In this document: one piece after another, positions 1-64,000 of the stretch
Position numbering within the stretch: the stretch's first letter is position 1
Layout: every line of letters starts with the position of its first letter
IMG/VR virus record: IMGVR_UViG_3300031772_000008
Strand: one strand, 5' to 3'
Length of the DNA: 64,000 nt
Source of the DNA: an uncultured virus (IMG/VR IMGVR_UViG_3300031772_000008)
Lineage: Duplodnaviria; Heunggongvirae; Uroviricota; Caudoviricetes
Translations under genes and position numbers: made by a program
The notes under the pieces: model-generated
Databases searched by the model: none
What the model saw: the letters and a program-made list of their open reading frames with translations, nothing else
What the model was told of the DNA's origin: nothing

Positions 1-29
1 GTCGGTACATTATAGTCTCCTTTTCTTTT

Positions 30-704
30 TTACTCTAATCCCAGCATCTCAATTAAGTGCTTCGATTGAGCAGCCGCATCCCATGCCGCACCCCATGCCG
101 CAGCCCTTGCCGCATCCCATGCCGCACCCCATGCCGCACCCCATGCCGCAGCCCTTGCCGCATCCCATGCCGCACCCCATGCCGCAGCCCTTGCCGCATC
201 CCATGCCGCACCCCATGCCGTAGCCCTTGCCGCATCCCATGCCGCACCCCATGCCGCATCCCATGCCGCAGCCCTTGCCGCAGCCAACTCGTCATCAGTT
301 GCAAGTCCATTGGCATATTTCTCAGCCACAACAACAGCGTTACGGCTTCGTTCATCAGTCAATAAGTGCCATATCTGACGAACACACCAGCAAGCGAACA
401 GTCTCAGGTTCTTATCGTTCCATGTCTCGACCTGGCGCAATAACCTTACCTGTCTGCAAGCAACCTTATCATCCCCGACCAATATCTTCCCCTTCGTTTC
501 AGCCTCAAATAACTGATTTCCTTGACACCAAGTTAGTAAGTGAGCTGCATACGTCAGATGGTAGCCTTTGTTGCACAACACCAACTTGCCCGCTATCTTT
601 GGTGTCCATAGACCAGGTTGACCATCTTTAGGTAGGTATGGTGTCCAATCCATATCACTACCTACGCACGAATGATTGTTGTCTAGTACCTTGTAATATT
701 TCAT
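30..704 (-). CDS. Phage protein with C-terminal AAWDAARA/AAWG repeat tract
   Basis: ATG at 704 preceded by AAGGAG. LRLFACWC..DERSRNAV..AE helical domain followed by an Ala/Trp tandem repeat, a common phage family of unknown function. Confidence 0.8.
   Translation of the reverse strand: MKYYKVLDNNHSCVGSDMDWTPYLPKDGQPGLWTPKIAGKLVLCNKGYHLTYAAHLLTWCQGNQLFEAETKGKILVGDDKVACRQVRLLRQVETWNDKNLRLFACWCVRQIWHLLTDERSRNAVVVAEKYANGLATDDELAAARAAAWDAAWGAAWDAARATAWGAAWDAARAAAWGAAWDAARAAAWGAAWGAAWDAARAAAWGAAWDAAAQSKHLIEMLGLE
73..283. repeat. Coding tandem repeat with 12-bp period (GCCGCA-CCCCAT/TCCCAT/GCCCTT)
   Basis: Directly visible; encodes AAWD/AAWG/AARA on the minus strand. Confidence 0.95.
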
Positions 705-762
705 ATAGTCTCCTTGGGGCGGCTTAGTCGCCATCGCCGCCCCAGCATCGGATCATTTTATA

Positions 763-1341
763 CTAGGCGACTTTCTCCAATTTGGTCACTTTATCAGGCT
801 TCCCGTCAGCCTTCCTGATAAAAGTGGCTTTGTAACCCTTGAGGTCGTACTCTTTGCCCTCAAGTTTCCCAACTGGGATGCCGGCCTGTACTAATACTTC
901 ATCCCAGACGGTCACTCCGTATTTCATCCACATTCCACCCTTCACTCTGTAATACTTCTTCCCATTTGTTAAAGTTACTAACAGTTTCTCGGTATCGTAG
1001 AAGTCACTTTGGGTTGAAACAACACCCTCTGATGCTGGAACATTAGCCATCTCAGTTACAATAGCATCAACTAGAGTTGGCACAGGAAGAGTAGCCGCAG
1101 GTGTTTCGTATGCATTCTTTCCTACCTGTTTCGCTAAACCACCCAAAGAATGAATGTGAGCCGTTGCTTCTAATGCAGATTTGATATGGGCTTGGACTTG
1201 TTCTAAACTCAGTATCCCTCTGATCGTAGTCTGAAGATTAAAGACTTGAGATTGAGTTTCATAGGTCCAATAAAAATTGGTCGATGCCTGTTCAGGGTTA
1301 TCGATTGTTACGGACTTTACCGTGCTGGTCTTATCGTCCAT
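763..1341 (-). CDS. Hypothetical protein
   Basis: ATG at 1341 with AGGAGG RBS and its own upstream promoter. Confidence 0.75.
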   Translation of the reverse strand: MDDKTSTVKSVTIDNPEQASTNFYWTYETQSQVFNLQTTIRGILSLEQVQAHIKSALEATAHIHSLGGLAKQVGKNAYETPAATLPVPTLVDAIVTEMANVPASEGVVSTQSDFYDTEKLLVTLTNGKKYYRVKGGMWMKYGVTVWDEVLVQAGIPVGKLEGKEYDLKGYKATFIRKADGKPDKVTKLEKVA

Positions 1342-1367
1342 GATTACACCTCCTAGTGTATGGTGCA

Positions 1368-1395
1368 ATTGTACCACAATAGCAATAGATGTCAA
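1368..1395 (-). promoter_or_regulatory. Sigma70-type promoter TTGACA-N16-TACAAT
   Basis: Near-consensus hexamers with an extended -10 TG, upstream of the RBS of 763..1341. Confidence 0.7.
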
Positions 1396-1464
1396 GTATT
1401 CTAATGTTCCTACACTTCCAGTTATTTAATCTATGTGATAGAATTACATTCCCCAAGGAGACAT

Positions 1465-1692
1465 ATGGACCCACAGTTAATCCAATCCAGGACTGTTATA
1501 ATCGCTGACCTGAACAAACTGAACGTAGAGTTATCTATTAAGGCAGCGATTGATTATTACAGGACTCTGTATGGCGAGCCTCGAAGAGTGTGGATAAATC
1601 CAAAAGATTGTGATGATAAAATACAAGAGGTAGATGGGTTCAAAATAGAGAGGCGCGGTGGTTGCTGTCGAGGCAAAGTTATGATTCTATGA
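1465..1692 (+). CDS. Hypothetical protein
   Basis: AAGGAG RBS, ATG at 1465; stop overlaps the primase start (ATGA). Confidence 0.65.
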   Translation: MDPQLIQSRTVIIADLNKLNVELSIKAAIDYYRTLYGEPRRVWINPKDCDDKIQEVDGFKIERRGGCCRGKVMIL

Positions 1693-2687
1693 GAGAAGAT
1701 ACGCTTCCTTCTGAGTTCGCTGAATTGTCTGGTAGAGTAAACTTTGTCCACCGCAAAGGTCAGTACGAATATTCTTCAAGTTGCCCTAGGTGTGGGGGTG
1801 GGATACATTCTGATGGAGAATTTTCTGACAGGTTCGTTATGTTTTTACCAGGTAGAAAAGGGATGGACTTTGCCTTTGGGTTCTGTAGAAAATGCGGGAC
1901 GAAATGGTGGCCTGGGCAGAGAGATGGACGAGAGGTAGACCCTGCTACACTCGCTTTATTAGAAAGACAAGCCAAAGAAGCAGAGGAAAGACACAAGGAA
2001 GAACGCAGAGTTAAATTAGCACAGTTTAGTACAACTGAATTGTGGAATGAGCTACACGATAGACTAGGGATAGATGAAAGGAAGTGGTGGACTGACAATG
2101 GCATCCCCTCAGAGTGGCAAGATTACCTTAAGCTTGGTTACACACCAGATAAAATTTACCAAAGTATTAATGGGCTACTTCACAGCCCAGCTTACACCAT
2201 CCCATACTTTATTTACGGCTTTGTATTTCGGACTATACAATATAGGTTATGTGATCCTGATAATCCCAAGGATAGGTACAGGTTTGAGTCTGACCTTGGA
2301 ACTTCATACTATATGACAACACCGTCATTAAAGATAGGCGACCAAGTTATTATTTGCGAGGGGGCGAAGAAAGGAATGGTCACTAAGATATGGGGGGAAA
2401 ATAAGACTACTGTATTAGCAGTACCCAGTAAAACAGACTGGAGAAGTTGTGGAATATTAGAAGCAGTAAAGGATTGTGGAAGAGTGTATATTTTATTCGA
2501 CCCAGACTGTTATGAACAGCCACCTGATTCAAATAGCTGGACACCTCAACCAATATTATTTGCTAAAGAAATAGGAAAGAACGCAAGGGTGATGGAGTGC
2601 CCAGTAAAGGTAGATGATGCGTTTATATATTATGGAATGGATCAGAATGAATGGAACGCTTTGAAGAAACAAGCAGTGAAGTTATGA
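1689..2687 (+). CDS. DNA primase-like protein (Zn finger + TOPRIM)
   Basis: N-terminal CPRC...CRKC; ICEG motif and FDPD acidic motif typical of TOPRIM primases. Confidence 0.75.
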   Translation: MREDTLPSEFAELSGRVNFVHRKGQYEYSSSCPRCGGGIHSDGEFSDRFVMFLPGRKGMDFAFGFCRKCGTKWWPGQRDGREVDPATLALLERQAKEAEERHKEERRVKLAQFSTTELWNELHDRLGIDERKWWTDNGIPSEWQDYLKLGYTPDKIYQSINGLLHSPAYTIPYFIYGFVFRTIQYRLCDPDNPKDRYRFESDLGTSYYMTTPSLKIGDQVIICEGAKKGMVTKIWGENKTTVLAVPSKTDWRSCGILEAVKDCGRVYILFDPDCYEQPPDSNSWTPQPILFAKEIGKNARVMECPVKVDDAFIYYGMDQNEWNALKKQAVKL

Positions 2688-2866
2688 GTGGAATTTTTGT
2701 TACTGCGATCTATAATACCAGGCACGAGTATTGGTGTTTAGCAAGAGGAACAGAAACGTTTTACGATGAACATAGATTCTTGAGGACTTGGGAAACCAAG
2801 CAAGAAGCAATTGATTGGCTTAAAAATAATCACCCAGAATTTACATTGGTTGAAACTGATGATTGA
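2684..2866 (+). CDS. Hypothetical protein
   Basis: ATGA overlap with the primase stop. Confidence 0.55.
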   Translation: MSGIFVTAIYNTRHEYWCLARGTETFYDEHRFLRTWETKQEAIDWLKNNHPEFTLVETDD

Positions 2867-3308
2867 TTACATAAAACCGATTTACGGTAAACATCCTAGT
2901 AAAAAAATGATGTTCAAAGCAGAATGTGGAGGCTGCGGAAAACTATTAAGACGAAACGCGAGGAATAAAATAGGTTATATATGTTCGGAGTGCAGTCCCA
3001 GAATAAGACATGATAACGATTCAAGTGTTTGTTATGATTGTCCATTTGTAATAGATTGTACTGCTAGAGTTCAGTTAGGGTTATGGCTTCGTTGTGAAAC
3101 CCCAGATATTGCAGACTTAGAAAGGCTTAATTTTGCAGGAGGATTAGACGATGAAGGAGTTCGACGAGAGTTGGAAAGTACGATGGTCGGGAGAGGGGAT
3201 CGGAAGGTTCTGGAAAAGGCAGTTAGCCAAAGCGCGTCGAAGATATATCAAAGCTGTGTTGAGGGGGGAGAAAGGAAAATACCCATTCAGATACGAGACA
3301 GAATGTAA
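2859..3308 (+). CDS. Cys-rich (Zn-binding) hypothetical protein
   Basis: Several CxxC motifs; overlaps the previous gene. Confidence 0.6.
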   Translation: MIDYIKPIYGKHPSKKMMFKAECGGCGKLLRRNARNKIGYICSECSPRIRHDNDSSVCYDCPFVIDCTARVQLGLWLRCETPDIADLERLNFAGGLDDEGVRRELESTMVGRGDRKVLEKAVSQSASKIYQSCVEGGERKIPIQIRDRM

Positions 3309-3332
3309 CTGGAAAAATCACTAGGAGATGTT

Positions 3333-3518
3333 ATGGAAGATATTAAGTTTTCTTATTGCGTAAATTGCTACGAGCGTCAGGATTTTATTCTTGTGAACGG
3401 TGTGTGGATTTGTAAAACTTGCAATAAACCAATGCAAAGAGCCACGGAAAGAATAGATAAATCATTGACTAATACAAGCAGTTCAGGTACAATTGTAACA
3501 GGAGGCAACTATGGCTAA
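3333..3518 (+). CDS. Small Zn-ribbon protein
   Basis: AGGAG RBS; CVNC...CKTC. Confidence 0.6.
   Translation: MEDIKFSYCVNCYERQDFILVNGVWICKTCNKPMQRATERIDKSLTNTSSSGTIVTGGNYG
3465..3493 (+). promoter_or_regulatory. Promoter TTGACT-N17-TACAAT
   Basis: Near-consensus hexamers with 17-nt spacer; reads into a micro-ORF and an ncRNA cluster. Confidence 0.7.
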
Positions 3519-3549
3519 AAAAAAGAAGCCATGCAAGACAAAGAAATGA
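3511..3549 (+). CDS. Lys-rich micro-peptide MAKKKKPCKTKK
   Basis: AGGAGG RBS just downstream of a promoter; 12 codons, 7 of them Lys. Confidence 0.45.
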   Translation: MAKKKKPCKTKK

Positions 3550-3553
3550 TCTA

Positions 3554-3684
3554 TGGGCGGCGGTGTGGTTGGGAACACACAGGCAGAACCGTAATGTATG
3601 AACAATACTAATCGTCGCATTGTCTAAATAAAGGGAACACTTCTGGTGAAAAGCCCACATCAGGTTCGAATCCTGACCGCCCAT
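3554..3684 (+). ncRNA. tRNA-like RNA with enlarged anticodon domain
   Basis: Acceptor TGGGCGG(3554-60)/CCGCCCA(3677-83); D-arm GTGTG/CACAC; T-arm TCAGG-TTCGAAT-CCTGA; about 78 nt between the D and T arms. Confidence 0.7.
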
Positions 3685-3689
3685 TTTAT

Positions 3690-3920
3690 GCGCTCTATTT
3701 GTTTGGCGCTAGGCGAAGTAATCCTATATTACAACCAGACAAAGGTAAGGGACTAGCAACCGAGCGCGATGGGACTGCTTCGCTATTACATAGGGATGTA
3801 ACACGCATAGGAATAGCCCAACTGAAAGCACGAATGTGCCGTAGGTTGCGTGGCAAGGTGTCCTGCCAAAATTAAAACTATCGGGGTATAGGAGCAGGTG
3901 AAATGCCCCGAGCCTTGCCA
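3690..3920 (+). ncRNA. Structured (pseudoknotted) non-coding region
   Basis: Complementary pairs 3690-95/3762-67, 3698-3706/3735-43, 3713-27/3769-83, 3851-58/3913-20 and 3881-88/3904-11; no credible ORF. Confidence 0.5.
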
Positions 3921-3990
3921 AAGACTAACTTACCTGAAAAAGATTTGACAAAAAATGTCAATTTATGGTTACAAATAAAAAAGGAGACCA

Positions 3991-4173
3991 ATGAGTAAAC
4001 TAAGTATAGCCGCATTTTTATCTTTATTTCCAAACCTCAGTAAATCTTCAAAACATGATTGGGTGTTCAGTCATAAAAATATAAAACCGAGTGGAATTAC
4101 CAAACACAAACCAAAGCCGGGGCGCAATCATCCTGTTAAGGGATACGATCAAGAAAATCATAAATGGATTTAA
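3991..4173 (+). CDS. Small basic hypothetical protein
   Basis: AAGGAG RBS. Confidence 0.55.
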   Translation: MSKLSIAAFLSLFPNLSKSSKHDWVFSHKNIKPSGITKHKPKPGRNHPVKGYDQENHKWI

Positions 4174-4185
4174 AAAAGGAGATAA

Positions 4186-4839
4186 ATGGAAACAAATGAA
4201 AAGTTAGATCAGTTAGCAGAATTTCAGTCTCAGCGCGACTCGATTGAAATCGAAAAACGTGCGTTACTTGACGAGGTTAAAATACCATCCGAAGTCGAAG
4301 AAATTGTTGCTGAGGGCATGAAGAAAATGAGTGAGGTGGAAGAAACATTTTATCCAACCTTAGAATTACTCAAAGAAAAGACCGAAAAGAAACTGGCATT
4401 GATTGTCGTCCCTGACGAAATAAAAACTGCGCTTGCAGAAATTGATAGACAACGCGCCGAGATTATAGAGCATCAAACAAAAAATGAGGCAGAAATAGCA
4501 CAATGTATCCGTGCGGTCAAAGCTGAAATACAAGCCAATGTAGAGGCGAAAACAAAAGATATTTATGCTGCTATTGCCCAGCGTAAGGCTGAGATCGAAG
4601 TTGAGTTTTCCGGTAAGGCTGAAGCAGTTGATGAGAACATTAAGAAACTGACCGAGGAAATTAAATCTGACGTATTAACTATGGGTGTTTCAGTAAAAGG
4701 GAAATACTACCAGGGTATTTATGTAAAAGGACGCGTGACTTGGGATACTAGTAAAATGGATGGATATGCAGTTGGTCATCCAGAGGTTCTATTCATGCGC
4801 AAAGAAGGCGATCCATCTTGCACCATCAGGAAAATATAA
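4186..4839 (+). CDS. Coiled-coil hypothetical phage protein
   Basis: AAGGAG RBS; long E/K/A helical region and a C-terminal GRVTWD..GYAVGHPE motif. Confidence 0.75.
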   Translation: METNEKLDQLAEFQSQRDSIEIEKRALLDEVKIPSEVEEIVAEGMKKMSEVEETFYPTLELLKEKTEKKLALIVVPDEIKTALAEIDRQRAEIIEHQTKNEAEIAQCIRAVKAEIQANVEAKTKDIYAAIAQRKAEIEVEFSGKAEAVDENIKKLTEEIKSDVLTMGVSVKGKYYQGIYVKGRVTWDTSKMDGYAVGHPEVLFMRKEGDPSCTIRKI

Positions 4840-4926
4840 AAAGGAGATAAATGATATTCATTACAGTATCTACGATCAGCGTTGTTTTAGTTCTTTTTGT
4901 GGGGCTGTGCTGTTTACTGGCTTTAC

Positions 4927-4954
4927 TTGCACCCAGTCAGTAATGTGATATAAT
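4927..4954 (+). promoter_or_regulatory. Promoter TTGCAC-N16-(TG)TATAAT
   Basis: Consensus extended -10. Confidence 0.7.
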
Positions 4955-4962
4955 ATGGATGA

Positions 4963-5070
4963 TTCTAGGTACAGATAGTGTTTTTATTTACAGCTATAAC
5001 AGCCTCGGCTGATAGCAAGTGCGCCCGAACACTGTCTCTACCTAGAAGTAAAAACATGTTGGGCGCACTT
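4963..5070 (+). promoter_or_regulatory. A-B-C-A'-B'-C' structured leader, copy 1
   Basis: A 4963-82/A' 5028-47; C 5017-31/C' 5057-70; short B TTTAC/GTAAA; TTTTTATTT after A. Confidence 0.6.
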
Positions 5071-5079
5071 ATATTATCA

Positions 5080-5430
5080 ATTCCTTGCTCATAGGCGGAG
5101 CGGATAGGCGAGGATACATACGAACTGAGAGGAAACTCTCTAGGCAGAAACTGCTCCAACTGTTACTGTCGTAGACAACGACTGGTTTAACCTCAAGACA
5201 TTTTATATGCGCCTCGGACAAAGCAGGGAACAGCGAGGTTCGTCCCTAATAGGGATTAGCGAAAAGATGGTTGAACCGACTCCCACTCTGAAAGGAGTGA
5301 GAAACTCAAGTTCTTTCTTGCTTGGTTTATTTTTTTTTTGAACTTGTTTTTCGAAGGAGTCGCCAGGGCTGCCCTGGGAGAACTGTTTAAGTTCACCAGA
5401 GAAAGGTTAACGAATACGGTTAACAAACAA
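5080..5430 (+). ncRNA. Candidate large structured ncRNA upstream of replication genes
   Basis: Multiple hairpins, including GAGAG-GAAA-CTCTC (5127-40), CACTCT-GAAA-GGAGTG (5284-99), GACTCC/GGAGTC, CAAGTTC/GAACTTG and CCAGGG/CCCTGG; no plausible ORF. Confidence 0.5.
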
Positions 5431-5495
5431 TATAGTATACTTAATGCTACTAGATAGCAAGGGCAGTTCTATTCCCTAATACGGAAGGAGAATGT

Positions 5496-6053
5496 ATGAC
5501 ACAAACTATGACACGAGGAATCCGATTGGCGATTACTGAAACGCTTGCCAAGTATGGAATTGATAATGTAGTCCTGGATATGGAACTCACAAAAGTTATA
5601 ACTGATATTATCCAAACGAAACAACCCAAACGAACTTTAGAACAATTGAATAAGGAAACAGAGGATGCGTTTTTTGCATCTTTAGCGAGTAAATCATCTG
5701 GATACGAACAATTTCCAGAGGATATAAGACCTTATGCAGAAAAGTTCTGTACGTTATATAAGATAAAACCACCTATTAGACCTCACAAACAAAGAGAACG
5801 TAGTGAGTTTTCATTCTGGATAACATCTTTGCGTGAATTAATGGATGCCTGTGGTGAGTATGGTAGTGATCTATTAATTGAAATGCGCAAGGAATACGAG
5901 GGAGAGATGCAGGGAGGTCTTGCACCTTTTCGTGTGACAAGTCCTGCTAGTTTAGTGAAGTCTGCGCGTGGTAAAGCTGGTATGAAACGTCAGGGAATAA
6001 GTGGAACTATAAAGCAAGGTAAGCCTAAGTATCATTCTCTTCTGGATGTATGA
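5496..6053 (+). CDS. Hypothetical protein (possible replication organiser/helicase loader)
   Basis: GAAGGAG RBS; translationally coupled to dnaB. Function inferred from position only. Confidence 0.65.
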   Translation: MTQTMTRGIRLAITETLAKYGIDNVVLDMELTKVITDIIQTKQPKRTLEQLNKETEDAFFASLASKSSGYEQFPEDIRPYAEKFCTLYKIKPPIRPHKQRERSEFSFWITSLRELMDACGEYGSDLLIEMRKEYEGEMQGGLAPFRVTSPASLVKSARGKAGMKRQGISGTIKQGKPKYHSLLDV

Positions 6054-7051
6054 TGACTGATCCATTAGATATTATCTTTTCACCTGCACAAGTAGCAAGA
6101 GCCGGTACAGCATATATAGAAGCGCGTGCCTCGAATAAAACCGAAGGGATACCGTTCTATCTTCCTGCGATGGACGAGAAACTACTTCCTTTATTACCAG
6201 GTGAGTTACTAACAATCATTGGAAGACCTGGTGCAGGAAAGAGCGCGGTTTCGATGTACTGGGCGAGATCAAGGGCAAAGTGGTTGCAAGACAGAAATAT
6301 AGACGACCGTGTTGTGGTATTTTTAACTCTGGAGCAATCAGTGGAAGAACTCTACGCTTTCCACGTTGCCTCAGAAACAGGTATACCAGTAGATATTATG
6401 GCTAGAGGGCATCTTGATAAAGACCAGATAGAATTAGTAAGAAACTATGGGGTAAGGCGTTCTACGTTAAATTTATGGCTTATGGGACACTCAATTGAAA
6501 GACGCAAGAAAAGACCTCGTATTAATCTTACCAATATATCCGAATCTTTAACGCGTGTAGAAAATTGGGAAGAGCAGGGTAAAAGAGACCTTAAAATAGA
6601 CATGATATTTGTGGATTATTTGCAGAGAATTCCGTTTGAAGGAAGTCCAGAAAGTAAGGTTATTGGTATAGATGAGAACCTTAATAAGTTAAAAGATATG
6701 GCGTTGATGTTTGCGTGTCCAGTTGTTTGTGGAGTTCAAGCGAGAAGAGAAGTGGATGATAGAGACCCTGCTATTCCAGAACTAGCAGATGGGCAATGGT
6801 CTTCGAGCGTAGAACAAACCAGCGATAAGATTCTTTCAGTAGTGCGCCCGATAAAGTATAAGAAAGAGGGTGAAACATTTGGTAAAATGATAGTGCAGGG
6901 CAGAAATCAAATGTTACTATGTATATTAAAACAAAGACTGGGGGACAGCCCGTGGTTGATCTGGACAAGCTTTGACCCTCAGTACAATAGAATGATAGAT
7001 GCTGAGGTAAGAGATTATAATCTAACCGAGGAGGCTTGGAGTGATAAATGA
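6050..7051 (+). CDS. dnaB: Replicative DnaB-like helicase (RecA/SF4 domain)
   Basis: Walker A GRPGAGKS, FLTLEQS, Walker B IFVDYLQ, Q-ARR, SSSVEQTSD, KQRLG arginine finger. Confidence 0.92.
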   Translation: MMTDPLDIIFSPAQVARAGTAYIEARASNKTEGIPFYLPAMDEKLLPLLPGELLTIIGRPGAGKSAVSMYWARSRAKWLQDRNIDDRVVVFLTLEQSVEELYAFHVASETGIPVDIMARGHLDKDQIELVRNYGVRRSTLNLWLMGHSIERRKKRPRINLTNISESLTRVENWEEQGKRDLKIDMIFVDYLQRIPFEGSPESKVIGIDENLNKLKDMALMFACPVVCGVQARREVDDRDPAIPELADGQWSSSVEQTSDKILSVVRPIKYKKEGETFGKMIVQGRNQMLLCILKQRLGDSPWLIWTSFDPQYNRMIDAEVRDYNLTEEAWSDK

Positions 7052-7455
7052 ACGCTGAAGAAGTAAAGCAGGAAATCTTGTCTTGGATGAACCATGTACC
7101 ACCATTGAATGGATGTGCTATTCCAAGTGCTGGAGAGAGAGGCACAATAACAGGTTTGATGAACTATGCGTTAAAACTAGATGCGGATATGAGTATTGCA
7201 AATGACCGCAGAAGAACTGTGCTCGCATGGATTTTCAGGGATTTACTCAATAAACCAATGGCAGGTGCTATAAGTGCAAAAGAATTAAGTGACGAGATGT
7301 GGTGGGCCATGACAAAATGGGCTGACGTGCATCGAGATCAAGACACTGGTAAGTGGATGGGTAAGTTTGGATTCGAGGACGATGTAGTAACGTGTTTAAG
7401 GGCGATGGAATCCTGGGAGCATTTTATGAATAGTCAACTAGGGTTCGATGTATGA
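7048..7455 (+). CDS. Hypothetical protein
   Basis: Overlapping operon ORF. Confidence 0.65.
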   Translation: MNAEEVKQEILSWMNHVPPLNGCAIPSAGERGTITGLMNYALKLDADMSIANDRRRTVLAWIFRDLLNKPMAGAISAKELSDEMWWAMTKWADVHRDQDTGKWMGKFGFEDDVVTCLRAMESWEHFMNSQLGFDV

Positions 7456-7709
7456 AGAAAAAGAAAGATTTCAGTGTAGTGTGTCATGGATATAATGTTA
7501 AGTGTTCTCCTGTGGGGAGGCAGGAATACTCGAATTGTTATATTGAATCTGGAAGAGTTACCGGACATCCTACGGATACGATATACTTAAGAGTATGCAA
7601 CGATGAAATGCCTGAACCTTCGATACTTCTATTGCGTCCAGATGAAGCAAAGGCTATAATATGGGTGTTAAGTGGTGTGTTATGGTGTCAGGGAATGGAG
7701 AAGATTTAA
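7452..7709 (+). CDS. Hypothetical protein
   Basis: Overlapping operon ORF. Confidence 0.6.
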   Translation: MKKKKDFSVVCHGYNVKCSPVGRQEYSNCYIESGRVTGHPTDTIYLRVCNDEMPEPSILLLRPDEAKAIIWVLSGVLWCQGMEKI

Positions 7710-8482
7710 TGGATAAAATGCTTAATCTTGACGATATTATTTCAACTACGGACACGGATGAAGTAGTAAAATCTGTCCTTGAATCAGGGGAGTTTGACCC
7801 AACCAGGGAAGCCGGCAGTATTTTACCTTACTTGCGCAAGGTCTCGATAAACGATTTAGTCCCGTCTGAGTATCAAGACCAGTTAATGGCATTAGATTCG
7901 ACTCTCTCTTCGTGTTTTTGGCAGATTGGAGATATAACGGACACTTTAATTAATTCAGTAAACAGAGAAAGAAGTGCTGAACTGGGTAAGTTAGTATCGA
8001 ATACAGATATATTCTATGCGGTGGGTTATTTTTGCCATAGGGCAGCCAGGACTGTACGCAGTTATTATGAAAACTCAAGATTTTTCTCCCCAATAACCCG
8101 TGCTAAATACAACATCCCATACAGTGTATATGTTGTAGCGCGGTGGGTAAAAGACTGGGAATTGATGTTAAAACTAGCTGAGGACAATCCACAACTAACA
8201 TCTGAGGCAGTGCGGAATTTATATTATAAAACGATTGGTGAAGAACCGAATGTACGTCCAGAAAAATCTGAAACCGGAAGTGCTGAAACCGGAAGTGCTG
8301 ATGAAGAGCTTGAGGAAAGTGGTAAATATAAGGCAGTGCTATTAGCTAAGTTAGATCATGTTGTAGATGACTTAAGAAGTGTTCTTGACAGGATCAATCT
8401 TCCCACAAGTGTAAGAGTTAGGATTGGGGAAGTGTTATTAGAGATAAATGAAATAACATTGACGATTCGACGCGAGGTGTGA
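7709..8482 (+). CDS. Hypothetical protein (possible DNA-binding)
   Basis: GGAG RBS, TAATG overlap; FWQIGD motif and helical content. Confidence 0.7.
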   Translation: MDKMLNLDDIISTTDTDEVVKSVLESGEFDPTREAGSILPYLRKVSINDLVPSEYQDQLMALDSTLSSCFWQIGDITDTLINSVNRERSAELGKLVSNTDIFYAVGYFCHRAARTVRSYYENSRFFSPITRAKYNIPYSVYVVARWVKDWELMLKLAEDNPQLTSEAVRNLYYKTIGEEPNVRPEKSETGSAETGSADEELEESGKYKAVLLAKLDHVVDDLRSVLDRINLPTSVRVRIGEVLLEINEITLTIRREV

Positions 8483-8560
8483 TATAATAAATACGAGAAT
8501 GATTCTAGTCTCCTTACATTCTCAACACGGCACATAGAACCTCTGCTATGTGCCGTGTCT
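8459..8560 (+). ncRNA. Promoter + ~65-nt sRNA with anti-SD loop + hairpin/terminator
   Basis: TTGACG(8459)-N18-TATAAT(8483); hairpin GAGAATG/CATTCTC with loop ATTCTAGTCTCCTTA; 13-bp inverted repeat 8525-37/8546-58. Confidence 0.55.
8525..8558. terminator. Inverted repeat between convergent operons
   Basis: ACACGGCACATAG-N8-CTATGTGCCGTGT. Confidence 0.65.
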
Positions 8561-8893
8561 AATTAACTTCTGATTCCCGTCTGGAAGACCTATAACTTCG
8601 AAGTGCTGTCCTCTAAAGTCTTTAAGTATTGTCCCTAGTGTAAAACTCTGGTATTTCTTCCTGCACATGCAGACTATTTCGTATCTGTTTATAACTGCGC
8701 CTTTGTGAAATCCAAAAGGGTCTGGGTCATTCACAATAAGAAGTGCGTCCGGGTCCATGCTTAATACTCTACGTTTAAGATAGCGTGCATGGTCTCTTAT
8801 TCTTCTGTTTTCTTCCTTGCATTCCTCACATATAACAGAATGAAATGCTTTTGTTTCTACATCCGATCCGCATTCCCTACAGCGTGTAATCAT
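8546..8893 (-). CDS. Zn-finger hypothetical protein
   Basis: CRECG...CEEC. Confidence 0.6.
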   Translation of the reverse strand: MITRCRECGSDVETKAFHSVICEECKEENRRIRDHARYLKRRVLSMDPDALLIVNDPDPFGFHKGAVINRYEIVCMCRKKYQSFTLGTILKDFRGQHFEVIGLPDGNQKLIRHGT

Positions 8894-9132
8894 TTAGTTA
8901 ACTCCAGGATAGAATAGGCATCTACTACAAGTTTGGGTGCGACTTCAGGCTCTATGTTTGTTATGTAAGTTGCTATCCTTCTTGATTTATCAATGAGTTC
9001 CTCAATTCTTTCAAAAGGCTCTTTGTGTCTTCCATAGGGAGAACCATAGCGTCTTTGTGCTGTCCAGTGTGTATGGCAGTGTCCTTTTGCGTAATACGGT
9101 CTGTTACAGAACCAAACAGTGCATTTTTTCAT
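8890..9132 (-). CDS. Small Cys/His Zn-binding protein
   Basis: C-x4-C..AKGHCHTHW motif of the type often found at the N-terminus of phage HNH proteins. Confidence 0.6.
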   Translation of the reverse strand: MKKCTVWFCNRPYYAKGHCHTHWTAQRRYGSPYGRHKEPFERIEELIDKSRRIATYITNIEPEVAPKLVVDAYSILELTK

Positions 9133-9413
9133 TTTAGTCCTTTCATCATAATTTCCATAGCTTTAATTAAGTCCTCATTAGATTTAATTGCCCGTGCTAA
9201 TTCTGGTATTTTTTTGACAGGTGCTTTAACTATTTTTTCGTTTTCATCCCGTGAAGACGTGATATTAATCTTATAACTCTGGCCGTGTCTATATTTAGCG
9301 TGTACGATACATAGTTTGCGTGCCTCTTCTACATCATGCGCAGCGATATTAAGACTATAAGTATTACCTGTCTTATTACCAAGATAGTATTTTACAATAT
9401 ACCAGTTAATCAT
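9129..9413 (-). CDS. Hypothetical protein
   Basis: Coupled to the downstream ORF. Confidence 0.6.
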   Translation of the reverse strand: MINWYIVKYYLGNKTGNTYSLNIAAHDVEEARKLCIVHAKYRHGQSYKINITSSRDENEKIVKAPVKKIPELARAIKSNEDLIKAMEIMMKGLK

Positions 9414-9549
9414 TTATCACTCACTCTATCATCCAATGATTTTAGGTGATATTCTAGTTCTTTTATGCGATTATAAAATATACGAAATTCAATGAAACAA
9501 ATAACCGCAAGTACATTAATGAGTGCATACAATATATTTATTTGCGTGT

Positions 9550-9846
9550 TCATTTTGACTCCTTATAGTCTTCATCGTAGATCAAAGACGCTACAGCTTT
9601 ACATAGTGTACAATCGTAATTGGGTGTGCAGGTGCATTCCTCATTTGCCAAGTCCTCAAGTATAGAGGCTGTTTCCTGCATACGTGCAATGTCATCCCAG
9701 TCTCTATGCTCATCTACCATTTGAGATGCTATTTTCCACGCTGAAAGTGCTAAGGCTAAAATATGATTCTGAGGGTGAATAGTAGGGGTGGTATCTGGCC
9801 ACCCCTTTTCTGGTTCGTTTGAGGTCATGTCAATTCCGAGTGTCAT
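9550..9846 (-). CDS. Hypothetical protein
   Basis: AGGAGG RBS. Confidence 0.6.
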   Translation of the reverse strand: MTLGIDMTSNEPEKGWPDTTPTIHPQNHILALALSAWKIASQMVDEHRDWDDIARMQETASILEDLANEECTCTPNYDCTLCKAVASLIYDEDYKESK

Positions 9847-10144
9847 TTTCCTCCTAAAGCTGCGTTAATAGAACCTAAAGCGGTTAATACTACGATACCT
9901 ATAATAAAAATAGGTAGAACACATAGTAATAAAGACCCGCATATTCCTACTAATGCTACGATGATACTTCCAAGTATCTCCATTTCAGTCTCCTATTTTG
10001 TATATAATTCTAGTGATTTTAGAATAGCCCAGGACATAATACCGCATAAAAAGACCCATGCTAAAATCCCTATGATGAATTCGACAGTGCTGGACCAATT
10101 TAAGCGGTGCTTTCGTGCGTGTGAGTGACTTCGTGGTTTATATA

Positions 10145-10399
10145 TCATTGTGTCGCCTTTTCGATTGCTTTTCGTAGTGCTGGTGCTACGATTGTATTTT
10201 CAGGATCGATTACATTATATATTTCACCCCGTATTAATGCTAGTGCTAATTCACAAGCAATTAATAGGTCTGGTGCAGCGGATACAAGTTGTCCGTCTTC
10301 TGGATTAAATGTAACGGCAATATTTTCTCCCGTTACTTCATCATAGACAAGACCCTGAAGACTGTCTTTTTTTGTTGCGTTGTACCATTGAGTAGTCAT
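10145..10399 (-). CDS. Phage protein, LVSAAPDLL family
   Basis: A/SAAPD motif, paralogous to 10636..10908. Confidence 0.7.
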   Translation of the reverse strand: MTTQWYNATKKDSLQGLVYDEVTGENIAVTFNPEDGQLVSAAPDLLIACELALALIRGEIYNVIDPENTIVAPALRKAIEKATQ

Positions 10400-10403
10400 G
10401 TCA

Positions 10404-10634
10404 TTATCCTTCCTTAAAATAGTTGTATCGTGATTTAGAGACGCGTATTATATATAATTCGTCGTCAATCTCAAGGCTTATTACTCCTTTGCGCGCGTCA
10501 ACAAATTGATTGGTGATACGCTCGGTGTCCATGATCGGGTGTATGTTGTCTAGTCCAGCTAGACCCATGATTGTATCGTAAATTTCATCTGTCAATTCAC
10601 GTTTGTTAATTGTCGGTGCTGTATGAGTAGTCAT
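10404..10634 (-). CDS. Hypothetical protein
   Basis: AAGGA RBS; tightly packed. Confidence 0.6.
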   Translation of the reverse strand: MTTHTAPTINKRELTDEIYDTIMGLAGLDNIHPIMDTERITNQFVDARKGVISLEIDDELYIIRVSKSRYNYFKEG

Positions 10635-10635
10635 G

Positions 10636-10908
10636 TTAGATTCCTTTTGCTTTTGAGATTGCGGCGCGGGCTGTGGTTAATTCGGGGTATTCTTCTAGCC
10701 AATGTGCTTTGTGCCCGGATAGGTATGCAAACTCTTCCAGTAGTGCAATGCATTCTTCTAGTGCGATTGCCATGTCTGGCGCGGCGGAAATAAATTTAGC
10801 TGTTTCGTTTGTATCAGCCTCACAAACTATATGCCACGCGTGAATTCTATATTCCCCTGATTCGACGTAATTGTCTTTGGCGTACCAAGGTCCTGGTGTG
10901 TGTGTCAT
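10636..10908 (-). CDS. Phage protein, HTPGPW...ISAAPD family
   Basis: Typical N-terminal HTPGPW and AAPD motifs. Confidence 0.75.
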   Translation of the reverse strand: MTHTPGPWYAKDNYVESGEYRIHAWHIVCEADTNETAKFISAAPDMAIALEECIALLEEFAYLSGHKAHWLEEYPELTTARAAISKAKGI

Positions 10909-10909
10909 G

Positions 10910-11119
10910 TTATAACTCCCTTCTCATTGGTATAACTTCATAGATACTTAACCAATATCCCCCGATAACATAACCAGTGTGATAAGATTTTCCGCTTGTA
11001 GTATCTACGTACATTTTATCTACATGCGTACACCCTATCTTTTCGGTTAGTTCCTTGCGGGGGTGTGTTAATCCGTTGTAATGCTTTCCGTATTGATCGA
11101 TTGCCATATAGAATTTCAT
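10910..11119 (-). CDS. Hypothetical phage protein
   Basis: GAGGA RBS before ATG at 11119. Confidence 0.65.
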   Translation of the reverse strand: MKFYMAIDQYGKHYNGLTHPRKELTEKIGCTHVDKMYVDTTSGKSYHTGYVIGGYWLSIYEVIPMRREL

Positions 11120-11152
11120 ATTATCCTCTTTTCTTGTGCTATTCTGCACACT

Positions 11153-11179
11153 TGAGGGCGTGATTCGGCTCGCGCCCTC
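11153..11179. terminator. GC-rich hairpin between genes
   Basis: GAGGGCGTGA-TTCGGC-TCGCGCCCTC. Confidence 0.45.
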
Positions 11180-11201
11180 CATGTGTATAGATTAGCTTAT
11201 A

Positions 11202-11675
11202 TTAATCTACGATACAAGGCATGATAAGTGCTTTTTGAATTGATTCTTTATTATCCAGGCTGGTAACTGTAAACGGCTCCCTGGTGCTATAGAATGTTAG
11301 TACAACCTTCCCACTGAACCCGGAAAGCGCGTCAATAAGATATTTTGCATCTGCCCCAATTGTAAAACAAGTCTTTCCGCGTGGCATAACCTGGTCGATA
11401 TCGGGGTAATTCTGAGGGGGTGTGTCAAACTCAGCCAGTGTGTCAGCGTGTAAAGACTTTGAGACTTGCTTAATCACAGTGTCTTTAGCCAGGTTTAACT
11501 CTTTAATACATTCTGGTGTAGGTATGAAGTGTATACGATAACCGTCTACAGCTACGGTTACACCATTCTTTACTTGTATACTGCTTAAAGTGTCTCTCAT
11601 AGGATCAGTGCTACGTGCTTTATTCAGCCAGTTCAGTAATTTTGTTTCCTCTTTATTCGGTTTTATTGTAATCAT
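11202..11675 (-). CDS. Truncated DNA polymerase III beta-clamp-like protein
   Basis: VAVDGYRIH, NYPDIDQVMP, IGADAKYLID and ALIMP resemble clamp motifs ATDGHRL, YP.Y..VIP, FN..YL.D and LIMP. Confidence 0.6.
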   Translation of the reverse strand: MITIKPNKEETKLLNWLNKARSTDPMRDTLSSIQVKNGVTVAVDGYRIHFIPTPECIKELNLAKDTVIKQVSKSLHADTLAEFDTPPQNYPDIDQVMPRGKTCFTIGADAKYLIDALSGFSGKVVLTFYSTREPFTVTSLDNKESIQKALIMPCIVD

Positions 11676-11944
11676 TTTAGACTCCTTACATAAGTTTTTG
11701 CAGATTCCAGTGTATTAAATATTTGATCGTGTGTTATATATAATCCGCTTGCTGTTACAAGTTCCAATATCTTAAAATAGAATTTAGGCGGTTTATCATA
11801 ACTTAAATTACCCTGGATATAATACGAGTGCTTATAATTGTGTTCCTCATAGGCCAGACAATTTCCGCATTGTAAACCAGACCCCGATAAAAATATATCG
11901 TTTGCGTTGCATGGTCGTGCTAAACCTTCGGTGGTGTGTTTCAT
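11672..11944 (-). CDS. Hypothetical protein
   Basis: GGAG RBS. Confidence 0.6.
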   Translation of the reverse strand: MKHTTEGLARPCNANDIFLSGSGLQCGNCLAYEEHNYKHSYYIQGNLSYDKPPKFYFKILELVTASGLYITHDQIFNTLESAKTYVRSLK

Positions 11945-11985
11945 TGTAGACTCCTTCCCCGTATAGCCGATAGGACAGCTATATA

Positions 11986-12336
11986 TTATATATATGCTTT
12001 CACAAAAGCGCGTGCTTGCTTAAGTGTGTTAAATTGCTGGAATTCAGATAATAAATCAATCCGACCATTTAAGCGCATTATTCTAACCGTGTATAATCTG
12101 GTGGGTTGACGGTCTAAATAATCATCACGTTCCGAAGTGATAAAACATACGCCTTCTTTAACCTGGTAGATATCATCATACACTTTCGAGTTAAACCAGC
12201 GCATAGTATCAGGTGAGAAAAAATAAAAACCAAGTGCTGCGTTTAACCCTTCGATTTGTTCAATTCGGTCAAATTTGCTTATATCTATAACCGTTCCGGT
12301 GTGATCGATTAACTTTTCATTCTCTAGTGTTATCAT
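11986..12336 (-). CDS. Conserved phage early protein (FFSPDTMRWF..FITSE family)
   Basis: Recognisable phage motif; RBS. Confidence 0.7.
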   Translation of the reverse strand: MITLENEKLIDHTGTVIDISKFDRIEQIEGLNAALGFYFFSPDTMRWFNSKVYDDIYQVKEGVCFITSERDDYLDRQPTRLYTVRIMRLNGRIDLLSEFQQFNTLKQARAFVKAYI

Positions 12337-12351
12337 TTTAAGACTCCTATT

Positions 12352-12573
12352 CTATTGTGTATATTTGTCTATTAAGTAGTGTGCTGCAAACGATGCAATA
12401 TCTGATCGGTCAAAATAATCCTTAATACCCAAGTCGAAGGCACGATGTAAAAAGATTAAGTACATTTCGTCAAATGAATATTTGTGAAAGTCTACCGCGG
12501 TACTTAATCCGGCTTGACGTGCCAATTTAATGGCCGTTGCTTTTACTTGTGTTTCAGTTAATCTATATTCCAT
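12352..12573 (-). CDS. Hypothetical protein
   Basis: AGGAG RBS. Confidence 0.6.
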   Translation of the reverse strand: MEYRLTETQVKATAIKLARQAGLSTAVDFHKYSFDEMYLIFLHRAFDLGIKDYFDRSDIASFAAHYLIDKYTQ

Positions 12574-12582
12574 TGTAGACTC

Positions 12583-12840
12583 CTATATAAGTATACTGAT
12601 ATTACAAGTGATAACATTGCAAGCTAGGCCAAAAGCGGGGTTCCATGTGAAGTGGGATTCATCTTCGAGTGTACTAATTACCACGAACCCGTTAACCTCA
12701 TCAGCTATAGTGTAAAAATTCTGCATATAATCATCGATTGCAATGATATCCTCAGGTGATAAACCAGAAGAGTCGGCATTAATTAAATATGGTAAAGAAT
12801 AATCGGGTATATCTTCCTTAAAAGTATCATGTGTTTTCAT
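12583..12840 (-). CDS. Conserved small phage protein (LPYLINADSSGL family)
   Basis: Recognisable motif; AAGGAG RBS. Confidence 0.7.
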   Translation of the reverse strand: MKTHDTFKEDIPDYSLPYLINADSSGLSPEDIIAIDDYMQNFYTIADEVNGFVVISTLEDESHFTWNPAFGLACNVITCNISILI

Positions 12841-12931
12841 GTTTGACTCCTTTGTTGCTTATATACTACATGATAATATGTAATATACGCGTACTATATT
12901 TAAGTGTGCAGTGTAATATAAATTAAGTGAT

Positions 12932-13000
12932 TAAGTGTGTGTGTGCTCAAGTGTGTGTGTTTTAATCCGTGTGTGTTTAAGTGTGTCAGCGCGCGGGGGG
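12932..13000. repeat. Interrupted (GT)n repeats ending in GCGCGC-G6
   Basis: AAGTGTGTG-type units visible in the divergent intergenic region. Confidence 0.8.
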
Positions 13001-13019
13001 TTAGATGACCAGGATAATT

Positions 13020-13133
13020 AGCTCATACGTTCTAAGAACCGGTAATTAGCTCATTTGTTCTAATCTGGGCTATGAATTGCATATATAATGAGGGAACTCC
13101 CAAAATAGGCTAAAATTAGAACACGCGTTCTAA
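13020..13133. promoter_or_regulatory. LexA/SOS-type boxes (one perfect AGAAC-N4-GTTCT, two degenerate)
   Basis: AGAAC-ACGC-GTTCT 13118-13131; AGCTC-N4-GTTCT at 13020 and 13048. Confidence 0.6.
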
Positions 13134-13334
13134 TCTGGCTATGGGTCCAACTAGGCAAAGTTAATTGCAAATCGTTGTAATATAGTTGTAATAAATGTTG
13201 TATTAAATTGCAATCAAATGTCATAAATTAATTGACATTCGTCATGTTAAATAAGGATAAATTTAATTTACAAGACTATTGTAACTTGATATACTGATCC
13301 TATATCTTAACCCTAGACATGAAAGGATTCTAAA

Positions 13335-13610
13335 ATGATTAAGCACGTCGCAAATTGTCCGAATTCTAAGGTAAATTATCTTCCCACAGGTGGCACCACT
13401 TGTATAGTATGCGAATGCGACATGACCAACCCGACGATTAAACCGGTCAAGACTGGTGGTTGGAGATGTGAGCATTGTAACCGATCACTTCCCAAGACTG
13501 GTTATATATGGTCACATCGATATAACGCGTGGAATATGCGACACGAATCTACATCTGGTTATTATTGCGATTATTGCGCTGATTCACGTGAATCTGGAAT
13601 GGATTATTAA
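13335..13610 (+). CDS. Cys-rich Zn-finger protein
   Basis: AAGGA RBS; three CxxC motifs. Confidence 0.6.
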   Translation: MIKHVANCPNSKVNYLPTGGTTCIVCECDMTNPTIKPVKTGGWRCEHCNRSLPKTGYIWSHRYNAWNMRHESTSGYYCDYCADSRESGMDY

Positions 13611-13979
13611 CATGACAGACAGGCCCAACCCTCAAACAGAGTACGACTATAACCATAACCTTGACATGCTGGAATCACTGCTCAATAGTAAAATTTAGTC
13701 AAACAACGTTATTAGATTAATAGCCATAAGAACCAGAATAGCAAAAAACGCGATTAAAGCCGAAAATAATTTCATATCACTGGTCACTAGCCAAACCGTT
13801 TATAAATTATGCAACGATAGATTAATCAGACGCCAAACTAGGCTAGACAAAATACTGAAAGGATTAAACAAATGATATCAGCGGGCTTAATTTTACTAGT
13901 TTTGTTAATGCTTATCGCCGGGCCAATCTTCATTGGAATCATATCAACCATAGATAACATGTATAAATGAGAGGATAAA

Positions 13980-14684
13980 ATGAAAACCAATCTTTCCACG
14001 CTAAAATTAATCAAATGCCAATCTGGTTTAATAAGGATAGCATTAACCTATAAGGATCAACCTAACCAATATGAAAGCTTTTGGGTAATTGGAAAGAACG
14101 AAATAGAATATGCAATCAATCGTCTATTAGGAAAAGAGAAAACGAGCCTTATTATAGATGACGGCAACTATCATCTAAAATTCGGGGTAGATGGTATCCT
14201 CTGCACTGATCTTTCAAGTAACCCTGTTATTCGTCATTACGTAACCTTCCCCGGAAATCTATTGGCGGATAAACTATCAATAGTTAATCAATGGACTTAT
14301 CAAGAGGACTATAAAAGAGATTCTGAGAATACCTTAATCGTTGACCCTTCCCTAATCTATGAGTATGCTTATTCTTATAGGAATAAATCAAAAGTTATTT
14401 ATCACGATACTGAAGAATACAGCGTTAAGCAAATTATTATCAACCTCCTGAGGGACGACAAGACCAAAGATTATTTCAAACGTCAATTAAAATCGTTCGT
14501 TCGACAAGTCGGTCAAATTAACGGTACTTTACATCTATACCTTGACTCTTATAATGAAAGAACTCAAGCCTATCCTTCGCTATACTTTTGTTTATTAGAC
14601 AGCAAAGGTAATAGAGATTATAACGGCGGGATTATTAATCACTCTAAAGACAAGCTTATCCCTGATTATTCTATGCATACATAA
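13980..14684 (+). CDS. Hypothetical protein
   Basis: GAGGA RBS; C-terminal YNGGII.H...YSMHT motif seen in phage proteins. Confidence 0.7.
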   Translation: MKTNLSTLKLIKCQSGLIRIALTYKDQPNQYESFWVIGKNEIEYAINRLLGKEKTSLIIDDGNYHLKFGVDGILCTDLSSNPVIRHYVTFPGNLLADKLSIVNQWTYQEDYKRDSENTLIVDPSLIYEYAYSYRNKSKVIYHDTEEYSVKQIIINLLRDDKTKDYFKRQLKSFVRQVGQINGTLHLYLDSYNERTQAYPSLYFCLLDSKGNRDYNGGIINHSKDKLIPDYSMHT

Positions 14685-14929
14685 GCGGATTAAACCCTAC
14701 CCCCCCCTCCTCAAGGACCCAACACCATGAAAGCGAGGACACCATGAAAGCATAGACACCATAGCCCGATCACAGCCAGCCATCTAAACCGGATGGCTGG
14801 CAATCGTTCCCAATGGACAAACCGCGACTATCTCACACCTCGGCGTAAAGATTAACATTTTCTGCTTTGAGGTCGAGGAAGGGGTGGGGTAAAAAAGGGT
14901 ATGAGTGAAAGATTGGGTGAACGCGGGTA

Positions 14930-15077
14930 TTGACAGGTGGAGGAAATGTGGTAGACTTAGGTGGTCTAGTGAAGTGAGGCGTTTTTTATTTGCCGGTAAA
15001 ACAGTCCTTCTTATGTAAACGTCTGCTTCCTAGACAGAATCGGCAAAGCATGAGAGGGACTGTTTTATAGAGGATGA
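14930..15077 (+). promoter_or_regulatory. Promoter (TTGACA-N16-TAGACT) + A-B-C-A'-B'-C' leader, copy 2
   Basis: A 14964-84/A' 15017-35; B 14989-95/B' 15041-47; C 14997-15015/C' 15049-67; GAGGA RBS follows. Confidence 0.7.
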
Positions 15078-15560
15078 ATGAACTATTACGAATACTTGCA
15101 ATCTGAGTTATGGGGAAAGCGCAGATACGCTGCATTAGAGAGGGCTGATTTTAAGTGTGAGTTATGCGGGGAAATAGATAGTTTAGAGGTACACCATAGG
15201 ACATACGATAGGCTGGGTGACGAAGACCCTGGTGATCTTATTGTTATATGCAAGAGTCATCATTGGGAAGAACATGTACCGAAAGATGTTGTTGTGCATG
15301 TTCCTAGTAAAGCGAAAGAATGTGCTTATGTTATTGGGACTAACAGAAAGATAAGCAAGCTGATGGATTTATATACTGCTATGGGAACGATTGGAGAGCG
15401 CGAGGAAATGCGCGTTGAGATAGATGAACTAGAGAAGTTGCTTAATAAGCACTATAAGAGGGGTAATTGTTCTGTGTGCCCACCGTTGAAGAAAAAACGC
15501 CTATCCAAGAAGGAGAGGAAGGTTATGCGGATGAAATTTAATAAAATGGGAAGGCGATAA
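15078..15560 (+). CDS. HNH endonuclease
   Basis: YYEYLQSELW..R...CELCG...LEVHH.TY...LIVICKSHH. Confidence 0.85.
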   Translation: MNYYEYLQSELWGKRRYAALERADFKCELCGEIDSLEVHHRTYDRLGDEDPGDLIVICKSHHWEEHVPKDVVVHVPSKAKECAYVIGTNRKISKLMDLYTAMGTIGEREEMRVEIDELEKLLNKHYKRGNCSVCPPLKKKRLSKKERKVMRMKFNKMGRR

Positions 15561-15562
15561 TT

Positions 15563-16507
15563 ATGATAGAACTAATAAACAGTAATGCACTTAGGATACC
15601 TTTGGAAGATGAGAGTATTCAGATGTGTGTTACGAGTCCTCCCTACTGGAATTTGCGTGATTATGGTTTATCGGATCAACTGGGATTAGAAAAAACCCCT
15701 GAGGAATATGTCGATAATCTTGTATGTGTTTTTCGTGAGGTAAAGCGTGTATTACGCAAAGATGGTGTATTGTTTTTGAATTTAGGGGATAGTTATGCTG
15801 GTAGTGGTAGAGGAAATAATCCAAATGGAAAGCAAGGCACAAATAAGGGAACATTATTCGACCCTGATAATAGTGGATATGTGCCCAATGGTTTGAAACC
15901 CAAAGACCTCATTGGCATTCCCTGGCGTGTAGCGTTTGCGTTACAGGCTGACGGGTGGTGGTTGAGGTCGGACATTATATGGCACAAGCCTAACCCGATG
16001 CCTGAGAGTGTGACAGATAGACCAACGAAGTCGCATGAGTATATGTTCCTATTGACGAAAAGTGCGAGGTATTACTATGACGCGGATGCGGTGAAAGAAC
16101 CGCTGGCAGATAGTACACTAGCAGATAAGAGAAATGGTAAGGGGAGATTGACAACGGGTGATAATACGAAATACGATTTACCGCCCTGTTCGTGGTATCG
16201 CAATCGGAAGTTTACTAATCCTGCGTTAGGTCGTAACCTCCGTTCTGTCTGGACAATCCCAACCCAGAGTTATTCGGGGGCGCATTTTGCCACATATCCT
16301 GAAAAGTTAGTCGAGCCGTGTATCAAGGCAGGAAGTAAGGCAGGCGACATTATTCTCGACCCATTTGTTGGAAGTGGGACAACTTTACTCGTTGCAAGAA
16401 ATCTAGGTCGTTCTGCAATAGGACTTGATCTAAGTTATACTTATCTGCACGACCAAGCCTCTAAAAGATTGGAACTCGATAAACTAAAGAAGTGGACTAA
16501 TGTATAA
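15563..16507 (+). CDS. DNA methyltransferase (N4-C/N6-A, beta class)
   Basis: VTSPPY catalytic motif, HFATYP, and the DPFVGSGTT SAM-binding motif. Confidence 0.92.
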   Translation: MIELINSNALRIPLEDESIQMCVTSPPYWNLRDYGLSDQLGLEKTPEEYVDNLVCVFREVKRVLRKDGVLFLNLGDSYAGSGRGNNPNGKQGTNKGTLFDPDNSGYVPNGLKPKDLIGIPWRVAFALQADGWWLRSDIIWHKPNPMPESVTDRPTKSHEYMFLLTKSARYYYDADAVKEPLADSTLADKRNGKGRLTTGDNTKYDLPPCSWYRNRKFTNPALGRNLRSVWTIPTQSYSGAHFATYPEKLVEPCIKAGSKAGDIILDPFVGSGTTLLVARNLGRSAIGLDLSYTYLHDQASKRLELDKLKKWTNV

Positions 16508-16543
16508 ACTATACACAGAAGATATACTTACTTGGGCGCAAGC

Positions 16544-17065
16544 CTATAAAGACAATTCGTTTCTCTGGATTTCTGCCTCTACTATTCTGTGGCATGGAGA
16601 GCAATAAGTGATGAGATTGGATAAATCGTTTGCTTCTATATATCTTTCAATCCCGAATAAACGAAATGGGACAATGTGGTGAACACTGAATCCAGACTCA
16701 TAACACCTTTGACAGGTTCTCCTATCTCTGGATATAGCTTTTCTGCGTTGAGCGTGCCAGTTCGGGCCATGTTGTTCGCTTGCGCTTCCATTAATGTATT
16801 GCGGATGATTTTCCCCCTTGCGATGCTCATCCCTGCATTTACGGGAGCAATATTTACCAATCCCCTTTCTTTGACCAATACGACTTCTAGGAACAAAGAA
16901 TGTTTTTTCACAAGCAATACAAATAAATTCAACTTTCTTTCCTTGTCTATTTTTTATAGCTTCGTATTGACATTTTGGAGAGCAATATTTTCCTCTCCCA
17001 TATTTTATTCTAGATTCCCATCGCTCAAAGGAGACTCCGCATTGAGAGCATATAATAGTTATCAT
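16544..17065 (-). CDS. HNH endonuclease with Zn-finger repeats, inverted between two MTase genes
   Basis: CxxC..YCS repeats; CQRC..VHHIVPF..ANDLSNLITYCSPCH; own promoter. Confidence 0.85.
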   Translation of the reverse strand: MITIICSQCGVSFERWESRIKYGRGKYCSPKCQYEAIKNRQGKKVEFICIACEKTFFVPRSRIGQRKGIGKYCSRKCRDEHRKGENHPQYINGSASEQHGPNWHAQRRKAISRDRRTCQRCYESGFSVHHIVPFRLFGIERYIEANDLSNLITYCSPCHRIVEAEIQRNELSL

Positions 17066-17072
17066 GCTGTAA

Positions 17073-17101
17073 ATTATAACATCAAACATGGGATAGTGCA
17101 A
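17073..17101 (-). promoter_or_regulatory. Promoter TTGCAC-N17-TATAAT, 7 nt upstream of ATG (likely leaderless mRNA)
   Basis: Extended -10 TG-T-TATAAT; no SD sequence between the -10 and ATG 17065. Confidence 0.6.
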
Positions 17102-17103
17102 CA

Positions 17104-18543
17104 ATGACGTATAATATTATTAATGCAGACATAAGAGAATGGGCAAAAAAATATGATGGCCCAAAATTCCATGCAATCCTGAGCGATCCACCGTATAATT
17201 TAGAATCCATAACTAAACGCTTCGGGAAAAAGGATTCCGCTCCCGCTAAATTCGGAACAGATGGAGTATACGGGAGACATTCGGGAGGTTTTATGGGGAT
17301 GGTTTGGGACTCATCTGTTGCTTTTGATCCAGAACTGTGGCATGATATTGGACAACACTTACTTCCAGGTGCGTACCTTTTAGCCTTTGGAGGAACTAGG
17401 ACACAACATAGGTTAATCTGTGCGATAGAAGACGCTGGATTTATGATATTTGATTTAATCGCCTGGCTTCATGGGCAAGGATTTCCGAAAAATCATAATA
17501 TATCGAAGCAAATCGACCGCAGTAACGGGGCGAAAAGAGAGGTAATTAGTATATCTAATAGAGGTAGCGGCGCTCAACCGAATAAACTAAATAATCACGC
17601 AAGAGGAGATACTGGTATCGGGTACGCTGATGGAAGTGGAAAGTCTTTCGATATAACTTGCCCTGCTACGGATATGGCAAAAATATGGGATGGTTATGGC
17701 ACTGCTCTAAAACCCGCGTTCGAGATTATTGTCGTGGCTCGCAAACCAGTAGAAGGTACTATTGCAAATAACTGTGTAACATACGGCTCTGGGGCACTCA
17801 ACATAGATGGGTGTAGGGTGGAAGGCGAAGTGCCTAGTGTGCCAATGCCACTTGGAGGTACTGGAAATATTTATGGATTCAAAAACGGAACAGGTCGTAA
17901 TGGAGAGATGAGTACACCAAGTTCTTTGGGTCGCTGGCCTGCTAATCTCATCCACGATGGTAGTGAGGAAGTGCTGGAGGGGTTTCCGCATAGTACAAGC
18001 GGGGCGATGAAGAAACCATATAAATATACAAACAATGGATTCTCGTTGGGTGCACCTGCAGGAAGCACAAAGACAATATGCGAGGCAAGCGAGGGAAGTG
18101 CCGCCCGTTTCTTTTACTGTGCTAAAGCATCAAAGCGAGAGCGTGACCTTGGTTGTGAAGAGATGGAGGAATCAGAACAAGATCATAATAGATTTGATAA
18201 ATGTGCTAAATGTGGAGGTTATTTATTGCAGAACCCAGACAGACCATCAGCTTGTAAATGCGAAGAACCAGAAAGAATACACGCAAAATCCAGAAATTCT
18301 CATCCCACGGTTAAACCCCTCGCCCTTACCGAATACCTTGCTCGACTTATATTACCTCCTGTTGAATATTCCCCACGAAGACTCTTAGTTCCGTTTGCAG
18401 GCTCAGGTAGTGAAATGATCGGCGCTCATCAAGCAGGTTGGGATGAAATCGTCGGAGTAGAACTATCCGAGGAATATACCAAAATTGCAGAAGCAAGGCT
18501 AAAGCACTGGACTTCTATTCCAAAACAAATGGAGTTCAAGTGA
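17104..18543 (+). CDS. DNA methyltransferase (N6-A/N4-C, beta class, with inserts)
   Basis: SDPPY; GRWPAN; FFYCAKAS; HPTVKP; VPFAGSGS. Confidence 0.9.
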   Translation: MTYNIINADIREWAKKYDGPKFHAILSDPPYNLESITKRFGKKDSAPAKFGTDGVYGRHSGGFMGMVWDSSVAFDPELWHDIGQHLLPGAYLLAFGGTRTQHRLICAIEDAGFMIFDLIAWLHGQGFPKNHNISKQIDRSNGAKREVISISNRGSGAQPNKLNNHARGDTGIGYADGSGKSFDITCPATDMAKIWDGYGTALKPAFEIIVVARKPVEGTIANNCVTYGSGALNIDGCRVEGEVPSVPMPLGGTGNIYGFKNGTGRNGEMSTPSSLGRWPANLIHDGSEEVLEGFPHSTSGAMKKPYKYTNNGFSLGAPAGSTKTICEASEGSAARFFYCAKASKRERDLGCEEMEESEQDHNRFDKCAKCGGYLLQNPDRPSACKCEEPERIHAKSRNSHPTVKPLALTEYLARLILPPVEYSPRRLLVPFAGSGSEMIGAHQAGWDEIVGVELSEEYTKIAEARLKHWTSIPKQMEFK

Positions 18544-18803
18544 AACCTTACCCAAAACCACATAGAGAAGTTAATACGAAGCTCATGGACGAAATCCGTG
18601 CTTATGGTGTATGTATGCTCAATGGTTATAGCGAATGCTATGGAGGCTTAGATTTACATCATATTAAATCACGCGGCTCAGGGGGAGGCGATGTTCGAGG
18701 GAATCTTATCCTTTTATGCAGAACACACCATCAACTCGCCCACGCGGGTAAAATAAAGAAGCAAATATTGTATGAGTATATTGAAAGACTTGCGCAAGAT
18801 TAG
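18540..18803 (+). CDS. Small HNH endonuclease
   Basis: DLHHIKSRGSGGGD..NLILLCRTHH..AH. Confidence 0.85.
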   Translation: MKPYPKPHREVNTKLMDEIRAYGVCMLNGYSECYGGLDLHHIKSRGSGGGDVRGNLILLCRTHHQLAHAGKIKKQILYEYIERLAQD

Positions 18804-18818
18804 CTTGTATGGTACAAT
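18790..18818 (+). promoter_or_regulatory. Promoter TTGCGC-N17-TACAAT
   Basis: Shares GGTACAATTGTAAC with the 3465 promoter. Confidence 0.55.
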
Positions 18819-18840
18819 TGTAACTGAAAGGTAGGATAAT

Positions 18841-19083
18841 ATGGGAGTATACGACACGATCTCAATACCATGCCCAAAGTGTGGAGAATGGTATTACGCA
18901 CAATCAAAGAGCGGTGAATGCAGTTTGAAAAATATGTCATTGGATGAGGCAGTAAAGAATAATGACCCCGCGTTATATAATGTAAATCGTCATGCGCCGT
19001 TTTTTTGCGATTCATGTCATACTTATTTTAATGTTGCACTTAAAATGACAGCAGTACCAATTATTCTTGATAATATTAAATAG
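18841..19083 (+). CDS. Zn-ribbon protein
   Basis: CPKCG...CDSC. Confidence 0.65.
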   Translation: MGVYDTISIPCPKCGEWYYAQSKSGECSLKNMSLDEAVKNNDPALYNVNRHAPFFCDSCHTYFNVALKMTAVPIILDNIK

Positions 19084-19091
19084 GAGAGTTT

Positions 19092-20126
19092 ATGAAAAAA
19101 CTTATTATTGCTTGTGTTTTTACACTTATTGGTGTTATTTTGCTTTCGAGTGTCGCGAAAGCAGATGGAGTTATTTATTGGGATGGAAATGGTGGTGGAA
19201 ACCTTCCTTGTCAATATGGAGGTTATTGGGTTCTTTCACCTGCTCCTGATGTTACCAACGCTACATTGACTGTAAATGGTTTTGATTATCCTATGTGGAA
19301 GACTGGGAATAACTGGAAAGGAGAAAGCGTTGGATACTTAGATGATAAACTAACAGCTTATGTTACTTATACCGGAGAAACAGATGCACATCTCCAATTA
19401 AGCCACTGCACAGAAGGTACTCCTACACCAACCGATACGGAGGTTCCAAGTGCAACAAATACACCAACATCTACGACAGCAACAGAAACGAGTATACCGA
19501 CTTCAACTGAGACTGCTACTTCAACAAGTTTGAATACTCAAACTGAAACTAATGTTCCTACGATAACACCTGACCCAAATACACCAACATCTACCCAAAT
19601 TTTCACTCCTACTGGTACGCAACATACTCCGACAATAGTTCCGACAAATACTCCGACAATAGTTCCGACAAATACTCCGACAAATACACCGACAGAAACT
19701 ATGACAATAACAAACGATCCACGAACATCAACTCCATTTCCTCCCATTCCAGCCGTTGCAGATAGTAATATTAATTATTCTGGAAAGTATATCGGAGATA
19801 TGACGATTGGTAATATTTTGTTCCCTCTATATAAAGGTATTAACGAAGAGGATGGTTCTCTGATGCTCCCAAGTTTTAACAGAGGTGCTGCTTTATATAA
19901 TAACGTCATATGGGTTCACCGAGAATGGAAAACCGGAGACGTAGATTTAAGAGTAGACTCTGTTGTTACTGTATTAAATACAAGATACATAGTAACGAAT
20001 GTAGAATATCTTCCTTATGGGATATATCCTAGAAATAATGGATTTTATATCGCTACTTGTTATAAAGACTCTTCAGGAGATTGGTCTGGAGTGGCTCTTT
20101 ATAAACTAATGGAGAATGCAAAATGA
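19092..20126 (+). CDS. Exported protein with signal peptide, Pro/Thr linker and sortase-like C-terminus
   Basis: MKK-hydrophobic-AKA signal peptide; (PT/PTNT)n; C-terminal WVH...YIATC. Confidence 0.7.
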   Translation: MKKLIIACVFTLIGVILLSSVAKADGVIYWDGNGGGNLPCQYGGYWVLSPAPDVTNATLTVNGFDYPMWKTGNNWKGESVGYLDDKLTAYVTYTGETDAHLQLSHCTEGTPTPTDTEVPSATNTPTSTTATETSIPTSTETATSTSLNTQTETNVPTITPDPNTPTSTQIFTPTGTQHTPTIVPTNTPTIVPTNTPTNTPTETMTITNDPRTSTPFPPIPAVADSNINYSGKYIGDMTIGNILFPLYKGINEEDGSLMLPSFNRGAALYNNVIWVHREWKTGDVDLRVDSVVTVLNTRYIVTNVEYLPYGIYPRNNGFYIATCYKDSSGDWSGVALYKLMENAK

Positions 20127-20443
20127 TCCCTAACCCTGGCAGTAAAGAAGCGATTGAAATGACCGACGAATATATTTGTAAGGATTGTGGTCACAGAGCG
20201 GGCGACCATGCGGTTAACAACAGATGCCTGAATTGCGATTGTGTTGCAGACCCGTATCTTGAGCAACTTGTTGCCCTCCACGCCGAATTAGTGGAGTGGA
20301 AGTCTGCACATGATAACCTGGCGCGACAACTAAATGCTGCAAATGATGATGTGGAGATTGCGGTGGAGGCGATGGTAAAAACCGAGAGATTGCTGGATAA
20401 TAATTTTGGTTTACGTAATACTATCGCTGCATGGATTTTGTAG
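20123..20443 (+). CDS. Chimeric small Zn-finger/coiled-coil protein
   Basis: N-terminus shared with 25972..26154; body shared with 25235..25567. Confidence 0.6.
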   Translation: MIPNPGSKEAIEMTDEYICKDCGHRAGDHAVNNRCLNCDCVADPYLEQLVALHAELVEWKSAHDNLARQLNAANDDVEIAVEAMVKTERLLDNNFGLRNTIAAWIL

Positions 20444-20748
20444 CCTGTGTCAATAACGAGGCGTTGTGTTTGCTATCGGGATGCAGTGATGTAATCCATG
20501 TAGACGGGATCGGGGGATATGGAGATGGTTGGTTGGAGAGATGTAGAATAAGCCCGGGACTTATGCCGCCTTCGGGCTGGAGTATTGATTGTTTACCCAC
20601 CAGTGGATTACTAAGAATGTGGCCGTCTTCCGGGAAAATATTGTGTGATGCTGCGCTATCATCGTTTGAAATGTATGCAATAGATAAAAACGATAAGCGC
20701 ACATATTCAACAATTGAGACAATAAAAATGATTGAGAGGATAAAATGA
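20431..20748 (+). CDS. Hypothetical phage protein
   Basis: IHVDGIGGYG...WSIDCLP.SGLLRMW; possibly N-truncated. Confidence 0.55.
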   Translation: MDFVACVNNEALCLLSGCSDVIHVDGIGGYGDGWLERCRISPGLMPPSGWSIDCLPTSGLLRMWPSSGKILCDAALSSFEMYAIDKNDKRTYSTIETIKMIERIK

Positions 20749-21479
20749 CGGAACCAAGAGGATCGGAATTAATCAACGAGTTAGCGGCTGCGCTATCGAA
20801 AGCGCAGGGGGAATTTAGAGCCGCCAAGATGGACGCAATCAATCCATTCTTGAAAAACCACTATGCTGACCTCGGCTCCATTATCAAGGCAGCCAAACCC
20901 GCCCTTGCCAAGTATGGATTGGCGGTTACTCAGCCAGCATCCACGGACGGAATGAGCGTAACGGTAACCACCATGCTAATGCACGAAAGCGGTCAATGGA
21001 TGGCAAGCGACATGACGCTCCCCCTGGGCGAAGAAAAGGGGCGGAACATGGCACAGGCAGCCGGGACCATCATCACCTATCTAAGGCGGTACAGTCTATC
21101 AGCCATGGTTGGTATCTACGCTGACGAGGATACCGATGGTGAGAAGCCGAAAGCTGCTACACCCCAGGCACCCCCGAAGGAAAAGTTACGTGACAAGGTT
21201 TACGTTGAGGATGCGCCGCGCTACGAAGATGCTGGAGGGCCAGCCTTTACAGTACCCGCCAATCTGCTAACCACCGATGATATTGACACGGCGACCAACA
21301 GCAAGGGCGAGTTGCTTATCGACCTCCAGACGGACAAGCTGAGCTACATGGCGAATGAATTGTTAAAGAAACCGAAGCCGGGTCAATTTACTCCGCTGAA
21401 ATTGGAAGCCAGGCAAGCTGAATTGAAGGCGATCACGACCATCATCGCTGACCGGAATAAAACAGGAAAGGAGGAATAA
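20745..21479 (+). CDS. erf: ERF-family ssDNA annealing recombinase
   Basis: NPFLKNHYADL; Q.AG..ITYLRRYSL....GI..DEDTDG signature. Confidence 0.92.
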   Translation: MTEPRGSELINELAAALSKAQGEFRAAKMDAINPFLKNHYADLGSIIKAAKPALAKYGLAVTQPASTDGMSVTVTTMLMHESGQWMASDMTLPLGEEKGRNMAQAAGTIITYLRRYSLSAMVGIYADEDTDGEKPKAATPQAPPKEKLRDKVYVEDAPRYEDAGGPAFTVPANLLTTDDIDTATNSKGELLIDLQTDKLSYMANELLKKPKPGQFTPLKLEARQAELKAITTIIADRNKTGKEE

Positions 21480-21480
21480 C

Positions 21481-21696
21481 ATGAAAACTGGAGTTAATGT
21501 AGAGGGGACAAAACCCGAAACGATTGCAGAGATAGGAAAAGCTATCGCATTAATCATGCAACAGAACTGCGACCAAGCAACCATTCAAGTCGCGTTAAAT
21601 GCTTTCCCTGCGGCAATGAAGTGTTTGCCACCCGTGAATATATCTAATAATATATTCTACGGCGGAAAACCCAAGAAGGCTACCCAGGACGGGTAA
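21481..21696 (+). CDS. Hypothetical protein
   Basis: GGAGG RBS. Confidence 0.6.
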   Translation: MKTGVNVEGTKPETIAEIGKAIALIMQQNCDQATIQVALNAFPAAMKCLPPVNISNNIFYGGKPKKATQDG

Positions 21697-21756
21697 GCAT
21701 TCTCCTCACAAGCCGGGTGGTATGCTTGGAGTATCACCCGGTAGAAGGGAATAACG

Positions 21757-22059
21757 ATGAAAGATGAAATTGATATTTTACATGAATATGTTGAACTGAA
21801 AGGTATTGTCACGAAATTTCCTCATGGGACCATTGAAGAAGCCCAAGCAGTTGTTGATTTTGCCAATCAACTAGATGGCTATTTAGAAAACGCCGAAAAT
21901 AGATTTGAATTGGCAAAAGAGGCATTAGAGATTTCTGTATTCCTAATACAGGTTGAGGACGATAAGGATATAAAGGACTGGATAAAAATACAGAGAATAT
22001 TAGAAATATTGGGTATAAGGGAAATAGATGAATCTGTCTTGGTAGAGGAACGAGAATGA
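21757..22059 (+). CDS. Hypothetical protein
   Basis: RBS; operon packing. Confidence 0.6.
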   Translation: MKDEIDILHEYVELKGIVTKFPHGTIEEAQAVVDFANQLDGYLENAENRFELAKEALEISVFLIQVEDDKDIKDWIKIQRILEILGIREIDESVLVEERE

Positions 22060-22268
22060 GCGGAAAAATTGATAGATTAGATGAAATAAAGTTTGAGGAA
22101 TGGATTGTTAAAAATTACCCCGACTTATTTATAGAATGGGAAAACGAATATTCTGAATTTATGGATTTGGATTGTCATATTTATGCTAGTTATCACATTA
22201 TATTCAGAGAGTGGCAGTACTATAAAGAATATATTATATTAGGAAGAATGGGCGGCGTTAATTCGTAA
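22056..22268 (+). CDS. Hypothetical protein
   Basis: ATGA coupling. Confidence 0.55.
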   Translation: MSGKIDRLDEIKFEEWIVKNYPDLFIEWENEYSEFMDLDCHIYASYHIIFREWQYYKEYIILGRMGGVNS

Positions 22269-22347
22269 AAGGGATGGCTTCAGTCCTCGGCAGGTTAACT
22301 AAACGCCATGATAACTGCCCGCCCATTAAATAGAGAGAGAACTATAA

Positions 22348-22824
22348 ATGTTCACCGACCTAAACCACCTTGCATTTCAGCAGCACCTCCGTCAATCCGG
22401 GGATGTATGCTGGTTCGTTGCAAGGTGGTTATGGTCACAGGGTAACACGGTCACGGTGAATAAGATGGTGATAGCCCATGAGCACAAGCAGTGGAAAGCG
22501 TATGCTGATCACGGTGACCTAGAGATTGTCACGGATGGATACAAACAGCGGGTCGAGGTCAAAGGGCTGAAAGTATCGTTCACGTCTGCAAGGGACTGGC
22601 CGTTTCAAGACTTCATCGTGTGCGCTAAACACTCGTTTGACAATGCGCAGCCGAGACCAGCATTTTATATCATCGTGAGTGCTGATAGGCGTGCGCTGGC
22701 TGTAGTGGACACGAAAAACGTCACTAAATGGGAAATAGTGACCAGGATTGATAGCAGGTATCACCAGGTCGAGCAGGATTTTTATACATGCCCATTGGAT
22801 AAGATCCATTGGAGATTGCTATGA
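22348..22824 (+). CDS. PD-(D/E)XK-like nuclease
   Basis: GDL...RVEVKG motif. Confidence 0.55.
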   Translation: MFTDLNHLAFQQHLRQSGDVCWFVARWLWSQGNTVTVNKMVIAHEHKQWKAYADHGDLEIVTDGYKQRVEVKGLKVSFTSARDWPFQDFIVCAKHSFDNAQPRPAFYIIVSADRRALAVVDTKNVTKWEIVTRIDSRYHQVEQDFYTCPLDKIHWRLL

Positions 22825-22972
22825 TACCCCTATACAAATGCGTGAATGGTGATATGATAGTAATGCTTAGGGATGAAGGAAGATAATGTACATACCGCCG
22901 TGTTTCTCCCCTTGTCCCTAAGCAAGACACATTATCTGGAGGAATGCGGCGGTATGTCATTAAGGAGATAGG

Positions 22973-23788
22973 ATGCCTAAATACAGACAGTTACACCTAA
23001 AGTTATTGGATAGTGAAGATTTCAATGATATGCCCGATGATTTCACAAGGTTGTGTTGGGTATTGTTGCCATTAATAGTGGATAGTGAAGGTAGAGGAAA
23101 ATGTCTGACCAACTGGATAAGGTCAAAGATGTTTCCACTTAGAGATAATATAACCGCAGATCAGATTAATGGTGCTTTGAAATGGTTTGTATTACGTGGA
23201 TTGGTGGTGGATTATATAGGGGAAGATGGTGGATATTATTTTTACATCGTAAACTTCAAGAAATATCAGACTGGTTCGGATAAAGAGGGCAAGAGCTATA
23301 TTCCTACGCCCCCCGTAACGTTCCAGAGTATGTCTGTAGTTACTACGGAGTTACTCCGTAGTAACAGCGAAGTAACTCAGAGTAACTCAGAGTCCCTTGT
23401 ATTGTATTGTATTGAATCTGAATTGAATTGTATTGAATCTGAGGAAAAGAAAATATTTACATTCAAGGATGTTGAAAAGGCATTACTCCAGGTATTGAAT
23501 ATCTATCCGCTACCATCGACCTATAACCAGCATTTAGATCATGTGCTGGATCTATTGCAGCATTACGGGTGGGATGAAACGATTGGCAGGCTCACGAAGG
23601 CTAAGGATAACTGGGTTAGCCAGAAGAATAAGACCAACGGGGCGAATTACAAGATCACCAATCCAGCCTGGATAGACTTTGCAATCACGGGGGAGATGGT
23701 AGGAACGCAACCGAAAACGATCAAGCAACAGATTGATGATTATGATCAAAAAAGAATACAGGATTCAATTGAGAGGAATCAAGGATGA
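22973..23788 (+). CDS. Phage replication initiator-like protein
   Basis: N-terminal ..DSEDF...L...DSEGRG...NFKKYQ domain; low-complexity linker carrying DNA repeats. Confidence 0.7.
   Translation: MPKYRQLHLKLLDSEDFNDMPDDFTRLCWVLLPLIVDSEGRGKCLTNWIRSKMFPLRDNITADQINGALKWFVLRGLVVDYIGEDGGYYFYIVNFKKYQTGSDKEGKSYIPTPPVTFQSMSVVTTELLRSNSEVTQSNSESLVLYCIESELNCIESEEKKIFTFKDVEKALLQVLNIYPLPSTYNQHLDHVLDLLQHYGWDETIGRLTKAKDNWVSQKNKTNGANYKITNPAWIDFAITGEMVGTQPKTIKQQIDDYDQKRIQDSIERNQG
23339..23442. repeat. Origin-like inverted and direct repeats inside the initiator gene
   Basis: 12-bp perfect IR 23339-50/23354-65; GTAACTCAGA x2; TTGTATTGAATCTGA x2 (23407, 23428). Confidence 0.7.
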
Positions 23789-24111
23789 CAGACAAACATT
23801 TTCCACCAGAGTTTAAGGGACTGATAGCAGCTCCTACGACAAAGGCAGCGTTCTTTTCGGATATTAAGCCGATGCACGCTCGTGATTGTAAGAACTGCGG
23901 CGGAATTGGCACGATGATACTTTATATCGCTACTGGAGGTCCATTCGTAAATCCACCGGGCGGTATTGCACACTTTGCGAATGACAGATGGTGGTCGGGC
24001 ACGAACATCGAAAAGGCGTGTCCAGATTGCAAAGGGTTAGGCATCGACCCGAATTATGTAGAGAAACCAATAGTTCAACGCGAGCTGGTGTTGACGGACT
24101 TTACGGTATGA
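23785..24111 (+). CDS. Zn-finger protein (CxxCxGxG motifs)
   Basis: CKNCGGIG...CPDCKGLG. Confidence 0.65.
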   Translation: MTDKHFPPEFKGLIAAPTTKAAFFSDIKPMHARDCKNCGGIGTMILYIATGGPFVNPPGGIAHFANDRWWSGTNIEKACPDCKGLGIDPNYVEKPIVQRELVLTDFTV

Positions 24112-24157
24112 TCACACACCCCGTAATGCAACGGGATATAGCGAGAGGAGAGAGAGA

Positions 24158-24664
24158 ATGAAACCACCAAGCCGACAGGGTTCACCTGATGAATTTCAAA
24201 CACCAGGATATGCGCTTAATCCGTTACTGCCATATCTTGATAAGAGATGGGTTATTTGGGAATGTGCCTGCGGAAATAATAATTTAGCAATAGAGCTTAC
24301 AAAGCATGGTTACAAAACTGTTTCATCTGACATATTGGGTGGTTCTGATTTTATGGAATACGAACCACCCTATTGGTATTGTATCGTTACCAATCCGCCA
24401 TACCGTTATAAGCAGGAGTTTTTAGAGCGCGCATATCAACTTGGAAAACCGTTTGCGTTTCTAATGCCATTGACAACACTAGAAACGAGTAAGAGACAAC
24501 GATTATTTGATAGATACGGATTGGAAGTGATATTCATGGATAAGCGGATTAATTTTGAAACACCAAGCGGAAGGGGTAGCGGTTCATGGTTCGCTACTGC
24601 ATGGTTCACCAATGGACTGAATATTGGAAAGCAAATGACGTTTGCACACTTGGAGCAAGCATGA
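24158..24664 (+). CDS. Small DNA adenine methyltransferase
   Basis: DEFQTP, IWECACG (SAM-binding), IVTNPPY. Confidence 0.85.
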   Translation: MKPPSRQGSPDEFQTPGYALNPLLPYLDKRWVIWECACGNNNLAIELTKHGYKTVSSDILGGSDFMEYEPPYWYCIVTNPPYRYKQEFLERAYQLGKPFAFLMPLTTLETSKRQRLFDRYGLEVIFMDKRINFETPSGRGSGSWFATAWFTNGLNIGKQMTFAHLEQA

Positions 24665-24886
24665 AACTCCAACGTAAGGCGATGATAAAACGTGGCATCA
24701 CCAGGAGCGTTATTTGCAAAGGATTAATCAAATGAGTGAGAAAGAAAAGATCAGGCTGGTAGTAAAAGCGATCAGGTGTTATGCAAGCGAGCACTTTGGT
24801 TGGGCAGCTAAGTTTCACCCAGAAGATTATGATAAATGGCTGGCACTTATGGAAACAGCCGACCAATTAGAAAAGGAGCTCACGAA

Positions 24887-25210
24887 ATGAATGATATCGA
24901 ATTGACCCAACTGTTTATAGATTATGCAACTTGTAAGAAAGCCCTGCTCATCCTTGATGCCTGTATTCAAGCCGAGATCTTACAGCGTGCTGAGACGGTA
25001 AAGATAGCAGGAGTGACAGCTAGCTATTTCAAAGCATCCACTGGCACCCCCCAGTATGAGCAGGCTGCCAGGGCTGCAATGCCCCCAGACTTTGACCTGC
25101 TAGCCTACTCAAGTATCAGCACTACGGTAAGCTGGAAAACAGTGTGCGAGGTGCTGGGGATCAAAGCCCCTGCAGGTGAAGAAAAGCCGGCCAAGGTGGT
25201 AATCAAATGA
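24887..25210 (+). CDS. Hypothetical protein
   Basis: AAGGAG RBS before ATG 24887. Confidence 0.65.
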   Translation: MNDIELTQLFIDYATCKKALLILDACIQAEILQRAETVKIAGVTASYFKASTGTPQYEQAARAAMPPDFDLLAYSSISTTVSWKTVCEVLGIKAPAGEEKPAKVVIK

Positions 25211-25234
25211 TGGATCAGGAAGGGAGCGATTAAG

Positions 25235-25567
25235 ATGACTGACGAATATATCTGTAAAGATTGCGGACATAGAGCGGGCGACCATGCGGTCAACAACAGA
25301 TGCCTGAATTGCGATTGCGTTGCAGACCCGTATCTTGAGCAACTTGTTGCCCTCCGCGCCGAATTAGTGGAGTTGAAATCGGCGCATGACAACCTGGCGC
25401 GACAACTAGGTGCTACAAATGATGATGTGGAGATTGCGGTGGAGGCGTTGGTACAAGCCAAGAATGACATAGAAATATACAACATTAGTAGATTATCGCA
25501 CCATAGTATAGACGAAGCCTATGATGTGATAATAACTGCCCTCGCAGAAATAGAAGGGAGCGATTGA
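25235..25567 (+). CDS. Small Zn-finger/coiled-coil protein (paralog of 20123..20443)
   Basis: Near-identical first ~73 aa. Confidence 0.65.
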   Translation: MTDEYICKDCGHRAGDHAVNNRCLNCDCVADPYLEQLVALRAELVELKSAHDNLARQLGATNDDVEIAVEALVQAKNDIEIYNISRLSHHSIDEAYDVIITALAEIEGSD

Positions 25568-25568
25568 G

Positions 25569-25994
25569 ATGAGTGATATTATTAAAGAGAATATGCGCGG
25601 AAAATTATGCCCACATTGTTACGGAACAATCTTTCCTGGTGAGTTTCATAGTTGTCCAGCAGAAACGAGTGACTTTACTTTATTGCGTAAAGAGAATGAC
25701 GCCCTCCGCGCTCAACATGTTGCAGAGATGGAGGCGAAAGTTGAGGCATTGGAGTGGCGTGATAAGGAAATTTGCACCCTCCGCAAGCAGTTGGGTGCTT
25801 CAAAAGACACTATCAGGATGCTTTTATCACTTCTGCCAGACAGTCATCATATAGATAACTGTTGGAATTGGTGTTGGGACGAGCTAAATGGGGATGCACA
25901 AGACGCTGTAAAGAATGGGCGTAATGAGGCTAATAAAGTCCTTGCTAACATCAATCGGATTGGAGGCGTGAATGATACCAAACCCAGGCAGTAA
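25569..25994 (+). CDS. Zn-finger/coiled-coil hypothetical protein
   Basis: CPHC..HSC; GGGAG RBS. Confidence 0.6.
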   Translation: MSDIIKENMRGKLCPHCYGTIFPGEFHSCPAETSDFTLLRKENDALRAQHVAEMEAKVEALEWRDKEICTLRKQLGASKDTIRMLLSLLPDSHHIDNCWNWCWDELNGDAQDAVKNGRNEANKVLANINRIGGVNDTKPRQ

Positions 25995-26154
25995 AGAAGC
26001 AATAGAGATAAATTGCGTTTGCCCAATTCTTGACAACAATTTCGGCGCAGGCATCGGCAAGGACTTGGATGGGACGACGTTATTCTGGTATAACTCAGAT
26101 TGCCCGATACACGGGAAATTGCTGACAGAAGATACGGAGGAAGAGGAAGGATAA
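25972..26154 (+). CDS. Small conserved phage protein (PNPGS.EA...C.CP.LDN..G family)
   Basis: GGAGG RBS; typical motif ending in CPIHG. Confidence 0.7.
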   Translation: MIPNPGSKEAIEINCVCPILDNNFGAGIGKDLDGTTLFWYNSDCPIHGKLLTEDTEEEEG

Positions 26155-26534
26155 AATGTTAGAGAAAATATGGATTTGGATTGCATGGAAATTGCCAAAG
26201 GATTTAGTAAAGTGGGTAATATCGAGGGCGTTTGCTAATGCAACTACTGGAATATACAGTAATACGGAGTGCACCAGTATAACTGCCGTAGAAGTTATGC
26301 AACGATGGATGAAGAGAGGCTAAAATGTTACAATCGATTAACTTACTCGGACTTGGAATATTGCTTTTGATTTGCATATTTGCACTAGTTTACAGCCATG
26401 ACGAGATAAACCACCGGAGGGATGAATGATATACATCTGTGGAGTATTGTTAGTAGGGATGGTGCTAATTGCGTTTGTGGGTTACGCCTGTTGCGTTGTG
26501 GCTGGTAGGGCTGATGATATTGCGGAGCAAAGAG

Positions 26535-27650
26535 ATGGAATACGCCGTTCCTAAAATACCGATCCTTGAGTTAAAGAGTCAATACAAAGAAATCAAAGGA
26601 GAGATTTACGAGGCTATTTATAGAGTCCTCGATAAACAAGATTTCATCCTCGGGGAAGAGGTCGAGAAGCTAGAGGAAGAGATTGCTCAATATTGCGGGG
26701 TAAAGTACGCCGTAGGGACGTCTAGCGGAACGGACGCGCTTACAATCGCTTTGATGGCTTTAGGTATTAAACAGGGTGACGAAGTTATCACAACGCCCTA
26801 TACGTTCTTCTCTACATCCTCCTCTATAATAAGACTTGGCGCTAAACCAATATACGTGGATATAAAACCAGGCACTTTCAACATGGATGCAGACGAAGTG
26901 GAAAGCAAGATAAACTGTAGGACAAGAGCTATCCTTCCTGTTCACTTCGCAGGACAAATGTGCGACATGGACACTCTATCGGATATTTCGCTAAACTACG
27001 ATATACCCATCATAGAGGACTCTGCACAATCTATCGGGGCTACGTATTACGGAAGAAAAGCAGGTTCTATCGGGAATATAGGAGCGTTTTCTTTTTACCC
27101 ATCCAAGAACTTAGGCGCGTACGGAGACGCGGGTATGTGTGTAACGAATAACAAAGAATTAGCCCACAAGATGAGGATTCTTAGAAATCATGGTCAGTCT
27201 CCGAGAGACTACCATGTGATGATGAGCGGGAATCACCGTATGGACGAATTGCAAGCAGCGGTATTGAGAGTGAAACTAAAACATTTGGATGAGTGGATAG
27301 AGAAAAGACGAGACCACGCGCATTTATATAAGCAATTGTTTTACGAGTACAAGAGCAATATTATAACTCCCGAAGAAAACGATTGGCATACTTTTCATCT
27401 GTTTCTTATCTTATCTGGTAAACGATATAGAATTATGAAAAGCCTTGATCTAAGAGGAATAGGTTATGGTGTTTATTACCCCACTCCTCTTCATTTACAA
27501 CCATGCTTAGAGTACTTAGGTTACAAGAAAGGAGACTTTCCAGAAAGCGAGAGTGCATCTTTAGAGAACTTGGCTCTTCCAGTATTTCCTGAATTAACAG
27601 ACGACAATATAAGATTTATTGTTGAGACGATACATGGAGCATCGACATGA
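26535..27650 (+). CDS. DegT/DnrJ/EryC1/StrS sugar aminotransferase
   Basis: SSGTDAL, PVHFAG, IEDSAQ, FSFYPSKNLGAYGDAG (PLP lysine), LALPVFPEL. Confidence 0.95.
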   Translation: MEYAVPKIPILELKSQYKEIKGEIYEAIYRVLDKQDFILGEEVEKLEEEIAQYCGVKYAVGTSSGTDALTIALMALGIKQGDEVITTPYTFFSTSSSIIRLGAKPIYVDIKPGTFNMDADEVESKINCRTRAILPVHFAGQMCDMDTLSDISLNYDIPIIEDSAQSIGATYYGRKAGSIGNIGAFSFYPSKNLGAYGDAGMCVTNNKELAHKMRILRNHGQSPRDYHVMMSGNHRMDELQAAVLRVKLKHLDEWIEKRRDHAHLYKQLFYEYKSNIITPEENDWHTFHLFLILSGKRYRIMKSLDLRGIGYGVYYPTPLHLQPCLEYLGYKKGDFPESESASLENLALPVFPELTDDNIRFIVETIHGAST

Positions 27651-27916
27651 ACAAATTTATTATTTCCAATGACTTATGCGAGTTGTGTATGAGCGAGTAT
27701 ATGTCTGTACAATCCGATAAACGCCTTAAACATATTTCAAATAATCAGAATAAGACCGAAGAAGCTCATAAAATAATCATGGAATCAATCAAGATACCTT
27801 CGAAACCATGTGTAAAATATTCGTGCAGAGAGTTACCGTTCACTTCTCATAATATTTGCGTGGATCACTTATACAAAATGATAGACGCTATAAAAGAAAA
27901 CGAAGAAGAATTTTAG
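27647..27916 (+). CDS. Hypothetical protein
   Basis: Coupled to the aminotransferase; last plus-strand gene before the convergence point. Confidence 0.55.
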   Translation: MNKFIISNDLCELCMSEYMSVQSDKRLKHISNNQNKTEEAHKIIMESIKIPSKPCVKYSCRELPFTSHNICVDHLYKMIDAIKENEEEF

Positions 27917-28098
27917 GAAATCTTAACAAGCAATATCTTTGCTTGCTTCCTGACTTTACTCTGAGTTTTCTTCGCATATTTCTTGACTAATTCCCTGTTT
28001 TTGGGTTCTTTCAAATAAGCAACCAACGCACCTGATATCATTGTGACTACTGCTATCGCAATAGCTTTAACAATCTTATCTTTCATAATACACCTCAT
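27913..28098 (-). CDS. Small membrane-anchored basic protein
   Basis: One hydrophobic helix plus Lys-rich tail; end of the lysis operon. Confidence 0.55.
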   Translation of the reverse strand: MRCIMKDKIVKAIAIAVVTMISGALVAYLKEPKNRELVKKYAKKTQSKVRKQAKILLVKIS

Positions 28099-28841
28099 AT
28101 CACTGCAACTTCTGATAAATCTTCCTTCAATCGTTCGAAATCAAATCCAGTCGTAAATCCTTCTACTTTTGCTTCTGGAGGGAGTAATGCATAACTCTCA
28201 TCTACATGCTCGTCCCACCACGCCCAAGTCCCTAACTGAGTAGTACCCCATGTTAACACTTCAACACCATCATCGTTGTATCCAGTAACATATACTGCAT
28301 GACCGGCGTTAATTTTCTTTCCGATTTGCCACGGTTTCTTAGACCTAAACTCATCCAATACCTTCTCCTGGCATTGGAAGCCCATGAACAACCCTCCGAA
28401 TATACTTATGGCTTGTTTTACATGCGTGTGATTAACGTGATTTACATTAGCATAAGCATATATTTTGCTTTCCTCAATACCTATTCGTCTCCAATACTTA
28501 ATGACATCTAAAAGATACAATCCAGAATCCACCCCACCAGTCAAATGATTGTAAATTCTAATTACTTCAGATTGACACGGGATATGCAATTGACTGACCA
28601 TCCCATGATAAACAGTTGAGCCGTGCGCCATGCCAACGACCGTGCAATTTCCAAGGGTATCGTTGGATAAAAGTGGGAATAAATACTCTGGTTTATAACC
28701 GAGGTTCGCACACACTCGTTTTGTAAGGTTCGTGGCTGAAGGAGGTTCAGGTATGTCGTCCTTTAAGTACATCCCGAACTGCAAAGTCCTGTAGTCCCTG
28801 AGGGGTGGTTTTTTGCCGAAGCGCAATGATTCTATGCTCAT
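28095..28841 (-). CDS. Papain-like (C1-type) cysteine peptidase
   Basis: GNCT catalytic Cys; AGHAVYVTGY catalytic His; TWG. Confidence 0.8.
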   Translation of the reverse strand: MSIESLRFGKKPPLRDYRTLQFGMYLKDDIPEPPSATNLTKRVCANLGYKPEYLFPLLSNDTLGNCTVVGMAHGSTVYHGMVSQLHIPCQSEVIRIYNHLTGGVDSGLYLLDVIKYWRRIGIEESKIYAYANVNHVNHTHVKQAISIFGGLFMGFQCQEKVLDEFRSKKPWQIGKKINAGHAVYVTGYNDDGVEVLTWGTTQLGTWAWWDEHVDESYALLPPEAKVEGFTTGFDFERLKEDLSEVAVI

Positions 28842-29833
28842 GGTATTCTCGTCAACTCCTTTTTTATGTAAACTTTCTTACCCATTTTGTACCATTCACT
28901 TCCATATTGGTCTTTCTCGATGGCTTCTGGATACCAGGTCTTATTCATCGTTCCAACACCAATAATATTTTCGATACTTGGGTTTGGATCGGTACGAATA
29001 TTGGCATTGGTAGTCAATATAACTTTCTCAGGTACAGTTCCAGGTGGTGGTGGTACTTCTCCTATCGGCTGGATATGAGTGCCGTATTTAGCATTAAACT
29101 GAGCAACTGTGCCGTTGAACCGATCTAAGTCCATATCAGGGTCTCCCCCCGTAGAACCATACTCAGCAGCTTTTAGATTCCCATCGGCACTCCATTGCCA
29201 GTGTCCGTATTGAGGAAAATCTATTGGCATAGATGGATAATCTCTGTTCGTCCAGTTAGCTACCCAATTCAATCGTCCACTGAAGTAAGAACTTCTCGCT
29301 ACCCTAGCATCCCAAAACCCCTTACTGGTATAAATAATAGCTTGCTTTCCAGTAAGAGATGTTAATTTCTTGTCGCACTCTATCAACCAATTCAATGTTC
29401 CATCTGGATTCAAAGTAGTAGATTCAGCATCAAGAACAATATCTAACTGAGGACGATGAGTTGATATCTCCGAGGCGAAGTTCGTGGCGTGTTTTGTGCA
29501 ATCCTGGCCTATGTTACAGAACCAATAAACTCCGACGGGAAAATCGTTAGCCATCGCATCACGATAGAAAGTGTCTGCTTTTGGGTCTTTCCACTCAGTC
29601 CCATACCCAAGACGCATAATAGCATATTGACACTTCGTTTTCGTGATTCCGAAGGACATACTACCATTCCACTTCGACAAATCCACGCCTTGTACTTCCC
29701 ATACCTTCGCCCCGTATAGAATACTGCGTAGTGATTTAACACCCGAATACGTGTTTAATGCTCTCTTCGGAGGAGAGTTGCAGGTCGGGCAGCCTACTAG
29801 ATTACCACTGCACGTTGGACATAACGTAGCCAT
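28838..29833 (-). CDS. Endolysin, GH25 muramidase with C-terminal SH3-like domain
   Basis: GVDLSKWNG, GVYWF, LDAE, IIYTS, WVANW, WQWS, DMDLDRF; C-terminal NIRTDP. Confidence 0.9.
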   Translation of the reverse strand: MATLCPTCSGNLVGCPTCNSPPKRALNTYSGVKSLRSILYGAKVWEVQGVDLSKWNGSMSFGITKTKCQYAIMRLGYGTEWKDPKADTFYRDAMANDFPVGVYWFCNIGQDCTKHATNFASEISTHRPQLDIVLDAESTTLNPDGTLNWLIECDKKLTSLTGKQAIIYTSKGFWDARVARSSYFSGRLNWVANWTNRDYPSMPIDFPQYGHWQWSADGNLKAAEYGSTGGDPDMDLDRFNGTVAQFNAKYGTHIQPIGEVPPPPGTVPEKVILTTNANIRTDPNPSIENIIGVGTMNKTWYPEAIEKDQYGSEWYKMGKKVYIKKELTRIP

Positions 29834-30174
29834 TATTTCACCGCAGTCGTCCTAGAAATGAACCTCTTGCCATACTCCGCCTTCTTAGAGGTCATGTAGG
29901 CTTTCTGACTAAATAGATAAGCCAATACAGAGGTCATTAAAATCTGGAACCACGGCTGAATTGTTGCGACAACTTCAGGATATTTTAACAACTGGCTCGC
30001 GCCTACGCTTAACAGTACCGAAGCGACCATCGGTAAAAGGAACTTAACATCCTTCGGTAGATTAATCCAACCTTTCCAATTTTCGACCACCCACGACAGA
30101 ACGTACATAATAATAGCGGGTGCTCCAACTCCTGTGATCCAAAGTAATACTTGTCCTAACTGTGTACTGTCCAT
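29833..30174 (-). CDS. Putative holin
   Basis: Three hydrophobic segments and a basic C-terminus; adjacent to the endolysin. Confidence 0.7.
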   Translation of the reverse strand: MDSTQLGQVLLWITGVGAPAIIMYVLSWVVENWKGWINLPKDVKFLLPMVASVLLSVGASQLLKYPEVVATIQPWFQILMTSVLAYLFSQKAYMTSKKAEYGKRFISRTTAVK

Positions 30175-30175
30175 T

Positions 30176-30724
30176 TTATTCTCCTATACCATTGGAAATA
30201 GAGTTATTCTTTAGTTTCTCTATCTCCAGACTAGTTTCTTGAGCGACCTTTGTTTTTTGTTCGTCGAGAGACAATAATGTTTTCTTCAATTGTATGGGTA
30301 CAGTATCCTCCTTCTTTTTACGCGGTTTTGCGACTTCCTCTGGTAGTATAGCATTTAACTTTAATTGCATGGTCTCCATTTTATACTTCATGGTAGCGAC
30401 CTCTGCATCTCTATCAATCTTAGCTAACATTAACTCACCAATTCTAGTTGTTTTGTCTATTATGGAAAGTTCGAGTTCCGCAAGGCGTTTATTGAGTCTT
30501 TCTACCTCTCCTTGTAGAGTTATAATAACATTAGATGATGCCACGGATGCCACACTAGCCGCTCCAGCGGCAGCATTGACTCTGTCTGTTTCTTCCTGAA
30601 CTTTCGCTTTCCTATCGTCCATTTCTGCTTGTTTTTTCTCCCGTCTTGCCTGTAGCATGAGACCGCCTAATGTTGGGACTATCGTAATGATAGCAAGTAT
30701 GATGGTTATAGTGTTTAAATCCAT
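30176..30724 (-). CDS. Membrane-anchored coiled-coil protein (lysis cassette)
   Basis: N-terminal TM helix followed by coiled coil; start at ATG 30724. Confidence 0.65.
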   Translation of the reverse strand: MDLNTITIILAIITIVPTLGGLMLQARREKKQAEMDDRKAKVQEETDRVNAAAGAASVASVASSNVIITLQGEVERLNKRLAELELSIIDKTTRIGELMLAKIDRDAEVATMKYKMETMQLKLNAILPEEVAKPRKKKEDTVPIQLKKTLLSLDEQKTKVAQETSLEIEKLKNNSISNGIGE

Positions 30725-30990
30725 TTGTTTGGCCCTCGCTTGCACAAGACTACTCCTAGTATAATAAACAGGAATATACTTTCCAATCTTATCACATTCG
30801 ACCACACATTCATTTGAATAGGCGTTTGGGTGTTAGTTAACTTAGCTCCATAGAACAGAAGTATACTACCGAAGTAAGTTATCGGGCCAATGGCTAAATA
30901 CCAGCTTTTCTTGTCTCGTATTACGAAGGATAACCATATCCCCATCCCTATTATAGTTGTTATTAATACTGCATCTGCATATATTGTCAT
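30715..30990 (-). CDS. Three-TM membrane protein (holin-like)
   Basis: AAGGAG RBS; hydrophobic. Confidence 0.6.
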   Translation of the reverse strand: MTIYADAVLITTIIGMGIWLSFVIRDKKSWYLAIGPITYFGSILLFYGAKLTNTQTPIQMNVWSNVIRLESIFLFIILGVVLCKRGPNKWI

Positions 30991-30999
30991 GTTTACTCC

Positions 31000-32322
31000 T
31001 TATGGTATCATCTCTATTCTAGGCCCAGCATCAACAACTTGTGTATCGAGAAGTATCTCTAACATAATTGCTGCGTTGGTTATTCTTACTTGTAAGTTGG
31101 CTAATTCTTCAATCTGAATAGACGCATTCGTAATCCGCATCTGTGCAGTTGTTTCTGCTTCCTCAATCATAATAGCGGAGTTGGTCATTAGCATACTAGA
31201 AGCTGGAAATCTATATCCAACCTCGAGCATGATGGCTAACCAATACGGGTCTGGGTCAGCATCATCCGAATAACCAAACCTACATCTTAATGCGTTTACT
31301 GTGGCTAAAGTATGCGGAGGTGCAGCAGCCGTCACGATGGCATGCTTGAAGAATGAAGTAATCTCAGAATAGTCAGCTAACGCACCAGCTATTCCCCACA
31401 GAGTAGTTTCTGTGGCACCATCTCGAATGATACAACCACCAGTATTCGCTGTGGCTGCTGCTGATGCATACTGAAGTAATGAGTCTACTCCGATAATATC
31501 CCGCATATTATCAAGCAAGTCAGCAAATTGTATCTCGCAATAATTAGCTGCCCCAATAGCAGTCTGTCTTACATAGTCCGAGGCTGCCCCAGTCACCCAG
31601 GGTTTTTCATCAAGCAAATTCCAAGCTGGTGTTCCATCAATATCCGTACCCGCACTATTCTCCATGATATTGGCAGCATTGTTATGCACACCGTCAGCAT
31701 TAGGTCTTAGTCCGTAAGTGCTTCCGGCGCCAATTGGATAATCGGCTGCTGTAACAGAATGTACTATATCATCGTACCAAGCTGTTAATGCCCCAACAGT
31801 CCTTAGACCATAATCTATCACGCTCATATTCTCGGCAGCATGAGCACTAGTTAATTGTGTCTGTGCAACACTATCTATCTGCCAATCAATCAACCAGGGA
31901 TTAGCACTTGTTACTGCTTTAATATCAATACAATACCATGTGTTTATCGCAACCGTCACCGTTCCTAGTTGAGTAGTCGCTCCATCAATACCTATACTGA
32001 AGGATACTTGCGTCACATCGTAGAGTATTTGTATATTATGTCCAACCGTAGTTATCGAATATATAATCCTATCCGATGCTGGAAGTGCAGGAAGGTAGAT
32101 ATAAAATCTTCCCACGAAGGTTTGTCCAGCGGTCATATTTCGGCTGATATAAGCTAATACGGAACCAGTCGCCACAGTCCTTAGAGAATAATCACCACGT
32201 GGGGTGACAGCATCGGTACGAATAGTACAAGCACCAGTGATTGCATCAATAAGTCCAGTTCCGCTCACAGAAGGAGTGGCTAGTCCGTACTCAAATCCAG
32301 TAATCCAGGTAGGGGTAGCCAA
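31000..32322 (-). CDS. Minor tail/virion protein (beta-sandwich/lectin-like)
   Basis: TGFE..; NTWYCID; WYDD; position in the tail operon. Confidence 0.6.
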   Translation of the reverse strand: MATPTWITGFEYGLATPSVSGTGLIDAITGACTIRTDAVTPRGDYSLRTVATGSVLAYISRNMTAGQTFVGRFYIYLPALPASDRIIYSITTVGHNIQILYDVTQVSFSIGIDGATTQLGTVTVAINTWYCIDIKAVTSANPWLIDWQIDSVAQTQLTSAHAAENMSVIDYGLRTVGALTAWYDDIVHSVTAADYPIGAGSTYGLRPNADGVHNNAANIMENSAGTDIDGTPAWNLLDEKPWVTGAASDYVRQTAIGAANYCEIQFADLLDNMRDIIGVDSLLQYASAAATANTGGCIIRDGATETTLWGIAGALADYSEITSFFKHAIVTAAAPPHTLATVNALRCRFGYSDDADPDPYWLAIMLEVGYRFPASSMLMTNSAIMIEEAETTAQMRITNASIQIEELANLQVRITNAAIMLEILLDTQVVDAGPRIEMIP

Positions 32323-33351
32323 TTACGTCACCTGTGCTACAAACTCGATTGCATCAATGTCTGCTTCTTCCCAAGGATTACCGTCCACGGGATTGACGAA
32401 TGAGTCATCTCCAATTACTCGATTATAAGCATCAGTATAGAGCGCTCTTCCAGCCGATACCACATCAGCACCTCCCGCTGCCAATTGTCCTAATTTCAAA
32501 GTCATGGCTGATGCTGCGGTCTTTCTAGCTCTCGCCTCTGCCCAAATCCTTAATATTGTATAACCAGTAAACGAAAGATGACTCATAGCAAACTGTTGTT
32601 GAACTCCAGAAGTATTATCATGGTAGACATAAGTCGTATCATCATCTTTCGGGAATTCATGGCACATCTGATAATTGTCTACATCATCTGCATCTGAACC
32701 GTGCCAGTTGTTATGAGTACCATTTCCGTCCGGTTCTATCTTTACAACGATTCCATCTCCACAGTAACTGTTATCCACAGCACCAGCAGTATCGTTGATT
32801 GCAATATCATCGATGTTTACTGTACCAGATGAGTCTGTCCCCCAACCTACACTATCAAAAGTAGCAGGTGCAGCTATCTTGGTATCTCCTGTAAAATCAC
32901 AAAGTTTATTACCATCCACATATAACACAAACCGCCCATTCGGAGCATCCGCAAGTTTGAAATATATTTCCAGTAAACTCCATACGTCATTCACGGGTGC
33001 AACAAGTGACTCTTCTAGTATGGTTGTCGCTGATAATATATTCCAAACGATAGTTCCGAGTTTCATTCCTACTCTTGCAACGAGTGTAGTACCACTCCAT
33101 AAAGAAATTGGCCAATGATTAAAAGATACAGTAGGCATCATAACTCTGGTACGCACATATATTTCTGTTGCAGCCGTTATCACTTTTCTAAGATGTCCTC
33201 CGGCCACAGTTGAACTATTTACCGCGTAGTAGTATGGACTAACAAATGGGTTGGCATTTTCGGCAGTTAGTGCCACATTAGCACTTATGGAAGAAAAGGT
33301 AGATATTAATGCATCCTGCATTTCTGCGCCATCAGTAAATAATCTGGTCAT
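32323..33351 (-). CDS. Minor tail/virion protein (ConA-like)
   Basis: FTDGAE..; WSLLEIYFK; IDDIAIND; similar architecture to 31000..32322. Confidence 0.6.
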   Translation of the reverse strand: MTRLFTDGAEMQDALISTFSSISANVALTAENANPFVSPYYYAVNSSTVAGGHLRKVITAATEIYVRTRVMMPTVSFNHWPISLWSGTTLVARVGMKLGTIVWNILSATTILEESLVAPVNDVWSLLEIYFKLADAPNGRFVLYVDGNKLCDFTGDTKIAAPATFDSVGWGTDSSGTVNIDDIAINDTAGAVDNSYCGDGIVVKIEPDGNGTHNNWHGSDADDVDNYQMCHEFPKDDDTTYVYHDNTSGVQQQFAMSHLSFTGYTILRIWAEARARKTAASAMTLKLGQLAAGGADVVSAGRALYTDAYNRVIGDDSFVNPVDGNPWEEADIDAIEFVAQVT

Positions 33352-33360
33352 AATAAACTC

Positions 33361-34329
33361 CTACGAGTGATGTACCACATGAATAGTCAAGTTCGCACCT
33401 GTAATAGCTGAGCCAATCTGGTCAACGATTGCTGTAAGATATTCACCATCCAACCAATTCGGAAGGTCTATAACAAGCGTGCTATCTGTAAACCCTGCTG
33501 CAACAATCTCTGGTCTATTTGCCTGGTTAGTAAAGATAGTCACCCCATTTCTATGAATATCCACTATCAAATTAGCACCTGTCGGAGCAGTAGTTACACA
33601 GATAAAGACTTGCGTTACGACTTGAGTTATTCCAGTTAAGTTATAAATTCTAAGCAATCCACCACCCACAGCAATATTTCCTGCATACGTGAATATTGTC
33701 TGCCGTACAAATGCATTTGCTTCTAAGTCCGCTGTTCGTTCAGCCAATTGGTCTAAAGCATCGTTTGTATCTCCAGGGTCTACTCCACCATCCCAATCAG
33801 CGTCTACAGCAGGGTCGTAAGTCACTACTGATGCATCGACAGCACCACCTTCGGCTGCCGAACTATGGTCATGCACCGCGTCAGACCATACATTATCCCA
33901 ATCTAATGTTCCTCCTTCGGAAGCAGCACTATGGTCATGTACCGCGTCAGACCATACATTATCCCAGTCTAATTGTCCTCCATCACCAGGTATTCCAGCG
34001 TGAGCGTGGTCGGCTAGAGGACCGCCACCACCTGGTTCCCACGCTGAGTTTCCCGCGCCATCCGAAGTTAATACATCGCCATCATTCGCACCTGTACTCA
34101 GTAGATGGTCGGCATTGAATTGACCTCCATCTCCTGGTACACCTTCATGCTCATGGTCAGCTAAAACACCCCCGCCACCACCCATAGCATTCCAAACTGC
34201 TCCATCCCACCAATAGGAATCAAGTGTATCTGTCTGAAACCATACAGCACCTGGATTAATAGGAACACATAGTGCCATTTCAGCAGCAGTTCCAACCCAA
34301 TGATTTCTTTCGTGATAGTTAGCAGTCAT
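33361..34329 (-). CDS. Tail fibre-like protein with H-x-H repeats
   Basis: DHEH, DHAH and HDH motifs, GDVLT.DG, C-terminal TAPTGA..IVDI..NG domain. Confidence 0.65.
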   Translation of the reverse strand: MTANYHERNHWVGTAAEMALCVPINPGAVWFQTDTLDSYWWDGAVWNAMGGGGGVLADHEHEGVPGDGGQFNADHLLSTGANDGDVLTSDGAGNSAWEPGGGGPLADHAHAGIPGDGGQLDWDNVWSDAVHDHSAASEGGTLDWDNVWSDAVHDHSSAAEGGAVDASVVTYDPAVDADWDGGVDPGDTNDALDQLAERTADLEANAFVRQTIFTYAGNIAVGGGLLRIYNLTGITQVVTQVFICVTTAPTGANLIVDIHRNGVTIFTNQANRPEIVAAGFTDSTLVIDLPNWLDGEYLTAIVDQIGSAITGANLTIHVVHHS

Positions 34330-34343
34330 ATCTCACTATTATA

Positions 34344-35732
34344 CTATGGTGGCTCGGATGGACTTACGCTTGGTGAAACACTCGGACTTTCCGAGGGAGA
34401 CATCGATGGGCTTTCGCTCGATGAAGGACTCTCACTTGGTGATACGGATGGACTTACGCTAGAAGAAGGACTTTCGGACGGGGACGCAGAAAGACTTTCG
34501 CTAGAAGAAGGGCTTTTCGAGGGAGATACACTCGGGCTGACACTTGGACTTACCGAAGGACTAATACTGGGACTAATACTTGGACTAACAGAACGTGATG
34601 TACTTGACGAAGGACTTCTACTTGGGCTTACAGAACGCGAGACACTGTGACTCGGACTTTGTGAAGGACTTACGGAACGCGATGCACTAGAACTAGGACT
34701 TTTACTAGGACTCACACTAGATATCGTTGATGGACTTTGACTCGCAGATGGGCTTTTACTAGGCGATACACTGCGAGAAATACTCGGACTGACAGACCGT
34801 GATGCACTGGAACTGGGAGATAAACTCGCAGACGGGGATTTAGACAAACTTCCTGACGGACTTAAGGACGGCGACATAGATTTAGAAGCACTAGCCGATG
34901 GGCTTCTACTCGCAGAGGGACTTACGGAACGTGATACACTACGAGAAACGCTCGGACTGACAGAGCGTGATACACTGGAACTGGGACTTTTACTGGGGCT
35001 GACAGATTTACTCATACTTGATGAAGGACTTAAACTAGGACTTACAGATTTACTGACACTAGAAGAAGGACTTCTGCTTGGTGATACAGAAGGAGACACA
35101 CTAGCCGATGGACTTATAGAAGGACTTCCTATCGATGTAATTCCTCCACCTCCAGGAATCAATACCTCTACACATGGATTATTATATAATAATCTATTCA
35201 TGTATAATGCTCTTGAATGGGCAAACATAGCGCATACAAAAACGTCTGGAACAGAATATGCGCACATAAATGCTTGACTCATTCGTCCGTCTAAATAATT
35301 CGCCCCACTGTATCTACCCATCTCTAAATCTTCTGAACTATCGAGTATAGAAGCGGGTACATTGTATCTATTTTTATACCATATTCCATTTACAAACAAC
35401 GCGATTTCATTAGATACGGTAAATCTTCCAACTATATAGAACCATTGACTAACTTTGTAATTAACCGCAGAATCTGTTACTTGAGAATAAGTGATACCGT
35501 CAGCACTTACTGCAAACGCAAATTTATTCTCGAAAGACTTAAACAATAAATAAGAACGCTGATTCGTATTTTCATTCCACTTACTTATTATCCCAGTATT
35601 CTGATATGAACTTTGAAAATCAAAATATACCCAAGTTCCAATAGTTAAATCTCCCGTAATAGAAAGACCAGGTTCATCTTCTCTGGTGAGGTAATTAGAA
35701 TTCGCGCGTACAAAATCTTGGTATATTTCCAT
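34344..35732 (-). CDS. LamG-like domain + mucin-like Ser-Pro-Ser repeat protein
   Basis: LTIGTWV, QWFYIVGRF, LFVNG, YLDGRM; about 260 aa of SPS(V/I/K/R/E/S) repeats. Confidence 0.8.
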   Translation of the reverse strand: MEIYQDFVRANSNYLTREDEPGLSITGDLTIGTWVYFDFQSSYQNTGIISKWNENTNQRSYLLFKSFENKFAFAVSADGITYSQVTDSAVNYKVSQWFYIVGRFTVSNEIALFVNGIWYKNRYNVPASILDSSEDLEMGRYSGANYLDGRMSQAFMCAYSVPDVFVCAMFAHSRALYMNRLLYNNPCVEVLIPGGGGITSIGSPSISPSASVSPSVSPSRSPSSSVSKSVSPSLSPSSSMSKSVSPSKSPSSSVSRSVSPSVSRSVSRSVSPSASRSPSASASKSMSPSLSPSGSLSKSPSASLSPSSSASRSVSPSISRSVSPSKSPSASQSPSTISSVSPSKSPSSSASRSVSPSQSPSHSVSRSVSPSRSPSSSTSRSVSPSISPSISPSVSPSVSPSVSPSKSPSSSESLSASPSESPSSSVSPSVSPSESPSSSESPSMSPSESPSVSPSVSPSEPP

Positions 35733-35739
35733 AATGTTC

Positions 35740-37071
35740 CTACGCTATAAATGCCTGAATACCACAATCGCAAGGTTCTCCACTAGTATCTGGAATACTA
35801 TCGGTAAATGGAGCGGTATCACAATTCGTTCCAGCAATCCCCACAGGAACAGCATCCGTTTCGTCAGTCATTACACCGATACAATGATGATAGTGGTTAA
35901 TGTGGCTTAGAGTCAACCCAACTATAATTTCACCGTTAATATCTACGGGATTGAACGATATTGTTTGAGGAGAAGTTTCAACAAGTGCGGCATGTGTAGT
36001 CCAAGCATCTGTGGTTACATAGACATCCTTGCCTATTGTATCAATCGCTCTTTGGTGTAATCCATCAAGCGGGTCAAACCACATATCGTCTAGTCGTATC
36101 GGATAAATAGCATTATCAAGAAATACTACCGTATTATCCCAATGGTCGTTTGGAACATCAAAAGCGCCAATTTCTAAACTATGTAAACCATCATCATGTT
36201 CATTTCCCCAGTAATAGATTTTCTTAAGGTTATCAAGAGGGTTCCACTTTAATTTAGTTTCATGCAGACCTGTAGATAATAGAGTGGCTGTATTTTCAAT
36301 GGTAGTTCCGCCATCTTCACTATACCACGCTGAGTTCCCAAAAGGAGTGCCCATAGCAGATATAAATAAGGTATCCCCAGACGCTCTTATACTTCCAAGT
36401 GCATAGGTATAGTTATGGTGATGGAAGAATTCCGCGTCTGCTGTCCAATTATCACCATAATCATCACTATGAATTGCCCAATAAGAATGCGGTACAGCAT
36501 TAACAGCATTAGCTCCGAATGTAGCATGTACCCTACCAGGAACGGTTAGATTAAGACAGAAGCCTCCAATCTTTGTAGTTGTTGTAGCAACACCGCATGC
36601 TGCGGCAGCAATAGCGAGAGTTAGGATTGCTTCCCAATTTCCACCATTGACACGTCTATACAATGTATTCTCAGACTCAATCAATACATATTGCCTATCT
36701 GCTGGAACGAATGGGTCAATATGAAATTCCTTACAGTCTAATGCACCAAGACCCGCACTAACATCTTCCCAGGTTGGTTGTATGGCTTCATTAACAAAAT
36801 TATCTGTAAAATAAATACCACCTGCGGTAGTTGCCACATAGATATAAGTCTCAAGAGGTGGAGTAGTCTTAATGTTTAGAACTCTACCCTGACCTGACAT
36901 ATCATATATATTGTTATTCTCATCTATACTGTTCATCGGCCAATAGGCTCGTAGACCTGGATATTGTAAGTTCATACTTACAATATTTCCCCATGTAGTC
37001 GTAGGCGCGTATAGACTTACAAACTCTGTTCTATTCGTATCAATGTTTTTATCGTTTCTTAGAACAGGCAT
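35740..37071 (-). CDS. Tail protein with BNR/Asp-box propeller
   Basis: SDDYGDNW and SEDGGTT Asp-boxes; N-terminal YWPMN..YDMSGQG. Confidence 0.65.
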   Translation of the reverse strand: MPVLRNDKNIDTNRTEFVSLYAPTTTWGNIVSMNLQYPGLRAYWPMNSIDENNNIYDMSGQGRVLNIKTTPPLETYIYVATTAGGIYFTDNFVNEAIQPTWEDVSAGLGALDCKEFHIDPFVPADRQYVLIESENTLYRRVNGGNWEAILTLAIAAAACGVATTTTKIGGFCLNLTVPGRVHATFGANAVNAVPHSYWAIHSDDYGDNWTADAEFFHHHNYTYALGSIRASGDTLFISAMGTPFGNSAWYSEDGGTTIENTATLLSTGLHETKLKWNPLDNLKKIYYWGNEHDDGLHSLEIGAFDVPNDHWDNTVVFLDNAIYPIRLDDMWFDPLDGLHQRAIDTIGKDVYVTTDAWTTHAALVETSPQTISFNPVDINGEIIVGLTLSHINHYHHCIGVMTDETDAVPVGIAGTNCDTAPFTDSIPDTSGEPCDCGIQAFIA

Positions 37072-38384
37072 TATACGCCTCCCAGTCCTAACTTAGCTAA
37101 ATAGTTAGAAAGTCTGCGTATTTTTGCACCAGTTATTGTGACTTTATCTGGGGCAGTATAAGTAACTTCTTCCGCAAAGAACACTCTTGGGTCATTTCTT
37201 GGAGTAACGACTTTAATACCCGAAGGAGACAGTACATAGGGAACAGCCACCCACTTTCCAGGTAATACATCCCAGGGTCTTATCTTTACTCCACTAATAG
37301 ATTCTATTTCCTGTTCCGTAGAAGTCTCATAGTAAAAATACTCAACCTCTGTCGGGATAGATTTATAAACAGGTTTTCTATTAGCGTATATACCAAACAA
37401 CCACCTTTCGTCACTCCCTCCTCCTAGATCAACAATATCATCAATAATTGTTTTTGCCAGTTTATTTTCACATTCAGTAACTTTCTGAATAACCATGTTC
37501 TCGTCTATCTTGTTGTATAAATCATCGAATATATTATTCGGGTCTTCGTCTAATACTGCTATTATTTTGTCACTAACATATATCCATTCTTGTGGGGGAA
37601 GTGGAGAGGGAGAAGCACTCGCGGAAGGTGAGGCGCTACCAGAAGGAGATGCGGATGCGCTGACAGACTGAGACAGACTTTCACTAGGACTTATCGAAGC
37701 TGATTCGCTAGATAAGAATGGTTCGAATTCCCCGCAATTGTTATTGTATACGTAATTAGATAGCCAATCTATATAACCTCTGCAATTTATAGTGACGCTG
37801 ATTTCTCCAGACGATTCTCCTATGGATAAAGTAGTGTTTGCCTCTGGATTTGAATTCTCCACAAGATATAAACCTTGAATTTCATAAGCGTCATCAGTCC
37901 ACGTATTTCCTATGTTTAACACCTTCTCCCATATTCCATACCTTGCTTGGCTGGTAAGGTCTTCCTCTATAATAGTTTCTGTGGGAGTTCCAGTGGGGAT
38001 AGGTTCTGTAGGTTCATTCGTTTCATAATAAGGGGTATACATCGTGCTTATTCTATTGACTACATTCACAAGAGGGCCGCGTGTATAATTAACTCCTCCT
38101 AAAGATACATTGACTTGATTGACAAACCCTTCCCACACTATCTGCATACTGGGACTGTAGACCTCAATATGTCTCCCCAATCCAAACTGAACCCAATCAT
38201 CAATAAAGTTATTGTTTCCAGATACAGAGAAATCTGATGATATATATCCCCCATTTGCGGATATCGTATGAGCATAATCGTTTACGATATCTGTGTAGTT
38301 CCATAGATAATCTTTTCCTTGGATAAGTGGAGTATATACAAGTATGGACAATCCATTAGCTGAAAAACTAGACGGTGTGGTCAT
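37071..38384 (-). CDS. Tail hub/minor tail protein (with short SPS insert)
   Basis: VWEGFV; SQARYG.W motif; position after the distal tail gene. Confidence 0.65.
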   Translation of the reverse strand: MTTPSSFSANGLSILVYTPLIQGKDYLWNYTDIVNDYAHTISANGGYISSDFSVSGNNNFIDDWVQFGLGRHIEVYSPSMQIVWEGFVNQVNVSLGGVNYTRGPLVNVVNRISTMYTPYYETNEPTEPIPTGTPTETIIEEDLTSQARYGIWEKVLNIGNTWTDDAYEIQGLYLVENSNPEANTTLSIGESSGEISVTINCRGYIDWLSNYVYNNNCGEFEPFLSSESASISPSESLSQSVSASASPSGSASPSASASPSPLPPQEWIYVSDKIIAVLDEDPNNIFDDLYNKIDENMVIQKVTECENKLAKTIIDDIVDLGGGSDERWLFGIYANRKPVYKSIPTEVEYFYYETSTEQEIESISGVKIRPWDVLPGKWVAVPYVLSPSGIKVVTPRNDPRVFFAEEVTYTAPDKVTITGAKIRRLSNYLAKLGLGGV

Positions 38385-41008
38385 CTACTCCCTCTTGCTA
38401 ATAAGTACCTCGAAGAACGTTGCGCGCATACTTTTCCACAGTTTTGAAAAAAGAAGAAGCGACCACCGGTTTGTCTATACTGTGTAAACCATAGTCTCTG
38501 GTCTTTGTTCGCCTGAAATATAGGTTCTCCTGATGTAACACGTGCCCATTCAGAATCTACATACCGATATGTATCATCATACGTCGTGTAATAAGCGGGA
38601 GACGAAGGGCTTTTTATCGTCTGGGCGGCGCGATACTGTCTGGGACTCGTAATTCCGTCAACGTCCAATCCATTTCCATAGTACAAAGCACCAGACCCCG
38701 TAAGCATAGGAACGCCAAAGTTACCAGACCACTCATCTGCCGGAATAAGAATAATATCGTACACTTCATTCCACGTATAATTTATAGAATCGTCTTTACT
38801 GATTGTATCTAAATATATGCTTACCGTTTCTACGTTATCATTAGGTCTCATCGATGTAGATGGATGTATCTTAAATTGACCTAAATCTATTACCTGCATA
38901 GACAAATTTGCATCTGTAGTACCCGTATCAGAGTATGATACATTTAGTTCACTCCCAAATACTGAACGTAGTCTATAGGTAACTGCCCCAGCTAAATAAT
39001 CATAGACACGCACGTAGGCGTGATACGTTCCTATGTATTGTTTCGCCAAATCGCTAGATAACGTCCAGTAACATCCGTTTTCCCAATGCGATCCATCTCC
39101 TGTATCTATTCCATGTAGATGCAAATACTTTCCAGTAGGAGTGTATGTTGCAGATGGAAGAGTAACACTTGAGTTATAGTAAAATGATATCCCAGGAGGT
39201 TGTTGAACATCTGAGCAATTAAGATAAGCAGCAAAATCTGTACCTCGTGATAGAGAGCGAAGTCCCATAATAAGTGTATTCCCAGACTGATAATAACATC
39301 CAGCCGCGTCAAACATAATACGAGCAAGCGCAGGGATATCGCCTTTGACTTGATCTTCTGCTATATCTATATAGGGATTTATAGCTGTATAAATCGCTCT
39401 ATTTTGCTGAACTGGACAAGTCGGTACACCAGTTACCGATAGTACCTCAAAGCATATCCAGTATCCATCTACCCCGTTTACATTATCTACAACCCAATTA
39501 ACCCAACCCCCCTCGGTGACATTAAATACGATACTTCCCACTCCTAATGTACTGAATAAATCTTCATCTCCGCAGAAATTACTATTAGAGTTTCCTGATA
39601 CATTAAACGGCTCCCACCCTCCACCAAAGGGATATGTCCATTCTCCCGTAGTTATCCCTGTCTGTATTGAAAGCAAATCAAACACTACATTGTTGAATAC
39701 CCCCCCATCAGCATAACTTGTGTCGCTTCCTATGTAAAGTTTATCTCCTACGGCGGGATTAGTAGGGAGTAGACCTACTGGTAATATTTCTTCAATAAGA
39801 TTAGCAGACCAAGCCGCTCCTCGATTGTGAAACACATGTGTAATAACCGAACGGTTCTGTTTATTGCTTACGACAACTTCATGGTCGCATGTCTCGGAAC
39901 GTCCAAGATAAGTACCATGATCTGCCCACTCAATATATAGTTCTGGGTAATCCGCTCCAGCATCGAAGGATATAAATTCTCTTCCTCCAGTTCCTTTTGC
40001 GACTGAGGATATAAAAAGTGCTAGATCGTCTCCAGCAGTCCAGTTAATTACATACGAGGAATTATAAGTTATGTTTGTAATAATATTAGTAACGTCAATT
40101 GGCCCTGGGTATGCCCCATCTGCTAGTTTAACTTGTACGCCTACACGATCACGTACACGGCTGAAAAAATTGGTTGATGTAGTGAATGGCAAAGATGGCC
40201 CATAGTGGATATTTTCAGCACAAACCCTTATACTTGCTTCTCCTATACTAATAACTCCAGCATGAAGAGTAAGGGTAGCTTTTTTTATATACGCACCTAG
40301 TGGTACTGTTATATTATTGAATAAAATCCCACACTCACAACCTCCTGCCAAAAGGCTACAAAATCCAACTCCTATCGTATGCCCTGTTAAATCCCCTCCC
40401 GTATCTGACCGAGAAAATGTAGCATCCGATGCAGATGAATTAGGATAGAACGTATCACTACTAGATGCACCAACTGCTCCAGAATAATACTGGTTGCTTA
40501 TCTGGACGCATTCTCCTGGTTCTCCAGGGATAGTTTCTTGCCAGAATTTATGTTCTACAAGTAATATAACTTCTGTGGCAGAGTTGCAGTCGCTTCCAAA
40601 AAATGGTTGTTGATACGGTCCTCCAAAGCCAGTCAATCTATAATCAACAATAACAGCATAACGGGTGTTAGTTTCGTTAGCTGCCTTCGCCTCTATCCAT
40701 ACTGGTTCGTTCTGAAAATCGCTTGTCCAATAAGAAGTAGCTTTTTCTAAAAGTCTCTCCAACTCTTGTATAGAAGTTATCATTAAGTTCTGACTATCTT
40801 TAGCACCTACAAGATTGAATGTATCTATTACATTGTCCATCTTGCGATAAGACAACTTTCTTCCATCCGTCAATGGGCTACTTCTGAATGTCCCTCCTCC
40901 CTTTGGTTCTGCTACGGCAGGTTTCCAATCTTGAAGGGTGAATCCATGAAGGTCAAGAAGATTAACTGTTGTAGTACCATCTGTAATATTTAATTTAGGA
41001 TTTAGCAT
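38381..41008 (-). CDS. Distal tail-like protein with inserted domains
   Basis: Follows the TMP; LNITDGTTTVNLL; start at ATG 41008. Confidence 0.65.
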   Translation of the reverse strand: MLNPKLNITDGTTTVNLLDLHGFTLQDWKPAVAEPKGGGTFRSSPLTDGRKLSYRKMDNVIDTFNLVGAKDSQNLMITSIQELERLLEKATSYWTSDFQNEPVWIEAKAANETNTRYAVIVDYRLTGFGGPYQQPFFGSDCNSATEVILLVEHKFWQETIPGEPGECVQISNQYYSGAVGASSSDTFYPNSSASDATFSRSDTGGDLTGHTIGVGFCSLLAGGCECGILFNNITVPLGAYIKKATLTLHAGVISIGEASIRVCAENIHYGPSLPFTTSTNFFSRVRDRVGVQVKLADGAYPGPIDVTNIITNITYNSSYVINWTAGDDLALFISSVAKGTGGREFISFDAGADYPELYIEWADHGTYLGRSETCDHEVVVSNKQNRSVITHVFHNRGAAWSANLIEEILPVGLLPTNPAVGDKLYIGSDTSYADGGVFNNVVFDLLSIQTGITTGEWTYPFGGGWEPFNVSGNSNSNFCGDEDLFSTLGVGSIVFNVTEGGWVNWVVDNVNGVDGYWICFEVLSVTGVPTCPVQQNRAIYTAINPYIDIAEDQVKGDIPALARIMFDAAGCYYQSGNTLIMGLRSLSRGTDFAAYLNCSDVQQPPGISFYYNSSVTLPSATYTPTGKYLHLHGIDTGDGSHWENGCYWTLSSDLAKQYIGTYHAYVRVYDYLAGAVTYRLRSVFGSELNVSYSDTGTTDANLSMQVIDLGQFKIHPSTSMRPNDNVETVSIYLDTISKDDSINYTWNEVYDIILIPADEWSGNFGVPMLTGSGALYYGNGLDVDGITSPRQYRAAQTIKSPSSPAYYTTYDDTYRYVDSEWARVTSGEPIFQANKDQRLWFTQYRQTGGRFFFFQNCGKVCAQRSSRYLLARGSR

Positions 41009-41010
41009 AT

Positions 41011-44000
41011 CTACCCTTCGATTATAGCTCTCTGGACTTGTGCCTTGAAAACTGCCCAAGACATCGCATTATCAGTTATATGGACATCCCCGAAATTGAC
41101 TGTATTACCATAGACAGGAGAAGCGTTCATAGGAGCTTTCATACTTAACTGCATTCTATCTTTTAACTTGGATACATTCAACGCTGCCTCTAAAGCCTTA
41201 TATGGATCAAGTGTCCTTTTGTCCTTGAAATTAGCAGATGGATTCTTGACACTCACTCCGATTTCCTTTTTAACGATGTCGCTTGTATCTTTTATTCCCT
41301 CTGCCATACCGAGCATCATATCTTTTCCAATGTCTGCGAATACCATAGATGGAGAGGAAGCTTCCAAGAGTTTTCTTAGCCAAGCGGGTATTTCTATCCC
41401 AAGATTACCTACGGCAGTCAGTATAGCTGACTTGAATTTTGTTATTCCTGATACAATACCGTCTATAATGGCTTTACCGATATTCATAAAAGGGTTAGTA
41501 TATTCGGTTGTTCCATCTACCCCGAAGAAACCTTTTATGTCTCTTATAAACCCATCTACTATATCTTTTACTGCTTGCCAAGCATTATCTATAGAGGTAC
41601 TCATCCCATTGACTAACCCGTTTACTATATTCCCTGCTATATCTACAAACGATTGTGCATCGCCTCCACCTCTTGGTATTCCGAAAAATTCGAGAACATT
41701 ATTAAGGAATGTATTCAATCCGTCCCGTGCAGTTTGCCATTTACTAGTAACGTAGAAAACTAGACCATCATATAAACCTTGAACTAGGTCGCCACCATAT
41801 GCATAAGATATAGTTGATGGACTTCCTATTCCCAACAAAAACTTAAGCGTGCTCCAAAACAATCTAATAGCGATAACTAATAATGGAGCTTTTTGTGAAA
41901 TAGCATCGGTTATACTAAGATATAAACCCTCTACTATACCAGGTCCAGCTTCATTTCCGCTTTTATCTTTTTTCTTCAAGAACAACGCGTTATACAGTGC
42001 AGTACCAATCTTGGTTATAATAATACTCCAGTCGATGCTATCGATTGCAGTTATCATTGTAGTCTTGATCCCCTCTACCAATGCAGTACCCAATCTTTCA
42101 GCCCAGGGAGTAGGAGTTCCAGTAACAGCGCCACCCTCTGGGGTGGTAGCGAATGTTTGTTCTTTCCCAAGTATCAAATCTGTCACCCAAGTCATAAAGT
42201 TATTGAATGCATCTGATACTGCCTGTTGGTTTGATGGGTTGTTGAATATTTCAATCAATTTATCTCTTAGACTATTGAATACATAAGTTGCTACTCTTCC
42301 GAGAAGTCCAAGTATTCCTCCCTTGCCAGCCTCAATATCTTTAGTGAATAGTTCTATGACATCTCTAAATTTCTGTACTAAAGATTTACTACTTGTTGGT
42401 TCTTTGTCTCTCCCGCGTTCCCCTGGTGCTCCTACTCCTGGGACTGGTGCGTTCCACGCCTTAGAAATCTCATCCCATGATGGCAATTGAACAGTAGCAG
42501 CAAATGTATCCCATGCTGATTTCAAATCAATAATTGTTGTTGCCCATGCAACTTTTAAGTTGGACAACGCGACTTGGAATCCAGAAGTAGGATCAGTAAA
42601 ACTATCTGTCCAAGCCTTCCCTAATCTTTTTTTCATATCGTCAAATATACGTTGAAATTCTTTAGCGGCTTTGTTTTTCAATGCGTCAAAGTCAATTTCA
42701 AACCCCCCTCCTGCTCCACCAAATGTATCAGAGAGGTCTTTTATGGCATCACCCAAGTCCTCTATCGCACCTGCTCCACCACTAGCCGCAGTCTCTACGT
42801 CTTTCTGGGCTTGAGCCAAATCCACCAATGTTTGTATTAATGTCTTTTGTAACTCTATAGCGTCTTGGAGAGGAACGAGTGCATCCTTGAATGCTTCTAG
42901 GGCATCTTTGGCTAACTGTAATTGTTCTTGGGCAATTTCTAAAGAGTTCTTCTTATCTTCTTCTGCTTTACGGGCAGCCTTAAGTTCTATCTCAGACAAA
43001 TTTATCAACTTCAATTTATCTTTGAGTACGTTTTTATCTGCCCCCTTGCGTAGCATTTTATTGTATTCTCTAATAAGATTATTAGTCTTACCAGCGGATA
43101 CTTGAGTGGCTTTTACAGCATTGTCGTAATCTACCTGAGCCTGCTCTGCTATTCTTGTAGCGTCTGCAACAGCCTGTTCAAATATTGCCTGTTGTGCTAA
43201 TTGTTCATTGTAATCTAATTGAAGTTGTAGTAATTCAGCTATTTCCTGTCCAAATACTCCTCCAATTGAGGCGAGTCTCTCGAATATGCTGGCTGATATC
43301 GTTCCAGTCCTATTAAGTTCATCCATAGCTTGGATAAGGTCTAGGGATATACTAAGATACTCCTCCGAGGATTGTACGTCAGTTATTACTCCGAGATTTA
43401 CTAAAGCTCCTAGAGCGTCTTTTATAACGCCCTGCATGTCATTCAATATACTGAAGTCTGCTTGAGTAAATCCATGCAACCACTCATTGATGGTTTCCAT
43501 GCCCCAATTACCAATATCTGGTAGTATCTTGGGCGGAGAATGCACTACAAACCAACTAGTTAACAAATTAGCTATATAATTGATTGCGGCGGTTATTGCA
43601 CTAGCCGCTCCTGTAATCATTCCCTCAGCAAATGATATAACGATGTTAGCGCCCCATGTGAAGAAGTCTCCACTCATTTCCTCGAATGTCTTATTCGCCT
43701 TATCGCGTGTGTCGTTTATATTTCTTACAGTTGCGCCACCCATATCGTCAAGGGTGCTTCCAATCGCGCTATGTATTCCCTGCGCAAATGGGATAAGTGT
43801 TGCGATAAATTTACTTATTCCGGCTAATGCGGCTCTTATTGCCATTCCGAATTTTATTATCGATATAACGACATTCTCTATAGATATTTTACCAAATCCC
43901 ATTGCTTGGAAGAATTGACCTAATGATTTTCCGATAAGAGAGAAACCAGTTCCTACAGAATCTACCATGAACGCAATTGCTTTCCCTATCGCGTTAGCAT

Positions 44001-45591
44001 TTGCTAATGCCTCGTCCGTACTTAGCATTTCTATGAAATCTTGTAGAGGTTTCGTTATCGATTTAATCATTGGACCAAGTACATTCCACCCAAGAAGTAC
44101 TCCGAACAAATCCTTTATATTCTGCCTTACTGCCTCAAATGTATAATTCATTCTATAGGCAGCGTCAGGCATAGCAGTTCCTACGAATTTAACAAACGCA
44201 CCAAAGAATTTCTCTACAGGTATCGTTCCTTCGGATGCCTGTTGTGAAAAATCTGCAAAACTAATAGTTGTCTTATCCATCCCATCTGCAACTAAATCGA
44301 GACTATCGTACATTATTCTTAGTATCGTGTTGATAGGCATGAAAGCGCCACGTCCTAAGTCTCTCAACTCAGTACCTGTTACTTTCCCTTGTTGTTTCAT
44401 CTGGGCGAAGTTATAGATAATTCTCTCTGAAATCTCACTACCCATACCTAACGTAGCGGTGTAGTCTATGATCGCTTTAGTTAATTCTTTTGTACTTTGA
44501 ACCGTCCACCCCATAGCCAAACTTAAAGATACTGTTCTGGAAATATCTTCTACGGATATGGGGGTTGCTAGAGCCAATTTTTGTATCCATCTTAATAGAT
44601 TCTGAGTATAGCCACTAGCCATCTTAATAGATGTTCCGTAGTCATCTATTCCTCTCGCACTACGTATTTGCATAGCGATTAAGTTATCAAGACGTATCGT
44701 TAATGTCTGCAAGCCTACTGCGGCGCTAAACGATTCTTTAGCGAGCATCTTGATCTCACTAATAACCCCTCTGATTACTTGTTTTAACACCTCGAACTTG
44801 AACATGGAAGAGAATATCGTTCCACCCAGACTTCTCCAACTACCTCCTCCAGTAAATGCGCCGAATATTGCGCTAAATAATCCTTTTATAGGACTTAATA
44901 TAGTACCTAACACTTTACCTATCGAAGATATTACTGTTTTCCCGAATCCATACACAGCCTCAGCTATACTAATTCCAGCTTTAACAATTGCGCCAATTGT
45001 TTTCGGAAGGAATGTTACTACTGCTACAGCGATAGACTTATAAAGATTAAAGAGTGCTTTCTCGATATTGACTGTTAATTGTGCTACTGCGCCTACCAAA
45101 GAACCTATAAATCCTCCCAATACATTACCTATCCCAGGCGCAATAGTTCCTAAGAGACCTCCTATCATGCCACCTAAACCCGCGGCGGAACTTATCCCCT
45201 TGAATACTCCCCCAAGAGACCTTTCTAGTACTGCTGCAAATCCCGTTATTATCTGTCCCGCTTTTGCAAGTCCAGCCCCAGAACTACTCAATTTTAATGA
45301 TTGATTGTTTATTGCGGCTAAACCATTGGCGAAGTCTTTACTTGCTATAGCCCCCGCAGCCATTATATTATTTAGGTTGTCAATCGCTTCCAGTCTTGTC
45401 AGTTCTATTAACAAATCTGCGGTGGTATCGGCTACTTGTACCATCGCATCGTTCATGCTGTTTATAGCCGCTAACCTATTTTGAGTCATCCTTCCAAGGT
45501 TGGATATAGCCGTAACAGCACCAGTCATATTATTTATGAATGTGCTGAAGTTTTGGCTTACAAAGGTTACGCCAACATTGCTTAATGCCAT
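41011..45591 (-). CDS. Tail tape measure protein
   Basis: 1526 aa, Ala/Gly/Ile-rich amphipathic repeats, NFAQMKQQGKVTGTELRDL TMP motif, coiled coil, xSPS motifs. Confidence 0.92.
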   Translation of the reverse strand: MALSNVGVTFVSQNFSTFINNMTGAVTAISNLGRMTQNRLAAINSMNDAMVQVADTTADLLIELTRLEAIDNLNNIMAAGAIASKDFANGLAAINNQSLKLSSSGAGLAKAGQIITGFAAVLERSLGGVFKGISSAAGLGGMIGGLLGTIAPGIGNVLGGFIGSLVGAVAQLTVNIEKALFNLYKSIAVAVVTFLPKTIGAIVKAGISIAEAVYGFGKTVISSIGKVLGTILSPIKGLFSAIFGAFTGGGSWRSLGGTIFSSMFKFEVLKQVIRGVISEIKMLAKESFSAAVGLQTLTIRLDNLIAMQIRSARGIDDYGTSIKMASGYTQNLLRWIQKLALATPISVEDISRTVSLSLAMGWTVQSTKELTKAIIDYTATLGMGSEISERIIYNFAQMKQQGKVTGTELRDLGRGAFMPINTILRIMYDSLDLVADGMDKTTISFADFSQQASEGTIPVEKFFGAFVKFVGTAMPDAAYRMNYTFEAVRQNIKDLFGVLLGWNVLGPMIKSITKPLQDFIEMLSTDEALANANAIGKAIAFMVDSVGTGFSLIGKSLGQFFQAMGFGKISIENVVISIIKFGMAIRAALAGISKFIATLIPFAQGIHSAIGSTLDDMGGATVRNINDTRDKANKTFEEMSGDFFTWGANIVISFAEGMITGAASAITAAINYIANLLTSWFVVHSPPKILPDIGNWGMETINEWLHGFTQADFSILNDMQGVIKDALGALVNLGVITDVQSSEEYLSISLDLIQAMDELNRTGTISASIFERLASIGGVFGQEIAELLQLQLDYNEQLAQQAIFEQAVADATRIAEQAQVDYDNAVKATQVSAGKTNNLIREYNKMLRKGADKNVLKDKLKLINLSEIELKAARKAEEDKKNSLEIAQEQLQLAKDALEAFKDALVPLQDAIELQKTLIQTLVDLAQAQKDVETAASGGAGAIEDLGDAIKDLSDTFGGAGGGFEIDFDALKNKAAKEFQRIFDDMKKRLGKAWTDSFTDPTSGFQVALSNLKVAWATTIIDLKSAWDTFAATVQLPSWDEISKAWNAPVPGVGAPGERGRDKEPTSSKSLVQKFRDVIELFTKDIEAGKGGILGLLGRVATYVFNSLRDKLIEIFNNPSNQQAVSDAFNNFMTWVTDLILGKEQTFATTPEGGAVTGTPTPWAERLGTALVEGIKTTMITAIDSIDWSIIITKIGTALYNALFLKKKDKSGNEAGPGIVEGLYLSITDAISQKAPLLVIAIRLFWSTLKFLLGIGSPSTISYAYGGDLVQGLYDGLVFYVTSKWQTARDGLNTFLNNVLEFFGIPRGGGDAQSFVDIAGNIVNGLVNGMSTSIDNAWQAVKDIVDGFIRDIKGFFGVDGTTEYTNPFMNIGKAIIDGIVSGITKFKSAILTAVGNLGIEIPAWLRKLLEASSPSMVFADIGKDMMLGMAEGIKDTSDIVKKEIGVSVKNPSANFKDKRTLDPYKALEAALNVSKLKDRMQLSMKAPMNASPVYGNTVNFGDVHITDNAMSWAVFKAQVQRAIIEG

Positions 45592-45598
45592 AGGCTAC

Positions 45599-45844
45599 CT
45601 ACTTTTTGGAACTAGATGCATCCTGACCATGCAACTCTATGAGCGAATGGAAATTATGCCAGGCTACTAACTTGGCAAGAAATGCTTTAGGATACGACTC
45701 CAGTTTGGATAATTCTTCCAATGTCGCTCCCGCCGCAATAGCGGCATCCCATACTGAATAATGAACTGAGTAACTTATGTGAGGGTCTACTGCATTTCTA
45801 ACTCTCACATCTTCAATCGGTTCACCGTTTCGTCGGGCGTCGAA
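45599..45844 (-). CDS. Tail assembly chaperone, frameshifted C-terminal part (gpT-like)
   Basis: Open in the +1 frame from CCC-TTT-CGA of the upstream chaperone to 45599; no RBS of its own. Confidence 0.65.
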   Translation of the reverse strand, partial: FDARRNGEPIEDVRVRNAVDPHISYSVHYSVWDAAIAAGATLEELSKLESYPKAFLAKLVAWHNFHSLIELHGQDASSSKK

Positions 45845-46346
45845 AGGGACGACCAGCCCGACCTATATCCTCCGGTGTTACCGAACTCATGTTCTGGATG
45901 TAATTTATTAACGCGATATTAGCTATGACATACCTCTTAAAAACAAACTCCAGTTCTAATTGGTCATCTAGGTCATAGCTAGCCAAATCTATTTGCCCGC
46001 GTTTTTCCATAAACTTCAGTTTGGGTAGCCATTTCTCCGTGGGCGGAACACCTTCGGGAAGTTCTATTCCGAACATCACCGTGGCGTCTATCATGGCTTC
46101 ACCGCGCTTTCGGTCTACTTCTTCTTTAGCACGAATATACGCAGGGTCATTAGGGTTCTGTTCGTCACGATCATATTCTGGATTATGCCAAACGGGTATG
46201 ATTGGCTCAGGGATACGATTAGTAACGTCAGATATGATTGCTACTGGGATTGCTTTCGGGATAAACAAATATCCGTCAATTTCCCAAATATCATCCTGCG
46301 ATTCGTCTAATTCGCGGGCAGTTTCGATTGCTGCTTTTTCAGTCAT
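45822..46346 (-). CDS. Tail assembly chaperone (gpG-like)
   Basis: Lies between the major tail gene and the TMP; AAGGAG RBS. Confidence 0.75.
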   Translation of the reverse strand: MTEKAAIETARELDESQDDIWEIDGYLFIPKAIPVAIISDVTNRIPEPIIPVWHNPEYDRDEQNPNDPAYIRAKEEVDRKRGEAMIDATVMFGIELPEGVPPTEKWLPKLKFMEKRGQIDLASYDLDDQLELEFVFKRYVIANIALINYIQNMSSVTPEDIGRAGRPFRRPTKR

Positions 46347-46421
46347 TTTTGTATGTACTCCTTTAAGAGTTTTTATCTAACAGCGCAAAGCGTCTGTTGT
46401 TATAAGGTTAAGTGGGGTCGA

Positions 46422-47921
46422 TTACGCTGACCCCACGACGATAAATCCATCAGCCGCGTCATCCGCGAGTCCTGCACCAACGATGAAGTTGGCGTCTGAC
46501 GTGCAGTATGCTAAAGCGTTGATCTTGTCGTTTAGTGGCATTGTGCCTGTTTTCTCAGGAATGAGTTTCCAGGAATTTCCACCGTCGATAGAACGTAGGA
46601 TTCTACCTTTTGATGCAGCAGTCGTGTGAGATAAAAATCCAACTGTTTTAGTTGGGAACACGACCGATTCGACTGAACCTGTCCCTGAACCAGAAAATGC
46701 CTTGATTGACCAAGTAACTCCCTGATTGAGAGTCCAGTAAAGGTTTCCGTTCGAAGCACCTATGAACCATTCTGTGGTTGATTTGACCCATATGGTATTG
46801 ATTGTGACTCCGACACCTACTGGGGAAGTCGGCGAAGCAGTCCATGAAGAGCCATCGTTGGTGAAGATTAAAGCACCGTTCTGACCACCTGATACTGCGA
46901 ACTCAGCCGAAAGTCCATGAACGCAGATTAGGTTCTGAACTGTGGCTACACCAGCGTTGAGTACTGCTACTCCAGTCGTTGGGTCGCTTGTTCCGTACAC
47001 ATAACCGTTGTCTCCAACGATAAATGCATACTGTCCTGAAGACCAGGCATCGTTGGGTTCTGCGGTAGCAACGAAACCAGTTGCGATCTGTGTCCAGGTT
47101 GGGTCTGTGATTCCGTCCATCTCGCTCTTGAGTGCGTAGCTGATGTTGTTCGCACCATTACTAGTAACGAAAACATAATCTCCCAAACACTCTACTGCGG
47201 TTGCAGGAGAAGTTAACCCCTCAATGTCGTGGACTATCCAAGTTGCACCACCGTCTAAAGTATAAACAAAGTCAGGTATGGTAGCTGGTGATCCAGAGGT
47301 TCCAGTAGTTACAGCGTAGACTTTATCGCATCCACTTGACTCTATTTCGCATTCCCCACAAGACACATTGTCGCATAGTACTGCGTCAACTACTTCGTTT
47401 ATTATAAGAACGGGTGTTCGGTTTGTTACACTTAGAGGAACAACCTCGTAAGCGTCTGTGGCTGATATGTCTGATGTTTCATTGATTACTGCATTGTCAC
47501 CAGAAGCTAAAGCGCCCAAATCTTCAGTCGAGTAGTTGGTAAGAAAAGCGCTCTCTAAGATAAGAGCCTTATCATACTCGTTGAAAGCTGATGGGTCAGT
47601 ACAACTTCCAGTATGTAGTTGAACATCAAACGCACAACCCTGCCGTGCAAGTTTCATCAAGTCGGAGAGCATGTCCTGCGGGTAACGTCCTTCCAAAGAA
47701 GTCGTTGGTCGCTCAGTCGCACCCTTGATCTGTGCTTTTTCTACGAAGCCGCCGTATTTATAAGGGTCTGGACATTCTATACGTTCAATGTCCCCGTACC
47801 CTCGGCTTACAGCCATCATTCGTAAGCAAGATTTGTAGGATGGTGTGTGGTCAGGACGCGCCCCGCCCTCGATAAGAAATACACGGGTATTGGCGGTTTT
47901 CGCAATCGTGAAATCGCTCAT
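46422..47921 (-). CDS. Probable major tail protein with C-terminal BNR/Ycf48-like beta-propeller
   Basis: Position upstream of the chaperones; TLDGGATW, TNDGSSW, TLNQGVTW and SIDGGNSW repeats. Confidence 0.7.
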   Translation of the reverse strand: MSDFTIAKTANTRVFLIEGGARPDHTPSYKSCLRMMAVSRGYGDIERIECPDPYKYGGFVEKAQIKGATERPTTSLEGRYPQDMLSDLMKLARQGCAFDVQLHTGSCTDPSAFNEYDKALILESAFLTNYSTEDLGALASGDNAVINETSDISATDAYEVVPLSVTNRTPVLIINEVVDAVLCDNVSCGECEIESSGCDKVYAVTTGTSGSPATIPDFVYTLDGGATWIVHDIEGLTSPATAVECLGDYVFVTSNGANNISYALKSEMDGITDPTWTQIATGFVATAEPNDAWSSGQYAFIVGDNGYVYGTSDPTTGVAVLNAGVATVQNLICVHGLSAEFAVSGGQNGALIFTNDGSSWTASPTSPVGVGVTINTIWVKSTTEWFIGASNGNLYWTLNQGVTWSIKAFSGSGTGSVESVVFPTKTVGFLSHTTAASKGRILRSIDGGNSWKLIPEKTGTMPLNDKINALAYCTSDANFIVGAGLADDAADGFIVVGSA

Positions 47922-47932
47922 AGTATAACCTC

Positions 47933-48205
47933 CTATTTGTCACGATATAGTTTAAGCAATTCTCGCTTAAACACGTTGATACAAGCCTGCATTCCACCTG
48001 GGTCGTTGTTAGCAGCCCGCCAGTCAAACAAACCCCGGTCGTATTGCACAGCCTCTATCCCATTAAATACGGCATCCATATCAATCCCCCTTATATCAGG
48101 TGGTTCATTAGGAACGCCGTAACGAGCCATTTCAGGCCCATCTGTATCTTTGATTAACGAACGTCTTTTACGTCCGGTATCATCTGTCCATATTACTGCT
48201 TTCAA
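47933..48205 (-). CDS. Hypothetical virion-associated protein
   Basis: GGAGG RBS before TTG 48205. Confidence 0.6.
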   Translation of the reverse strand: MKAVIWTDDTGRKRRSLIKDTDGPEMARYGVPNEPPDIRGIDMDAVFNGIEAVQYDRGLFDWRAANNDPGGMQACINVFKRELLKLYRDK

Positions 48206-48213
48206 TAATCCTC

Positions 48214-49548
48214 CTAAATCACCGCAACGCTCATTTTCCGTCCGACATGATGCTTGACTCTTTTCCAAGCCATCATCTCGCCTCGGTGAGTACCAAAAGG
48301 ATTGGTTGTCAATTCCATTCCTTGAAAATAACTCCCTGCGGAAGTTGAATTTGACAGGTCAACACGTAGATAGTCGAACAGGTTCTTGAGACGGTTACAA
48401 GAGCAAGGAGGTCGCTCTAATCGAGCGATAGCTAACCATATAATGCACCACGCCCACATGTCGGAGAGGGGGTCACATGAGATACCTCGCAAGTATTCGT
48501 TGCTTTGGTCTCCCGTTAGATAGTATAACTCAACTTTATCGGGCGCACGGCATACGTCAAAGGATGAAGCCGACCACGTTACGTCGTACGTGGCAGGGGT
48601 AGGTACGACTATCCCCGCTTCGGGGTCGCGCACCTGTATACATCCGTCTTGCTCTATGTCTGAACAAGCAGAACATCCAACACCTCCGCAATATCCGCAG
48701 GTGGAATTTCCTTCCCATTGAAAAACTGCACTAGCTAGGGATGTATCGTTGTATTCTCGATATACATCTACAGCAGCAACTAAAGAGGCAGTTGTGGACA
48801 TATCTACTGCTTGAAATCCATCATCGGTTGGAAATGCATATAGAAGTCCAGGTTCTACAAACAACCAACTTTCAAACTCTAATGTTAACACTCCACCTGT
48901 TAAGTCAACAACTCTTGGGGTTCGTATCTCCCAATCCTGTTGACCGTTCGTTCCTGTAAAATATATTTTGTATTCACACGCATTGGTTGTTTTTACGGGT
49001 ATTGTAATTGTAGCGGTTTCAAACAATCCATCAGAGTCATTATCTGTATAAACTAAAGAACCAGCTAAAACAGTTGCAGAGGTGATAAACTCAATCCCTC
49101 TACGTCCTCCACTTATTATTTTCCCGTATCTTGTGTTTAATCCTTTGGGAAGTCCTCTTACATCACGGACTTGATACATACCTTCTCTGTAAAAATCTCT
49201 TGGATACATCTTCTTTTCTTTTGCGATCCACATTGGAGCAGCAAAATAACCAACTTCTTTCGCTAAAGTTTCCTCTGCGTCTTTTATAGAATAAGCCAAA
49301 GACTCGTGCGAAACCTGGTCTGATTTTTGCCAATCATAACGAGGCCATACATCTCCGCACGAAGAACCAGTAGGAAATACTTGAGGGTTTAAGCTAGAAG
49401 CAGTGACTCCAGCGAAGTGAAGAGGAGCAATACCAACCATGCGAGCAAATCTAGGCAGGGATAAAAGTGTATAAGGTATCGGATATGCGGTAGGTGCAGA
49501 CCCAGGTACTCCGCCACCGATAGGTGTCCAAAATCCAGAACCTCCCAT
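48214..49548 (-). CDS. Putative head-tail connector/adaptor protein
   Basis: I..AEETLA..VGY.; LYYLTG; NPFGT.RG; position before the tail genes (inference). Confidence 0.55.
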   Translation of the reverse strand: MGGSGFWTPIGGGVPGSAPTAYPIPYTLLSLPRFARMVGIAPLHFAGVTASSLNPQVFPTGSSCGDVWPRYDWQKSDQVSHESLAYSIKDAEETLAKEVGYFAAPMWIAKEKKMYPRDFYREGMYQVRDVRGLPKGLNTRYGKIISGGRRGIEFITSATVLAGSLVYTDNDSDGLFETATITIPVKTTNACEYKIYFTGTNGQQDWEIRTPRVVDLTGGVLTLEFESWLFVEPGLLYAFPTDDGFQAVDMSTTASLVAAVDVYREYNDTSLASAVFQWEGNSTCGYCGGVGCSACSDIEQDGCIQVRDPEAGIVVPTPATYDVTWSASSFDVCRAPDKVELYYLTGDQSNEYLRGISCDPLSDMWAWCIIWLAIARLERPPCSCNRLKNLFDYLRVDLSNSTSAGSYFQGMELTTNPFGTHRGEMMAWKRVKHHVGRKMSVAVI

Positions 49549-49611
49549 AGTTATACTCCTTCAATAATCAATTATACACCATATAACATGCTATTGTTAC
49601 GGAACAATTTG

Positions 49612-49746
49612 TGATATAATCACACAGTCTGGAGTGAGTAGCAGTTTTTTATTTGTCAATAGAGAACCACTATTCTGCGGTAAACTGCCTCTCTCCAGAC
49701 AAGATTGGCAAAACGTAGAATGGTGGTTCTTTTTTTGGAGGATATT
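49612..49746 (+). promoter_or_regulatory. Extended -10 promoter + A-B-C-A'-B'-C' leader, copy 3
   Basis: TGATATAAT 49612-20; A 49627-47/A' 49682-700; B 49652-60/B' 49704-12; C 49661-79/C' 49714-32; T-run, then GGAGG. Confidence 0.75.
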
Positions 49747-50319
49747 ATGCCCAGAAAACATAATTGCATAGATTGTGGCAAGATTATTTATGATACTTAT
49801 GCGATAAGATGCCAGATATGCCATAATATAAAAAGGAAAATAGAAAGTAAACCCCGAAGCTATTGTGTTGATTGCGGGAAAGTTCTTGCCAACAGATGCG
49901 CAAAAAGATGCGCGCGATGCTTCATCGAAAAACCAAAGAAAAGCTATGGATGGGTACACCAAGGAGTTCGCCTTATAAGTATTGATAGCGAAGACGTTCT
50001 TGAGCATAGATATATTATGGAACAATATTTGGGAAGACCACTTGAATCCGATGAGATTGTTCATCATATAAATAGGAATAGACTCGATAATCGCATTGAG
50101 AATTTGCAACTTATGACCAAAGGGGAACACACTACTCTTCATAATATTGGTAAGTCTAGGAAAGGTAAACATAGTCATGGGTGGACGCCGGAACAACGCG
50201 AGAAATATCTTATTGCTTTTACTAAAAGACATCCAGCAACCGAAGAAACTAGGAAGAAAATTAGTGAGAATGTCAAAAGAATACGCTCCGAAAGATTTTG
50301 GTCTAGTCGCCATAAATAA
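49747..50319 (+). CDS. HNH homing-type endonuclease inserted antisense in the structural operon
   Basis: Zn-finger repeats; EHRYIME..LGRPL..DE.VHHIN.NRLDNRIENL; NUMOD-like tail. Confidence 0.9.
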   Translation: MPRKHNCIDCGKIIYDTYAIRCQICHNIKRKIESKPRSYCVDCGKVLANRCAKRCARCFIEKPKKSYGWVHQGVRLISIDSEDVLEHRYIMEQYLGRPLESDEIVHHINRNRLDNRIENLQLMTKGEHTTLHNIGKSRKGKHSHGWTPEQREKYLIAFTKRHPATEETRKKISENVKRIRSERFWSSRHK

Positions 50320-50322
50320 GAC

Positions 50323-50865
50323 CTAAACTGTCTCAATATCGGGCCAATTGTTAGCCGCTCCCCCAGCTTTCTTGGCCCACACGGCGTAAACTCCGCTGTC
50401 GAGGCATGGCAAATACCCACCATTGTCACGCGCTATTCCGAATACATCTGTGAATCCATTCCAAATCGTATTGAGTCCCGCGAGGTCTGTCGTAATCCAA
50501 ATCTTGGCAGATTCTACTGGAAGTAAAGTTACTGAATTAATAAGCGTGTAGGTGAATGAATGGCAGTTTACATTTCTTTGTTGCACCACGTATTCCAGAT
50601 TTTGCTGGATTGTTTTTACTGGAGCAGATACAACATAAATAGATACAGGTCCAATAGTGTCTGCCTCTGCCGCAGTCGTTAGGTAAGTGTACCAGCCGTT
50701 TCCTATTTCTGCTTTAGTACCCGCAGAGGGATTAAAAACACCTCCAGCCTTAGAAATAAATAAATTCCAAGCAACTCCAAGTCCAGGTACTTCGGTGTAA
50801 TTCCCATCGACTTGCACGAAACAGATTCTATTCTGTTGATTTATTTCCCATTCGGGGTACCACAT
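50323..50865 (-). CDS. Putative virion protein
   Basis: ISKAGG.F...EIGNGWY.Y..TAAE.DT.G motif; late operon. Confidence 0.6.
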   Translation of the reverse strand: MWYPEWEINQQNRICFVQVDGNYTEVPGLGVAWNLFISKAGGVFNPSAGTKAEIGNGWYTYLTTAAEADTIGPVSIYVVSAPVKTIQQNLEYVVQQRNVNCHSFTYTLINSVTLLPVESAKIWITTDLAGLNTIWNGFTDVFGIARDNGGYLPCLDSGVYAVWAKKAGGAANNWPDIETV

Positions 50866-50895
50866 TGGGTTTACTCCTTATACTAAATTATATCA

Positions 50896-53800
50896 CTATC
50901 TGCCCCCACGAATCATAGCCCTATACATAGATTTAAAATATATTTCGTATCCACCTTGACTGGGGCTTACGGAAGAGGATGGGCTTAAGCTCATACTTAC
51001 ACTTGCACTCGCAGAGCGACTTACGGACGGACTCATGGACATTGAAACAGACGGGGATACACTTGGACTAAAACTCGCAGAGGGTGAAATACTGGGACTT
51101 ATTGAGGGTGAGGCTGAGGGACTTATGCTGGGACTTACAGAAGGACTTACTGAAGCCGAGGGACTAATAGAAGGGCTTATAGATGGGGATATGCTCGCTG
51201 ACGGAGATACACTAGGACTTGCTGATGGACTTACTGATGGACTTATAGAAGAAGAAGGACTTACACTCTTAGAGACAGAAGGACTAACAGAGGGTGAGAT
51301 TGATGTACTTGGACTAACTGACGGCGAAACCGACGGACTTATAGATGGGCTGACACTTGGAGAAATACTTGGGCTTACAGATGGTGATATAGAACGTGAT
51401 ATGCTAGGAGACGCGGATGTACTTGGCGATAACGAAGGACTTACCGATGGGCTTATAGAAGGACTAATACTTTCTGATGCAGACGCAGATGGACTACGGC
51501 TAGGGCTACCAATAGCAACACTAGGTGATACCGAGGGACTAACCGAGGAACTTACGCTTGGGGATACCGATGCACTCGGAGACAATGACGGTGATACAGA
51601 TTCACTAATACTAGGACTAATACTAGGGGATACTGACGGAGATACACTAGCTGATGGAGATAAACTAGGCGATACACTCGGACTTATACTTGGTGAAATA
51701 CTTTTAGAAACTGAGGGAGAAACAGAAGCGGAGGGGCTAAGTGATGGAGATATGCTTGGGCTAACACTCGGTGAGATACTTGGGCTAACACTTGGGCTTA
51801 CTGAAGCAGACGGACTTAGTGACAGAGAAACACTTGGAGATACTGATTTAGAAACACTTGGAGATACTGACGGAGAAACCGACCCACTCGGTGAAATACT
51901 TGGTGATGCGCTAGGTGAAATTGACGGAGATATACTGGGACTCACAGATGGAGAAACAGACCCAGATGGAGAAACTGAAGGGGAAACTGACTTAGAGACA
52001 CTTGGAGAAACACTCGGAGAAATACTTGGGCTGATGCTAGCAGAGGGGGATAACGATGGACTTACACTGGGACTTGTTGAAGGACTTTCGGAAGGCGATG
52101 CACTACCAGATGGTGATATAGATGCACTCCCAATTGATTCTGATGGAGAAACACTAGGACTCACACTTGGAGAAATAGAAGGTGATGAGGATGGAGAGAC
52201 GCTAGGACTAATACTTGGGGATACGCTTGCACTTGGAGATATAGAAGGACTAATAGATGGACTGTAAACAGTTGTGTCATTGTAGTATTCTAAGAAATAT
52301 AAATCATCATAATTCTTAGTCCCACTAACTTCCCAATCAACCTCATGCTTTAATTTTAATGTCCCACGAGTATATATATTTATAATATCATCGGCATAAA
52401 TACGGGTTAGATAATAATTAGTATCAGAAAGTGTACTCGTTCTAGATAAAACAATCCAATAAGTTACATTTTTAGTAAGTTGTGTTCCAGCATTGAACAA
52501 AAAGTGTTCCAAGCTTTTTGTAGTAGTAAGGTCTGCGCCAGTAACAGTTATATAAGATGTAGCAAGTAAAGCATTAGGAATACCACCACTGTCTGAATAT
52601 ATCTGGCATTGAACAGCATCGGTAGGCGTTCCAGATTTGAATAGATATACTTCTACATCGCAAATATCAGCGGTGTGCGATGGCTGGAATGATTGACCCA
52701 CTTGTGTATGAGTGACTTGCCCAAACGCAAAGTTATCTGTTTCGATGGTTTGCTGTTGGTCTATATCACAATTTGCTCCTGGAGATGGAGTTGGAGATGG
52801 CGATGCGCTTGGAGACAGAGAGGGCGATTCGGAAGGGCTGACCGAGGGCGAAATGCTAGGCGATACCGAAGGCGATACACTTCCAGATGGAGAAAGTGAA
52901 GGACTTACACTGGGACTTATAGAAGGACTAATACTAGGACTAACAGACGGAGAGATACTGGCTGATGGGCTAAAACTAGGGCTAACACTTGGACTTACTG
53001 AAGGACTTATAGATGGACTAGTTGATGGTGAAACTGAAGCGGATGGGCTTAGACTCGGAGATACTGAAGGACTTATGGATGGACTGACACTTGGAGAAGC
53101 ACTTGGGCTTACCGAAGTGGAGGGGCTTAAACTAGGACTCACTGATGGAGATACACTCGGTGATATTGATGGACTTACACTAGGAGAAATACTAGGAGAT
53201 ACAGAAGGCGATACACTAGTCGAAGGACTTATTGAAGGACTTACGGAGGGAGAAACGGATTTAGAAACACTAGGACTTACGCTCGGCGATACAGATGCAG
53301 ACGGGGATAAACTAGGGCTGACTGACGGTGAAATAGAAGGGGAAACAGATGGACTTACCGACGGGCTTACCGATGACGATGGACTTTGTGAACGACTGAC
53401 TGAAGGGGATACCGATGGACTTACAGATGGAGATACGCTCGCTGAAGGGCTTAAACTCGGACTTACCGAAGGAGAGATACTAGGCGATACCGATGCGCTA
53501 GGCGATACTGACGGTGAAACGCTAGGACTAACACTTGGGCTTACGCTTGAACTAGGACTTTGTGATTTAGAAACCGATGGACTTACCGAAGATGATGGAG
53601 ATCGAGATGGGCTTACAGAAGGTGAAACAGACTTAGATACACTTGGACTAACTGATGATGATGGACTTTGTGAGGGCGAGTAAGGAGGATAATCGCTTGT
53701 GTATGTTAAAAGTACCTGTCCACCTGCGCCTAGGGAATACCCAGCAGTAGTAGCATCACCACCACCACCGCCACCGCCAGGAATACCACCGTTCCCGCCT

Positions 53801-54399
53801 AATAGACCATCGGTATCACCACTACCAGCGCCACCGCCACCACCGAGATCATTAGCAGCGCCATTGGCTCCGCCTGTTAGACCACCCGCTCCACCTGAAC
53901 CATTATCACCTGCACCGCCGTCACCGTGAGCACTAGCTGCTGCGGCAACACCTGGTAATCCAACCCCATCTTTACCAGCAGCTCCACCGCCGCCCCCGCC
54001 AACGTCTTGTGTAGTATGTGCCGCTGCACCTGCTCCACCGTTTGTCCCGGCTGGAGTACAACTCGCTCCAACACCACCTGCTCCACCGGCGCTACCACTT
54101 ACCCCTGTTCCACCAATTGCAACGACTGTAGTTGTACCGAATGTAGAACTAGCAGCAACAGCAGCGGTATCTCTTGCACCGCCCGCTCCTACTACGATCG
54201 TATAAGTATTTCCCGCAGTTACCGCAAGTGTAGCATCGACGGTATAAGCACCACCACCTCCACCGCCACCACCAGCACTACTAACATATCCACCGCCACC
54301 ACCAGCACCCCAAGCCTCAACCTTAATTTGAGTTACATCGGGAGGACAAGTCCACTTGTAAGTTCCTGCAACGTTGTACTTCTTGATTTGGGTTCCCAT
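50896..54399 (-). CDS. Giant Gly-rich + mucin-like (SPSV/I)n virion protein with central beta-sandwich domain
   Basis: N-terminal WTCP..V...EAWGAGGGG glycine-rich domain; two SPS tracts (~300 and ~440 aa) around GQSFQP...TYWIVL. Confidence 0.85.
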   Translation of the reverse strand: MGTQIKKYNVAGTYKWTCPPDVTQIKVEAWGAGGGGGYVSSAGGGGGGGGAYTVDATLAVTAGNTYTIVVGAGGARDTAAVAASSTFGTTTVVAIGGTGVSGSAGGAGGVGASCTPAGTNGGAGAAAHTTQDVGGGGGGAAGKDGVGLPGVAAAASAHGDGGAGDNGSGGAGGLTGGANGAANDLGGGGGAGSGDTDGLLGGNGGIPGGGGGGGDATTAGYSLGAGGQVLLTYTSDYPPYSPSQSPSSSVSPSVSKSVSPSVSPSRSPSSSVSPSVSKSQSPSSSVSPSVSPSVSPSVSPSASVSPSISPSVSPSLSPSASVSPSVSPSVSPSVSRSQSPSSSVSPSVSPSVSPSISPSVSPSLSPSASVSPSVSPSVSKSVSPSVSPSISPSTSVSPSVSPSISPSVSPSISPSVSPSVSPSLSPSTSVSPSASPSVSPSISPSVSPSLSPSASVSPSTSPSISPSVSPSVSPSFSPSASISPSVSPSISPSISPSVSPSLSPSGSVSPSVSPSISPSVSPSESPSLSPSASPSPTPSPGANCDIDQQQTIETDNFAFGQVTHTQVGQSFQPSHTADICDVEVYLFKSGTPTDAVQCQIYSDSGGIPNALLATSYITVTGADLTTTKSLEHFLFNAGTQLTKNVTYWIVLSRTSTLSDTNYYLTRIYADDIINIYTRGTLKLKHEVDWEVSGTKNYDDLYFLEYYNDTTVYSPSISPSISPSASVSPSISPSVSPSSSPSISPSVSPSVSPSESIGSASISPSGSASPSESPSTSPSVSPSLSPSASISPSISPSVSPSVSKSVSPSVSPSGSVSPSVSPSISPSISPSASPSISPSGSVSPSVSPSVSKSVSPSVSLSLSPSASVSPSVSPSISPSVSPSISPSLSPSASVSPSVSKSISPSISPSVSPSLSPSASVSPSVSPSISPSISESVSPSLSPSASVSPSVSSSVSPSVSPSVAIGSPSRSPSASASESISPSISPSVSPSLSPSTSASPSISRSISPSVSPSISPSVSPSISPSVSPSVSPSTSISPSVSPSVSKSVSPSSSISPSVSPSASPSVSPSASISPSISPSISPSASVSPSVSPSISPSASPSISPSISPSASFSPSVSPSVSMSMSPSVSRSASASVSMSLSPSSSVSPSQGGYEIYFKSMYRAMIRGGR

Positions 54400-54408
54400 T
54401 TATACTCG

Positions 54409-56136
54409 TTAACCCTCTAAACTATTTACTATATCAATCCCTTTACCCCAATAAGGTATTGTATCACTTTCTATCCACGTTTTAGGTTTTCGTCTAAACT
54501 GGTCTATGCTCCACCTGTTTGCTGTTAAATTACCATTATGCCTTACGTCAACGATAGGAACTGGACTGTCCCAATACTCGAAATTGAGATTATCTACACT
54601 TACTGCCCTATGATGCGTTCCTGGCTCAAATCCTTGATCGCGTATAAACGACCTGAACGGATGCGTGTTACCGCCTAACTCATTCCACATCTTCTCTGTA
54701 TTAATTACGCGTTGCCTATAATGCTTTATTAGAGTATCTCGATATGCGCATAATCCACTTGTCTGTCCACCTTCGTGCTGTAAACAAAATCCATCTGGAA
54801 GTCGTAATTTCCACCAATTTTTATTATAGTAGTATTTATCGCGTTCGGGGGGTACGAAATCGAAATGCTCTTTAGAGTACAACACATCGTGCTCACAAAA
54901 GTAGATGATGTCACAGTCTAATTCCTCCAATCCAGTTAATATTTGCTTGAACATTGTTAGGTGTCCGCGTTCCAATGGTAATACGATATTGTCCCCGAAG
55001 TCTATCGGATAAAGACTAACCGATACTATCCTGTGTCCATTAACGGACTTAAGTAACTGCTCTTGACAGGCTTTCATAATGCCTGGGTCTAATTTGTTAT
55101 CTGTATAGTAGAGTATTCCCTTTGTGATACCAGTATCAGATAAACTATTTGCAGGGATAGTATCGTTCATAACACCTCTAAATATTTCAGGACGTGTTTT
55201 TACGATAGACGCCTCGGACTCAAGCAACTTGGCTAAATCCTCGTCAGTCCAGCCTTTAACCGGCCAGAATTTCTTTACCAGCCAAGACAATGGGTGAACT
55301 TGTTTGTCCCATTTGTTATTAAAGAATAAATCACGGGCGCATTTCTTGGCATGCTCAGCTTGTCTCTGAGACATAGCGTACGGGAATGAGAAATCACCGC
55401 CAGCAGTCCGAAAACAGTGGGCATAGTATGTTTTGTGGTTTACTATTACCCGACCTCCACTTAACCATGTCTTTATTGCGATTTCTAAGCCTTGCGAACC
55501 CCAACTACCCCAAGACTCATCGTTCATACCTAATTCAAAATACTTATCTTTCGTCATCATCCAGCAAGACCCTTGCAGACTCATAGTTTCGGTAAGGTCG
55601 CCCTTGAACTCTGGACGATTTTTGTACTCATTAAAATACTGGAAATGGGGATCGCTGTCAAAGCAATAACTCAAACTTTGAGGATTTGTTTTAGAAATCC
55701 ACACAATATCACGTTCAGTTGGTTCTCCACACTCTTTACACGGCCCACTTATTCCCTGATATCTCGTATGACCATTAGGGCATTTCCAGTTGAACACCCA
55801 AAGATTCCTCATCACGGGGACTTGCGTCCAATCAGGTTGCATATCATCAATCAATATTCTGTCAAACCCTTGAGCAACTGCACAATGGGCATCTAATTTC
55901 ATCAGATACTTACCAGTCGCAATTCTCGCTGCTACATTACACGCCGCTCTTTGTCCGATACTTTCTGGATAATGCAATAACGTAACTCGTTCATTCTGAG
56001 GGACTGGAGGGTCAGCCCATTCTCCATCTAATACCGCGATAATTTCAATGTCTGTCTCTGCGTGTTCCAATATATCTTGGATAGTTCGAGACAAAAAGAG
56101 TTCGTTTCTTGACGGAATTAAAATACTCAAGTCCAT
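54409..56136 (-). CDS. Two-domain glycosyltransferase (GT2 + second GT-A-like domain)
   Basis: LSILIPSRNE, MKLDAH, QGSCW; second domain IYFCEHDVLY. Confidence 0.85.
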   Translation of the reverse strand: MDLSILIPSRNELFLSRTIQDILEHAETDIEIIAVLDGEWADPPVPQNERVTLLHYPESIGQRAACNVAARIATGKYLMKLDAHCAVAQGFDRILIDDMQPDWTQVPVMRNLWVFNWKCPNGHTRYQGISGPCKECGEPTERDIVWISKTNPQSLSYCFDSDPHFQYFNEYKNRPEFKGDLTETMSLQGSCWMMTKDKYFELGMNDESWGSWGSQGLEIAIKTWLSGGRVIVNHKTYYAHCFRTAGGDFSFPYAMSQRQAEHAKKCARDLFFNNKWDKQVHPLSWLVKKFWPVKGWTDEDLAKLLESEASIVKTRPEIFRGVMNDTIPANSLSDTGITKGILYYTDNKLDPGIMKACQEQLLKSVNGHRIVSVSLYPIDFGDNIVLPLERGHLTMFKQILTGLEELDCDIIYFCEHDVLYSKEHFDFVPPERDKYYYNKNWWKLRLPDGFCLQHEGGQTSGLCAYRDTLIKHYRQRVINTEKMWNELGGNTHPFRSFIRDQGFEPGTHHRAVSVDNLNFEYWDSPVPIVDVRHNGNLTANRWSIDQFRRKPKTWIESDTIPYWGKGIDIVNSLEG

Positions 56137-56137
56137 A

Positions 56138-56743
56138 CTACACCACCCAGAACCAACTCGGTGTATCTATGATATTAGTAAGAAACCAAGGCTTTATCTT
56201 ATGTGAGTACGTCCATCCATTCACCACATCCACTACATGACAAACCCATTTATTACTCGTACGTCTATAATCATGTCCTGCTAAAATCCCTCCTTTCCTT
56301 ACTTTCCTCGACCAATGATAGATGTCCTCGGTTACATGCAGATATTCATGATTCCCGTCAATATATACAAAATCAAAGTATCCATCAGGGTAATCTTTAA
56401 CTGCATCCATGCTAAACTTTTGTACCAGGGTGCAGTTATAGGGCGCTAGTCTTTTTAGCGCTTCAGCTTTATTCGCATCAATATGACCCTGACTTGTGTA
56501 ATCCGTATAACCTCTGTACGCTTTCCACGAATCAATCCCGTGTAATGTGAGTCTTGGGTTAGCCTTGCATAATACCTCCGAATACAATCCCTGGTCAACA
56601 CCTATTTCCGCGCCGATGTTGAAATCCAATTCCCCGAACAATTCTGCTAACCCGTCACGCATGAACGGGATTGTGATTGGCGCATTATGAGCGGGTATAC
56701 CAACTACTTGGTATTTCTGGAAAATATATTCTAAACTATCCAT
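56138..56743 (-). CDS. Class I SAM-dependent (sugar O-)methyltransferase, Methyltransf_24-like
   Basis: GAEIGV, DFVYIDGNHEY, GGILAGHDY. Confidence 0.88.
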   Translation of the reverse strand: MDSLEYIFQKYQVVGIPAHNAPITIPFMRDGLAELFGELDFNIGAEIGVDQGLYSEVLCKANPRLTLHGIDSWKAYRGYTDYTSQGHIDANKAEALKRLAPYNCTLVQKFSMDAVKDYPDGYFDFVYIDGNHEYLHVTEDIYHWSRKVRKGGILAGHDYRRTSNKWVCHVVDVVNGWTYSHKIKPWFLTNIIDTPSWFWVV

Positions 56744-57395
56744 GTCTCATCTTCCTCGTATAAGTTAAATAAGGTATCTCTCCGTACTTCTCATTGATAA
56801 CATGAATACTACACTCGCTTTTTTGAAGAACATACGGTAACGCCAATTGATCTATAATATGGTAGCGCGATATGTGATACCACCATTCCCTCATAACCTT
56901 GTGGATTTGTTCACTATCTTTATATACAAACGCAGTAGACGCGTATAGAGTATCATCGACAAATTCTTTATCATCCTTAATCTCTGCCATCTGTTCGTCA
57001 ATCCATTCACCTGAATACCTTGACAATATATATGGACTTCCTCTCGCAAGACATTTCTTCAGGAAATCAGCCTCTTGTTGAATGGTATTACGGTCAGGAT
57101 GCTTGAAGAAGGCAGCATCACATCCAGAACATTGTTCTAAGAACCACTTGACACTATCTTCATGCCACATAGAACACGACCCATCCACCCAGATATAATA
57201 TTTATATCCAGGAACTATCTGCCACATGAAGCACTTTAATATCCTCGCTTGCATACGCGGGGTCATGGCTCTTGACCTCGGTGGGAAGTTCTCATCCGTA
57301 AATCGATAGAAATCGTAATCTACGGACTGCTTAACGTACTCGAATATAGGGTCGAACTCTCCCAGATTGGCAGTAACAACAGCGACTTTATTCAT
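56736..57395 (-). CDS. DUF616/TOD1-MUCI70-like glycosyltransferase
   Basis: YIWVDGS, FKHP.R.TI.QE, DQLALPY. Confidence 0.75.
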   Translation of the reverse strand: MNKVAVVTANLGEFDPIFEYVKQSVDYDFYRFTDENFPPRSRAMTPRMQARILKCFMWQIVPGYKYYIWVDGSCSMWHEDSVKWFLEQCSGCDAAFFKHPDRNTIQQEADFLKKCLARGSPYILSRYSGEWIDEQMAEIKDDKEFVDDTLYASTAFVYKDSEQIHKVMREWWYHISRYHIIDQLALPYVLQKSECSIHVINEKYGEIPYLTYTRKMRHG

Positions 57396-57783
57396 GTATC
57401 GCCTCGCATATTGAATGTGCCAATGATAGATGTAAATCTTCCGCTTGTGTTATAGTAACATCGAAAATGGGAAACGATATACAATTAATACCAACTGCCC
57501 AACGTATCACGTTAAGTATATTATTAGACCTTCCACTGGTAGAAATTAAAATAATTAAATCTCCTGGTTCTGCATATACCTTCAACTGGTCTACGAATAT
57601 ATTGTCGAAACTATCATCATTTGCATAAGCAGTTAATAATGCCTCATTCGAGCACAGACTATAAGCTCTTATTCCGCACATCTTCACCAAATCATTTACG
57701 AAGTGGTTTGCAGTGGACGCACTTCCACCATTCCCACATACATACACTCGCTTTGCTTTCTTAATTGATTCTGCGTAGTTCAT
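57388..57783 (-). CDS. gmhA: Sedoheptulose-7-phosphate isomerase (SIS domain)
   Basis: CGNGGSASTANHF, LTAYAND, F..QL, ISTSGRSNN, EDLH. Confidence 0.88.
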   Translation of the reverse strand: MNYAESIKKAKRVYVCGNGGSASTANHFVNDLVKMCGIRAYSLCSNEALLTAYANDDSFDNIFVDQLKVYAEPGDLIILISTSGRSNNILNVIRWAVGINCISFPIFDVTITQAEDLHLSLAHSICEAIHE

Positions 57784-58709
57784 AATATCCTGCAATCTGC
57801 ACCATTCCAATCGATTGAGAAATCGACATGCCTTAGTCCTTTTCCTGCCATTTCATACTTGAATGCGTTTTGTTTACTAGGCTCTACAATGAAAAGCATG
57901 TAACCTCCGCCTCCTGCTCCGCATAATTTACCAGCCATCGCTCCAACACTCAACGCGTATTGATAAATCTCATCCGCAAAACTACTAGACACAAGTGGAT
58001 TGGATTCCTTCTTCATCTCCCAAGATAATTTTAACGTCCTTGCAATCTCATAAATGTCTTTCTGCATTATATAATAAATCCCTTTATGCGCTAAAGTATT
58101 TAAGTTATCAAGCGCACGGATACTATTGGGTGTTAAGGATTTATAGTTGTCAAGTATTCTAGCAGCTTGTCTTTTGAATCCAGTATGAAACAATATAAGG
58201 TATGGACGTATCGGATCAATGACATCCCTTGAAATAGGATGCACGTTAACATTGCCATTCTTAAAGTCTAAAATATTCGCTCCACCGTAACTAGAAGCGT
58301 ATTGGTCTTGTATCCCAGTGAATAGATCGACATTATCTACTTCTATCTCTCTGGCTTTCTCGGCTAACTCTGATTTAGTCATTTTTACATTTCCGAACTT
58401 ATTAGCCGCATTGACTAAAGCTACTGCTAGGGCTGCACTAGTACCTAATCCAGATTCTATCTCACCTCGAAATATATGCTTTACCCCCAACGTATAACCT
58501 GGAGCTAAGGTATGTAGAATAGTCTTAAAGAATATCTCCGAATCATAACTCTTTAGATTCCACTCGTTATCTTCGTTTAGGATAATTTCTTGCCTGATGT
58601 TGATAGCGATATTTACGCACGTTCCACCGTACATGGTCGAATAAGGAGGTACGTCTGTACCTCCACCAAATAACCCTATTCTACATGGAGCACTTGAATA
58701 TATCCTCAT
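57780..58709 (-). CDS. hddA: GHMP kinase, D-glycero-D-manno-heptose-7-phosphate kinase-like
   Basis: APCRIGLFGGGTD, SGLGTS, G.QDQYA..YGG, GKLCGAGGGGY. Confidence 0.85.
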   Translation of the reverse strand: MRIYSSAPCRIGLFGGGTDVPPYSTMYGGTCVNIAINIRQEIILNEDNEWNLKSYDSEIFFKTILHTLAPGYTLGVKHIFRGEIESGLGTSAALAVALVNAANKFGNVKMTKSELAEKAREIEVDNVDLFTGIQDQYASSYGGANILDFKNGNVNVHPISRDVIDPIRPYLILFHTGFKRQAARILDNYKSLTPNSIRALDNLNTLAHKGIYYIMQKDIYEIARTLKLSWEMKKESNPLVSSSFADEIYQYALSVGAMAGKLCGAGGGGYMLFIVEPSKQNAFKYEMAGKGLRHVDFSIDWNGADCRIL

Positions 58710-59011
58710 GGCTTCTCCAGTAGACTACTTAGAGGTAGTGCAGTATCATCTATTAATAAATCAAAAGGAACTTTTCTATTAGACACCGCGTGATAGTGGA
58801 CGTTGTGTTTGTCGAGCCAATCGAAAGTTACATTCATCAGCCAATTCTGTCGTGCTGTGTAGATAATAACAAAGTCGTCTCTAAATAAATCGTTCACAAG
58901 TGCAATCATATCTAATATAGGTTTAGCTTCTGAGCATTGTTCTATCGTGTCCCAATGTTCACCTATACACAAAGTATTGTCCAAGTCCACGCCTACTCTA
59001 CGTCTACCCAT
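58706..59011 (-). CDS. HAD-family phosphatase (capsule biosynthesis type)
   Basis: VDLDNTL, IIYTAR, LIDD. Confidence 0.8.
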   Translation of the reverse strand: MGRRRVGVDLDNTLCIGEHWDTIEQCSEAKPILDMIALVNDLFRDDFVIIYTARQNWLMNVTFDWLDKHNVHYHAVSNRKVPFDLLIDDTALPLSSLLEKP

Positions 59012-59690
59012 TACCCCAATCCTTTCCGACATTAGCAACCATAACTTCATTGCGCATATTCTCTTCGTAGATATGGCGCATTTGTCTACTCAATGAATGT
59101 TTCGTACCTTTTATCCTGTAGTTAATTACTTTCTTATCGTCTGGAGTATATATCTGGTTTAGTAATCCGCGCGGCAATTCTCCGCGCTTACCACCGTTAA
59201 GTACTAGTCTACACAAGAAGTCTTTATCGTCAGGGCCATAGAACTCGAATCTCTCATCGTATCCACCTATCTTAATAAAGTAATCCAGCTTGCAAAATAA
59301 TGAATTCAGACATTTCTCTCCATTACCCCAGATAGCTCCCTCTTTTATTTGCTCTCTAACTGCCTTAATGTACCCAGGCATAATAATCGTATCGGCATCT
59401 ACTTTTATAAAATACTCACTCTGGAATGATATTATGGCTGCGTTCCATGCCTTAGTAATATGCATGTATTTCTTTCCAGAAGTGTATTTATAGGCAATAG
59501 AATTACCTGGGGCTAATTGGGCTATCTCCATCAACTCATCCATGTATTCTGATAGTCCATCTGTACTGCTGTAGTCATATATACCAATGCGTACAGGAGG
59601 ACTTTCGTTTGCAGCGCGTATACGCGCTGGCATAGTTAATCTAAGGTCGTCCAATCTATTCATAACTGCGGTGCATAGACTGATTAGCAT
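59004..59690 (-). CDS. Glycosyltransferase (GT2/GT7-like)
   Basis: ISLCTAVMNR, VDAD, GGYDERF..YGPDD.DF. Confidence 0.85.
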   Translation of the reverse strand: MLISLCTAVMNRLDDLRLTMPARIRAANESPPVRIGIYDYSSTDGLSEYMDELMEIAQLAPGNSIAYKYTSGKKYMHITKAWNAAIISFQSEYFIKVDADTIIMPGYIKAVREQIKEGAIWGNGEKCLNSLFCKLDYFIKIGGYDERFEFYGPDDKDFLCRLVLNGGKRGELPRGLLNQIYTPDDKKVINYRIKGTKHSLSRQMRHIYEENMRNEVMVANVGKDWGNG

Positions 59691-60313
59691 TTAACAAACA
59701 TCCAGCCTTGTGTGCCTTCTTGATACATATGGTCGCGTGGTCCTGCTGTTCCAAGAATAAACCACGGGCGAATCTTGAAATGATATAGATAAGCTGGAAC
59801 AACATCTCTCACGGCATTCTGAACATTGTTGCGCGGAGTTCTCTTAAAGTCATGCCCGAATACAATTCCTCCTGGTCTTACTTTCTTCGGCCATTCGAAT
59901 ACATCATTGGCGATATTCTTCCAATCGTGACCGGCATCAATATACACAAAATCCAACGACTCATCATCGAAGTCTTTGAGCGCATCCATGCTGAACTTCT
60001 CTATAAACACACAGTCGTATGGAGCAAGTACCTGTTCGGCTTTTCGCTTTTCAATTTGCAGGCTCTTTGTGAAATCAATATATCCTGGGTAGAAATTCCA
60101 ATAATCCACGCAGTACAGATGTAGTCCTGGTATATTCTCGCACAAACATTGCGCGTGATTACCCCGTTGTACTCCTATTTCAGCACCCACCTTGAATCCT
60201 AACTCGTTCAATGTCTGTGCCATGATAGGACGATTGATATTGAATATCTCGATAGGAGGCTTACGAGTAACGTCTATGTTGAACTTCTGCCCAATATATT
60301 CAAGCGTGTTCAT
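59684..60313 (-). CDS. Class I SAM-dependent (sugar O-)methyltransferase (paralog of 56138..56743)
   Basis: GAEIGV, DFVYIDAGH, GGIVFGHDF. Confidence 0.88.
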   Translation of the reverse strand: MNTLEYIGQKFNIDVTRKPPIEIFNINRPIMAQTLNELGFKVGAEIGVQRGNHAQCLCENIPGLHLYCVDYWNFYPGYIDFTKSLQIEKRKAEQVLAPYDCVFIEKFSMDALKDFDDESLDFVYIDAGHDWKNIANDVFEWPKKVRPGGIVFGHDFKRTPRNNVQNAVRDVVPAYLYHFKIRPWFILGTAGPRDHMYQEGTQGWMFVKC

Positions 60314-61178
60314 ATAATATCTCCTTCCAATTCTCAGGCCATGTTGGCATACCTGGAAACTTCTCGTCCACGAACCATTCAAATTTGTGAATCATATTGG
60401 GTTCTCTATTGTGTACCCAATGGTCGGCAGAGTAGTTATGTCCAGCAACGATCTCTCGCATATTCGCTGAGTACATTCTCCCGTATGTCTTTCCTTTATG
60501 GAGGTGACAGTAATATGTTTTCTTATTGATTTTTACTGATCCGCCACCCAACCAAACTTTCAATCCTATTTCTTGGAATTCTTGAGAAAATGTGCCGTAT
60601 CCGACTTCACTCAAGCCATGAAGAAAGTTATCAAAATAAGATTTATTCATAAACCAACAACTTCCTTGCGTGCTTGCCTCATCATCAATATCATATTTTG
60701 GGTCGCGTCGTTCCTTGCATCTACTCCACCATTCAACCCCATGCATACCTCTGTCATGTCCTTTGTTAGGGTCTGGATAGCATAGGTAATGATAATCTCT
60801 GACTTTCCCGTTGTTCTCTATCTGCCAATTCTCAACATCCAATGAATAACGCCTCGGAATTACAACCCAGTTATCATCACAGTCTGCTTTCAGGACTTCA
60901 TCGTACCCCTCCGCAAACATACAGTGAGCGTCTGTTTTCATCAGGTATTTACCTTTAGCAATTGCAGCCGCGCCGTTTATGGCTGCTCTCATCCCCATAG
61001 ACTGCCCTCGGTGAAGTTGTATCAACCTCTTATCTGGAATTAGTGGAGGGTCAGGCCAATATCCGTCGAGAACCGCGATACACTCTACCGAACCAGTGGC
61101 TTTTGACAATACATCCGTAATGGTTTTTTGTAGGAAGGTTTCATTTCTTGCTGGAATTATTATAGATACGTCAGGCAT
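60300..61178 (-). CDS. Glycosyltransferase family 2 (paralog of the 54409..56136 N-domain)
   Basis: VSIIIPARNE, MKTDAH, QGSCWFM, KVWLGGG. Confidence 0.88.
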   Translation of the reverse strand: MPDVSIIIPARNETFLQKTITDVLSKATGSVECIAVLDGYWPDPPLIPDKRLIQLHRGQSMGMRAAINGAAAIAKGKYLMKTDAHCMFAEGYDEVLKADCDDNWVVIPRRYSLDVENWQIENNGKVRDYHYLCYPDPNKGHDRGMHGVEWWSRCKERRDPKYDIDDEASTQGSCWFMNKSYFDNFLHGLSEVGYGTFSQEFQEIGLKVWLGGGSVKINKKTYYCHLHKGKTYGRMYSANMREIVAGHNYSADHWVHNREPNMIHKFEWFVDEKFPGMPTWPENWKEILYEHA

Positions 61179-62091
61179 ATATTATTTCCCTTTCTTTGAA
61201 ATATTCTACGGTACGCGCTAATCCTTGTCGCAAAGAGATAATTGGACGCCAACCTAATTCTTTTGCGCGTTGAGCATCTAAATATATCTTGAATGTCTCT
61301 CCATCCTTAGCATCACCGTATATTGCTGGCTTGGTATATCCGATAAGGTCGCTCAATTTATGAAATATATTATTTACCGTTGTTCCATCTCCATAGCCAA
61401 GATTGTATACTTGCCTGCTGCCCTGCTCTAGTAACATCAAATTGAATCGGGCGCAATCCGTAACATATACAAAGTCACGCATTTGATTACCATTACCATT
61501 GATTGTCACCTGCTCGTCCCGTAGCATCTGTCCAGTAAATATAGCGATCACACCAGCCTCTCCATATGGGTCTTGACGTGGACCGTAAACATTTGGGTAT
61601 CGAATAGCAGAATAATCCAAGTATTCACTAAACACATCCAGATATAACTCGAAGGCGTATTTGCTTACCCCATAATGACACAGTGGTTTTATCGGATGCT
61701 TCTCGTCACAAGGTAGATATTTAGGTTCACCATAGACAGCACCGCTAGATATATGGATGAACTTCCTCGCGCCGTATTTTATTGCTAGTTGAGCTAGTTT
61801 TATTAAGCCAATGATGTTCACATCTGCATCAAACAAGGGGTCACTCATCGACTTACGCGTGCTCATTTGTGCCGCGTGATTACATATTACTTCTGGTTTT
61901 TCGTATGCGAATATCTGTTCCATGTATGGACTTCGAATATCCATCTCGTAGAATACAGCATGTGGATTTATGTTTGAACGTCGTCCTGTGGATAGGTCGT
62001 CTACTACGATGACATCGTGTCCTGCTTCTATGAATACGTCAGTAACATGCGACCCGATGAAGCCAGCGCCACCAGTGACCATTATCTTCAT
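61171..62091 (-). CDS. NAD-dependent epimerase/dehydratase (UDP-glucose 4-epimerase-like)
   Basis: TGGAGFIGSH, YGVSK, RYPNVYGPRQ, RDFVYV.D. Confidence 0.92.
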   Translation of the reverse strand: MKIMVTGGAGFIGSHVTDVFIEAGHDVIVVDDLSTGRRSNINPHAVFYEMDIRSPYMEQIFAYEKPEVICNHAAQMSTRKSMSDPLFDADVNIIGLIKLAQLAIKYGARKFIHISSGAVYGEPKYLPCDEKHPIKPLCHYGVSKYAFELYLDVFSEYLDYSAIRYPNVYGPRQDPYGEAGVIAIFTGQMLRDEQVTINGNGNQMRDFVYVTDCARFNLMLLEQGSRQVYNLGYGDGTTVNNIFHKLSDLIGYTKPAIYGDAKDGETFKIYLDAQRAKELGWRPIISLRQGLARTVEYFKEREIIYA

Positions 62092-62164
62092 AAATCATTC
62101 TCCGATACAAAAAATACCAGAGCAACCTGGTATGGTATAAATAAGTGTATTCATCTATATTATA

Positions 62165-62491
62165 TCATTCCCTTCTGAGTTGTTGTATGAACATCGCCAT
62201 CGCACTTAACGCGAATGGAAGGCTGACAAAAAATGTCACTTTTTGGTTGCAAATCAAGAGGATAGTGAATAATATCCCGAACCATGTAGAAGAACATACT
62301 AAACACAGTATCCCAGACGCGATAGAACCACGTTTATATACTGGGTCTGAGAACTGGTCGTACTTAACCCCCGCTTTCATTCGTATCCAGTCTAACATAC
62401 CGAACGGCCCACTCTGTTCTGTATCCGCGAGCATATTCGATATTCTCCAAACAGCTAACGGCATTGTTAATATAGACAGGATGGTGTACAT
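62165..62491 (-). CDS. Small membrane protein (DUF1360-like)
   Basis: LAVWRI...GPF..L..IR...LC..C.S.W; two or three TM segments. Confidence 0.65.
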   Translation of the reverse strand: MYTILSILTMPLAVWRISNMLADTEQSGPFGMLDWIRMKAGVKYDQFSDPVYKRGSIASGILCLVCSSTWFGILFTILLICNQKVTFFVSLPFALSAMAMFIQQLRRE

Positions 62492-64000
62492 TACATTCCA
62501 GACGACTTCAATGCACTATCGTAAATAACCGCAGCCCTTTTTGCTCCTATGCCTTCAATAGATTGTAATCCTTCTACCCCTAATTCAACAATATCGTTCC
62601 ATGTTTTGACGCCTTTTTTCAATAATATATCTGAAATATTATCTGTTATTCCTGGCAGACTTTGAAAGTCAGGCAGTTTCAATATATCTATCGATGGTGG
62701 CGCAAGTCCTTCCGGTGCATTTGCGGGATTTGTTTTTACAAAATCCAATTCTTTCGGAGCATTAACTTCTACCGGAGGAGGAGTAGAGACTGGTTCGCTA
62801 ACTGTCATGTTAGGTACTGGTTGAGTGAACGGAATGAACCATCCAGGATGAGTTGCGATATCAGACCTATGAACATAGAATCTCTCCATTCCTCCACCTG
62901 CTCTATATCCGTAGTTTATCTTTGTAGACGCCCCAAATACATTGTGCATTCCACGATTTGGATTCTCGTAAGTGATTAATATCATATCATCGTCTACCAT
63001 TGATTTGGTTTCTTGCATGGTTCGTAAAGGTACAGTAATTTGTTTCTTATTTCCACCACAACTTCTGCATGGCATAGTTTCTACTCCTTCCAATTTCTTG
63101 GTAATATAATTCAATAGTTTTTGTGGCATTTGTATGCCTGTTTCTCTTCGACCTCCGGTATAAAACCTATACGCTACCATTGGTTTTGATAAACGTGCGA
63201 AACACTTTCCGTTACGTGCCATCCTGATCCAGTATTCCCAATCTTCCCACGATGGCATGTTCTCATCAAATCCACCTATCTCATCATGCCACGCTTTAGG
63301 GATTAATGTGGTAATAAGATTCCATATATATAAAGGATTAGCAGGTTGAATACAGGCTCTCTCGCAGTCGTAATCACCCGCATAAGATAAATGCATCGCG
63401 AGACCATCTTCTGGATTATAATCCAAAAGTCTATTACTATTCTTGAGTCTTTCAGCCTCTTCTTGAGTTATAAATGCCTTACTGACGTAATCTGTATAAA
63501 CTCCCATGCCTGTTTCGTTCCATCCAGCAACCATACTCTCAAGCGCATCGGGAACTAAAAAGTTATCATCAGCGTCTAGGAATGTTATCAGTCCAGCACG
63601 CGCTTTCTCAACCCCTCTGTTTCTCGCATAACCTGAGCCTTTCTTTCCAGATGTTTTGATTAATTTCACATAAGGATAGGCTGTTAATATGTCTGGAACA
63701 CCATCGTACGTCCATCCGCCCTCTTCACCTGTATCATCTACCAATATAACTTCCCACTTCCTTAGTGTTTGACTTTCAATACTATCTAAGGCATTAATAG
63801 TATGAGGCTTATGCCCCGGCCCTACAGGAATTATGACACTCACTATGGGGTCATCGTATTGTCTTACTGGATGAGTAAGTCTATTGTTCATGGGTGTTGC
63901 AACACATAGAAATGGGTGAAGCTGGTCTTTCGTGGAAGGATGTAACTCTCTCCAGTTTATTTCTCTATATGCTCTGTCTCCACTCACCCTACCGCTCTTG
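62491..64000 (-). CDS. GT2 glycosyltransferase fused to a CxxC/HhH domain (probably truncated by the window edge)
   Basis: VSVIIP, FLDADD, GGFDE..WEDWE; C-terminal IEGIGAKRA HhH; frame open to 64000. Confidence 0.85.
   Translation of the reverse strand, partial: KSGRVSGDRAYREINWRELHPSTKDQLHPFLCVATPMNNRLTHPVRQYDDPIVSVIIPVGPGHKPHTINALDSIESQTLRKWEVILVDDTGEEGGWTYDGVPDILTAYPYVKLIKTSGKKGSGYARNRGVEKARAGLITFLDADDNFLVPDALESMVAGWNETGMGVYTDYVSKAFITQEEAERLKNSNRLLDYNPEDGLAMHLSYAGDYDCERACIQPANPLYIWNLITTLIPKAWHDEIGGFDENMPSWEDWEYWIRMARNGKCFARLSKPMVAYRFYTGGRRETGIQMPQKLLNYITKKLEGVETMPCRSCGGNKKQITVPLRTMQETKSMVDDDMILITYENPNRGMHNVFGASTKINYGYRAGGGMERFYVHRSDIATHPGWFIPFTQPVPNMTVSEPVSTPPPVEVNAPKELDFVKTNPANAPEGLAPPSIDILKLPDFQSLPGITDNISDILLKKGVKTWNDIVELGVEGLQSIEGIGAKRAAVIYDSALKSSGM

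What the first reader, a model, noticed from the sequence alone, without database searches (positions are those of the whole stretch)
4963..49746. Three dispersed copies of a promoter-proximal A-B-C-A'-B'-C' interleaved-helix RNA leader, two in front of HNH endonucleases
Seen: at 4963-5070, 14964-15067 and 49627-49732 a 105-110 nt element starts 6-8 nt after an extended -10. Each has helix A beginning (G/T)TCT(A/G)G, then a conserved TTTTTATTT, then B and C, then A', B' and C' in the same order. The sequences differ but pairing is kept, and the C-helix mismatches in copies 2 and 3 are G-U wobbles on the + strand, which points to selection at the RNA level. Copies 2 and 3 end a few nt before the RBS of two different HNH types; in copy 3, C' runs into a T tract like a terminator. 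Inference: a switch or attenuator (the helices cross, so they are mutually exclusive or pseudoknotted) that restrains toxic nucleases, or an RNA partner or mobility signal of HNH cassettes. I do not recognise it as a named family.
Basis: partly seen in the sequence, partly recalled or inferred. Interest (0 to 1): 0.8.

Follow-up and report, generated by a model that had tools for sequence, protein, structure and literature searches.

The report
Interleaved three-helix phage leader RNA
An uncultured phage starts several of its genes with the same odd RNA leader, three helices laced through one another right after a promoter, and related phages keep the design with different sequences, so it is a real, uncatalogued RNA control element rather than a device special to HNH nucleases.

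Summary
The three elements are real: folding z-scores are -4 to -5, and 34 of 352 helix pairs are G-U on the sense strand. The window holds a fourth element of unrelated sequence at 22864-22957. Four more lie in other records: two on one IMG/VR phage contig, one on a second, and one in a prophage of an Anaerolineaceae genome. All eight start 4-8 nt after a -10 box. All keep the order A-B-C-A'-B'-C' with very short linkers, and seven end 3-12 nt before a ribosome site (copy 1 has no gene for 425 nt). Helix sequences differ almost completely between members. No Rfam family matches.

The downstream genes are two HNH types, a T5orf172 protein, an integrase and three replication-organiser genes. 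The link to HNH is therefore incidental.

My best reading (about 0.45) is a portable promoter-plus-leader module. A closes first, C-C' pseudoknots onto it, and the 9-bp helix B cannot coexist with a fully zipped C. In four members C' runs into a U-run, so the leader probably acts as a built-in attenuator. In all members it likely shields the 5' end and leaves the ribosome site free. Function is inferred; no RNA data were found.

The parts
4944..4954 (+). Extended -10 promoter of copy 1 (TGTGATATAAT)
   Evidence: The motif TGTGRTAKAMT occurs 5 times, all on the + strand, against 0.54 expected.
4963..5072 (+). Leader copy 1. A 4963-4983 x 5027-5047; B 4978-4989 x 5046-5057; inserted hairpin 4991-5016; C 5017-5028 x 5059-5070. 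No clear U-run, and no gene for 425 nt.
14930..14957 (+). Promoter of copy 2 (TTGACA, 16 nt, TGTGGTAGACT)
   Evidence: 10 of 12 matches, TG present. The hexamers are kept in relative L184 while the surrounding sequence diverges.
14964..15068 (+). Leader copy 2. A 14964-14984 x 15017-15035; B 14989-14997 x 15039-15047; C 14996-15016 x 15048-15068; tail TTTTAT.
   Evidence: There are 0 differences in the 96%-identical relative L184.
15078..15560 (+). HNH endonuclease gene 1 (160 aa), followed by an N6/N4 DNA methylase gene at 15563-16507
   Evidence: PHROG HNH families, best E 4e-9
22831..22858 (+). Promoter of copy 4 (TATACA, 16 nt, TGATATGAT)
22864..22957 (+). Leader copy 4, not in the finding. 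A 22864-22876 x 22912-22924; B 22881-22889 x 22929-22937; C 22890-22909 x 22938-22957. No U-run. The Shine-Dalgarno (SD) sequence AAGGAG lies 5 nt after C'.
22973..23788 (+). Replication-organiser (DnaD-like) gene behind copy 4
   Evidence: phrog_1408, E 9e-11. In one search, homologues carry PF07261 or PF09681.
49610..49620 (+). Extended -10 promoter of copy 3 (TGTGATATAAT)
49627..49736 (+). Leader copy 3. A 49627-49647 x 49682-49700; B 49652-49660 x 49704-49712; C 49661-49679 x 49714-49732; T7 at 49730-49736.
   Evidence: L183 is the same phage at 99.5% identity.
49747..50319 (+). HNH endonuclease gene 2 (190 aa, HNH_3). It lies alone on the + strand among - strand structural genes.
   Evidence: (PF13392, E 1e-14)

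Best explanation
These are members of an uncatalogued family of cis-acting, promoter-proximal leader RNAs. The helix order ABCA'B'C' is the topology called 'pseudotrefoil' in PMC3390330.

Shown:
- Each element has its own sigma-70-type promoter, and helix A begins at about the first transcribed base.
- Nearly every base belongs to one of three helices: A (10-20 bp), B (about 9 bp) and C (12-21 bp).
- The linkers are very short.
- In 7 of 8 members the element ends 3-12 nt before a free ribosome-binding site.

Inferred mechanism:
- A closes as soon as A' is made.
- B' then pairs with B in A's loop and holds the start of C' next to the 3' end of C.
- C-C' zips up as a pseudoknot stacked on A.
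- B and the far end of C are tied by only 0-3 nt, so a full C and a full B cannot coexist. B therefore pulls against the base of C without sharing bases with it.
- Where C' runs into a U-run (copy 3, weakly copy 2, L196, L222), C-C' would be an intrinsic terminator. The leader would then be a built-in attenuator that lets only part of the transcripts from a strong promoter reach the gene.
- In all members, the paired 5' end and compact fold probably protect the mRNA and keep the ribosome site open.

The module appears to serve DNA-acting genes likely needed only in small amounts (HNH, T5orf172, integrase, replication organiser). It is exchanged between phages as a unit.
For: Reality and RNA level:
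- There are 8 elements in 4 records: window copies 1-4, L196 and L222 on one IMG/VR contig, L190 on another, and L254 in an Anaerolineaceae MAG.
- Cognate duplex energies average -20.0 kcal/mol, against -4.0 for the 48 non-cognate segment pairs.
- A and C beat 500 of 500 shuffles in all 8 elements. For B, at most 12 of 500 shuffles reach the observed energy in 7 of 8.
- RNAalifold recovers helix A from 5 members, with 9 of 18 pairs changed on both sides.
- 34 of 352 pairs are G-U, and the descriptor scan finds none on the - strand.

Promoter link:
- Helix A starts 4-8 nt after a -10 box in all 8.

Folding order:
- In prefix folding, A forms first. The nested optimum switches to C once C' is out in copies 2 and 3.

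U-runs:
- U7 in copy 3, UUUUAU in copy 2, U6 in L196 and U10 in L222.
- Canonical terminators are not enriched elsewhere in the first 40 kb of the window: 8 against 14.1 expected, and 13 against 13.3.

Module behaviour:
- In L184 the leader has 0 differences, while the 173 nt before it differ at about 43 positions.
- A related contig replaces exactly 4957-5077 with 461 other letters.

Precedent for competition without shared bases:
- Structures placed right upstream of a terminator lower termination (bioRxiv 10.64898/2026.06.17.733018; I read the abstract and section 7).
Against: - No RNA ends, termination or half-lives were measured.
- Four of 8 members (copies 1 and 4, L190, L254) have no U-run, so attenuation cannot be the common function.
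- L190 has no credible helix B (289 of 500 shuffles do as well).
- In copy 1, B overlaps A.
- The geometric argument that B and a full C exclude each other is my own estimate from helix and linker lengths, not a model.
- The segment borders used were chosen knowing the helices, which favours the cognate pairs.
- Only 4 records hold the family, and copies 2 and 3 are close paralogues.
- The covariance model found no further member in 150 other genomes of the class.
Confidence: 0.45

Rival explanations
1. The leader is a static fold only. It forms a very stable pseudoknotted cap at the 5' end that protects the mRNA from 5'-end-dependent RNases or a 5'-3' exonuclease, and insulates the ribosome site from upstream sequence. 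There is no switching and no attenuation.
For: - Helix A starts at the predicted first base in all 8 members.
- The ribosome site lies outside the helices in the 7 members that have a gene close by.
- Half of the members lack a U-run.
- No sequence is conserved between the copy-4 type and the U-tract type, so shape rather than sequence appears to be selected.
Against: - A single hairpin would be enough for 5' protection.
- Helix B is kept in 7 of 8 members, although by my geometry it cannot coexist with a full C.
- U6-U10 runs sit directly after C' in three members.
Confidence: 0.2
2. The leader is an operator for a trans-acting factor. A phage or host protein, or an antisense RNA, binds the fold or one of its strands and decides between termination and readthrough, or between translation and silence. 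Models are the P1 c4 system, the P4 CI system, and the leader pseudoknots of plasmid rep genes.
For: - The same design stands before four unrelated transcription units of one phage, which would allow co-regulation.
- Linker motifs (UUUUUUAUUUG, GUAAAC, GGCAAA) are conserved between copies 2 and 3 while the helices differ.
- A promoter-like site on the opposite strand lies inside copy 4 at 22960-22931.
Against: - No linker motif is shared with copy 4 or L190.
- No candidate binding protein was identified.
- The antisense promoter match is no better than chance (57 found against 52.1 expected).
- Rfam c4, c4-a1b1 and isrK models do not match.
Confidence: 0.15
3. The roughly 105-nt RNA is itself the product. 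It would be an abundant small RNA made from a strong promoter and ended by C-C' plus the U-run. Downstream genes would be expressed only by leakage. The RNA would act in trans as a structural decoy, for example against a host nuclease or defence protein.
For: - The promoters are strong: 10 to 11 of 12 matches with a TG extension.
- Copy 1 has no gene for 425 nt.
- U7 and U10 runs follow copy 3 and L222.
- A further TGTGATATAAT promoter at 8478 drives only a short two-hairpin RNA.
Against: - Four of 8 members have no U-run.
- Seven of 8 stand 3-12 nt before a ribosome site and start codon, which is the layout of a leader.
- No shared sequence exists that could recognise a common target.
Confidence: 0.1
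4. The repeats act in DNA. They would serve as a recombination or homing site, or as a cruciform, that moves the cassette.
For: Mosaic borders coincide with the element. L184 diverges up to the base before helix A. A related contig swaps exactly 4957-5077.
Against: - 34 G-U pairs would be C-A mismatches on the other strand.
- The descriptor scan finds nothing on the - strand.
- Interleaved repeats cannot form a cruciform.
- The borders are as well explained by recombination at the shared promoter sequence.
Confidence: 0.03

Closest known systems
[quoted passage not shown]
   Same: - Both are cis RNA structures at the 5' end of selfish nuclease genes.
- Promoter position relative to the helix matters in both.
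- Both include terminators that trim expression.
- One known case, seg43(25), has a very stable hairpin just upstream of a free RBS. (PMC2988022; I read passages of sections 9, 11, 12 and 14.)
   Different: - The known cases are single hairpins that mostly bury the RBS.
- They work by a late promoter placed inside the hairpin.
- Here three helices cross, the RNA starts at the outer helix, the RBS stays outside, and most members do not precede nucleases.
Terminator/antiterminator leaders, and in particular the 'tug-of-war' architecture (bioRxiv 10.64898/2026.06.17.733018)
   Same: - Both have a promoter-proximal terminator-like helix plus U-run.
- In both, a competing structure shares no bases with the terminator and acts through proximity. 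Spacers are 0-1 nt here.
   Different: - No ligand aptamer, leader peptide or tRNA sensor is evident here.
- The competitor lies inside the terminator's loop, next to its 3' strand, not upstream of the hairpin.
- Half of the members have no U-run.
P1/P7 c4 antisense RNA with its a/b target blocks, and P4 CI or IsrK (Rfam c4, c4-a1b1, isrK)
   Same: Both are phage promoter-proximal RNAs in which blocks and their complements lie in the same order on one transcript, so the pairings cross. This description of the c4 system is recalled, not taken from a call.
   Different: - There is no Rfam match at E<=10.
- The blocks here are 9-21 nt and contiguous, not short loop sequences on a processed scaffold RNA.
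- No icd/ant-type target gene is present.
Leader pseudoknots of plasmid replication genes (IncB, IncI-alpha repA/repZ). Recalled, not checked in a call.
   Same: Both are pseudoknots in the leader of a replication-initiation gene, close to its ribosome site. Three of the 8 members precede replication-organiser genes.
   Different: - The plasmid pseudoknots are short loop-to-target pairings.
- They are controlled by an antisense RNA and a leader peptide.
- Neither control was found here.
ABCABC ('pseudotrefoil') pseudoknot class
   Same: The helix order is the same. The class is rare but recorded: 51 sequences, against 1688 with H-type knots, in the data set of PMC3390330 (passages read).
   Different: That paper is a topological census, not a functional family. 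I could not see which RNAs the 51 are. Whether all three helices here ever coexist is doubtful.

Membership tests
Rfam c4 / c4-a1b1 / isrK / HEARO (any Rfam family) | Match to the family covariance model | tested here: not met
   - Window: 0 matches at gathering score and 0 at E<=10.
- L196, L222, L254 and L190 at E<=1: only a tRNA and a weak sR58 hit, neither on a leader.
T4-type RBS-sequestering hairpin | Shine-Dalgarno sequence and/or start codon paired inside the helix | tested here: not met
   The SD lies 1-8 nt beyond the end of C' in copies 3 and 4, L190, L196, L222 and L254. In copy 2, core C' ends 5 nt before the SD; the G-U-rich extension of C to 15068 stops one base short of it.
T4-type RBS-sequestering hairpin | Promoter inside the hairpin, so that its transcripts lack the 5' arm | tested here: not met
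   The -10 box ends 4-8 nt before the 5' arm of helix A in all 8 members, so both arms are transcribed. Start sites are predicted, not mapped.
Intrinsic-terminator attenuator | Stable stem directly followed by a U-run | tested here: inconclusive
   - Met in copy 3 (U7), L196 (U6) and L222 (U10).
- Weak in copy 2 (UUUUAU).
- Absent in copies 1 and 4, L190 and L254.
- The 'loop' is 31-36 nt long, and the simple terminator scan does not call any of them.
Intrinsic-terminator attenuator | Antiterminator that shares a strand with the terminator | tested here: not met
   Each segment has one partner only. A, B and C share no bases, except a 2-6 nt overlap in copies 1 and 2.
Intrinsic-terminator attenuator | A sensor (ligand aptamer, leader peptide, tRNA or protein site) | tested here: inconclusive
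   No conserved short ORF is present. Copy 2 has GTG AAG TGA, copy 3 has a 45-codon frame, and copy 4 has a frame of about 33 codons. No aptamer family matched. Protein sites cannot be tested with these tools.
'Tug-of-war' antitermination | Stable structure within a few nt of the terminator, no sequence overlap, and an effect that depends on spacer length | not testable with these tools
   The layout fits in part: B' ends 0-1 nt before C' in 7 of 8 members. The effect on termination needs an assay.
ABCABC (pseudotrefoil) topology | Three helices, each crossing the other two | tested here: met
   The order A B C A' B' C' holds in 7 of 8 members. L190 has only A and C, which is an H-type order. 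Whether the helices coexist was not tested.

The most novel reading that the evidence does not exclude
This would be a new class of self-contained phage expression modules: a promoter plus a 'pseudotrefoil' leader. Three non-overlapping helices would be coupled mechanically rather than by shared bases. It would be a natural, ligand-free 'tug-of-war' device that sets a fixed readthrough and protects the 5' end. The module would be swapped between phages and placed in front of any gene that must be expressed sparingly. Earlier notes of this scan report the same design in other uncultured phages, so it may be widespread.
Probability: 0.3. Interest if true: 0.78.

Novelty: new variant of a known kind. 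Interest (0 to 1): 0.68.

Why it matters
Structured leaders that govern phage gene expression are known, but this one has an unusual build. Every base sits in one of three mutually crossing helices, the RNA begins at the outer helix, and the design survives complete turnover of the helix sequences.

If the helices compete through geometry alone, this would be a natural example of a control principle described so far only for engineered switches and some ZTP riboswitches.

It would also help annotation. The element marks transcription starts and independently expressed cassettes (nucleases, integrase, replication genes) in uncultured phages of poorly known hosts such as Anaerolineae.

Because it is compact and carries its own promoter, it could serve as a part for setting low, insulated expression.

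Tried and rejected
DNA pattern searches:
- The loose pattern GTCTRG..TTTTTTATTTG in viral contigs gave 120 stretches. Only 4 had the A' hexamer and none was an element.
- The strict pattern with GTAAAC and CYAGACA gave 0 in viral contigs and 2 chance hits in genome contigs. In metagenome contigs it gave 6 stretches, of which 2 are near-identical relatives (L183, L184) and 4 are chance.
- The A-start/U-tract/A'-end pattern gave 40 viral and 45 genome stretches.
  - About 30 of the viral stretches are one unrelated conserved marine-phage sequence.
  - My filter passed 4 of the 85 matches: L254 clearly, and L257, L267 and L269 marginally. I do not count those three.
  - L222 is a member by eye but failed the filter.
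- The copy-4-type pattern gave 16 stretches, all chance hits in GC-rich genomes.

Protein routes to relatives:
- HNH1, the 444-aa neighbour and the DnaB-like protein gave no locus in viral contigs.
- The GenBank phage collection gave no DNA match, no match for the 444-aa protein, and only 3 distant HNH hits.
- The 58 HNH_3 loci (323,261 bases) gave 4 descriptor hits at 3 loci, none in front of the HNH gene. That is background level.

Covariance model R1 (helix A only):
- It recovered only its own training sequences and their near-identical copies.
- It missed copies 1 and 4.
- It found nothing in 150 other genomes of the class of G003.

Other checks:
- MAFFT alignments do not keep helices B and C in register. 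I therefore did not run the count of structure pairs and counted pairs per element in scripts instead.
- There is no HNH remnant behind copy 1.
- The window's own genome is not held.
- Sequencing runs: no RNA holder was listed. A joint that skips the HNH1 ORF (15075>15562) rests on a 28-letter side and is too weak to use.

Ideas considered and dropped:
- A self-cleaving ribozyme, because no conserved core exists between the two subtypes.
- A U-A-U triple helix of the U-tract in helix A, because the purine strand is G-rich.
- A conserved leader peptide.
- SD sequestration by anti-SD stretches in C or A'. Such stretches exist, but on different strands in different members.

Full report
**The observation.** The three stretches read as described.
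- Each follows a promoter. Copies 1 and 3 have TGTGATATAAT. Copy 2 has TTGACA-16-TGTGGTAGACT, with 10 of 12 matches and a TG extension.
- The motif TGTGRTAKAMT occurs 5 times in the window, all on the + strand, against 0.54 expected.
- As single strands the elements fold far better than shuffles. Energies are -39.0, -39.1 and -38.1 kcal/mol, and z-scores are -5.1, -5.2 and -4.0. Of 200 shuffles each, 0, 0 and 1 fold as well.
- A listing of exact stems gives the three helices of each copy. The coordinates are in the parts list.
- The conserved TTTTTTATTT is not a free linker. Its first Us pair with the AAA of GUAAAC at the top of helix A. Its last three Us open helix B.
- Copy 1 departs from the others. 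Its B is the U-tract paired with AAGUAAAAACAU, and a hairpin is inserted between B and C.

**A fourth copy.** I scanned for crossing stems, and then for three mutually crossing helices with short B>C and B'>C' linkers.
- The scan returned 5 hits at 4 loci, all on the + strand. They are the three known copies and a new one at 22864-22957.
- Five locally shuffled windows gave 2, 0, 1, 0 and 0 hits.
- Copy 4 shares no sequence with the others and has no U-tract, but it has the same plan:
  - a -10 box, TGATATGAT;
  - A of 13-15 bp, B of 9 bp and C of 20 bp;
  - linkers of 4, 0, 2, 4 and 0 nt;
  - then CAUUAAGGAG and the start of a 271-aa gene.
- That gene is a replication organiser. It matches phrog_1408 at E 9e-11, and many of its 131 homologues carry PF07261 or PF09681.

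**Relatives.** The phage is far from anything in the GenBank phage set, and its own genome is not held.
- Two metagenome contigs are near-identical: L183 at 99.5% and L184 at 96%.
- In L184 the 112 nt from helix A to the ribosome site show 0 differences. The 173 nt before them differ at about 43 positions, although both promoter hexamers are kept.
- An alignment of homologues of the replication organiser (A2) gave 13 IMG/VR loci. Two of the 13 carry the design in front of the gene.
  - L196 has a U-tract type element. Its sequences for A, B and C are all new, it keeps the A-top pairing GGCUUU/AAAGCC, B is 8-9 bp, and U6 follows C'.
  - L190 has a copy-4 type element. Its A also starts TGCUUAG, C is 18 bp, and it has no credible B.
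- The contig of L196 holds a second U-tract element, L222. It ends in U10 and precedes a T5orf172 protein (Pfam E 3e-10).
- A pattern built from the A start, the U-tract and the A' end found L254. This is a clear member in an Anaerolineaceae MAG. It precedes a tyrosine integrase (Pfam E 2e-20) that abuts a tRNA gene, so it lies in a prophage.
- In total there are 8 elements in 4 records.

**Statistics on the eight.**
- Duplex energies of cognate segments are -15 to -30 kcal/mol for A, -2.5 to -12 for B, and -22 to -34 for C. The mean is -20.0, against -4.0 for the 48 non-cognate pairs.
- With the 3' segment shuffled 500 times, no shuffle reaches the observed A or C in any element.
- For B, the numbers of shuffles that reach the observed energy are 3, 1, 3, 0, 10, 4 and 12 in seven elements, and 289 in L190.
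- The segment borders were set knowing the helices, which favours these figures.
- RNAalifold on a plain MAFFT alignment of five members finds helix A by itself. Nine of its 18 pairs changed on both sides.
- Of 352 pairs, 34 are G-U. These would be C-A mismatches on the other strand, where the descriptor scan indeed finds nothing.
- No Rfam family matches.

**Anatomy.**
- Helix A starts 4-8 nt after the -10 box in all eight, at about the predicted first base.
- The strands A>B (1-4 nt), B'>C' (0-1 nt; about 1 nt in copy 1) and C>A' (0-2 nt) meet at the top of A like a three-way junction.
- The far ends are tied as well, by B>C (0-3 nt; 27 nt in copy 1) and A'>B' (3-7 nt).
- My estimate is that a 9-bp B spans about 25 Å and a 16-21-bp C about 45-59 Å. 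Joined at both ends by so few bases, they cannot both be complete.
- A and C can coexist as a long H-type pseudoknot. The connecting strands are 10-17 nt long and contain B and B', which would then be apart.
- A conserved B therefore points to an intermediate or competing state. This step is inference.
- Prefix folding shows the order of events: A forms first, and the nested optimum switches to C once C' is out.

**Function.**
- Downstream genes are two HNH types, T5orf172, integrase, three replication organisers, and (for copy 1) a 425-nt gap followed by a 185-aa ORF and a DnaB-like helicase. The HNH link is therefore incidental.
- None of 58 loci with HNH_3 relatives has the design before the gene.
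- U-runs follow C' in copy 3, L196 and L222, and weakly in copy 2. They do not in the other four.
- Canonical terminators are not enriched in the first 40 kb of this window, so these U-runs stand out.
- I read the family as a portable promoter-plus-leader module. It would be an attenuator where a U-run is present, and a 5'-protecting, RBS-exposing fold everywhere.
- The idea that a helix can oppose a terminator without sharing bases has experimental precedent in the 'tug-of-war' work (bioRxiv 10.64898/2026.06.17.733018; abstract and section 7 read).
- Module exchange is supported by the L184 border and by a related contig that replaces exactly 4957-5077 with 461 other letters.

**Comparison with known systems.**
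- T4-type controls of homing-endonuclease genes are the nearest biological parallel (PMC2988022, passages). They are single hairpins that bury the RBS, or terminators inside the gene.
- The ABCABC order is a recorded but rare topology called 'pseudotrefoil'. It occurs in 51 sequences, against 1688 with H-type knots (PMC3390330, passages). A search for that word finds only this paper.
- Searches for pseudoknot, leader, bacteriophage, HNH and terminator terms listed nothing whose title or abstract describes such an element; I did not open those papers.

**Earlier notes of this scan.** They report the same kind of design in other uncultured phages. None shares sequence with this window. I treat them as leads only.

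**Limits.**
- No RNA data exist for this phage.
- The family rests on four records.
- The mechanism is inferred from layout.

Noticed in passing
window 8459-8557 (+): This is the best promoter match in the first 20 kb: TTGACG-18-TATAAT with TG, carrying the same TGTGATATAAT as copies 1 and 3. It drives only a short RNA with two hairpins (GAGAAUG/CAUUCUC and a 13-bp stem at 8524-8557). The RNA points at the 3' end of the converging - strand gene 8546-8893. Its first bases (GAAUGAUUCUAG) resemble the start of copy 1. It may be a small antisense RNA or a cut-down relative of the leader.
   Followed up: partly
window 5078-5495: A 425-nt stretch without a credible ORF and without an HNH remnant lies behind copy 1. 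It contains a T-rich hairpin (about 5305-5352), a CCAGGG/CCCUGG hairpin, and a promoter-like site at 5407-5436 before the 185-aa ORF.
   Followed up: partly
window 4957-5077 and 15076-15561 (related strains): In sediment-metagenome contigs of related strains, one contig replaces exactly the copy-1 leader with 461 other letters. Another contig appears to skip exactly the HNH1 ORF, but only 28 letters support one side, so this is weak. Table 5 lists further cassette-like insertions and deletions.
   Followed up: no
window 16544-17104 (-): A third HNH gene (PF01844, E 2e-6) sits on the opposite strand between two DNA-methylase genes. It has no leader of this kind.
   Followed up: no
window 50896-63987 (-): An 1167-aa protein is made largely of SPSVSPS-type repeats. 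It is followed by a block of glycosyltransferase, sugar epimerase and GHMP-kinase genes inside the phage-like region. This may be a glycosylated fibre or a surface-modifying cluster.
   Followed up: no
L254 / L290 8961-10275 (G003:C2, about 49.8-51.1 kb): An Anaerolineaceae MAG carries a member of the leader family before a tyrosine integrase that abuts a tRNA gene (L254 651-732), which is the end of a prophage. This hints that Chloroflexota are hosts of this phage group.
   Followed up: partly
L204-L243 (about 30 IMG/VR loci, match length 68): The A-start/U-tract pattern also hit one highly conserved 68-nt sequence (GTCTGATGGTGTCCATC...CTAGACA) in many small marine-type viral contigs. It is unrelated to the leader and probably lies inside a gene.
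   Followed up: no
window 22960-22931 (-): A promoter-like site (ATGACA-18-GATAAT, 10 of 12 matches) on the opposite strand lies inside helix C' of copy 4. It would give an RNA antisense to that leader. The match is no better than chance.
   Followed up: no
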